Program-made: the position numbers and the translations under genes
Notes under the pieces: generated by a model
Seen by the model: the letters and a program-made list of their open reading frames with translations, nothing else
The model's database searches: none
What the model was told of the DNA's origin: nothing
Shown here: positions 1 to 64,000 of the stretch, piece by piece
How the letters are laid out: the number at the start of each line of letters is the position of its first letter
How positions within the stretch are numbered: the first letter of the stretch is position 1
NCBI GenBank assembly: GCA_038087875.1
Contig: JAXLNO010003343.1
Coordinates: forward strand, 1-64,000
DNA: 64,000 nt
Source of the DNA: Malacoraja senta
Taxonomy: Eukaryota
Direction: 5' to 3'

Positions 1-11756: not shown

Positions 11757-13259
11757 CTTATGTATGGCTTAATTGTATTCATGCATAGTATGATTTGGCT
11801 GAATACCACGCAAAGGGGTTTTCACTGTATCTAGTTACCCGTGTCAATAATAAACCAACACGTTGTATCTATCGATTGCAGCACCCAGTGTTTATTTTAA
11901 GCAGGTAGCAAGGTTGTATTAAAATTTCCTTTTTGCCTTTGACTACGTGGTGAATGTAAAGATGGGTCATAATGCACTGTATCGTTACTACTGTTTATTC
12001 ATAATAAACATACTTTGCTGCCCTAGCTGTCCGTGGTCTGTCACTGGAACCAGAGAGAGAGAGAACTGGGTGGGAAGGTTGTAATTATACCAGTGATGTG
12101 GGGAGTGGTTAGTAGTGGTGAGGTCACTATGTTAAAGGCACATGCACATTTCATCTACAGTGAAGAGCCATCCTTTTTTCCACCGCTGAAGACCTCCTGG
12201 CGCCAGTACAATATTCTGTCGGCGTGGGGCGATTCGGCATTTGCAATACTGAGGATCAGGACATATTTCCAAATCAGAATGGCGGTCAATTTGGATCTTG
12301 ATCTGCAGGTGCTATTTTTACACGGTAGATTTCAAAGGGAGAACAGCACTAATTGCCCGCTTGGAAAGCGAAAGGGTGTTGATTCCACCGTCCAGAGGAA
12401 AATGATTATAATCTTCCATTCAGTGGCCAAAAGTAACACCAGTCCAAATTAGCCATTTTCCCTGCAGCTTCCAAGTTCACGCGAGTCCTACTGTCTGGTC
12501 AAAAAGACGGTGATTCAATTATTATTTGAACAGAGATTGATGGCGGAGGAGTTAGCTTGGTAATGTTATTGAATGTCAAGGCAGTTTACATCTTGCCTAA
12601 TACTACACCTGCAAACAACTTTGCTGACATTCACACATTTCCTAAACATGGAACTCATATCTATACCAACATCTTTGATTTAAATCAGAAAATACAAACA
12701 AAATTCGCAGCAGTCGAACGGATGCCTCGCAGCGTCAGAGACCCGGGTTTGATCCCGACTACGGACGCTGTCTGTGTGAACGTCGTACGTGGGTTTTCTC
12801 CGGGCGCTGGTCTCCACCCACATTCCAAACTCGTGCAGGTTTATCGGTTAATTGCCCCCTGTAAATTGCCCCTAGTAAGACTGCGTCGAAACGGGCTTTT
12901 CGGCACAGCATGCCCCATCTACATTAGTCCCAACTCCCCACGCTTGGCTCATAACCCTCTAAACCTATCCTATGCATGTACCTGTCCAATTGTCTATTTA
13001 TTGTTATGATAGTACCGGTCTCAACCTCCTCCTCTGGCAGCTCGTTCCATATACCCACCACTCTTTGTGTAAAAATGTTATCCCCAGGTTCCTATTAAAT
13101 CTCCACACTCACCCACCTCTCACCGTAAATATATATTCTCTGGTTCTCGAGTCCCCTATTGTGGGCAAAAAACTCATGCGCATTTACCTGATTGATTGCT
13201 CACATAATTTTGTAAACCTCTTTCAGATCACCCCATCCTTTTGCACTCTAAGGAATGAA

Positions 13260-13568
13260 ATCCAGAACCAGGGGCCACATTTCCAGAACCAGGGACCACA
13301 GTTTAAGAATAAGGAGTAAGCCATTTAGAACGGAGACGAGGAAACACTTTTTCTCACAGAGAGTGGTGAGTCTGTGAAATTCTCTGCCTCAGAGGGCAGT
13401 GGATGCTTTAAAGAGAGAGCTAGATAGGGCTCTTAAAAATAGCGGAGTCAGGGGATATGGGGAGAAGGCAGGAACGGGGTACTGATTGGGGATGATCAGC
13501 CATGATCACATTGAATGGCGGTGCTGGCTCGAAGGATCGAATGGCCTACTCCTGCACCTATTTTCTAT
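13260..13568 (+). mobile_element. CR1 (HER1-like) LINE 3' end; an opposite-strand CR1 tail lies at ~12870-13250
   Basis: Characteristic CR1 3' sequence (CACAGAGAGTGGTGAGTCTGTG...GAATGGCCTACTCCTGCACC). Confidence 0.85.
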
Positions 13569-15712
13569 TGAAATCAGAGCCTTCTCAACCTCACCCTCCC
13601 TGAACATAGACTCAGTGACATGCAGAACAGTTCAGCATAGGAACAGGCCCTTGGGGCCACACCTTCTGTTCCAAACGTGATGACAAGTTGAACTAATCTC
13701 CTCCACCAACACATGTTCCATATCCCTCCTTTCCCTGCATATCTATGCCTTTCTAAAGACTTCAAATGCCACTATCAAGTCTCCTTGTAAATCTTCTCTG
13801 GACTCTTTCCAGCTGGTGTGTTAAAAACAAAGTGCATGAAGAATTCAGTGTGTCAGGCAGCATCTGTGGTGGGAATCGACTGACAACGTTTTGAAGTCAC
13901 CAGTCTGAACAAGAGTTCCAGCCTGAATTGTCGTTGGTTCATTCCATCCCACAGATGTGGCCTGACCCACTGTGTTCCTCCAACAGTTTTGCTCAACGAT
14001 CCAACATCTGCAGTTTCTAGTATCCCCAGAGATCTGTTAACTGTCACCATTTAATTGCCCTATTTTATTACATTTTGTATTACATTTCTGTTAAATTATG
14101 TTGCAGTCTTGGAAATGTTTTCACCTCAGCTGCAAACCTGCGTTCCTAGTGTACATTGCTACTTTAATCATGCTAAATTATGATCACTGCCATCAAAACA
14201 CCTCATCACTACCACTACAATACTACTCCCATCTTGCTGCCAAGCAATACCCACCATTTTCTATACAGTCGCCTTAATACTATTTCTTAAATGAATTTGA
14301 GAACCTCTGCACTCTGCTTCAGTGACAGGTAATATTAAGTGTAAATTCACTACTATTTATTGTTCTGGGGTGGGTTATTTTGCACCATATAAACAGGCCA
14401 AAATATTTCTCCTTCCGTATCCCTAAGTTTATTTGATATACGATGATGAATACAAATCAATGGATCATTTAAATGTTTACTGTGCTGATGGGGACCATTC
14501 ATCCTATCAGGCCAATGCCACCTCTCTACTGGAGAAAATCACTTGTTCAACCCCAGCCCTTCGACTGTAGTTTTGCATGTTTTTGCTCACAATTAGTTTA
14601 TCCAATTCTCTCTTTGTGATGAAACATAAATAGGATTTGGATCAATGAACGGTGAAAGAAAATTTCAAGGGTACAAATGACTATCTTTATTATGTCAAAT
14701 TACAAGATAAAGCATTAAAAAAGCAATGAATCTCATGGCTTTCAGCTCAATGTGTTAAATGATAGAAGCCATGGCAAATACCATCAAGTCTCACAGTCTT
14801 CTGCCCATTGGAGACTCCTATTTATGATGGCTGGTGTAGAGATCTTGCGGCCCAGCCACTGTCCTTCAAAGGTTCTGCATTAAATCAAGCACCGAGCTAT
14901 TCTTGCATGTCTCGGAGAAAAGAAAGGTTTAACTTATCCTTTAGCTACACTGTAAATATCCTTGTAGGCTGCTCCATCATTTCCCAGTTATTCTAAGTGA
15001 GCCCTCAATCATCTAATTGTTTCCCAAAGCCAGCCTACTTGCTTACCATAAAGTGCAGTTAGCAGAAAATGTCATCATAGGTGAAAACCCTGTTTACCTT
15101 TTCCAATGCACTAAGGGCATAATGGAGCCAATTACACAACATCTACGTGCCATACACTTGAAATTCCAAACGCACGTTGCATATAATTCCTTGTCCGCTC
15201 TCAAACCCTCTAGCAAAGTGAGCAGCCTCCCTATCCATTCTTCCCATCAAAGATTGATAATTTTCCAGAGCTCCAAGAACTTAATATGTGATTCACCACC
15301 CTCTGACTCTTGAGATTCCTCCTTATCCCTTTCTAAAGATACATCATGTTATTCTGAGAAATGTGCTTGCCAAGACCATGGCATCTGCAGTTTTAGTCTC
15401 CTGATCTTAAGAAGAATGTTCTTGTTATGGAGGGAGTGCCGTGAAGGTTCATCAGATTTCAGGGATGGGAGGACTAATGTATGAAGGGCGATTTGGGCGA
15501 TTAGATTTACATTGTGATTAGGACCATTCAAAATCAACTACAACATTCTTATGGGTCTGTACAGATTGAAGAGAGTCAAGAGTATTTTATTGTCATATGT
15601 CCCAGATAATATAATGAAATTCTTACTCGCTGCAGCACAATGGAATATGTAAACATAGTACATGGTAAACAATATGAAAAACGAGAAAGAGAAAAACAAA
15701 ATCAATGTGCAC

Positions 15713-15743
<31 letters not shown>

Positions 15744-18700
15744 TATATGTGTAGAAAAGTACGCATACATATATTCAAGAGGGAAATCCGGTCAGTTCAG
15801 GACCCAGTGGTCACAATCTGATGATCAGGCTTCAAGTTGAGATGAAGAGCAATTACTTCTCCCACAGAATGATGAAGGTGTGGAATGTTATACCACTGGA
15901 AGCAGTTGAACACAGATCATTGAATTTATACAAGGAGTTATATGTTATTTGTATGGTCAAAGGATCAGAGAAATAAAAGGATCAAGGTATAAATTTTAGG
16001 TCACAATTGATCACATGGAATAATAGTTGAGGCTCAAATGCCTGAATTCCTATTACTTTTATATTCTGCATTTCAACATTTTTGTATTTATCGTGGCCAC
16101 ATTTCCTCTGCATCGAAGAACATGATAACTGGGATGCTTAAAAGGAACTGAGACCCTGCTGCCAATGCCTTTTTGCAGATGCATACATTGGTTTGGTGTT
16201 CACAAAGCGAGGACAAATCAGAAATAATTTTCTGAACACGCCATCCATTGCTATTTCAATGTGCTTACCCAAGATACAAAAAAAAATACTATATTAATCT
16301 ATATTAAAAAATGTTTGGATAAAATAAACAAAACACGGTCATCAAATGTCCCTGGGTAAGTTGTCCACCCCCTGCCCTCCACCCCTTTGAGAAGTGGCTG
16401 AAGGGAGATATTAAAATACATAAAGCTTTTAAATGAATCACTATGGTGAAAACTTTTCCACCATAAAATCCAGCAGGGAATTCGACAGAGAATGCTCCCT
16501 CTCCTCCCCTCCCACCCAATACTGGTGAGAATGAGGATCCAGATCAATGAATTGCATTCAGGGGAAGGCTGGGCAAACACAAAAGAGAAAAGAATAGTCG
16601 GTTCTACATTGGAGAATCCAGCATAGACTTGCCAACCATGTTGCAGATCGCATAAGGTGGGAAGAGGGTCATGTGGACTATATGCAGCAGTATTGGCAGG
16701 ATAGGCAGAGTGGCCTGTTCCTACACACTTGTCTCCACTACAACCTTGTATTACTTTGACTGCCAATTCATTTTTGATCATTTTGTTCCCATTCATTCTT
16801 TAAAAAATACAAAATCAACTTTGACGTAAGAATACTGTGATTGATGCTGTTGCAAATAAATGGAGGCCTTACATTTTCTTAACAACAATTTAATTTTGCG
16901 CCTTGCATATTATATCTTTCATATTATATCTTGCACATTCCATATATCTTGCCTTTACTTGGCAACATGAAGCCACTATAAAACAGGGTGCAATCCAATG
17001 TGTTTACTTGGATTTCATGCCAATCTATTTCCAAAAATCTTATACGCAATGGTCTATTCATCAAACACATTCTACAGGCAACTATTATTAGGTGAAATCT
17101 CAAGAGCAGAACTTGTACCAAATGAGCCACATAAAATGAACTTGATCACTGTGCCACCAGTCACTGTGGACAATTTTATATTCATATGGATGATAAATTC
17201 TTTGCATTAGATTAGAAATGTACAAAGTACAAACAATCAAGACTTTTGACATCAAATAACCAAGCGTTATGTAACAACATTTATTGGTGCTGTGTCTCAG
17301 ACTAAATGCAGTGTTAAAACAAAATATATTCTATCCAATAATGACTGTAGCTAATGGAATCTGCAACTAAAAACAGAAGACTGAAAGCATTCAATGGCTC
17401 AAGCAAAATTATTGGGACAAATGGTTGATGTCACAAATAGGGTCAAGAACCTGCACCAGACCTGTGAGGGAAGAGGATGAATTGCCAATATATAGCAATC
17501 AGGGAGGAATAGGACAGAGGCTGGTAGATCAAACGTAGAACCAGGTGGGGAGAGGATAATGGGTAGATGGAAACAGGTAGGAGAGGAGGAGGTAGAGGTG
17601 AACAACAGGAGAATAATCTGTTCAAATGAGACAGAGGTTCACTTGCACCTCTTTCAACTTTCTATACTGCAATCATTGCTCACACTGTGGAGAAACTAGC
17701 TTAGATGTCAACCATTTTGTACAGCACATCCCTTTGAAGTAAAGATCATCCTGAGATCTGTTGTATGGTATTTTAATACCCCTTCCCACTCACACACTCA
17801 CCCATCTGTCGTTAACCTTGGGCACAGAAAGTTTTAAGTAAAATATCTGATAATCCACCTGGGTAACTTTATATGAATATAAAGTTTTCACATTTCAGCT
17901 TATCCATACCACTGGTGTTCATTTGTTCTCCCACAACCACCCATACACCAACTTTGCTCCATCTGCCCATCATCCCCTCCCCAGCTGATTTTACTTCGGA
18001 GTCACGTGAGTGACTACGTGAAGAAGCCCCGTCCAGCCGCACACGCGTCATTATCGATCAGACGCATAGCGTTCATGACCGTGTGTGGAGGAGCAGGAGC
18101 TCCTCCAGCCGGTGAGTAAAACAAAAGTCGGAAGGTAAGTGAGTTACTTTTCACTTACAGGAGCGTTTCCTTCCCGTTTAGACTTGTTTGATGGAACTCC
18201 ACACAAGTTTATTATGGAGAAATGGGAAGGAGAGTCGGCCAGGGACGCACTGTAGTAAAACCCCAGATCCTAAGGGTAGCGGGCGTCAGTCAGGGGAGTC
18301 AGTGGCAGCGAAGCCATTAACTCCAGTTGTGGTCGAATGTGCGTTAAACCGCCGCGGGCGGGGCGCAAGGCAAAAATCGGCCCGACCTGTAAACTCGGAT
18401 GAGTCAGACCCGGAGGTATGCCCTCCTCAGGCAGGAAAGAGTATTACACCGCAAGGGTCAAAAACATTATAACTCCTTATGGGGCAGATGATTTGTAAAG
18501 AACCCCCACAGGAGGATTTAAGTCGGTGTTGGCCAATGAAGTATAGCACAGGAGGTGCCTTGGAACAGGCACAAGGGTGGCCTACAGGAGAGCCATCAGT
18601 GCCTGTGCAGAAACATTAAAGAGGTTGGCCTACAGGAGAGCCAGTGCCCAAAATGCCATAAAAAAGGCAAGTTATGTGTTGGCCTATTGGAGAGCCAGTA

Positions 18701-19569
18701 CTAGAAATGCCTGAACTAAAGGCAGCACAAACGTGCAATGATAAATGTGCCAGCACCGACAAATATAAAGAGTAAAAATAATGAAGCGTTGGCCTAGAAT
18801 TGAGCCAGCGCCAGCAGCACCTGAAGCAGGGCTGCCTGTCCGTGGGCCTACAAGAGAGCCCGCGCAGGGGGAATCTGGCAGAGACTTACCTGAAACAGGG
18901 GAGCCAGAAATTACCCAACATAAAAATGAATATTTAAATTTAGATGATGATTTAAATGAGGACCAGAGCCCATTATCAGAGCCACAAATGTTCCAAGGCT
19001 GGCACAAAACTTTGCTGTTCCCAGAGTAACAGGGGAACCTTTGAGAGAGGAAATAGCTATGACTATAAATTATCTACTCTCCCATCAGCCCCAGGAATTA
19101 ACCATGGATGAGACAAAAAAAATATGAGACCCGGGAAATTGTAGCAGTTACAGCAGTGAATAAACTTGATATGGGTAATTTGAGCAGTGGTTTACGCTCA
19201 CAAGAATTGAAATTACACAAGTGCTGAAATTTCTGGGGTCAGTGGTTTGGATGAAGGTTATATATCGTATTCACAACAAAATGTAGCACTCATGTGTAGT
19301 GCGCACTTTGAAATAAATTGTATTCATAAAAATGCAATAAGACCAAATATTCATCCTAAGTATGCAGGCTCTGCAAACCATCCAATATACAAATGCCTAA
19401 ATCTGTTTTGGAGAAAATCTAACAAAGAAACTAAAGGATCACCTATGCTGAGCAGAGCGGTGAGAAGGCAGTATCCCTACAGGCGAAATGTGGTGCTGGA
19501 GAAGGAACAATCCTATCATTCTCGTATACACGTTGACATGCTGCACCGAGGATACGTGGAGGTTACAAT

Positions 19570-21520
19570 GTGCCTACTAGAAGGGGACAACAACTGCCGG
19601 TGGCAAACCCCGAGGTTAGGGGGCTTGGTCTGGTAAGAAACACAACAAATGTTTCACACTCACAAATAGGGGGAAGGTTACGATTCTTCCTAAAAGAATG
19701 GCAATCAATAACAAATGATTCATTTATTCTATGTAGCATTGTTGGATTCAAAATTGAGTTCTCTCCACTTTTGGATCCTCCAATTCAGCATAATTCAAAC
19801 TGGTCACAGATTTTTTTCAAAGGAAGAGAATGGGTAGATCAAAGGAGAATTGAAAAATGTTATGTAGAAAAGGATGATATAAATGTCAGTAGAACAACAC
19901 CATCAGTTTGTGTCAAATATTCTCCTAGGAATATTCTCCTAGAAAAGGGATGGTGGACGTAGAATCATTTCCGATCTGACAAATCTTAACCTTTATGTAC
20001 AATAGAAACATTTCAAAATGGAAACATTTACTAATGCCATTTAGCTAGTCACAAAGAATTGCTACAAGGCAAGCATAGATCTGCAAAATGCATATTATTC
20101 TGTGGCAATGCATGGTAATGATCAAAGATATTTGAAATTTAGATGGATGAGTCAGTTATGGCAATTTAAAGCATTGCCCAATGGTCTGATTTCAGCACCA
20201 AGATTATTCACTAAATTGCTCAAACCAATTTTAGCTCTGTTAAGAGCTGAGGGCCATGTATTAATGGCTTATTTAGATGATATCCTCATTGTAGGGGACA
20301 CTTTGGCTGCTGCAAAATTGTCAGTATCCAGTCAAATACATTTTGAGAAATTAGGTTTCATTATTCACCTACAAAAATCTAAATTGTTACCAAGCAAAAA
20401 GATTGATTACCTAGGGTTCACAATTAACTCCGAACACATGGTAATCACTTTGCCAAAAGATAAAAAGCTGCAGTTAATTGAAGGTTGCATAAAACTCATT
20501 AACGAGGACACATCTTCAATTAGAGAAGTGGCAAGCTTGCTAGGCAAATTAATTGCAGGGTTTCCAGCGGTCACGTTTGGACCATTGCATTATCAATGTT
20601 TACAGAGAGCTAAGGTACAAGCGTTAAAAATGAATAGAGGGCATTTTGATAGGCCCATGAAATTAACAATTCAATCCATTACAGAAATAGAATGGTGGAT
20701 TAACAATGTTTCTAATGCTTCCAGAAAAGTTCTGGTAGAAACACCTTCCGTCACTCGACAGACTGATGTAAGTGCGCTGAGTTGGGGCGCTACTAACATG
20801 ATTTCCAGCTGTGGAGGTAGGTGGAATGTGAATGAAGTACCTTTGCTGGAAAAACTGGGAATCAATTACCTAGAGCTATTAGGCGCATTTTACGGCCTTA
20901 GAGCTTATTGCACTGATATGGGAAATGTGCATGTTCAGGTACAGGTTGACAATACTACAGCTGTAGCATACATAAATCACATGGGTGGTATAAAATCAGA
21001 ATCATGTGATAAATTGGCAAATGAAATTTGGACCTGGGGTATTGCCAGAAAAATGTGTCTGTCAGCAATATTTACCAGGTAAAAATTAATACAATTGCAG
21101 ACAAAAGATCACATAAATTTAATGATAATACAGAATGGATGTTAAATCGGAAAATATTCACACAAATTATCACACAATTTGGAATGCCAGAAATTGATCT
21201 GTTTGCATCAAGATTGAACCACCAGTTGCCTAAGTATGTGTCATGGGAACCTGATCCTGGTGCAGTAGTGGTGGATGCTTTCTCGCTACATTGGGGTGGT
21301 ATGTTTCTGTATGCGTTTCCACCATTTTGTTTAATCCACAAATGCATACAGAAAATTAAACAAGATTCAGCCTCAGGGATTTTGGTAGTACCAGATTGGC
21401 CTACACAGGTGTGGTACCCACTGGTGTTAAAAATGGGGGAAAAAAAACCAAAACCCTTATGGTTATTCCAAAGCAGATTAAACTGCTTGTACACCCTGTG
21501 ACTAATGAATCACATCCTTT
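19570..21520 (+). pseudogene. DIRS RT-RNase H-methyltransferase-like ORF (disrupted)
   Basis: GGRLRFF..W, FKALPNGLISAPRLFTK, YLDDILI, INYLEL, VDNTTAVAYINHMGG, IDLFASRLN, YAFPPF; in-frame stops (~20003, ~20041) and frameshifts (~19950, ~21070). Confidence 0.92.
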
Positions 21521-21544
21521 ACATAATCGTATTGGTTTGTTGAT

Positions 21545-22540
21545 TTGCAGATTCTAAGAAGGCCATATCTTGGAAAAAGATTATCAGACCGTACGGTGGA
21601 TGTTATGACAGCAGCCTGGAGGAATAGTACCCAGAAGCAGTACATTTCATATATAAAGAAATGGGAGGTGTTTTGTTCAGGAAAGAATATTGCATATAAC
21701 ACAGCAGAAATTTCAGATGTAATAGAGTTTCTTTCAACTCTACACTATGAATTGAAATTAAGTTATAGTGCAATTAATACTGCACGAAGTGCACTCTCTG
21801 CATATTTAAGCAGTGAATCAGAACAAACTCCAATTGGAGCACATCCTTGGGTCTGTAGGTTTATGAAAGAAATTTTCAACTCTAATCCTCCCAGACCCAG
21901 GTATACAGAAATTTGGAATGTAAAAGATGTACTGATGTTCCTAAGGAATTGGAATCCAGTTGAAACTCTGTCATTATCCAAAATTACCATGAAATTGGTT
22001 ATGCTCATGGCATTAGTTTCAGCACAGAGAGTTCACACATTACAGAAACTCAGAATTGATAGAATGAAAGTAGGGCAAAATGCCGTGACATTCTATGTCT
22101 ATGATTTACTGAAGCAAAGTAGACCTGGGTTCACAGGATGCAAGTTGGAATTTTTAGCATATCCTACAGATTCACGACTGTGTGTAGTAACATATGTGAA
22201 ATGTTACATAGAAACAACAAAAGTTTTAAGAGGCGCCGAATTGGCATTTTTTATTAGTCATAAAAAGCCTCATAAGAAAGTGTCAACACAAACAATTTCA
22301 CGATGGTTGAAACAGGTGTTGAGATATTCAGGTATTGATACTGATAAATTTAAATCTCATTCCACCAGGGCGGCATCAACATCAGCGGCCAGGGATTCAG
22401 ACGTGCTAATAGACCTTATTCTCATGGCCGCAGGATGGGCAAGTGAACAGATGTTTCACAAGTATTACCACAAGGAGATTAAAGATCTCAGAGGGTTTGG
22501 TAATGCTGTGCTGGATACAGTATTAAATCCCCCATTATAA
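21545..22540 (+). CDS. DIRS tyrosine recombinase (331 aa, open)
   Basis: Uninterrupted ORF with SAQR, K, HSTR, GW and YY motifs matching the R-K-H-R-W-Y catalytic set. Confidence 0.88.
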   Translation: MQILRRPYLGKRLSDRTVDVMTAAWRNSTQKQYISYIKKWEVFCSGKNIAYNTAEISDVIEFLSTLHYELKLSYSAINTARSALSAYLSSESEQTPIGAHPWVCRFMKEIFNSNPPRPRYTEIWNVKDVLMFLRNWNPVETLSLSKITMKLVMLMALVSAQRVHTLQKLRIDRMKVGQNAVTFYVYDLLKQSRPGFTGCKLEFLAYPTDSRLCVVTYVKCYIETTKVLRGAELAFFISHKKPHKKVSTQTISRWLKQVLRYSGIDTDKFKSHSTRAASTSAARDSDVLIDLILMAAGWASEQMFHKYYHKEIKDLRGFGNAVLDTVLNPPL

Positions 22541-23372
22541 TAAATGGGCCTAATTTTGTTACTTTTATTAAAATAAATAAAACCATTAACTGATTACATT
22601 CAAATGTTGTGGTTATGCATTGTTGATTGTGCTTACTCAAATAGAGTCAATCGATGCAGTGAACACCTGGATTTGAATCCACGGTGTGAAATCACAGAGC
22701 TTTGAAATCTTCACGTAGTCACTCACGTGACTCCGAAGTAAAATAGTAAGATTAAACGAGAACTTACCAAGTTTGAAGCTTGATCTTTATTTTATGAGGA
22801 GTAACGTTGAGGGATTACGTGCCCTCCGCTCCCACCCTCATAAAAGGATCAAGCTGGTAGTTCTAAGTCTTTATGCATCTTACTATCATACTTCAGTAAT
22901 TATCGTCTGTGATTGTCACTCCGCTGCTTTGAAAGATTGACGCGTGTGCGGCTGGACGGGGCTTCTTCACGTAATCCCTCAACGTTACTCCTCATAAAAT
23001 AAAGATCAAACTTCAAACTTGGTAAGTTCTCGTTTAATCTTACTATTCCACCTGCCACATACCAGCCTCTGCCCCATTCCTCCTTCAAACTGCTGGAATC
23101 TTCCCATCCTCTCCTTCAATTCTAATGCAGTGCCTTGCCTTGAAATGTTGGTATATGTCATTTGCCTCCACAGATGCTGTTTGACCAAGTACTTCCACTG
23201 GCCTTTCTTTAGTCTAAAATTCTTGTTGGAAATAACCACAAAGTCTTACTCTATCTATAATTGAAACCATTTAATTGGTGCTTAGAGAGCTTTCTAAAAT
23301 CATGAGGGCGATTGATCAGGATTTATTTTACCCAGGGTAGGGTAATCAAGAACCAGCAAAAACAGGTTTAAG

Positions 23373-24003
23373 CAGTGTTCAATGCTAATTTTTTAGGTGT
23401 CGGAGCTGTCAAACAGGGGCATTTCAGATTTTGCTGGGGGGGGGGGGCAAGCTAGTCTCCCTAGAGGGTCAAACAAGATTATAGCCTATTACTACATCCC
23501 AGTGTATAGCTAGTACTTTAAAACATATAATACATAATTTAATTATGACAAAATATTGCACGGTTGCACTCACTGATTATCATGAAATATAATTATGAAG
23601 CAAGTAAAGAAAAAGACTGTTATCATGTATTTTTACAGAGGTGCCGGCAAGACACCGACTCACCCTGACTATCCCACAGCTCTGGGCCTTCACACACACA
23701 CACACACACACACTCTCACCCTCACACCCATTCACCTACACACCCACCCACCAGAGTTCCAGGCTCAGCTCCAGGCCCACAACCACAAACGATGCACACA
23801 TCACATGGTCTGTCTCTGCTGCATCATAGTGTTCCCCTCCTCCTGCAGGGAACCTCAGTAGTGATGGATCTTCCCCTTACCCCTCTTTTAATCAGGTTAC
23901 CCCGACCACACATCCGCTAGTTAAAATTCCACCCTGTTTATTTTTTCTTTAACAGATGTGCCGGATCGGTGCTCAGGTGAGCTCCGGCAGCACTGCACCC
24001 CTG
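23373..24003. mobile_element. Non-autonomous hAT-like element inserted in a CR1 fragment
   Basis: Exact 8-bp TSD GGTTTAAG (23365-23372, 24004-24011); CAG...CTG termini with only weak TIR similarity; the CR1 sequence is continuous across the insertion. Confidence 0.65.
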
Positions 24004-25153
24004 GGTTTAAGGTGAGGAGGAAGATTTAGTAGGAACCTGAGAGGCAACCTTTTCTACGAAGAGGTTACTGGGTGTATGGAATGAGCTGCCAGCGAAGGCA
24101 GAATAACAACATTGAAAAGACACTTGGACAGGTACATGGATAGAACATGTTGAGAGGAAAGTGGGCCAAACGCTGGCAAATGTGACTAACCTAGATGTAG
24201 CATCTTGTTCAGCTTGGAGCATTAGGCTGAAGTACCTACTTCCATGCTATATGGCTCTATGACTCTTTGTTAGATGAACATAAACATGGCAAATGGAGTT
24301 TAATAATGGAAAATATGTGCTCACACACTCTGGTAAGAGCAATTCAAAGGAAGCTATTATCTAAATGGAGTGAGATTGCAAATGAGTGGAGTACAAGAGA
24401 TTCAAGTGCTTAAAGTGCAAAACAAAAAGCCAGCAGGTAGATGCAGCACACAACTCAGAAGGTGATTAGCATTCAAAGGTAGGTTACTATTGTAATTATG
24501 GTACATGATGTTGCTGAGGACATATCAGGAGCACTGTGCACAGCTTGGTCCTCAAATTTAAGAAAGGATATATTAATATTGCATATCAGCTAGAAGAGAT
24601 TTCTGGAATAAGCAAGTGTTACCTAACCATGAATGGCTGAAATCACTGGTTCTGTGTCCCTTGGAGATGACAAGAAACAGAGTTAACCTTATGAATGTAT
24701 TAAAGAGGCATGATGTGGTGGTGAATTGATGGATAATGCGTGGATATATTCTAAAAGAACAGGGAATTGTGTCTTATGTGGAATAAGCACAGTAAAGGAG
24801 TTGAGGCATCAGTCATATCAGCTGTTATCAACATAAATTGCTAGATAGCTCTAATTTGTACAAATGCAGGGCAGTTTATTGAGAATTTCTGTCATGTTTG
24901 ATAAACTTAATTTAACTCTTTCCATTTATTTCAGTTCCTGCATTTTAATCACATCCATGAAATCTTCTACTCAGCGATTGGTTAGCAGTGCACGTTCTGC
25001 TTTGGTTGAATATTTTGATAATCTGAGGAGGGAAATTAAATATTAGACAACAAAGAAATGGCATAGCAGAGAACAGAACTCAGAAAGATGCAACTAGTTT
25101 ATTCACTTTAACTGTTGATTCATCCCACATAACATCTTCCTTCCAGATATAAA

Positions 25154-25398
25154 GGCACAGCGCCAGACACCTGGGTTTGATCCTGACCACGGGTGATGTC
25201 TGTACGGAATTTGTACCTTCTCCCTGTGACTGCATAGGTTTTCTCCAGGTGCTCCAGTTTCCTCCCACATTCCAAAGACAGATGTGCAGGTTTGTAGGTT
25301 AATTGACTTGTGTCCCTAGCTTATGTGGGTGATCGTTGGTTGGTGCGGACTCAGTGGGGCCGAAGTGTCTGTTTCAATGCTCTCTCTCTAAACTAAAC
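25154..25398 (+). mobile_element. V-SINE; a second degenerate copy lies on the minus strand at ~25430-25672
   Basis: Same head, V-domain and tail as 8679-9005. Confidence 0.75.
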
Positions 25399-26367
25399 AA
25401 AAAACTCAATACTCCTTCAAATAGTTCCGTTCACACAAGTTCTATGTTATCTAACTTTCGCTTCCACACTAGGGTCAAATTACAGAGACCAATTAACCCA
25501 TAAAACCTGGCATCTTTAGTATGTGTGTGAAAACTGGAGGACAGTGGAAACCCATGCGGTCATAGGGAATACATGCAAACTTCACACAGCCGACAACCGA
25601 GGTTAGGATTGAACTGATGTCTATGACGCACTGAGGCAGCAGCTCTATCAGCAGCGCCACTCTGCCTCAGGTTGCGTCATGTTCAGCACAAACGTTGTTG
25701 GACAAAGGACCTGTTCCTCTATTACAGGGGCATTCCCATTCACCGTAAAATTCAGCGAACTCAGCACCATTGGGTCACTGGAAATATTCCCTGCCTGACC
25801 ATCAGATCCCTCCAGATCAGTCAGACAGACACCAGTTAGGCAGCATCTGCCTGCAAATGATTCATGTCCCTCAAACCCCTCCATCTCCATGCACCACGAA
25901 GGTGCACCCCAGACGCCACCATCCCTGGCAGTGCTTTCCAGGCACACACCACATAGTATGTAATACAAACTTGCCCTTTTTAAAAAAACTGCAGCTTCTA
26001 CCCTGCACTGAATATAATGCAATAAGTTAAATGCCATAGTAGGCATTTAGTTAATTGGGATAATTTTAGTCAATTGGGAGGTGTGATTGCAAATCTTGTA
26101 CAATATCATAAACCAAGTAAAATGTGACAAAGTCAAAATGGCCAGGCACAAAGAACAGAATAATCATGAACATCAATAACATGTCAATAACTAGACTCTC
26201 CTTGTGTAAGGCAGCATGCTGTAAGGTTGCAAACTCGTTTGCTCCCTTAACTTTTAGCTTCCACTGACCACTCTTTCAATGTTACTGGTGACTATTTGAC
26301 TTCAAGACACCGTCTAACTGTTCATAAAGTGTTGATAACACTTTTACACGCCTTAATCGTGAAAAGC

Positions 26368-27200
26368 ATGGAGACAAGAAGGAAAGGAGGATCCCCAAAG
26401 AAGGAACTGGGGAAAGCCACAACCACAGCTGTAGCTTCTGATTCCAGCATCATAGAAGCAATATCGAAAATGAACGATGAATTGAAAAATGAGCTGAAAA
26501 ATGAAATGAAAACAAGATTTGGCAGTTTGGAAGAAATGGTGAAAGGAGTTTCGACCAAATTGAAGGAAGTCCAAGGAAAACTGTCTTTGTTACAAGATGA
26601 ACTTCGTGAACAAAAGGATCAAATTGATATCTTGCGCACCCTGGGACAGGAGAGAGATTTGAAGATTGAAAAATTGGAACGGAGAATGAATGAAAACACT
26701 CGAGCACTTCAGCAATACAGGTCTAAAAATATGGACTTAGAAAACAGAAGCCGTCGTTTGAATTTACGAATTGTTGGTTTGCCGGAAGGCCAAGAAGGAG
26801 ATAACGTTATAAAATATGCTTCTAAAATGATAAAGGAAACATTCAACATTGAGCACAATGAAAACCTTCCGTTCCTGGAGAAGGCACACAGGATTGGGAA
26901 GAGATCCGGTAATAAACCGAGACACTTGATCATTCGGTTTCATTTTTTTCAAATGAAGAAGAATATTCTCCAGGCAACAAAAAAGTTTGGTGTGGTTGAA
27001 TATGAAGGATGTAAGTTTCAGTTTGTCCCTGATTATAGTTACGAGCTTTTGGAAATAAGAAAGACTTTTTATAATGTAATGTCTGATTTGTATAAGAAAA
27101 ACTGCGCCCAGCTCTATTATCACCAGCTAGATTGCGTATTCGGCTTTTCAATGGTAACTTTCGATTTTTTAACAGTCCTCAAGATGCCTCCAGCTGCGTC
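26368..27200 (+). pseudogene. L1 ORF1p (coiled coil, RRM, CTD), frameshifted near 27100
   Basis: DLENRSRRLNLRIVGLPEG, EKAHRI, PRHLIIRF, FVPDYS; the C-terminal PARLRI motif is in another frame. Confidence 0.9.
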
Positions 27201-27826
27201 TGAAGAGCTACGACGAGGAAGGGGAGTAATTGATAGCTGATTAAGTTATAATTGGAGATTTACTGTTCCTAATTTGACAACATTTCGTTTCGTAATGATT
27301 AAGAATTTAACTGGACGAGTTGTTTTTCTTTTATATATATTCTTTTAAGAATTTCTTTGTTAATTCGTGTTCCCCTGTCGTTAGACAAACTAAGAGAACG
27401 CAGTTCTTGTTTTTTATATCTTGACCTTGGATAATAATAAGCAGCATTCCATGCCAGTCTGTATTTTTTTTTCTTCTCTCTCAAAGAGATAATAACGAAT
27501 GTGTTATGACGTAGTGGTTAAATATTATTCTTTTTATGCTGAGTGCTGTTACTGGGAGAGATGGGATTGGGGAGGGGATTAGGTAGTTTGCTGACTGTCT
27601 TTTGGTCAGTTTGGGGTTCTACAGGGGTGGGAGGGGGGAGGGGGGAGGGGGGAGGGGTCTTTTGTTCCCTATTTTGTGATCTCCATTTGTGCAAATTCTG
27701 AACTACAAAATTGGCTGAAATGTCGTCACTTCTGGCTCCGCCCTAGATTTTTCTTCTTCCAGTATTATGAACTTTTAGGCTTCAAGAAATTAACCCATTA
27801 CATCCCACATGATTTTTACAAGCAAT

Positions 27827-30800
27827 ATGGATAAAGTTACTAATTTCCTTTCATGGAATGTGAATGGCTTGAACCATCCCATTAAGAGGATATTTTTTTA
27901 AAAAGTTCTTCACAGACTTAATGCTCAGATTATCTTTGTTCAGGAAACTCATGTAAGGCAAGATGACAAGTCACGATTTTTCAAGTTTTGGAGAGGACAG
28001 CAGTTTCATTCAAATTCACAGGCTAAGGTGAAAGGTTGTCTCTATTTTTATTGACCCCTCAATTCTGTTTGTTCACCATGAAACAATTTCTGATCCATAT
28101 GGCAGATTCTTGGTGATTACCGGTGTCCTTTATAGGCAAAAAGTCACTATGGTGAATGTCTATGCACCAAATATTGATCACCGTGAGTTTTTTAAACAGT
28201 TAATTGCATCCTTTCCTAATTTAAATGAACACTTTTTAATAATGGGTGGAGACTTCAATTGCTGTTTGAATCCCTCGATTGATACGTCTACATGTGATCA
28301 TGTGCTTCCAAATAAATCAGCTAATTTTATTAATTCTTTTTTACTTGACTCGGGAATGTTAGAAATTTGGAGATTCTTACATGCAAATGACAAAGAATTT
28401 TCATTTTTCTCTCATGTATATCATAATTATTCTAGGATCGACTATTTTATACTAGATTCTCGGCTAATTCCATTCGTCATTGCATGTGAGTATGATACAA
28501 TTGCTATTTCTGATCATGCACCAGTGAAACTATTGATCAAACTACCTGATTCCAAGTTTAGTGCTAAACAATGGCGATTTAATGCTACTTTGCTTCAAGA
28601 CTTAAACTTTATTAAGTTTATGAAAGATCAGATTGCTTTTTACTTCTTGACAAACTCTAATGAAGAGATATCCAATGGTATAGTTTGGGATGCTTTTAAG
28701 GCATATATTCGTGGACAAATTATTTCATACTCCGCGGGATTAAAAAAACAAACACAAAAAGAAATACGCACATTGGCTGACGAGATTAAAGAAATTTATA
28801 AAAAATATTCAAAAGCTCCTAGTTTAGAGCTCTATAAGAATAGAGTTGAACTTCAATTGAGATATGATTTGTTATTAGTATCACCGATTGAGAACCAGTT
28901 ACTTAAAACCAAAAGTAAATTTTATATAAATGGCGTAAAATCTGGTAAATTACTTGCTAATCAATTGAAAGCAGTGTCGGCCAAGCGTCAGATTACTAAA
29001 GTGAGTAAACGGGATGGTACAGTAACCGTAGACCATGACGAAATTAATAAATCCTTTCAGGAATTTTATACCTCCCTATACCAATCAGATTTTCCTACTG
29101 ATTCCAATATATTGCATGAGTTTTTAAAGAAACTGAACTTACCAAATTTACCATATAATGAGTCTCTGTTGTTTCGATGAACCCATCACGGAAGACGAAA
29201 TACAGAAAGCAATATTTTCAATGAATTTTGGTAAAGCTCCCGGATTAGATGGGTTTACAGTAGAATTCTTAAAGTATTTCTCAAATTTATTGTCTCCATG
29301 GCTATGCAAGGTATTTAAAGAAGCCTTTTTAAGGAATAGATTACCACAATCTTTTTATGAAGCTTCTATTTCTTTAATTTAAAAAAGATAAAGACCCTAC
29401 TGAAGTGACATCATATAGACCTATATCAATGTTAAATGTAGATTTTAAAATTCTTTCCAAAATATTAGCTATGAGATTGGAAAAGATTTTACCGCAAATT
29501 ATCTCTGAAGATCAGACAGGTTTTATTAAAAATCGTTACTCATTCTTTAATGTTAGGAGACTAATAAATATTGTATATACAGCGTCTAATAAAACCCCAG
29601 AATGTGTCATCTCACTTGATGCCGAGAAGGCTATTGATAGAGTAGAATGGAATACTTATTCAATATACTTGAAAAAGTTAAGATTGGTCCAAAATTTATC
29701 TCTTGGATCAAACTGATATATCTTATACCTCAGGCTTCTGTATTTACTAATAATCAGAGATCCCCTTTTTTCAGGCTCTTTCAAGGTACTAGACAGGGCT
29801 GTCCCTTAAGTCCTTTACTATTTGATATTGCTTTGGAAACTTTAGCCACTGCTATTAGGGAATACCCTAATATTTTTGGTATTGTCCGCGGGAATAAGAC
29901 ACATAAGCTATCTCTTTATGCAGATGATCTGTTATTATTTATTTCTAACCCTGAGAAATCTATTCCGGCAATAGTAGCATTACTTAATCAATTCAGTAGT
30001 TTTTCTGGTTATACAATACAATACAATACAATACAATTTATTTGTCATTTGGACCCCGTTGAGGTCCAAACGAAATGTCGTTTCTGCAGCCATACATTAC
30101 AAAACGAAGAAGACCCGAGACACAACACAATTTACACATACATCCATCACAGCGCTGTGATGGAAGGCAAAAATAACGTATCTCTCCACTGCACTCACCC
30201 CCCCGATGTCAGAGTCAAAGTCAAAGCCCCCGGCGGGCGATGGTGATTGTCCCGCGGCCATTAAAGCCACGCCGGGTGATGCAAGGTCGCGCACCGGGTC
30301 TTGGTGTTAGAGCCCCGGCGTGCGCTCGCAAAGTCCCGCGGCCATTCCAAGCCGCGCGGGGCGGTGATGTAAAGCCCCGCTCCAGGTGCTCTTCAACCCC
30401 GCAACTCGGGCGGGAGAAGTCGCCGCTGTGGAAGCCCCGAAAAGCGGTCTCCCACCAGGGACCCGCGGGCTTCCGGTGTTGCCGTCCGCCAGACCCGCGG
30501 CCGTAGCCCCTGAATCTCCGGGGGTCGGGTTGCAGCAGCGCTCCACCACAGCTCCACCCGCTCCGGACTTGGCCAGCCCCGTGACGGTGAGTAGTCCGCA
30601 GCTCCGCAACTGGAGCCCCAGGTCGTTCCTGCTGGAGGCCGCTCCACGTTGCCCAGCCCCAACGACAACGGAGACCCGACAAAGAAAAGGTCGGGTCTCC
30701 CGTGCAGGGGAAAGATTTTAAAGTTCACCCCCCCCCCCACCCCCACACACATACCCCGACAAAAAAAATAATAAAAACTACATAGAAACGAGACAAAAAT

Positions 30801-31700
30801 AATAAAAAGACAGACGGACTGCAGAGGCCGCTGCTGACGAGAGTCGCGCCTAAATCTAAACTAAACTAATTATAAACTAAATCTTAGTAAGAGTGAGCTT
30901 TCCCATTAAATAATTTTGTTTCGAGTTATGGACAGTTTCCATTTAGATTGACTACCGAACCATTTTTACTTATTTAGGTATTAAGATCACCAAGAAACAC
31001 AAGGATTTATTTAAAGCTAATTTTATTCCTTTAATTGACCATATTAAACATCAGTTCACTAAATGGTCACCAATGTCCTTATCCTTAATTGGCTGAATCA
31101 ATGCTATTAAAATGTTCATTTTACCTAAATGTCTGTATTTATTTCAGACGATACCAATTTTTATTGCCAAATCTTTCTTTGATATTATAGACTAAAATTT
31201 CTTCATATATATGGCAGAATAAAAATCCCAGACTAGGTAAAAAATACCTACAGAAATCAAAAAAAGTTGGTGGTTTGGCATTGCCGAACCTTAGACTCTA
31301 CTATTGGGCAGTCAATGTTCGTTATTTAACATTTTGGACAAAAGATTTAGAAGATACCTAATGCCCTGGATGGATAAACCTAGAACGTGATTCCTTACAA
31401 GGGCTATAATTGGCTTCTATTCTAGGGACCTCGTTACCTTTTACAATTACGAGATTGAATAAATATATGACGAACCCAATAATAAGACATACGTTCCGAA
31501 TACGGTTTCAATTTTGTAAGTTTTTTGGACTATCTGATTTTATCCAAATTTCTCTTCCAACCATCTAGTACTGATCAAGTTTTTTTGTAATGGAAGAGGA
31601 AGGGATTAGTAGCTTTTTGTGATTTGTTTTTGGAGGGTTGTTTTATGTCTTTCGAACAACTCTCCAATAAATATAACTTACCTAACAGACAAACAGACTT
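27827..31700 (+). pseudogene. L1 ORF2p (APE endonuclease and RT), multiply disrupted
   Basis: SWNVNGL, QETH, NVYAPN, GGDFN, SRIDY, SDH; KAPGLDGF, YRPIS, GTRQGCPLSPLLF, YADD. Confidence 0.92.
30014..30869 (-). mobile_element. ~850-bp GC-rich non-autonomous retroposon (unclassified), copy A
   Basis: Interrupts L1 ORF2 at SGY|KLNLSK; 5-bp TSD TTATA (30009-30013, 30870-30874); (TTGTA)n tail; no coding homology recognised. Confidence 0.8.
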
Positions 31701-32366
31701 AAATTGTTGAATTTCTCAGTTCANNNNNNNNNNNNNNNNNNNNNNNNNNNNNNNNNNNNNNNNNNNNNNNNNNNNNNNNNNNNNNNNNNNNNNNNNNNNN
31801 NNNNNNNNNNNNNNNNNNNNNNNNNNNNNNNNNNNNNNNNNNNNNNNNNNNNNNNNNNNNNTTACATTTATGTTTCCTTTTAAAGATTTAACTATATTCA
31901 TTGTGTATTTTGACACTGGTCTCATATTAGGTTATACCTGTTATTAATGTGTTTAATCATGATCCCTATGTATCAATACCATTGTTATGTTTATCATTAT
32001 TCTTTTTGCTCTGTTTTTTTAATGTTTTATTTTTGTTTTTGTTTTTGTTTTTTGGAAAAAAAACAATAAAAAGATTTTAAAAGAAAGGTACTGAATAAAA
32101 AAGTTGGGATGTTCTGCTACAGTTGTACAATATGTTGGTGAGGCCACATTTAGAGTATTGTGTTAAGTTTTGGTCACTCCACTATCGGAAGGATGTCATT
32201 AACAGGGCCTGTGATTCAGGGAGAGGATGAGAATGCTTGGACTTTAATCCTTGGCACGCAAGAGGCTGAGGGGTGATCTTATAGAGGTTTATAAAATCAA
32301 GGAGCATAGATAGATTGAATGCACAGAATCTTTTAACCAGCCTTGTGTAATCAAGAACCAGAGGAC

Positions 32367-32938
32367 GGATTAATAACAGCAACAAAATTAATACTGAAAT
32401 TTTGGAAAAATGCTCCTACGCCAACAATAAAAATGTGGACTTCTAATATGTCGGAATTGTTACATCTAGAAGATATGAGATTCCTCCTAGCAGGTAAACA
32501 AGACCAATTCCAAAAGATTTGGTCTCCATATATTGACTTATTACAAACATAAGGTGCAACAAAATGATGATAATAAATGGTTTTAAGTCCTGGCGAGGGG
32601 TGAGTAAAGATAAGAAGTAGGTGCATCCCTTTCATATTGTCCTATCTTATTTTATTTTTTCTCTTTTTTTTCCTCTCTTCTTTAACTACTTCATGTGGTT
32701 TAGGTACACATCTGTGTTCCTGGACCACTTTTTCATTCACTCACTGACTGTCTTTGCTAGCTCTTTCTATCCTTTCTTTCTATTAAAGTTGAAAAACAGA
32801 AGTGGTACAAGAACTGTATAAATTTACGTTATTGCAGATTACTGTAATGTAAAATACTTCTAATAAATAATAAAAATAAAAAAAATAAAAAAATAAAATA
32901 AATAAAAATAAACAAAAAAATAAAAAATAAAAAATAAA
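32367..32938 (+). mobile_element. Young 5'-truncated L1 inserted in a CR1 fragment
   Basis: 14-bp TSD AAGAACCAGAGGAC (32353-32366, 32939-32952); ORF2 C-terminus KLILKFWK...KIWSPYI; (AAAAT)n tail. Confidence 0.92.
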
Positions 32939-35099
32939 AAGAACCAGAGGACTTAGGTTTAAGGTGAGAAGGAAACGAGTTACTCGGAACCAGAGGAAGT
33001 GGAAATATGGAAGAACATTCCAGGGGAAGGAGTTGAGGCAGGTATTAAAAAACATTTAGAACACAGGTAGATAGGAAAGGTTCAGTGAGATATGGGTCAA
33101 TTGCAGGAAAATTGTAGTTTAAACATGGCATCTTGGTTGACATGGCCAAGTTGAGGCAAAGGGCCCATTTCCATGCCGTATGACTCTATGGCTCCGTGGG
33201 CTTGAAAAGCCAATTCTTTTCCGTTTCACTGCTAAATGATAGTTAATCACCCTCACTAATAGTGACCACAATGGCAGACCCATGACCACGACTGGTTTAC
33301 AGTGATAATAAGCTAACCATTGCCTCAGTTCAAATATGCATGTCGTTGATGTTCAATGACTAAATTGTTGCTGCATTCTTAGTTTTGGCAAGGTTCTGAT
33401 TTGGGTGCTGGAGCTGTTGGACATCTTGATACCATGAAAGCAGAACCTCCGTTTCAGGAAATATACTTGCTGACTGGTGTCTCAGACCAGCAGTGCCTGG
33501 GAACATTGTATTTTGAAGAGGAAATATTACACAACCAAGGCCAAGTGCTCGAGAAAGCAGCACGTCTGTTATTTCAATGAAAACTCTGCTCTTCATCCAT
33601 CTTGTCATTTTGATCACCCAGTTTATTTTATAATATTGTATAACATTTGCAATCAATTCTCACAGTTTATGACATTTACAGCTGGTGTGAAGATGCATCA
33701 GTCAATACCTTCTGTCTTCCAATTTAGTTTATTTAATAGAAAGATAGAAACATAAAAAAATAGGTGCAGGAATAGGCTATTCAGCCCTTTGAGCCAGCAC
33801 CGCAATTCAATACAATCATGGCTGATCATCCAAAATTAATACTCCGATCTGGCTGTTTCCCCATATCCCTTGAATCCCTTAGCCCTAAGAGCTAAATCTA
33901 ACTCTCTCTTGAAAACAGTGATACAGTGTGTAAACAGGCCATTTGTGCCACCAAATCCATACTAACCAGCAATCACCCATTCATAATAGATTTCCCATCC
34001 ACCCCTACACTATCAGGGTGACTTACCGAGGATGATTACCTGCACACCTGCTCATCTTTGGGATATGGGAGGAAACCGGAGCTCCCTGAGGAAGCCCACA
34101 TAGTCACAAGAGAATGTGCAAACTCCACGTAGACAGTACCCGAGGTCCAGATTGAACCTGGGTCTCTGGCGTTGTGAGGCAGCAGTTCTACCAGCTACAC
34201 TACCATGCTGCATTACGTACAAACTCTAAATCCTACACTGACTTTCCCTTCCACTTGTTATATTCAACACAATAACTCCTTTACACAGGAGGAAAGTGAA
34301 CTGCAATTCATCACCAGAATATATCTTACAACAGTGTGATCACAGGCAAGAAATCAGTGATATAGATGACTGAATTTACACTAAAACCCTGATCATCCAG
34401 CTCTCTTGGGATTTGGGAAATGGTAGATTTTAAGGACTGCTGCATGTTACTCCAAACGTACTTTAATTCAACTAATTTAAGCACTTGTTGAGCAAGTCAG
34501 TGGTTGAGGTGCATCTGTACACTACTATCAGACTTAAGCGGAGGAATACCCATTGTAATTTGCCTGAAGAGTCTCGAACCAGATTGTCACCTATCCATGG
34601 TCTCCAGGGATGTTGCCTGACCTGCTGAGTTACTATAGCACTGTCCCTCACAGTCTTTCCCAATCTTATATATCAAAAATAGTCAGCATCTTTCTACATC
34701 ATAAAGAGTCATGGAAATATGCAGCATACAAACATGGCCTTTGTCCCACTGACCTGCACCAACCATTCATGTACACTAATCCTACATTTGTCCCACATTC
34801 TCAACAGCTCTCCCCACATTGTATCATGCACAATCTAGGGGACAACTAACCTACCAAACAATGTTTTGGGGATGTGGGAGGAAACCAGAGCACCTGGGGA
34901 AACCCACATGGTCACAGGAACAACATGCAAACTCTACAGATACATCAGCCGATGTCGGTATTTAATTCAGGTCTCTGGCTCTGTGCTGTCCTGTTTCACA
35001 TTGTAGTCCACCTGTCATGTTGTTGCTCATTCATTCGGCTTTCCACCTTGAACCATTTCTCCCACTACTCACATTCCCACTTAAATTTGAGTTTTCCAG

Positions 35100-35425
35100 C
35101 AACAGCGGCCTTGGTGGCAGCTACTGTGTGCAGCGGTAGAGTTGCTGCCTTACAGTGCTTGCAGCACCGGAGACCCGGGTTCGATCCCGACTACTGATGC
35201 TGTCTGTACAAAGTTTGTACGTTCTCCCCATGACCGCGTGTGTTTTCTCCAAGATCTAAGGTTTCCTCCCACACTCCAAAGACGTACAGGTATGTAGGTT
35301 AATTGGCTTGGTGTGTGTGTATAGGATAGTGTTAATGTGCGGGGATCACTGGTCAGCGCAGACTCGATGGGCCGAAGGGCCTGTTTCGTTACTGTATCTC
35401 TAAATTTAACTAAACAAAACTAGTA
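35100..35425 (+). mobile_element. V-SINE; further copies at ~33935-34212 (-), ~34790-34985 (-) and ~35495-35800 (+)
   Basis: B-box GGGTTCGATCCC, V-domain and CR1-type tail. Confidence 0.8.
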
Positions 35426-36056
35426 AACGTTAAACTGCAACCAATCTGCCTCATAGCTGACTTGGATCATGAGCAGTGGGAGCCCCCAACAGAGCAGCAC
35501 AGTGTCACAACTCGTAGAGCTGCTGCCTCACAGCGACACAGACCCGGGTTCAATTTTGACCTTGAGTGCCATCTATGTGGAGTTTGCATGTTCTCCGTGT
35601 AACCGCATTGGATCCCTCCAGGAGCTCCGGTTTCCTCACACATCCTAAGATGTGTCGGTTTATAGTTTAATTGGCCACTGTAAATTGCCCCTAGTGGGTG
35701 GGTGACTGGATGAGAAGGTGCAATGAGATAGAATTCATGAGAACAGGTGGTTGGTGGTTGGCATGGACACGGTGGGCCAAAAGGACTGCTTGCATGCTGT
35801 ACTTTTTAATGACTCATTGATATTTCTAGGATTTGGGGCAGTGAATCCATAATGTATAACATTTTTTTACACTGAATTCACAATTTTAAAATATCTGATT
35901 ATCAGAAACATTTAACAACAGCACAAAGGCTAGTTGACAGTGGTGACTGTCGAGGCATTTCAGGTGTAGCTGCTGCCTTATCCTACTTGAGATCGATCAT
36001 TTCTTCAAGCCCAATACCTTTACTAGCAACAGTGCATCACAATTTTTCCATCTTAC

Positions 36057-36164
36057 CTCTCCTCTTTTTTCTCCACCAAACAATTACTGCCAAGACAATA
36101 GCCAGAAATATCAGCACACACACGGCAATAAGGCCTATGTGCCTGTCTTTCTTCCTATTTCCTT
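36057..36164 (-). CDS. Transmembrane exon of the MHC class I-like gene
   Basis: TTTTTCAG acceptor, 108 nt, phase 1/1, (E)GNRKKDRHIGLIAVCVLIFLAIVLAVIVWWRKKRR, donor G|GTAAGA; hydrophobic helix with basic stop-transfer, 2.7 kb downstream of alpha3. Confidence 0.85.
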
Positions 36165-37929
36165 CTGAAAAATAAGAATGCATAATTTTACAAATCAATT
36201 GTTAAGCTGTGCAGCTAAATAGATGGGCACTGTCTGAAGACTTCAGGGTGAAGAAGGGTCTCGACCCGAAATGCCACCTATTCCTTTTCTCCAGAGATGT
36301 TACCTGACCGCTGAGTTACTCCAGCATTTTGTGTCTATATTTGGCGCTTTTCAAGGTATATAAGATGATATGGTGTTTTGAATCACGGAGTTCTGCAGCA
36401 TGGCAAAGGGACAATATCTGTTCTGTACAACTCTATGATCTATGGCACCATCACAGCCACAACTTAATTCAAGAAAGAAGGTGAATTGAAAGCAGAAAGC
36501 TTTAACCCTATATAAACTAACATTTGTTTTGGGGAAAATGCTGGATTCCTTTCAATAATGGCAGAACATTTAAGTAATAACAAAACAATAAAGTGCATTA
36601 TCAGGGCATTAACAGGAAAATTGTAGAAAGAAAGAGATGCAGATACTGATTTACACAAAAGCTTTAGTTTAGTTTATTGTCACATGTATTGAGGTACAGT
36701 GAAAAGCTTTTGTTACGTGCTAACCAGTCAGTGGAAAGAATATACATGATAGACACAAAATGCTGGAGTAACTCAAGGGAACAGGCAGCATCTCTGGCGA
36801 ACATGGATTCATCACCTATTCCTTTTCTCCAGAGATGCTGGCTGACCAGCTGAGTTATTCAAGCAATTTGTGTCCATCTTCGGTGTAAACCAGCATTTGC
36901 AGTTTCTTCTTACACATGGACAGGTGACGTTTCATTTTGGGACCCTTCTTCAAACTTTGTTTGAGAAATTGATTAGAATTCTTTGAAAATGCAACAGGAA
37001 CCCGTAGACAATGTATATTCGAGCAGCAGGTGTGAAAAGCCTAAAATTCATAAACAAAATGATGGAAAAGCAGAATAGGTAACAAAATTCAAATGAGAAA
37101 CAAAAGAAATACAATATATTGTAGAGATCCAAACGTCATGAACAAATCAATGTTTTTAAAGAAATACAGTTTTGGCCCACTCGCGTTTAGTAAGGACTTG
37201 AGCAAAGTTCCTGCCATTGTAATCGGGCACACCAGTTGACTGGCGATTAACTCATCACCAACTCCCACCAAAACCCTGTCACTCACGTGATAGTCCCAGC
37301 TCCCCTGACGAGGGTTCTAGCAATAAGTGGCCTGACCACCAGATGTCGCCAGAATATCTGGATTTTCATAAGATATCTGATCAAGTGATGCAAAGGCACA
37401 TGGCTTATGACATTGGGGGTAATAATTAGCATGAATGGAAAAACAATTAAGAGCAAGCAGAGAGTTGTCTTAAAGGAGTGTTCAGGTTGGGAAACTGCAA
37501 CTGCAGGTTGGGAATCAATGCAAGAAAGTGAACTACTTATCGTTGGTATTAAGAGCAGATGAAGGGACTGATGGCGCTGTAGCCTAGATTGCTGATGATA
37601 CATAGATAGGTTGGAAATTAAGTTCTGGGGTATGTCAACAGTCTTCAGAGTGAAACATCAGATTCCTTATTTGTGCATTGTTCGAGGGAATCTTCAAAAG
37701 TGAACATTTGTGTAGGTTCGTGCAGCATACTTGGAATCAAACTACTACGATCGCTGTTTGTCAGGCAGTTATATTTTTTGTTGCTGAATCTGTAACTTGC
37801 GTCAGGGAACTTACTTCATTAGGTTTTGTTTTATTAATGCCAGATGTTTCAAAATACAGAGCAAAGGTTTGTTTTGTATGCTACCCAAATTATAAAACTA
37901 TACATAAATACAAACTCAAAAACAATAGA

Positions 37930-38520
37930 TAGAGCAAAGAGGAGGATACAGAGTACAGAATATAGTTCTCAGCATTGTAACGCATCAGTTCCATAGACAA
38001 TGTGCAATGAGGTTGAGGTGAATCAGGCATTGAACCTACATTATGGAAGGACCCTTCCGAAGCCTGTTAACAGATGGAAAGGGGGTGTTCCTGAGTCTGG
38101 CAGTGTATACTTTCAACTTTCTGTACCTATTGCCTGATGGGAGCAGGAAGGAGGAATGACCGGGGTGGGATAAGTCTCATTTTCGAAGGCAACCTGGTGT
38201 AGACTGAATCAATAGTGGGAAGTCTGGTCTGTGTGATGATCTTTAACTCTTTGTATATTCTTGCAGTCTTGGGCAGTGCAGTTCCCAAATCAAGATGTGA
38301 TGCAACCCAACAACATGCTTTCTCTAGCAGCATCTATAGATGTTTGCTAGAGTCACCAGAGACATGATGAATATTCTCAGTCTCCTGAGGAAGTAGAGGT
38401 GTCGGTGTGCCTCCTTGGCTATGTGGCCAGTCCATGACCGAATATTGGATAAATTCATGCCAAGGAACATGAAGCTCTCAATCATTTCCACTTCGGACCA
38501 TTGATTTGGATTGGGGCATG
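37930..38520 (-). mobile_element. Decayed Rex1-like LINE 3' fragment
   Basis: Minus strand carries LPSG(N)RYRK-like and LLRRLRIF-like remnants of the Rex1 C-terminus. Confidence 0.6.
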
Positions 38521-38848
38521 TACTCCCCCAGTGCCTTGCTGTTAATCACATCATGAGGAAAGATTCATTTTTTATTTAAACATACCTTTCATAGATTTCA
38601 GTTCCACCACTGAGAATCTCAAATACTCCTTCCTTATATATTAGTTATTTATTTACTTTTAATAAATGTTCTGTTGACAAAGTCTTCTGCTCATGTGGAG
38701 AGTGGGTGCTGATTACGTGATTACTTAGAGCAACACCACTAAACAAAGAAAGTTTAAGCATCTTGGAATATGGGATGTATTCATGATGATTAAAATGGAA
38801 ACAACAGAAGATAATGATTATCTATGAAAGAATATTTAACGTTCTTAC

Positions 38849-39115
38849 CCCAGATGATGGTCTTCCCACCGGGCAGGCTGCTGTGATCGACATGACAGGA
38901 ATACTGTTTCCCATCATACGGATCATACTCAAGGACAGACCTTAGATGATATGTTCCATCGTTGTTGGGTGTGACCCCAGAAGATTTTGTCTCAGAGACA
39001 TGTTGACCATTCTGCAACCAGCTGACATTGATGGCCGGTGGGTAAAATCCAAACACAGTGCAGTACAGGACTGAATGATCATCAGGGCGGGCAGCGAGAG
39101 TGACCTCAGGGGAAA
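38849..39115 (-). CDS. MHC class I alpha3 (Ig C1-set) exon
   Basis: TCTTGTAG acceptor, 267 nt, phase 1/1, open: SPEVTL...LYCTVFGFYPPAINVSWLQNG...PNNDGTYHL...YSCHVDHSSL...IW; donor G|GTAAGA. Confidence 0.92.
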
Positions 39116-40417
39116 CTACAAGACAGTAAGATGGTTATTTTCATCTTCAGTAAAACTTGCACAGTCACCCACCACAAAATATTCTTCAGTCCACTACAAC
39201 AACCAAGTTACTGTCCACATCTGCTCCATTTTGCCTCTTTCGTCACCATCAACCAACCACGTGGTTTAAAAGGGATCGCACGCTCCCTGTTAAGACAGTA
39301 CACAAGAAAGTTTGAAAGTACGTACCATTAAATTCAGGAACAGCTTCTTCCCCACTGTTATTGGACTACTGAATGGTTCTCATGTAAGATAAGATGTTGC
39401 CCTGATCTTCCAACCAATCTCATTGTGATCCTTGCAACTCTTTTTGATCTGCACTTTCTCTGTAACTGTAATGCTATGATATTGTAACCCGATATTCTGC
39501 ACTCTGAGAATTTTTCTCTTTGCACTGTTCTACTTGTGGATGGCTTGATTGCACATGTGTAGTATGATCTGATTGGATAACACACAGACAAACTTTTGAC
39601 TATATCACAGTTCATGTGACAATAATAAACTAATACCAACGGCAAATCTTTTCACTAGGGCATATTATTGACAATAATAAATAATTGACAAGTTACGAAA
39701 TGAGGGTCAATTGGGGAGGGGACAAGCTTAAAATTGGCAGTATTTTCACTCCTCTTCAATAAGAGATAAAAGAGACCAGTCATTTGTTTACAAAATCTCT
39801 TTTTGCAGAGTGTGGTCATTCTCTGGCGCCAGAGATTTGTGAAGACAAAATCATTGGAAGCATTTAATGTGGCGGTAGTTAACTTAATTAAACTTAAATT
39901 GGAGAACTGAGTGCAATGAGGAACTGACATCGAACAGGAGTTGATGCCTGAGGAACGTCAGCCATGGTCATATTGAATGGTGGGCAGGTTAGAGGACCAA
40001 ATGGCTTACTCGGAAACTTAATAACCGAGGAGAAAATCAGGCTTCTGAATGATCGTTCCATAAGCTACGGTACTGTCCAATTGACCACTACCCCATTACA
40101 GACAGTGGACTTTGTTTATAGAACTATGCAGGAAGGAACTGTAGATGCTGGTTTAAACCGCAGATAGACACAAAATGCTAGAGTAACTCAACGGGTCAGG
40201 CAGCATCTCTGGAGAGAAGGAATGTGTCACGTTTCGTGTCGAAACACTTATCTAATGGAACTGCTGTGCTACATTGCTGAGAACTACATGCCACACTCTG
40301 TACCTTCCCCTTTGCTCTACCTACAGTTCTTGAGTTTGATGATCATATATATGTATTTTGTTACCTCATCCAATTGGATAGCATGCAAAACAAAGCTTTA
40401 CACTCTACCTCAGTACA

Positions 40418-40712
40418 TGGGCAGCACAGTGGCGCAGAGGGAAAGTTGCTGCCTTACAGTACCACAGACCAAAGTTCAATCCTGACAATGGGTGCTGTCT
40501 ATATAGAGTTCATACATTCTCCCTGTGACCATGTGAGTTATCTCCGGGTGCTACAGTTCCGTCACATTCAAAGACGTGCAGGTTTGTAAGTTTTTGGGCT
40601 TCTGTAAATTGTCCCTAGTGTGTAGGATAGAACTAATATTTGGGTGGTCGTTAGTCAGCACAGGTTCAGTGGGCCAAAAGGCCTATTTTCATGCTGTACC
40701 TCGAAACTAAAC
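40418..40712 (+). mobile_element. V-SINE
   Basis: GGGCAGCACAGTGGCGCAG head, V-domain, (CTAAA) tail. Confidence 0.75.
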
Positions 40713-40750
40713 GTGACAATAATAAACCGAAACTTATCCCTGTGCCTATC

Positions 40751-40799
40751 TGTAGATTAGTGTCACTCATACTGTGGCTCCGCCCACAGGCTTATTAGA

Positions 40800-40845
<46 letters not shown>

Positions 40846-40958
40846 AGACTGGTAGTAAGCAAGCTGAGAAGAAAGCACCTTGTGTTTCCTCTGCAGAGTT
40901 ACTAATAAAAGACTATGGATTCTAACCACTATGTGTGAGTTTGATCATTCTTCCAACA
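40751..40958 (+). mobile_element. Solo LTR (208 bp), BEL/Pao- or Gypsy-like
   Basis: TGT...ACA termini, exact 5-bp TSD CTATC (40746-40750, 40959-40963), AATAAA 40904-40909, internal (CT)n. Confidence 0.75.
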
Positions 40959-41769
40959 CTATCTCTTGTGTTGTTACGTCTCTGGAACTAAGTGGTAGCT
41001 GCGCTTAACTTTGTTGTAGCATAACTGTTTATGCAGAACAATTCATGAAAAAAAGTCTAAAAAGGATTAAAAAACAAGTGATTCCAGCATGTTGAAAGAT
41101 AATTGGGACTGATACGTAATGGGTGGCACTGCGACACAGTTCCAGTGACGAGGGTTTGATCACAATCTTGAAACAGAAAAACTTAAACTGAGGCACGTGC
41201 CTCTACTTCATCAATTCAGTGCTGTTATGGCACTGGGCTTTAACATGAGAAAATGTGAAATTGGGTATTTCCTTAGGGCAAAATCAGACTTCTCAGAGAC
41301 TTGGAAGCTGCAAGATAGTCCTGGAATGTGGTGGATCACTGCGTGCTGTTCCAGAAGAGGACGAATTGTACTTATGTACAGTATGACTTGACTGGGGAGA
41401 ATGCAGAACAACCATTTCACTGCAGATAGACACAAAAAGATGGAGTAACTCAGCGGGACAGGCAGCATCTCTGGAGAGAAGGGACGGGGTGTCCAGCATC
41501 TGCTGTTCCATCCAAACCATTTCACTGGATCTCTGCATGCATGAAACTAAACAGAGTTATATAAAATGCAGCACATACTGCAGTACTCAAGTAGGTCAGG
41601 CTGTCCTGATTTTGCAGGTGGATAACTTTACTGTAATTTAAAAAAAACACAAAAATGTGCAGGTGTAACTCAGTGGCTCAGGCAGCATCTGGAAGACATG
41701 GTTACGTAATGTTTCAGCTTGGTGTCCTTCTTCATACTTCTTGCATCTGTTCTTTCTGACTTCAACTTA

Positions 41770-42285
41770 ACAGTTGAAAAGGACCGTCGTGAGCCCCACC
41801 ACGGGGCGTGGACTTACCATCGGAGCGGATCCCTTGCCTGGGATCGCTCCCAACGCGGCCTGCGAACTTACCATCAAGGGCTCCCAGTCTCGGGAGAGGC
41901 TAGTCGGGAGCTCCAACGCCACAGAAGGTTCGTCCAGCCCCGACGCGAGGTTCGATCGCCCGGTGCAGGGGAGCTGACAATCCCCCCGATGCGGGAGCTG
42001 ATCACCTCGACGCGGAGGGCCCGAAAGCCGCCGGCTACGGGACTCAAGACCGTCCGTTCAACGGGGGGCTCGAGGCCCCCGACCAAGGAAGAACAAGGGA
42101 AGGACTTGGAACTTTATTTTCGCCTTCCATCACAGTGAGGAATGTGTAGGAGTCACTATGATGGATGTTTATGTCAAAATGTGTTTTTGAGTCTGTTGCT
42201 TTTTTAAATTGTATGACTGACCTGGCCAGTGAATTTTACTACACCAATTGGTGTATGTAACAATAAATGAACATGAACTTATGAA
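41770..42285 (+). mobile_element. GC-rich retroposon family, truncated copy C
   Basis: Shares the GCCTTCCATCACAG...GATGGATG hairpin and 3' organisation with copies A and B. Confidence 0.65.
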
Positions 42286-42984
42286 ATGACCAGTTCTTTT
42301 ATCGACAGGGAATACAACTTGTTGAACGTGGAATTGAGTGTGAAAGGCTGCAACATGTCAAGGTAGAAGCTGAGTTGTTGGTCCTCAAGGTTACTTTCAC
42401 CCTTGTTATCCTAGTGTAAGAGGTACAGATGGATGGATCATGGTGGGTGTTGAATGGAGAATTAAAGTGGCACGAATTAGGAATCTTAGAAAGTCCCATG
42501 GATTGAATGCGGGTTCTCCAGAACGCAGCCACTCAATTTGTTTCATTGATGCGATGTGGAAGATTACGTCATGAAAACCAAATGCAGTAGATTTGACTGG
42601 AAGTGCAAGTGTTTCACGCTGTTTCACTTTGAAGAACTGCCTGGGTCTATGGACAGTAGGAAGGGAAGAGGTAAATGGATAGATGTTGCATGCACCAAGA
42701 CAGGAAAGTAGAGGAAAGTTGTGGGGATAGTAGACAGACCAGGGAGCGAAAAAGGGAATGACTACTTCAAGATATAGAATGGGGATCAGGGCAGGAGGGG
42801 GGGGGAGAAATGGATTGACTAATTGAATCAGATTTAAACTGGGAGTAAGTATTCAACATGGAGGCTGGAGGAGTGAAAAACTCTGCCCTGTCCAATGAGA
42901 ATATATAGAACATAGAACAGTACAAGAACAGGACTTTCAGCCTGCAATGTCCATGTCGAACAGGATACCAAGTTAAACTAAGGC

Positions 42985-43280
42985 AACACAGTGGCACAGT
43001 GATAGAATGGCTGTCTTACAGCATTAGAGACCCGGGTTCGATCCTGACTAGAGTGCTGTCTGGACGGAGTTTGTACGTTCTCTCTGTCACCCTGTGGGTT
43101 TTCTCTGGGGGCTACGGTTTCCTCCCAAATACAAAAGACGTGCAGGTTTGTAGGTTAATTGGCTTCTGTAAATTGTCCCTAGCTTGTAGGACAAAAATAG
43201 TGAATGGGCAATTGCTGGTCAGTGCAGACTCAGTGGCCCAAAGATCCTGTTTCCATACTCTATCTCTAAACTAAACCAAA
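42985..43280 (+). mobile_element. V-SINE
   Basis: GGGTTCGATCC B-box, V-domain, CTAAACTAAA tail. Confidence 0.8.
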
Positions 43281-43851
43281 ACTGATTTCCACTGCCTGCA
43301 TGTGATCCATATCCTTGTATTCGCTGCACATTCACAAGCCTGTCCAAAACCTTCTTAAGCACCATTATCATGTCTTCCTCTACCACCACTCCTGGTAGCG
43401 CATTCTAGGTATCAAGCTCTCTCTGTGCAAAAAAACACTTGACCTGCACAACTCGTGTAAATTTTGCCCTTCGAAGCTTAATGCTGTGCTCTTTTGAGAT
43501 GTGTGATAGACATGCAATCCCATTAGGGGCTGTCAACTGTGGTCAAGAAAATCCATGGTTAACTAATATGAAAGACATCAATTACACTTTCTCCCTGTCA
43601 AACAGGGATGTAATGCTGAGGTTCTATAAGGCGCCGGTCAGGCCACATTTGGAGCATTGTGAGCAATTTTGGGCACCATATCTGAGGAAGGATGTGCTGG
43701 CTCTGGAGAGTGTCCAGAGGAGGTGTCCAAGAATGATCCCAGGAATGAATGGGTTAACATATAATGACCATTTGATGGCAGTGGGCCTGTACTCGCTGGA
43801 GTTTAGAAGAATAAGGGGGGACCTCATTGAATCATACAAAATAGTGAAAGA

Positions 43852-45285
43852 CTGTTTGCCTTTTGAAATTGGTTAGATTATGTTTGCTCCCACAAAATTG
43901 CATTAAAAAACCTATAGTGAAAATTCTATAATATATAGTGGTATACGAATTTGGAAACAATTAAAAAAGACTTTAAAATTGGATAATTTATCACTCTGTC
44001 TCCCCATTATAAACAACCCTTTATTCAAACCCTCCATGTTGGATAAAGGCTTTACACAATGGAAAAATTAAGGAATTAAAAAGATGGGACATCTTTATAG
44101 GAAAGGCACTTTTCTTTAATTTCAGGGGTTACAACAGATTTACGGACCACACTCAAATAACTTTTTCAGATATTTACAAATTAGAGATTACATTAAATCA
44201 AATACACAAGATTACAGAACTAGGGAACCAGAAATCCTTGATGAATGTTTGAATAAACATCCTAATAACATCAACAGGGGGCGCCGTCGAATATGGCTGC
44301 CCCGCCAGCAGCTGTTAGTTTTTTCACTCTTTTTTTAATTTTTAGTTAGTTGAGAGTGTTGGTTGGAGATCTTTTAGTCTTTTTATGTGGGGGGGGGGGG
44401 TAGGGGGAAGGGGGAAACTATTCTTCTCAGTCCCTACCTGGTCGGAGATGCGGCTTTTCTCCGAGCCGTATCTTCGCCCCTTCCTCGCGGCCTACGGGCA
44501 GGCTGGAGCGGCGTTTTCCTGCCGGGACCGGCCAGGACTTCAGCTTCGGCGGCGGCACAGCGCTGAAGCACCATCGCGGAGCGGGCGATGCCTAACCCGG
44601 GTCGCCGTGCAGTAAGCTCCGGAGTGCTGTGACGGCCAGCACTAACATCGCAGAGCTGCGGTCTGCGGTCAGTGGAGCTTCCAGCGGCGCTGAGCTTGGA
44701 ACACCGCGGAGCCTGGGATCTGACGACGAGGTCGACAGAGTCGGGGCATCGACCAGCGCGGCTCGTGGACTTCGGGAGCCGCGGTCTACTGGGAGGAGGC
44801 AGCCGCTCCAGACACTCCGGGCCGCTGAGAGTGTTCACCCGACGCCGGAGCTTCATCATCCGGCGAGAGGGCCTGAGGCATCGGGCTGCCGTAGCGGCGA
44901 CTGCAGAGGCCTCAATAGGCCCCGACTATGGGTGAACTGGGGATGGGACTGGACTTTGCTGCCTTCCCCCACAGTGGGAACCATTGTGGGGGGATGTTTT
45001 TATGTTTACTGTTAAATTCTTTGTTGTAATCTTTATTTGTGTGCTGCATGGCAAGTCAAATTCCTATCAACTCAGTTGACATGGCAATAAACTTCTTGAA
45101 TCTTGAATCTTGAATCTTAATACAGAAAAATTAATATCTCATATTTATAATACCCTCTTAGATAGTGAGGTCCCGCCGACGGATTTATATAGACACACAT
45201 GGGAAAATGAATTAGGCCAACCCATAACGAAAGATATTTGGGACGAAAGTCTACAATATATACATCAATGCTCGTTAAATGCCAG
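43852..45285 (+). mobile_element. L1 ORF2 C-terminal fragment (distinct subfamily), split by retroposon copy B
   Basis: N..F.PS..D..F..W, FFRYLQIRDY, HPN|TEKLISHIYNTLL, WENELG, CSLNAR. Confidence 0.8.
44268..45117 (+). mobile_element. ~850-bp GC-rich non-autonomous retroposon, copy B
   Basis: 5-bp TSD TAATA (44263-44267, 45118-45122); (TTGAATC)n tail; the L1 frame resumes exactly after the TSD. Confidence 0.8.
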
Positions 45286-45304
45286 ACATGCCTGTTTGCT
45301 GGCA

Positions 45305-45480
45305 TGCGTCTTCCACCCATGGAAGACTTGACCCAGGACGGCCATTCAAGACGATGTTGAAGACGTTGATGGAAGACGCATGTGTAGAGACAAAAGAGGA
45401 GCTTGCCAGCTGCATGGAGGACAGAGATGTGTGGTGCGTCCGTCACCGTGCCCGTTGGAAACCAGCACGGCACTAATGTT
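45305..45480 (+). mobile_element. RTE-clade LINE 3' fragment
   Basis: THGRLDPGRPFKT...EDACVETKEELASCMEDRDVW resembles the RTE ORF C-terminus. Confidence 0.6.
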
Positions 45481-45629
45481 TTCAACGATTATTATTATCA
45501 TCCACTACACCCCCTCTGTCCTGGGGATTTATCCACATTTCTCTTCAAGTGATCCAACATCTCCTTCTTACTTAACTTCAAAGTGTCCCTGCATGTTAGC
45601 ATTCTCCACATTGATTCTCCATGTGTAAG

Positions 45630-46440
45630 AAAGAACTGCAGATGCTGCAGATGTTAAAATCGTAGAGAGACACAAAATGCTGGGGTAACTCAGCGGGTCA
45701 GGCAGCTTCCCTGGAGAGATGGAATGGGCATTGTTTTGGGTCGAGACCCTTCTTCAGACTGATGTCAGGGGAGGGACAAAGATAGAATGTCGGCGGAGAC
45801 AGTAAGACTGGTGGCAGAATTGGGAAGGGGGAGGGGATGGAGAGAGAAATCAAGGGCTATCGAAAGTTATAGAAGTCAATGTTCATACCGCTGGAGTATA
45901 GACTACCCAAGCGAAATATGGGGTGCTGTTCCTCCAATTTGGGCTGGGCCTCACTCTGACAATGGAGGAGGCCCAGGACAGAAAGGTCAGATTGGGAATG
46001 GGAGGGGGAGTTGAAGTGCTGAGCCACCGGGAGATCGGGTAGGGTAAGACAGACTGAGGGGAAGTGTTCAGCAAAACGATCGCCGAGCCTGCGCTTGGTC
46101 TCACTGATGTAGAGAAGTTGACAACTGAAACAGCGGATACAGTAGATGAGGTTGGAAGAGGTGCAAGTGAACTTCTGCCTCACCTGGAAAGACTTTAGGT
46201 CCTTGGACGGAGTCGAGGGGGGACGTAAAGTGACAGGTGTTGCATCTCCTGCGGTTGCAGGGGAAAGTATCCGGAGAGCAGGTGGTTTGGGTGTGAAGGG
46301 ACGAGTTGACCAGGGAGTTTCGGAGGGAACGGTCTCTGCGGAAAGCAGAAAGGGGTGGAGATGGGAAGATGTGACCAGTAGTGGGATCCCGTTGGAGGTG
46401 GCAAAAATGTTGGAGGATTTTATGATGTACTTACTATTAA
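45630..46440 (-). mobile_element. Penelope-like element 3' part (GIY-YIG endonuclease and terminal repeat)
   Basis: SNLIYCIRC...LYISETKRRLGDRFAEH...VAQHFN...EEQHPIFRLGSL..GMNIDF, followed by a CTGAAGAAGGGTCTCGACCC tail. Confidence 0.9.
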
Positions 46441-46574
46441 TGGTCCTTACTATTCTACATGTCTTCCTTGGTGAAACCAAACCTCGCCTATATCCACAAA
46501 CTCCAAGCACATATTCCCTTCTATATCCTTAAGCAATCCACCTTTTGCTGCAATGGTTGCCTCGCCAACAGTAT

Positions 46575-47245
46575 GTCTGTCCCTTCCTTCCTTGTGTCTG
46601 TTTTGTACGTGTTAAATGTATATTCTTTAGTGTTCTTTAGCTTGTTTTGGGGGTGGGGGTTGGGGGAGTTGTGGGAAACTTTTCCTAATCTCTTACCTCG
46701 ACGTAGATGTGATATTTTCTGTATCGTATCTCCGTCCACAATGCGGCCTAACATTGATGAATGGCGGCCTTTGCTAGAGATCGACCGGGAGATCCATCGC
46801 AGGAGCCTGTGGACTTACCATCATGGAGCTCGCAATCCCTGTCGGGGATCGACTTTAGGGCTCCAACTGTGAGAGCCTGCAAGACTTTAACATCGCGGAG
46901 CCCGTGGTCCCCGGTCGAGACCAACATCCGGGACCTCCAAGCCGCAGGAGTTTCGACCGCTCCGACCGCTCCGACGCGGGAGTTTCGATTCCCCAATGGG
47001 GGTTTCGACCACCGACTGCAGATTGTTTGACTGCCCCGACCGTGGGAGATAAAGAGGAAGGAGATTAGACTTTATTGCCTTCTATCACAGTGAGGAACGT
47101 GCGGGCTCCTCTGTTGTGGATGTTTATGTTAACTTTTACGTTATTGTGTGTCTTGTTGCTTTCTTTTTGTATGGTGTATGGTAGTCTGCATTTCAATGTA
47201 CCTTAATTGGTACATGTGACAATAAACTAACCATGAAACCTTGAA
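46575..47245 (+). mobile_element. GC-rich retroposon family, copy D
   Basis: T-rich then G-run 5' part, GC-rich core, GCCTTCTATCACAG motif and AATAAA-containing tail as in A and B. Confidence 0.65.
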
Positions 47246-47454
47246 AAAGATGTGGGATTTTCTGTAATCCGACTCACTAAAGCCACTTTGTGGCCTTTAT
47301 TAGCCCCTTTAGTTTTAAGCTTTAGAGCAGTGGTTCTTAATCTTTTTGGCCCCACGACCCCATCAGGCATTCTTGATCAGTACCGTGACCTCTAAAACAA
47401 AATTTGAAAAAAAACAGCCCGATTTATTAAAACATGTCAGCCAATGCTCAGTCA

Positions 47455-49170
47455 ATGGGATGGCTGAAATTGCTTCGCAGTCATCAGGCAATCAAAACAT
47501 GGACGAATGCTCGACAGGCAGCATCTCATGTCAGTGTCGATCACAAGCCTATTGTGTACCTTCGTTTTCAGAGTTACCATAGTTGAAAATCCACCCTCAC
47601 AGTGAGAGGTTGAGGGGGAATGGACCAATAGGGTCAGGGCCCTCTTCGAAAGAGCAGGACAGTCCTTCACTTCCAGCCAAAACGTGGCGAGCTCTTGTTC
47701 CATGAAGTCACTCTTGAGTTGCGCATCTCCACGAATTCGGTAAAATTCAACCTTCGCAGTCACGTCAGTATCACTGATGCCACCGTCTTCAACGGAAAAG
47801 GGTCGGATGATCCACTGATCAAGAGAGCGGTCGTCCAGTCCGGGGAAATAACGTTCGATGGCTTCACTAATTGCCAGAAGGTGGGTTGAGATCTCCTCGT
47901 GGAAGTGGCATTCAGCATCAGGCATAGCATCCAGGAGAGTCGTCATCTCAGGGAAGATAGTCGAGTCACCGTCCTGGACTCTTCTCTGGTAAAGGTTCCT
48001 CCTGAATGCTGCCACTTTGCCATTGGGAGGTTTCCTTGAAGTGACAGGTTCAAGGAATTCACCTCAGCGAAGAAGTCAGCCAAGTAAGCAACCTTCATCA
48101 CGAACAGTTCATCCTGCATCTTTTCATGAAGCTGATTCTCCTTCTCAGTACCCCTTCTCTCCAAGAACAACGCTATTTCCTCTTGAAGTCAAATCACATG
48201 ATTGAGAACTTTACCACGCAAAAGCCAGCGCACTTCTGTGTGGAATAACAGAATAGTGAAATCGGCGCCCATTTCTTCACACATCGCTTGAAGATTCTTG
48301 AGTTTGTTGCGCTCTCGGATGTGGTTCACAATCTTCACCACATCTGAAAGCACTTCTCGAAGACCAAGAGGGAGAGTCTTCATCGCTAAAGCATGGTGAT
48401 GTATCTTGCAGTGGGTGAAGGAGACATGGGGAGCGACATCCTTCACGAAGGCTTGGAAACCGGATCTGCAACTGACCATGGAAGGTGCCCCAACTGTACA
48501 CATCCCAACAAGGCATTCCCAGCCAAGCTCATGTTTGATGAGGAAGGCTTCCAGCATTCTGAACACATCTTCTCCCCGAGTGGTGGTAGCCAATCGCTCC
48601 GAGAACAGGTACTTCTCCATTGAGGTAACGAACGTAGACTAGCAGTTGGGAACATGAGGCAACATCTGTTGACTCACCCAGTTGCAGTGAATACACTGGA
48701 CTGCTCGTCACAGCCCTCACTACTTGCAGCAGAATATCATTACTCATATCTGAGATTCAACTTTTGACTGTGTCATTCAAAAGGGAAATCTGTCTGAACT
48801 TGTTTGACTGCTGTTCCCCCAGCACCAACTTCGCTGCTTCGAGAAGGCATGGCTTGATAAGCTCTTCACCGATGCTGTGAGGTTTCTTAGTCTGTGCGAT
48901 TCGATAAGCAATCCGGTATGAAGCCTCCAAAGCTGCTTCATTTTGATGAGCGAGTGACCCGTTGAATAGATGCAGGATCCCTTGAGTACGGCTTCTTTTC
49001 GTTTGAAATCGTCCACGCTCTTCCCCGCCAGGTTACTGTGACAAGACACCAAATGGATCTTCAGTTTGCTGGGCTTCATGCTCTCGTGACTCAAAACCTT
49101 GGCACAGAGAACACATCGCGGCTTGACCACGGATTTTGAACAATGCTTGTGAAGCCGAACTTGAGAAATG
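47455..49170 (-). pseudogene. hAT (ZBED5/ZBED8-like) transposase, disrupted
   Basis: KPRCVLC..VLS.ESMKPSKL..H, LQLGESTD, CTVGAP, HC.IH..ALA, HTEVRWL.RG, CEGGFS; frameshifts; the usual Asp residues of LQLDESTD and CTDGA appear as G and V. Confidence 0.9.
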
Positions 49171-49639
49171 TTTCACTATACGTGCGCGTCTTGGAAGACA
49201 TGGTTCACAACACACACTGTTTGTGCGTGTATACGCAGGGCCTCACAGGAATTTTATCAGTGGGTACAAAGTTTCTTTTGGGCCCCCTTCCCTTCTCCAT
49301 TAGTCATCCTGTTTTTATCCACTATGCTACAGTTTTATGCTATGAGCTGTAGCCTGCACGGCAAAAAGGGGTATGGAAGATGAGAGAGGGGTGGGATGGG
49401 GCGCTCTGTTGATTTTCTGCATTTGAGGCCTTATGTCCCTATACACCCTCCATGATAAATATAAATAAATATAAATAACATAAAAGGATCAGCAAGCACA
49501 TTTGTTTTCCTTCACTCTATAGATGCTGCCTCACCCATTGAGTTTCTCCAGCATTTTATCTACCTTTGATTTATGCATCTTTGTTTATGCTACAATACAG
49601 ATAAGGAGAAAGAATTCACATTGAAACATCCTTTTATAT

Positions 49640-50022
49640 TTAACCGCAGAACTGCTGGCCTGCGGCCTATAACATCCTGAAGCTGCGGTCTCCAGTAGGA
49701 AAGTGCCGAGTCGGGACCTCCAAGCCGCAGAGTGTGTTTGTCCGTCCCAACGTCAGAGTTTGGATCATCCCGACGAGAGGGCCTTGTACATCGGGCCGTC
49801 CCTAGCGGCGACTACGGAGGGGTTATGGCCCCGAACACGGGTGAACAATGGAGGACTTGCTGAAACTTGTTGCCTTCCACCACAGTGAAGAATGCTGTAG
49901 TGGATGTTTGTGTTCAATTTTATTGTGTATTGTGTGTTCTTTTTACATGTATCACTGCTGGCAAATTCACTTCACTGCACCTTCGGGTGTATGTGATGAA
50001 TAAAACTGACTTTAACTTTGAA
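49640..50022 (+). mobile_element. GC-rich retroposon family, truncated copy E
   Basis: GCCTTCCACCACAG...CTGTAGTGGATG hairpin and AATAAA tail. Confidence 0.65.
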
Positions 50023-50285
50023 TACTTAGCCTGGCCAAATCCACAAGACGTTCATGAGACATTGTCGACCTTAATCAGCTTGAGTTTGCTAAATGACCTC
50101 TCTGCAGAAGCTACTGTTGCTGGAATTGTTAATAGTATTCTGAAGCTAACACAAACATTTGGAAACAGGTTACCAAGTCAATAGTCTGTTAACAAGTTCA
50201 ACAGATCGAATGGTTTTAACTTCATTTATAAAATTCACCCTCCCACTAACACATACATACACTCAGACACACACTCACTCACCTA

Positions 50286-50810
50286 NNNNNNNNNNNNNNN
50301 NNNNNNNNNNNNNNNNNNNNNNNNNNNNNNNNNNNNNNNNNNNNNNNNNNNNNNNNNNNNNNNNNNNNNNNNNNNNNNNNNNNNNNNNNNNNNNNNNNNN
50401 NNNNNNNNNNNNNNNNNNNNNNNNNNNNNNNNNNNNNNNNNNNNNNNNNNNNNNNNNNNNNNNNNNNNNNNNNNNNNNNNNNNNNNNNNNNNNNNNNNNN
50501 NNNNNNNNNNNNNNNNNNNNNNNNNNNNNNNNNNNNNNNNNNNNNNNNNNNNNNNNNNNNNNNNNNNNNNNNNNNNNNNNNNNNNNNNNNNNNNNNNNNN
50601 NNNNNNNNNNNNNNNNNNNNNNNNNNNNNNNNNNNNNNNNNNNNNNNNNNNNNNNNNNNNNNNNNNNNNNNNNNNNNNNNNNNNNNNNNNNNNNNNNNNN
50701 NNNNNNNNNNNNNNNNNNNNNNNNNNNNNNNNNNNNNNNNNNNNNNNNNNNNNNNNNNNNNNNNNNNNNNNNNNNNNNNNNNNNNNNNNNNNNNNNNNNN
50801 NNNNNNNNNT
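50286..50810. other. Assembly gap; other gaps at 2536-2754, 5575-5879, 8189-8358 and 31724-31861
   Basis: Runs of N. Confidence 1.
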
Positions 50811-51124
50811 GACCTACACCCCCACCCACACAAATCCACCCACTTACCCACGCCCACTCTCCCACACCCCCACCCCCACCCCCACCCAAACGCAGGCCCG
50901 GACCACTGAAACAGCCGTGGCTGCCGACTCTCACCATCTCCCCGGGCGGGGACACCACAGCCACTGTCGCTGGAAAGCCCATATCTCTACTCCAGCTCCC
51001 CACGGGCCTCCGCCAGCGACTCCGCCGACACTTGCCTCTCCACCGGCCACCAGCGGGCCAGAGTCGTCACCTTCCCGGTTCAGCACCAGGCCCACAACCT
51101 CCACCATGCAGGCAGCACGTGGTC

Positions 51125-52300
51125 TAACTCTGCTGGCTCCTAGTCCCCCTCCCCCTACAGGGAAGATCAATCAGTAGTGATGACTCTGCTGGGTCCTAGT
51201 GCTCCCCCCCCCCCCGCTATAGGGCAGATCCATCGGTCAGCTGGCTCCTAGTCCCCCTCCCCCTACAGGGAAGATCAATCAGTAGTGATGACTCTGCTGG
51301 GTCCTAGTGCTCCCCCCCCTATAGGGCAGATCCATCGGTCAGCTGGGTCCTAGTGCTCCCCCTCCCCCTACAGGGAAGATCAATCAGTAGTGATGACTCT
51401 GCTGGGTCCTAGTGCTCCCCCCCCCCTATAGGGCAGATCCATCGGTCAGCTGGGTCCTAGTGCTCTCCCTCCTCCTGCAGGGAAGATCAATCAGTAGTGA
51501 TGACTCTGCTGGGTCCTAGTGCTCCCCCCCCCTATAGGGCAGATCCATCGGTCAGCTGGGTCCTAGTGCTCTCCCTCCTCCTGCAGGGAAGATCCATCAG
51601 TAGTGATGACTCTGCTGGGTCCTAGTTCTCCCCCCCCCCCCACTATAGGGCAGATCCATCGGTCAGTTGGGTCCTAGTGCCCTCCTCCTGCAGGGAAGAT
51701 CAATCAGTAGTGATGACTCTGCTGGGTCCTAGTGCTCCCCCCCCCCACTATAGGGCAGATCCATCGGTCAGTTGGGTCCTAGTGCTCTCCCTCCTCCTGC
51801 AGGGAAGATGCATCAGTAGTGATGACTCTGCTGGGTCCTAGTGCTCCCCCCCACTATAGGGCAGATCCATCAGTCAGTTGGGTCCTAGTGCTCCCCCCCC
51901 CACTATAGGGCAGATCCATCGGTCAGCAGGGTCCTAGTGCTCTCCTCCTGCAGGGAGATCCATCAGTAGTGATGACTCTGTTGGGTCCTAGTGCTCCCCC
52001 CCACTATAGGGCAGATCCATCGGTCAGCTGGGTCCTAGTGCTCTCCCTCCTCCTGCAGGGAAGATGCATCAGTAGTGATGACTCTGCTGGGTCCTAGTGC
52101 TCCCCCCCCACTATAGGGCAGATCCATCAGTCAGTTGGGTCCTAGTGCCCTCCTCCTGCAGGGAGATCCATCAGTAGTGATGACTCTGTTGGGTCCTAGT
52201 GCTCTCCCTCCTCCTGCAGGAAGATCCATCAGTAGTGATGACTCTGTTGGGACCTAGTGCTCTCCCTCCTCCTACAGGGAAGATCCATCAGTAGTGATAG
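51125..52300. repeat. Higher-order satellite of alternating ~57-bp and ~46-bp related subunits
   Basis: A: CTCCTCCTGCAGGGAAGATCCATCAGTAGTGATGACTCTGCTGGGTCCTAGTG; B: CTCCCCCCACTATAGGGCAGATCCATCGGTCAGCTGGGTCCTAGTG; mostly in AB order. Confidence 0.92.
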
Positions 52301-53295
52301 GTCTTCCCCTTCCCTCTCTTTTAATCAGGTTACCCCGACCACACACCACCAGTTAAAATTCCCTGCTTTATTATGGATCACAATTTCTACGAATTACAAT
52401 ATATAAAACTCCGAAGGCACAAAATGTGAATGCTAGTATTCACAAAATATATGCAAACATTTTCTGAGATTTCAGGAAATTCCCACCCCCCCTCCTTCAG
52501 CTCCCGGGCTCCTATTGGACTCTGGGCCCGCATACGATGTACCCCCTGCACCCCCCTCTCATAGGCCCTGTGTATACGTAAGCGCATTCGTGAACAAAAT
52601 ACTGTGTGTGGTATATACCTTTGTTAGGTTCCTAAAAATAGGCTCAACAAATTGATGTTCTTTACAACCCCTTCATGACCCCCGGAAACCCCCCAAACGA
52701 CCCCCATGGGGGTCACGACCCCCAGGTTAAGAACCACTGCTTTGGAGATACAGTGCTGAAACAGGCCCTTCAGCCCATACTAGGGACAATTTACATTTAC
52801 ACCAAGCCAATTTACCTACATCTCAGAGAAAAGCCACACAGGTTACGGGGAGAACATGCAAACTCCGTACAGTCACCACTCGTAGTCGGGTTCAAACCAG
52901 GGTCTCTGGTGCTGCAAGGCAGCAACTCGTGTAAGGCCACGATCTCTTGGCTTTGCTTATAGTTATTATCATGTTTTATCTTCTATTGTGTTCTTTTTGC
53001 TTATTGCATATAAACAAATATAAAGCTGCACATAAGGTTGGATCTTTTCGAGGCCCGAGCTGCCCCATCTTTTACCACAAAAGTGCTTCCTATATTTAGA
53101 GAAACATAGATATAATAAGGCTCACCCCTCATGTGCATTGAAGGCTTTCTCTAAAATATGGAGACCATTAAGCTGTTCACTGCCAAGTTTATTTTTCACT
53201 ATTGGCCATGACCCCTAGTGTACTCGGCAGTGGCATTGAACAGGTTAAAGATATCCAGTGATGTGTAGCTGCGCTACCTTTCCTTGGTATTCTTA

Positions 53296-53969
53296 AGGGC
53301 CTGTCCCACTTACGTGTCCTTGGCACACAAATTATGCGACCTTGTGGTCGCGTTGAAGCGCACGGGCATCGTATGGCCGCGCGGGGCCGGTCCCACTTGG
53401 AAGCGCGGAGGGGTATGGAGTTGTGCGCGACATCGCGCGGGGCTCCGATAATTTTGTAGTGAACGAAATCTTCGCGCGCCAACGGCCTGTCGCGGAACTG
53501 ACGGCCAAAGTGGGACAGGCCCAAGACCCTGGCGCGACGCAAAGTCTCACTTTCAACAGGAGCAGAAGGAGGCAAACGATCGCCGAACTCGGCCTGGGGC
53601 TCACGGCCGTTGAGGTCCGGATCCGCCCCCACTTCTACTCCCAGAGCGGGGCCAAGAAAATTGAAGATAGACACAAAATGTCAGCGGGACCGGCAGCATC
53701 TCTGGAGAGAAGCAATGGGTGACGTTTCGGGTCAAGACCCTTCTTTTCAGACTGAAGAAGAGTCTCGACATGAAACGTCACCCATTGCTTCTCTCCAGAG
53801 ATGCTGCCGGTCCCACTGGCTTACTCCAGCTTTGTGTCCATCTTCAAATAATGTGTCACACGCTCCAGACGGCTGTGCGTACGCATGTAATCGCGCCCGA
53901 CCTTCGTCAGACCATCGCGGCTCAACGCGTAATTTGCGTTCCAAGGACACGTAAGTGGGACAGGCCCCT
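53296..53969. mobile_element. PIF/Harbinger-type MITE
   Basis: 27-bp perfect TIR GGGCCTGTCCCACTTACGTGTCCTTGG (53297-53323, 53941-53967); TTA on both flanks (53293-53295, 53970-53972) allowing one extra C. Confidence 0.8.
53661..53847. mobile_element. Palindromic (fold-back) Penelope-terminus-derived element inside the MITE
   Basis: Two inverted copies of the Penelope tail joined at the CTGAAGA motif; outer arms TTGAAGATAGACACAAA / TTTGTGTCCATCTTCAA. Confidence 0.8.
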
Positions 53970-54456
53970 TTACTTAGATGATTCATTCCCTCTGGCATTG
54001 ATTGATGAATCAAAGTGGGGGGGGGGGGGGGGTTGATGGAATTTGTAAGGATTTGCTGAAGTCAGTTTGCTTAAAACTGCTCACTCCTTGAAAAGGAGAG
54101 TCTGTGAACTTTAGCCCAGAGACAAAGAACAGTTTGTGAACTCAAGGTTATAATTGATAAAAATCTAGGCACAACTGTGAACAACAACCCTTTATTAGGA
54201 TGAAGGTAATGAGCTAATGCCAACCATGCCCCTGGGACCAGGAGTAATAAGGAAAGGTCAAAACTTGGATGATGTTTTCATTCCAATAAGAAACTCTACA
54301 AACAATGATAGCTGAATAAAACATAATTATGTTGTATCGATGAAGAGCCTCCTTTTCAAGCTGCTTTCTGCAGTCTTTTAGTTGTTCTGCAGATCCTTTA
54401 CATTCTCTCGTCTTCGTGTTTTCAAGAAACACCACAAATAGCCGAATGTATACTAA

Positions 54457-57400
54457 TTATAGAAACATAGAAAAATAGGCACAGGAGTAGGCCATTCGGC
54501 CATTCGAGCCAGCACCGCCATTCAATATGATCATGCCTGCATCTAGAATCAGTACCCCATTCCTGCTTTTAGAAACATAGACACACAGAAAATAGGTGCA
54601 GGAGTAGGCCATTCGGCCCTTCGAGCCTGCACCGCCATTCAATATGATCATGGCTGACCATCCAACTCAGTATCCTGTACCTCCCTTCTCTCCATACCCC
54701 CTGATCCCTTTAGCCACAAGGGCCACATCTAAATCCCTCTTAAATATAGCCAATGATGTCTCTTATAGGCTGAATAAATGCTATAAAAATGATCTTTTTA
54801 CCACAAATTTTATATCTATTCCAGTCAATACCGATATACTTACCCAAAATGTTTTTTAAAAAATTGGATGCTGATATTATAAATTTTATATGGGACTATA
54901 AATCCCACAGAATCCAAAGAAAACATTTGTGTAAACCTAAGGAATTTGGTGGATTATCACTCCCCAATTTTTTATATTATTACTGGGCCACAAATGTCAA
55001 AAATATGATTCACCTGTTGGACAATTCGGCCCAGCAGGTGGATTGGATAGTAATGGAGAGAGAGGACTGCTCCCCTTTTAACATAGGAGCGATCCTTCTC
55101 TCACCAACAAAAATAAAGAATACAATATATAGTAAAAATCCAATTATTCACAGTACAATTAGAATTTGGAAACAAATAAAATTATTGTTAAAATTAAGAA
55201 ATCTATCACTTCTTTCACCTATAATGAATAATCCTTCGTTTAAACCTTCTATGATAGATAGAGCTTTTATAAATTGGGAAAGAGCAGGAATTAAAACGTT
55301 TGGAGATATGTATGATGACGGAAGTTTTTTAACATTTCACCAATTACAACTTAAATATAACTTGAATAATAATCAATATTTTAAATATTTCCAACTACGT
55401 GACTATTTGAAAAAGTATACACGGGAATATCAAAATATCTCTCCTGACTTATTAGATGGGATAATGAATATAAAAGCGGAATCAGCTAATTTAATATCAT
55501 ACCTATATAATTCCATTTTAAATATAGAAATTCCATCATCGGACGGGATCAGAAGAGAATGGAAACAGGAACTAGCTATAAAAATCTCGAAAGAGAGTTG
55601 GGATAAACATCTATTATATGTGCATAAATGTTCGATTAACGTAAGACATACTCTGATTCAATTTAAAATTTTACATAGATTATATTATTCAAAAGCTAAA
55701 TTAAGTAAATTTTACCCAAATACCTCTGCAAACTGTGATAAATGCCTAGTCCAAGAATCAACTACAGCACATTCTTTTGTTTTTTGTATAAAAGTTCAAA
55801 AATTTTGGAATGAAATTTTTGAAATTTTCACTAAATTATTTTAAATAAAACTGAAACCGAATGCAGAACTGATTATTTTTGGAACAATAGAAGCAAGTTT
55901 GGAGCTGACTTCGTTTCAAAGGAGTTTTCTTAGTTATGGCTTAATAACGGCAAAAAAATTAATACTGAAATTTTGGAAAAATGCTCCTACGCCAACAATA
56001 AAAATGTGGACTTCTAATATGTCGGAATTGTTACATCTAGAAGATATGAGATTCCTCCTAGCAGGTAAACAAGACCAATTCCAAAAGATTTGGTCTCCAT
56101 ATATCGACCTATTACAAACATAGGGTGCAACAAAATGTTGATAATAAATGGTTTTAGGTCCTGGCGAGGGGTGAGTACAGATAAGAAAAAGGCACATCCC
56201 TTTCATATTGTCCTATCTTATTTTCTTTTTTCTCTTTTTTTCTTTTCTTCTTTAACTATTTCTTGTGGTTTAGGTTCACATGTGTGTTCCTGGACCACTT
56301 TTTCATTCACTCACTGACTGTCCTTGCTAGTTCTTTCTATTCTTCTTTTCTATTAAAGTTGAAAAACAGAAGTGGTACAAGAACTGTATAAATTTACGTT
56401 ATTGCAGATTACTGTAATGTAAAATACTTCTAAAAAATAAATAAAAAATAAAAAAATAAAAAATATATATAGCCAATGAACTGGCCTCAACTACATTCTG
56501 TGGCAGAGAATTCCAGAGATTCACCACTCTCTGTGTAAAAAATGTTTTTCTCATCTCAGTCCTAAAAGATTTCCCCTTTATCCTTAAACTGTGACCCCTT
56601 GTTCTGGACTTCCCCAACATCGGGAACAATCTTCCTGCATCTAGCCTGTCCAACCCCTTAAGAATTTTGTAAGTTTCTATAAGATCCCCCCTCAATCTTC
56701 TAAATTCTAGCGAGTACAAGCCGAGTCTATCCAGTCTTTCTTCATATGAAAGTCCTGACATCCCAGGAACCAGTCTGGTGAACCTTCTCTGTACTCCCTC
56801 TATGGCAAGAATGTCCTTCCTCAGATTAGGAGACCAAAACTGTAGACAATACTCCAGGTGTGGTCTCACCAAGACCCTGAACAACTGCAGTAGAACTGCA
56901 GTCTGAAGAAGGGTTTCGGCCCGAAACGTTGCCTATTTCCTTCGCTCCATAGATGCTGCTGCACCCGCTGAGTTTCTCCAGCAATTTTGTGTACCTGCAG
57001 TAGAACCTCCCTGCTCCTATACTCAAATCCTTTTGCTATGAATGCTAACATACCATTCGCTTTCTTCACTGCCTGCTGCACCTGCATGCCTACTTTCAAT
57101 GACTGGTGTACCATGACACCCAGGTCTCGTTGCATCTCCCCTTTTCCTAATCGGCCACCATTCAGGTAATAGTCTACTTTCCTGTTTTTGCCACCAAAGT
57201 GGACACATTTATCAACATTATACTGCACCTGCCTTGCATTTGCCCACTCACCCAGCCTATCCAAGTCACCTTGCAGCCTCCTAGCACCCTCCTCACAGCT
57301 AACACTGCCCCCCAGCTTCGTGTCATCCGCAAACTTGGAGATGTTGCATTCGATTCCCTCGTCCAAATCATTAATATATATTGTAAATAGCTGGGGTCCC

Positions 57401-58210
57401 AGCACTCAGCCTTGCGGTGCCCCACTAGTCACTGACTGCCATTCTGAAAAGGACGCGTTTACTCCTACTCTTTGCTTCCTGTCTGCCAGCCAGTTCTCTA
57501 TCCACATCAATACTGAACCCCCATAACCGTGTGCTTTAAGTTTGTATATTAATCTCTAATGTGGGACCTTGTCGAAAGTCTTCTGAAAGTCCAGATATAA
57601 CACATCCACTGGTTCTCCCTCTACTAGTTACATCCTCGAAAAATTCTATAAGATTCGTCAGACATGATTTACCTTTCATAAATCCATGCTGACTTTGTCC
57701 AATGATTTCACCATTTTCCTAATGTGCTGCTATCCCATCTTTAATAACTGACTCTAGCAGTTTCCCCACTACCGATGTTAGACTAACTGGCCTGTAATCC
57801 CCGTTTTCTCTCTCCCTCCCTTTTTAAAAAGCGGGGTTACATTAGCTACCCTCCAATCCTCAGGAACTACTCCAGAATCTAAAGAGTTTTGAAAAATTAT
57901 CACTAATGCATCCACTATTTCTGGGGCTACTTCCTTAAGTACTCTGGGATGCAGCCTATCTGGCCCTGGGGATTTATCGGCCTTTAATCCATTCAATTTA
58001 CCTAACACCACTTCCCGGCTACCTGGATTTCACTCAGTTCCTCCATCTCATTTGACCCCCGGTCCCCTGCTATTTCCGGCAGTTAATTAAGTCTTCCTTA
58101 GTGAAGACAGAACCAAAGTAGTTATTCAATTGGTCTGCCATGTCCTTGTTCTCCATGATCAATTCACCTGTTTCTGACTGCAAGGGACCTACATTTGTTT
58201 TAACTAATCT
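54457..58210 (-). mobile_element. Large CR1 (HER1-like) LINE remnant, interrupted by L1 (54757-56466) and a Penelope tail (~56890-57000)
   Basis: KADKSPGPDRLHPRVLKE, GPQLFTIYINDL, KFADDTKLGG, VRPHLEYC.QFWSP, LYSLEFRRLRGDL; duplicated (TTTCTATG)-type tail at 54460-54700. Confidence 0.92.
54757..56466 (+). mobile_element. Young 5'-truncated L1 (same subfamily as 32367-32938)
   Basis: 13-bp TSD ATATAGCCAATGA (54744-54756, 56467-56479); 351-aa open ORF2 segment, one stop near 55842, then the C-terminus; A-rich tail. Confidence 0.93.
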
Positions 58211-59189
58211 TTTCCCCCATATCCCTTGATTCCTTTAGCCTTAAGAGCTAAATCTAACTCTCTCTTGAAAGTACGTTGTTTAGATAAGAGCCTTCTTTTC
58301 AAGCTTCTTTCTGCGGTCTTTTAGTTGAGTTTTGCAGGTGCTTTAGTTTGTCTCGTCTTCTCTCTGCTGAATATGTAACAACTACAAGCTGTGAATAACA
58401 AAAAATCCTTGAAAACTAACACTGGACTGCGAGTGTGAGTACAAAGCATGTTCTAATGTGACCCAACTTCAGTCTGAAGTAGGATCCTCACCCGAAATAT
58501 CTGCCTTCCCATGTTCTCCAAAGATGCCGCTTGACCCGTTGAGTTCCTCAGCACTTTGTGTCTGGAGGAAAGCAGCCTCTGCTCTTCCTTTCATCTACAA
58601 TTGTTAAATAGTTCAATCCAGACAATTAGTTCAATTTTACATTGTTGACTAAAATGAGAAACAAGGCAATTCAAGGATAAATAACTGCCCATAATTCCAT
58701 GTGACAGAGAAAGAGGTCTTTCAGCCTCCTGAGCCCACTCAGGAGGCTGAGGGGTGATCATATAGGGGTGCTTAAAATCATGAGGGGGAATTGATAGAGT
58801 GTATGCCCAGAGCCTTTTACCCAGAGAACAAAATTATTCCAACACTAATTTGCCCCAAAACGGATCTTCCTCATTTCTATCAATGCCACAAATCCACCTC
58901 TATTTGCAGCGGTGGCTTAATCTACTAATTCAGCACATTTTGGTATGTGGGAGGAAACTGGAGAACAAACATTGTCACAGGGAGAATGCTTATACTCCAC
59001 ACAGACTGCACTGGAGATGATTGAACCCGGATCACTGGCGCTGTGAGGCAGCAGCGCTCTTTGCTATAAAGCAGTCATAGAGAGTCACACAGCAGGGAAA
59101 CAAGCCCTTTGGCCCAACTTGTCCATGCTAATCAAGATACCCCATTTAAGCTAGTCCCATTTACCCTGGAATCGGTAGACATCATTCAA

Positions 59190-59670
59190 AACGTTTCTCT
59201 CTAGATGTCAGCTGCTCTACATCGGTGAGACCAAGCGCAGGCTTGGCGATCGTTTCGCCAAACGCCTCCGCTCGGTTCGCAACAACCAACCTCATCTCCC
59301 TGTGGATCAGCACTTCAACTCCCCCCTCCCATTCCAAATCCGACCTTTCTACCCTCGGCCTCCTCCATGGCCAGAGTGAGGACCGCCGTAAATTGGAGGA
59401 GCAGCACCTCATATTTCGCTTGGGCAGTTTACACCCCAGCGGTATGAACATTGACCTCTAATTTCAGGTAGTCCCTACTTTCTCCTCCCCTTCTCAGCTC
59501 TCCCTCAGCCCACTGACTCCACCTCTTCCTTTCTTCTTCCTGCCCCCCCCCCATTCCCCCCACCCTCACATCAGTCTGAAGAAGGGTTTTCGGCCCTAAA
59601 CGTTGCCTATTTCCTTCGCTCCAGAGATGCTGCCTCACCCGCTGAGTTTCTCCAGCATTTATATCTACCT
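59190..59670 (+). mobile_element. Penelope-like element 3' fragment
   Basis: LYIGETKRRLGDRFAKRLRSVRNNQP...EEQHLIFRLGSLHPSGMNID followed by the terminal repeat. Confidence 0.88.
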
Positions 59671-61796
59671 ATGCATGTCCCTGTCCATGTGTCTATTAAA
59701 TATTGTTATTGTACCTGCCGCAACTCCATTCTCTGGCAGGTCATTCCATATGCTGACCACTCTCTGAGCACAAAGATTGTCCCAAGTTCCAATTAAATCT
59801 TCCCCCTCTCACATTCAACCCATGTCCTCTGGTTATTTGATTCCCCTTCTCTGGGTAAAAGGCTCTGGGCATACATCTATCAATTCCCCTCATGATTTTA
59901 AGCACCACTATATGATCACCCCTCAGCCTCCTGTGCTCCATGGAATAAAGCCCTGGCTTGCCCAATCTCTCCCTCTTGTTCACACCCTTGAGCCCCGACA
60001 ATATGCTCATAAATCTCATAAACATAACAATGTTGCAGATAATAAGCGCACCATAAATAATGCAAATTAAAAAAATATTTTTGAAGGCAATATGATTCAA
60101 TAAACATGGTTCAATGAATCAGATGATAATGTAATAAATGTCATTCACATGTATTCACATATAATTTGAAAATAATAATAAATATTGCAAGATGTGGAAA
60201 ATTGATAGAAATTATGCCCAGTGCATAATATTTTGATGTATTGTTACCTGTTTGTACCCTCACCCTGTTTTAGTCCAGTTAAAGATTAATAATATAATGT
60301 GTTTAATGTGTAACCGAAGAGGTAACAAAAAGCAATGTTTTCAGCAATAATTAATCATGAATGAATGATACTTTATTGTGACATGTGACAAGTCACAGTG
60401 AAAGTCTTTGTTTTGTAAACCCAACGTATGTCAAGATTCTTCACATAAAGGGCACCGACAAAGTTATAAAGTCTCCCACACCAGGTCCTCCTTTGTCCCC
60501 ACCTCACCATGGTTCCCCCACGCCTGGTCCTGCTTTGTTCAATGGTACACTACGAATGTCATTGAATTAACACAGTAATGGTGATAGGACTTATTGATTT
60601 ACAATATAAAACATGTCCAATTGCAACTTATATGGATATACAAGTGTGGTGCAGATGGATTTGGACAGCTTACTTTACAATTGGTGCCCAAGATAATTTA
60701 GAGATATAGCACGAAAACAGCCCTTAGAGTCCACAGTGACCAGTGATCCACTTTGGCATACAGGCTTGGAGTGTGGGAGGAAACCGGAGCACCCGGGGAA
60801 ATCCCACGCAGGTCACGGGGAGTACGTACAAACTATGTACAGACAGCACCTGAGGCCAGGATCAACCCTGGGTCTCTGGCACTACGGCACCATCACTACG
60901 GCTGAACCACAATGCCATTTAGGTTATCCTTTAAATATTTCACACAACATTTCATTCAAAATTTGTCAATAAAAGTAAAAACAATTGGTGAGGTACGCAA
61001 GGGATTTTAACCATTCAAAAAGCCACCAACATTTTAATGATTTGTAAAATGCTGGAACACACAGCAGGTTCAACAGAACCTATGGAAAGAGAAACAAAAT
61101 TAATGCTTCAGAATTGTGAGAATGTGTAAGTTACAGACAGGAGTGGGAGGCATGGTTGGACATAGCGGGTATCACTAATACGGTAATGACAGGTTTCCAT
61201 GGTGATAAACTGACAATGAAGCCATCAGACAATGGCATTTTTGGTTTTTATTTCACATTTGCAGCATCTGCAGTTCTTAGGTTAGTAACTCAGCATGGAA
61301 ACGGGCCATTCTGCCCACCAATTCCATGCCAACCATCGATCATCTTTCACACTGGTTCTATGTTATCCCAAAATGGACACAAAATGCTGGAGTAAGTCAG
61401 GGGAAACACTCTGTCTGAGGAAGGGTCTTGACCTGAAAAGTCATCCATTCCTTGTATCCAAAGATGCTGCCTGTCCCGCTGAGTTACTCCAGCACATTGT
61501 GCCTATCTTTGCTGTAAACCAGCATCTTCAGTTCCTTCCTACACATCTATGTAATCCCACTTTCCTCACCCATTCTCAGCACACAAGAGTAATTTACAGA
61601 GCCCAATTAACCTACAAACTCTCACGTTTTCAAGATATGGGATGAAACCGGAGCACCTGGAGGAAATATCTGTGTTCACAGGGAGAACATGTAGTCGGGA
61701 TCAAACCTGGGTCTCTGGCACAGCGAGAAATTTCTTTGAGATGTTTTTTTATGAACATTGATCACACTCCAATTGTATTGAAATGAATGAACTAAC

Positions 61797-62057
61797 TTGC
61801 TGTTTCGTTCTGCCTCTGCATCCATTCATCGACTTGCCCTTTGATGATTCCATGGAAACCAGTTTCAGAGACCGTATTTGTTACCCAGTAATTCCTGTCA
61901 AATGCAGCCGCCATCCATTTCTGTCTTGGAACTGTAATGACCATGTTTTTGTCATAATACTGTATCTCACAACCGTCCAGAACACCCACAACACTATATT
62001 CTGGTAGATGAGTACTCCCGTGGTTCAGGGTGTAGTAGTAGATCAGTGTGTGAGGCT
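61797..62057 (-). CDS. MHC class I alpha1 exon (divergent, probably nonclassical)
   Basis: TCTTTGTGTCTAG acceptor, 261 nt, phase 1/1, open: EPHTLIYYYT...PEYSVVGVLDG.EIQYYD...PRQKWM...NYW...MQRQNETA; donor A|GTTAGT; Y7, Y59, R84 equivalents and N86 sequon present. Confidence 0.92.
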
Positions 62058-62439
62058 CTAGACACAAAGACAATAATACAATTATTGTCAAGTAATAGAC
62101 ATTTCTATGGATAGGAAAGGTTTGGAGGGAAATCGGCAAAGCACCAATCGGATTTACATTGCACTAAACATGATATCATTTACCCTGTATCTATAGATAA
62201 CATTACAATGACGGCTTCATTGTAATGTAGTCTTTTCACTGACTGGATAGCACACAAGAAACATTTTCACTGCAAAACAGTACACGTGACATTAATAATA
62301 AATTAAACTAAGCTAAAATATAGATAGGTGGGTCAAGGGTAGATGGGGCATCTTGGCTGGCATAGATAAGCTGGGCTGAAGGGCCTGTTTCTATGCTGTA
62401 CATTATTCTAGATGTCAAGCTTACTTAGATTATTTTAGT

Positions 62440-62725
62440 TTAGTTTAGAGATACAGTGTGGAAACAGGCCCTTCAGCACGAGTCGGCACAGATCCCCGCA
62501 CATTAACACTATCCTACACACGAAGGACAATTTACATTTATATCAAGCCTATTAACCTACAAACCTGTACGTCTTTGGAGTGTGGGAGGAAACCGAAGAT
62601 CTTGGCGAAAACCCACTGGTCATGGGGAGAATGTACAAACTCCGTACAGACAGCAGCCATAGTCAGGATCGGACCTGGGGCTCTGACACTTTAAGGCAGC
62701 AACTCTACCGCTGCCCCACCGTGCC
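62440..62725 (-). mobile_element. V-SINE; other minus copies at ~52741-52930, ~58890-59065, ~60700-60915 and ~61560-61730
   Basis: (TTTAG)n GAGATACAG...GGAAACAGGCCC tail and V-domain complement. Confidence 0.85.
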
Positions 62726-63579
62726 GTGACTGAAGTCTGAAGAAGGGTTTCGGCCCGAAACTTTGCCTATTTCCTTCGCTCCATAGATGCTGCTGCACCC
62801 GCTGAGTTTCTCCAGTATTTTTGTGTACCTTTGATTTTTCCAGCATCTGCAGTTCCTTCTTAAACACTGTTCCAATGCTATATCTCTATATCATTTTGAG
62901 CTGCAATATACAGTAAGTTGTCCAAATCGGATTGCATCATGCCAGTACATCAAGAGCAGACTCTAAAAATATCAATGTAACATTTAACTTCTGCTTTGAT
63001 ATGACCTCCTGGTGACTTGTTCACCACATCTCCCTTTGTCAGGGAGTTCCCCTATCGTCTCACTGGAGAGGCCCCACATTCACACTTACTCAAATACCAC
63101 ACATTTCCTGCTAGACTAGTTTTTCAACTGTTTACTCTCACAGTCTGCCCTGTGAACATGCAGAAATTAACATCACAAAAAATCAGGATTGAACAACTCA
63201 TTATCAACCTTAGACACAGAGTGCTAAAGTAACTCAGCGAGACCGGCAGCATCTCTGGAGAAAAAGGCTGGATGACACTTCGTGTCGGGACCCTACTTCA
63301 GTCTCAAGCAGGGTTAGTCTGAAGAAGGGTCCCAACCCGATACATCAGTCTGAAGAAGGATCCCAACCTGAAGCTTCACCCAGCATCACCCATCCTTTAT
63401 CTACAGAGATGCTGTAGAACACATCTGACCCGTTGAGTTACTCCAGCACTTTGTGACTCTCTTTGGTACAAACAAGCATCTGCAGTTCATTGTTTCTACA
63501 TCATTATCTATCTCTTTGAGAAAGCGTTCCCATAGAATTTGCATCCTAACAAAATAAGATCACACAAAGTTACCAATAA

Positions 63580-63905
63580 GGGCGGCACAGTGGCACAGTG
63601 GTAGAGTTGCTGCCTTACAGTGTTTGCAGTGCCAGAGACCTGGTTTCAATCCTGACTATGGGTGCTGTCTGTACGGAGTTAGTACGTTATCCCCGTGACC
63701 TGCGTGGATTTTCGCTGAGATCTTCGATTTCCTCCCACACTCCAAAGACGTGCAGGAATGTAGGTTAATTGGATTGATGCATGTGTCAAATTGTCCCTCG
63801 TGTGCATAGGATAGTGTTGGTGTGCGGGTTAGTCTCTGGTCGGTGCAGACTCGGTGGGCCGAAAGGCCTGTTTCCGCGCTGTGTATCTAAATTAAAAAAC
63901 TAAAG
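63580..63905 (+). mobile_element. V-SINE, near full length
   Basis: GGGCGGCACAGTGGCACAGTGGTAGAG head, V-domain, GGGCCGAAAGGCCTGTTTCC tail. Confidence 0.88.
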
Positions 63906-64000
63906 AACCTATTTTACATATCTCACTTTCTTTGGTTCACGCAGTGTTCTCTCTGGTGTAGACTGCTTGAGCCATTTTCAGTGCTTATTCTGGCTAATAG

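Follow-up and report, generated by a model that had tools for sequence, protein, structure and literature searches.

A gene of MHC class I type, lying on the minus strand of the 64-kb stretch of Malacoraja senta DNA analysed here (the window), has kept its alpha1, alpha3 and transmembrane exons but carries repeat-derived DNA at the place where its skate relatives have alpha2. Its sequence marks it as one copy of a non-classical MHC class I gene conserved in chondrichthyans, of the lineage represented by chain A of PDB 9ch4. It is probably a young defective copy, which arose when alpha2 was deleted or replaced and was then amplified into near-identical copies. The alpha2 exon and ~1.1 kb of its flanks would have been removed and 1,463 bp of transposon-derived DNA put in their place, leaving the other exons and the splice sites intact, so that the gene, if transcribed, would splice alpha1 to alpha3 in frame. 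Duplication of the alpha2-less form after the deletion would then have produced the many near-identical copies. We infer that the loss of alpha2 is a real biological deletion and not an effect of assembly, and that the amplification came after it. The ligand-binding platform formed by alpha1 and alpha2 is impossible without alpha2, which makes a young null or a pseudogene the likeliest status of the copy, and it appears to have lost its function.

Exon structure and class I identity

The alpha1 exon (61797..62057; 261 nt, 86 full codons), the alpha3 exon encoding an Ig C1-set domain (38849..39115; 267 nt; Pfam C1-set, E 4.8e-20) and the connecting-peptide/transmembrane exon (36057..36164; 108 nt), which encodes a hydrophobic stretch followed by RKKRR, all lie on the minus strand and have open frames, AG acceptors, GT donors and phase 1/1 borders. 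Their coordinates reproduce those of a preliminary description of this DNA, which had reported three open, canonically spliced exons, and almost every letter of the splice sites agrees with three skate orthologues. The last coding exon, for the cytoplasmic tail and stop (24982..25022, minus strand), has an intact acceptor, is colinear with the last exons of the Amblyraja radiata and R. longicauda loci, and translates as YQNIQPKQNVHC, followed by the stop. The leader exon lies outside the window; orthologue leaders are found 15-32 kb upstream of alpha1. Over the alpha3 region (39016-39224), a contig from one DNA read set (X2) has zero differences from the window. The exon phases predict that direct splicing of alpha1 to alpha3 would stay in frame, as had been proposed, through a junction codon A/TT, with GAAACAGCAA at the end of alpha1 running directly into TTTCCCCTGA of alpha3; in-frame joining of this kind is possible in any class I gene.

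Both extracellular domains of the window gene are closest to class I chains. The best PDB match of alpha1 with phmmer is 9ch4_A (E 2.2e-38), one of 46 class I or MR1 chains recovered, and alpha3 best matches residues 182-268 of the same chain (E 2.4e-34). The Pfam MHC_I model, which covers alpha1 and alpha2 together, gave no match to alpha1 alone. Compared with a 341-aa A. radiata protein (P0154), alpha1 is ~93% identical, alpha3 is 89-92% identical, and the transmembrane exon differs at 2 of 35 residues. These best matches rule out a class II or W-category alpha chain, which the preliminary description was right to reject. The gene thus has the class I-type alpha1, the C1-set alpha3 and the transmembrane segment of a class I heavy chain, and lacks the alpha2. 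Its nearest relatives and its orthologous position are those of the 9ch4-type lineage, and the full leader-alpha1-alpha2-alpha3-TM-tail exon set of that lineage is incomplete in the window copy.

Skate members of the lineage include A. radiata XP_032898133.1, L. erinacea XP_055521885.1 and XP_055486429.1, and R. longicauda XP_078272153.1, with the annotation "class I histocompatibility antigen, F10 alpha chain-like", and R. longicauda has at least 10 paralogues of the gene, with at least 9 counted beside XP_078272153.1. Every relative retrieved has alpha2, encoded by a 93-residue exon in the other members of the 9ch4-type lineage. We name the lineage by its PDB chain; UDA, UEA, UFA and UGA are published names considered as candidates for it. 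CD1-like UFA/UGA with a crystal structure are covered in a 2025 review (PMC12562908), and their tie to the 9ch4-type lineage is a candidate one only. A literature search on 9CH4 returned unrelated papers only.

Probable replacement of alpha2 by repeat-derived DNA

Three kinds of search found no alpha2 exon in the window. Full-length alpha2-bearing relatives, run by tblastn against the 64 kb, recovered alpha1, alpha3 and the transmembrane exon at E 1e-46 to 1e-50 and no alpha2. A profile HMM of 18 alpha2 domains reached a best E of 1.9 against all six-frame fragments of the window, and nhmmer with alpha2 exon DNA gave no exon match there, with an alpha3 control at E 2.6e-106. A separate nhmmer match to alpha2 flank at 57448-57359 (E 3.8e-9) covers intron-flank positions only, lies within a repeated element and was rejected as alpha2. 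The tblastn and HMM searches that the preliminary description had proposed, with nhmmer in addition, therefore bear out its reading that the interval between alpha1 and alpha3 holds no alpha2 exon.

Synteny places the loss precisely. The A. radiata (L001), L. erinacea (L002) and R. longicauda (L003) loci run colinear with the window at 85-90% identity. In each of these skates alpha2 sits between two homologous blocks, the first of which breaks off at window 45313 and the second of which begins at 43849. The pre-alpha2 intron block (45313..46441, minus strand) matches L001 51450-52963, L002 52086-53990 and L003 29341-29465, and its homology stops sharply at 45313; its identity to the orthologues is 80-83%, against 88-90% elsewhere, a difference that counts against the reading we prefer. 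The post-alpha2 intron block (42282..43849, minus strand) starts as sharply at 43849, is homologous to orthologue sequence ~665 bp downstream of alpha2, and matches L002 55413-56942 (89%), L003 30569-31250 (86%) and L001 64753-66228 (90%). The breakpoints are 45313/45312 and 43850/43849, and one gap-free contig (31862-50285) carries both alpha2 flanks, the patch between them, alpha3 and the transmembrane exon. Among the X1 and X2 read-set matches listed, neither breakpoint is spanned by a contig; a contig of X1 extends beyond 43849 with ancestral-type letters, which implies that some copy or allele retains the ancestral arrangement.

The patch itself (43850..45312; 1,463 bp) has no similarity to alpha2 in any frame. 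Its positions 45008-44293 resemble an element found at a non-syntenic place in A. radiata (68% over 746 bp, E 4e-65), the parts at 45279-45098 and 44210-43838 resemble L001 54628-55217 (63-65%), and contig depth over the patch is 10-40x that of neighbouring bins. By these resemblances, the interval is dispersed-repeat sequence that has taken the place of alpha2, rather than an exon hidden in a gap. The ancestral interval at this site measures 1,423 bp in L. erinacea. Among the four explanations offered in the preliminary description, a recent alpha2 deletion is the one supported by breakpoints at the syntenic alpha2 site, which the suggested comparison with colinear skate loci mapped to 45313-43849; a composite of two paralogues does not account for them, and an alpha2 concealed in the gap is unlikely.

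Constraint and copy number

Changes unique to the window occur at 5 of 636 exon sites and 77 of 2,663 intron sites (Fisher p about 0.001), so that exons changed ~3.7x more slowly than introns on the window lineage, and pairwise dN/dS values are 0.26-0.36. The remaining exons were constrained in the past, and their changes are too few to show whether the constraint continues. Taken together, the exon-intron contrast and the dN/dS values indicate that constraint acted on the gene through most of the history of its lineage, in keeping with a recent loss.

Copy number was estimated from assembler word depths in X1 and X2, two DNA read sets whose contigs cover introns and exons equally. Over the gene, the word depths of contigs range from 1,300 to 3,900 in X1 and from 230 to 480 in X2, and the lowest contigs have ~21-30 and ~3; word depths are not themselves copy numbers, and these suggest tens of copies, with the alpha2-less form seemingly amplified. 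Copies differ by ~0.5% over the 6 kb compared, and the share of the window copy's exon words found in X1/X2 is 0.68-0.86. The alpha1-exon ORF, searched against the protein database for copy counting, returned no matches.

Alternative explanations

Two alternatives concern the assembly. The draft has five gaps in the 64 kb, and the preliminary description drew attention to an N run in the intron between alpha1 and alpha3, which is present but ends at 50809, not 50810 (50286..50809); the TSD-bounded transposon said to surround it was not found, nor were repeat copies spanning both gap flanks in the window and the three skate loci. That alpha2 lies within this gap, or that the scaffold joins the alpha1 of one paralogue to the alpha3 and transmembrane exons of another, is very improbable. 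The alpha1 and alpha3 contigs do differ, the gap between them has an estimated length, and the sequence on either side is lineage-specific, so that continuity is not provable from it. However, both alpha2 flanks lie on the alpha3 contig, with the gap 4.97 kb away from the pre-alpha2 block, on its upstream side in gene orientation, and no exon adjoining the gap, which makes an alpha2 in the gap unlikely. A join of two paralogues likewise leaves the loss of alpha2 unexplained, since the deletion falls wholly inside the contig with alpha3 and the transmembrane exon, and would not give alpha2 back to the alpha3-bearing copy. The same C/A-rich low-complexity tract also occurs at both edges of the gap, and window 57725-52826 followed by 46441 onwards keeps the L. 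erinacea order (L002 43909-45663, then 52086 onwards). Somewhat less remote, though still unlikely, is the reading that the true copy has alpha2 and that misfilling, or a chimeric route through repeats, produced the patch. A size-guided gap-filling error would be expected to give lengths as close as 1,463 and 1,423 bp, which a biological deletion would give only by chance; each breakpoint falls within sequence derived from repeats, the patch is high-copy, the X1 contig is of ancestral type beyond 43849, and misjoins come easily in a many-copy family. Against this, a unique alpha2 exon with its flanks should assemble readily, with no cause for substitution by a foreign repeat, and the ancestral element stops at 45313 and is absent from the patch, so that the join did not run through a shared repeat.

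The other alternative accepts the deletion and takes the alpha2-less gene to be functional, as an amplified family encoding a leader-alpha1-alpha3-TM two-domain class I-like chain, for example an HLA-G2-like homodimer, a beta2m-binding decoy or a receptor ligand. We regard this as unlikely. The remaining exons, splice sites and stop are all intact, alpha1 and alpha3 join in frame, exon change on the window lineage is slow, and the alpha2-less form looks multi-copy, intact exons in many copies being what a functional family would also show. Yet with so little divergence between copies, intact frames are expected even without selection, and all of the constraint observed may date from before the deletion. 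The exon-word shares hint that private changes have accumulated in exons no more slowly than in introns, and the A. radiata protein, used as a query against 5.8 billion database proteins, recovered no alpha2-less relative of 188-597 aa. A dead gene can, moreover, ride along in a large segmental amplification, and we likewise doubt that the amplification to tens or more copies was driven by the chain's own function.

Comparison with known systems

That one member of a growing class I family should lose an exon is, taken alone, unremarkable in the evolution of the MHC. The mapped breakpoints answer the question raised by the preliminary description: the gap does not conceal the exon, and the layout of two domains arose secondarily. 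Should the deletion prove common to many alpha2-less copies, it would provide a dated marker of a large and recent segmental amplification in an MHC-linked region of a skate genome, as well as a clean test of whether selection can keep an alpha1-alpha3 class I chain. Were the chain functional, the skate would have a genome-encoded two-domain class I-like family, a germline counterpart of HLA-G2.

The window copy resembles the 9ch4-type chondrichthyan lineage in exon phases, splice sites, transmembrane segment, tail and colinearity with three skate genes, but has repeat DNA where all other members have the 93-residue alpha2 exon. The HLA-G2/G6-type isoforms also join alpha1 in frame to alpha3, followed by the transmembrane segment, and the phase-1 borders of the window exons permit the same junction. 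HLA-G2 is the product of exon 3 skipping, for which a homodimer has been proposed, and its gene keeps alpha2, whereas in the window copy the exon is gone from the DNA and the alpha2-less form is known from the gene alone. Class II and W-category alpha chains share the two-domain ectodomain layout (a distal domain and a C1 domain, then a transmembrane segment), but the two domains of the window gene find their matches in alpha1 and alpha3 of class I chains, and their layout follows from the mapped deletion. The truncated class I pseudogenes of birth-and-death MHC families are similar in that a small, transposon-linked deletion removes one exon in a tandemly expanding family; unlike them, the window copy retains its other exons undamaged, and it is apparently the defective form that underwent amplification.

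Exon organization and class I identity

The gene retains three open, phase 1/1 exons on the minus strand, confirming the alpha2-less layout of the preliminary description: an alpha1 exon of 261 nt (61797-62057; acceptor ...tctag/AG, donor CAA/gttagt), an alpha3 exon of 267 nt (38849-39115) encoding a C1-set domain (E 4.8e-20), and a connecting-peptide/transmembrane (TM) exon of 108 nt (36057-36164). To these we add an open last exon on the same strand (24982-25022), which encodes (D)YQNIQPKQNVHC and then a stop. The splice sites are nearly letter-identical to those of the three orthologues, from Amblyraja radiata (L001), Leucoraja erinacea (L002) and Rhinoraja longicauda (L003).

PDB 9ch4_A is the best solved-chain match of both domains, over residues 3-86 for alpha1 (E 2.2e-38) and residues 182-268 for alpha3 (E 2.4e-34), while classical class I and MR1 chains give much weaker scores for each. 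This shared best match places the alpha1 and alpha3 exon groups in one lineage. The earlier argument against a class II-like identity holds up, as 9ch4_A is a class I chain: both exon groups are class I, not class II.

In the intron after alpha3 (38790-38848), translation continued past the alpha3 donor yields GKNVKYSFIDNHYLLLFPF before reaching a stop. The L. erinacea model XP_055486429.1 (P0157) has this very C-terminus, and its contig stops before the TM exon. The P0157 C-terminus is probably a gene-model artefact; intron retention at this position would yield a soluble form.

Probable loss of alpha2 at the syntenic site

The claim that no alpha2 exon is visible is borne out across the window by three kinds of search. 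By tblastn, four full-length alpha2-bearing relatives (P0001, P0002, P0003, P0006) and the A. radiata relative P0154 gave strong alpha1, alpha3 and TM matches in the window and nothing above noise for alpha2. When 18 alpha2 domains were combined into a profile, its best E against all six-frame window fragments was only 1.9, and nhmmer with the alpha2 exon DNA of three skates found no exon match in the window, with the alpha3 control at E 2.6e-106.

We fetched the three skate loci and mapped their exons. The minus strand of the window is colinear with all of them (88-90% identity to L001 and L002, 85-87% to L003), and in each the alpha2 exon sits between two blocks that the window conserves. 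The upstream block (window 46441-45313) matches L001 51450-52963, L002 52086-53990 and L003 29341-29465, and the downstream block, about 665 bp past alpha2, begins at window 43849 (L002 55413, L003 30569, L001 60342/64753). In the alignments, homology ends abruptly between 45313 and 45312 and restarts as abruptly between 43850 and 43849. The intervening patch is composed of dispersed-repeat sequence with no alpha2 likeness in any of the three gene-strand reading frames: the stretch 45008-44293 resembles an A. radiata element from a non-syntenic site (68% over 746 bp, E 4e-65), a second element is similar to 45279-45098 and 44210-43838 at 63-65%, and short pieces recur inside the window. Since the flanking blocks are conserved and only repeat sequence lies between them, the alpha2 exon and its flanks appear to have been deleted and replaced at the syntenic site, with both breakpoints mapped.

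The upstream block is itself CpG-rich and TE-derived, with only 80-83% identity to the orthologues versus 88-90% elsewhere. Between A. radiata and L. erinacea, too, identity is only 89% from this block through the alpha2 exon, whereas private changes in the alpha3 block amount to just 1-2% in either species.

The assembly gap and neighboring repeats

The preliminary description placed a gap at 50286-50810; the start stands, while the N run ends at 50809. It is intronic, with about 11 kb to the exon on either side, and therefore interrupts no reading frame. That alpha2 is hidden there is very unlikely, as both alpha2 flanks, the patch, alpha3 and TM lie on one gap-free contig (31862-50285), with the N run 4.97 kb upstream (gene orientation) of the pre-alpha2 block; on the mapped breakpoints, alpha2 is most likely missing through deletion and replacement. 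Both edges of the N run carry the same C/A-rich low-complexity sequence, and the order of flanking blocks across it agrees with L. erinacea. Continuity is plausible and stops short of proof, because the surrounding 6.4 kb is lineage-specific and no repeat copy spanning both edges was found in the window or the three skate loci. A minisatellite 320 bp from the N run (51132-52298; unit about 107 bp, about 7-11 copies, 87-93% matches) probably contributed to the difficult assembly of this stretch.

Two further repeats lie nearby. Blocks in 58213-54570 align with a repeated element, at 92-96% identity versus 85-90% in the surrounding orthologous intron. The A. radiata locus holds three copies of it, that of L. 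erinacea two and that of R. longicauda one or two; either unusual conservation or recent activity of the element in all of these skates would account for this. The segment 53297-53967 looks like a MITE-type element, with 42-nt terminal inverted repeats (93% complementary, 587 bp apart) flanking a 64-nt hairpin at 53682-53818.

Constraint and copy number

Compared with the three orthologues, alpha1 plus alpha3 give a pairwise dN/dS of 0.26-0.36, near the values among intact genes, and window-unique substitutions are rarer in exons (5/636 sites) than in aligned introns (77/2,663; odds ratio 0.27, p ~0.001). These values indicate a gene constrained through most of its lineage and do not date the alpha2 loss; with only 3-5 private exon changes, they have no power to detect relaxation after it.

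Among public sequencing runs, X1 and X2 match best, with shares of 0.83-0.86 for alpha1 words and 0.68 for alpha3 words. Over 38916-44915 their contigs cover intron and exon alike, which identifies them as DNA, and depart from the window at roughly 0.5% of positions. Word depths at the border of alpha3 with the intron, and in other parts that do not look repetitive, are 1,300-3,900 (X1) and 230-480 (X2), against lowest contig depths in the same output near 21-30 and near 3; the gene region thus runs at roughly 50-150 times the lowest depths. To our knowledge, single-copy DNA of a Gb-sized genome does not reach such depth in an ordinary whole-genome run. The region therefore probably has tens of copies or more in M. 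senta, a rough estimate, as word depth is not copy number. One X1 contig passes 43849 into letters matching the orthologues' ancestral continuation, so the ancestral arrangement survives in some copy or allele of that individual.

Interpretation and relatives

On balance we favor the view that this gene, which belongs to a multi-copy, non-classical class I lineage, is a member that became defective recently. Misassembly of the patch is improbable; its main warning sign is the near-equal length of the patch (1,463 bp) and the interval lost (1,423 bp in L002). That the gene represents a functional alpha1-alpha3 family is unlikely: amplification alone is no argument for function, since intact reading frames are expected anyway at about 0.5% divergence, and a word-index search of the protein database found no alpha2-less protein of 188-597 aa.

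Relatives were gathered by exhaustive phmmer search with alpha1, cluster look-ups and word-index search. These include the 341-aa A. radiata protein P0154, L. erinacea P0156 and P0157, and orthologues from sawfish, stingrays, manta and many sharks. R. longicauda contributes at least 10 annotated paralogues of at least 90% identity on one 41.5-Mb chromosome (CM130181.1), against a single annotated copy for A. radiata in the same clusters. All relatives retrieved carry a 93-residue alpha2, and P0154 aligns with 9ch4_A over its full length (E 8.6e-118).
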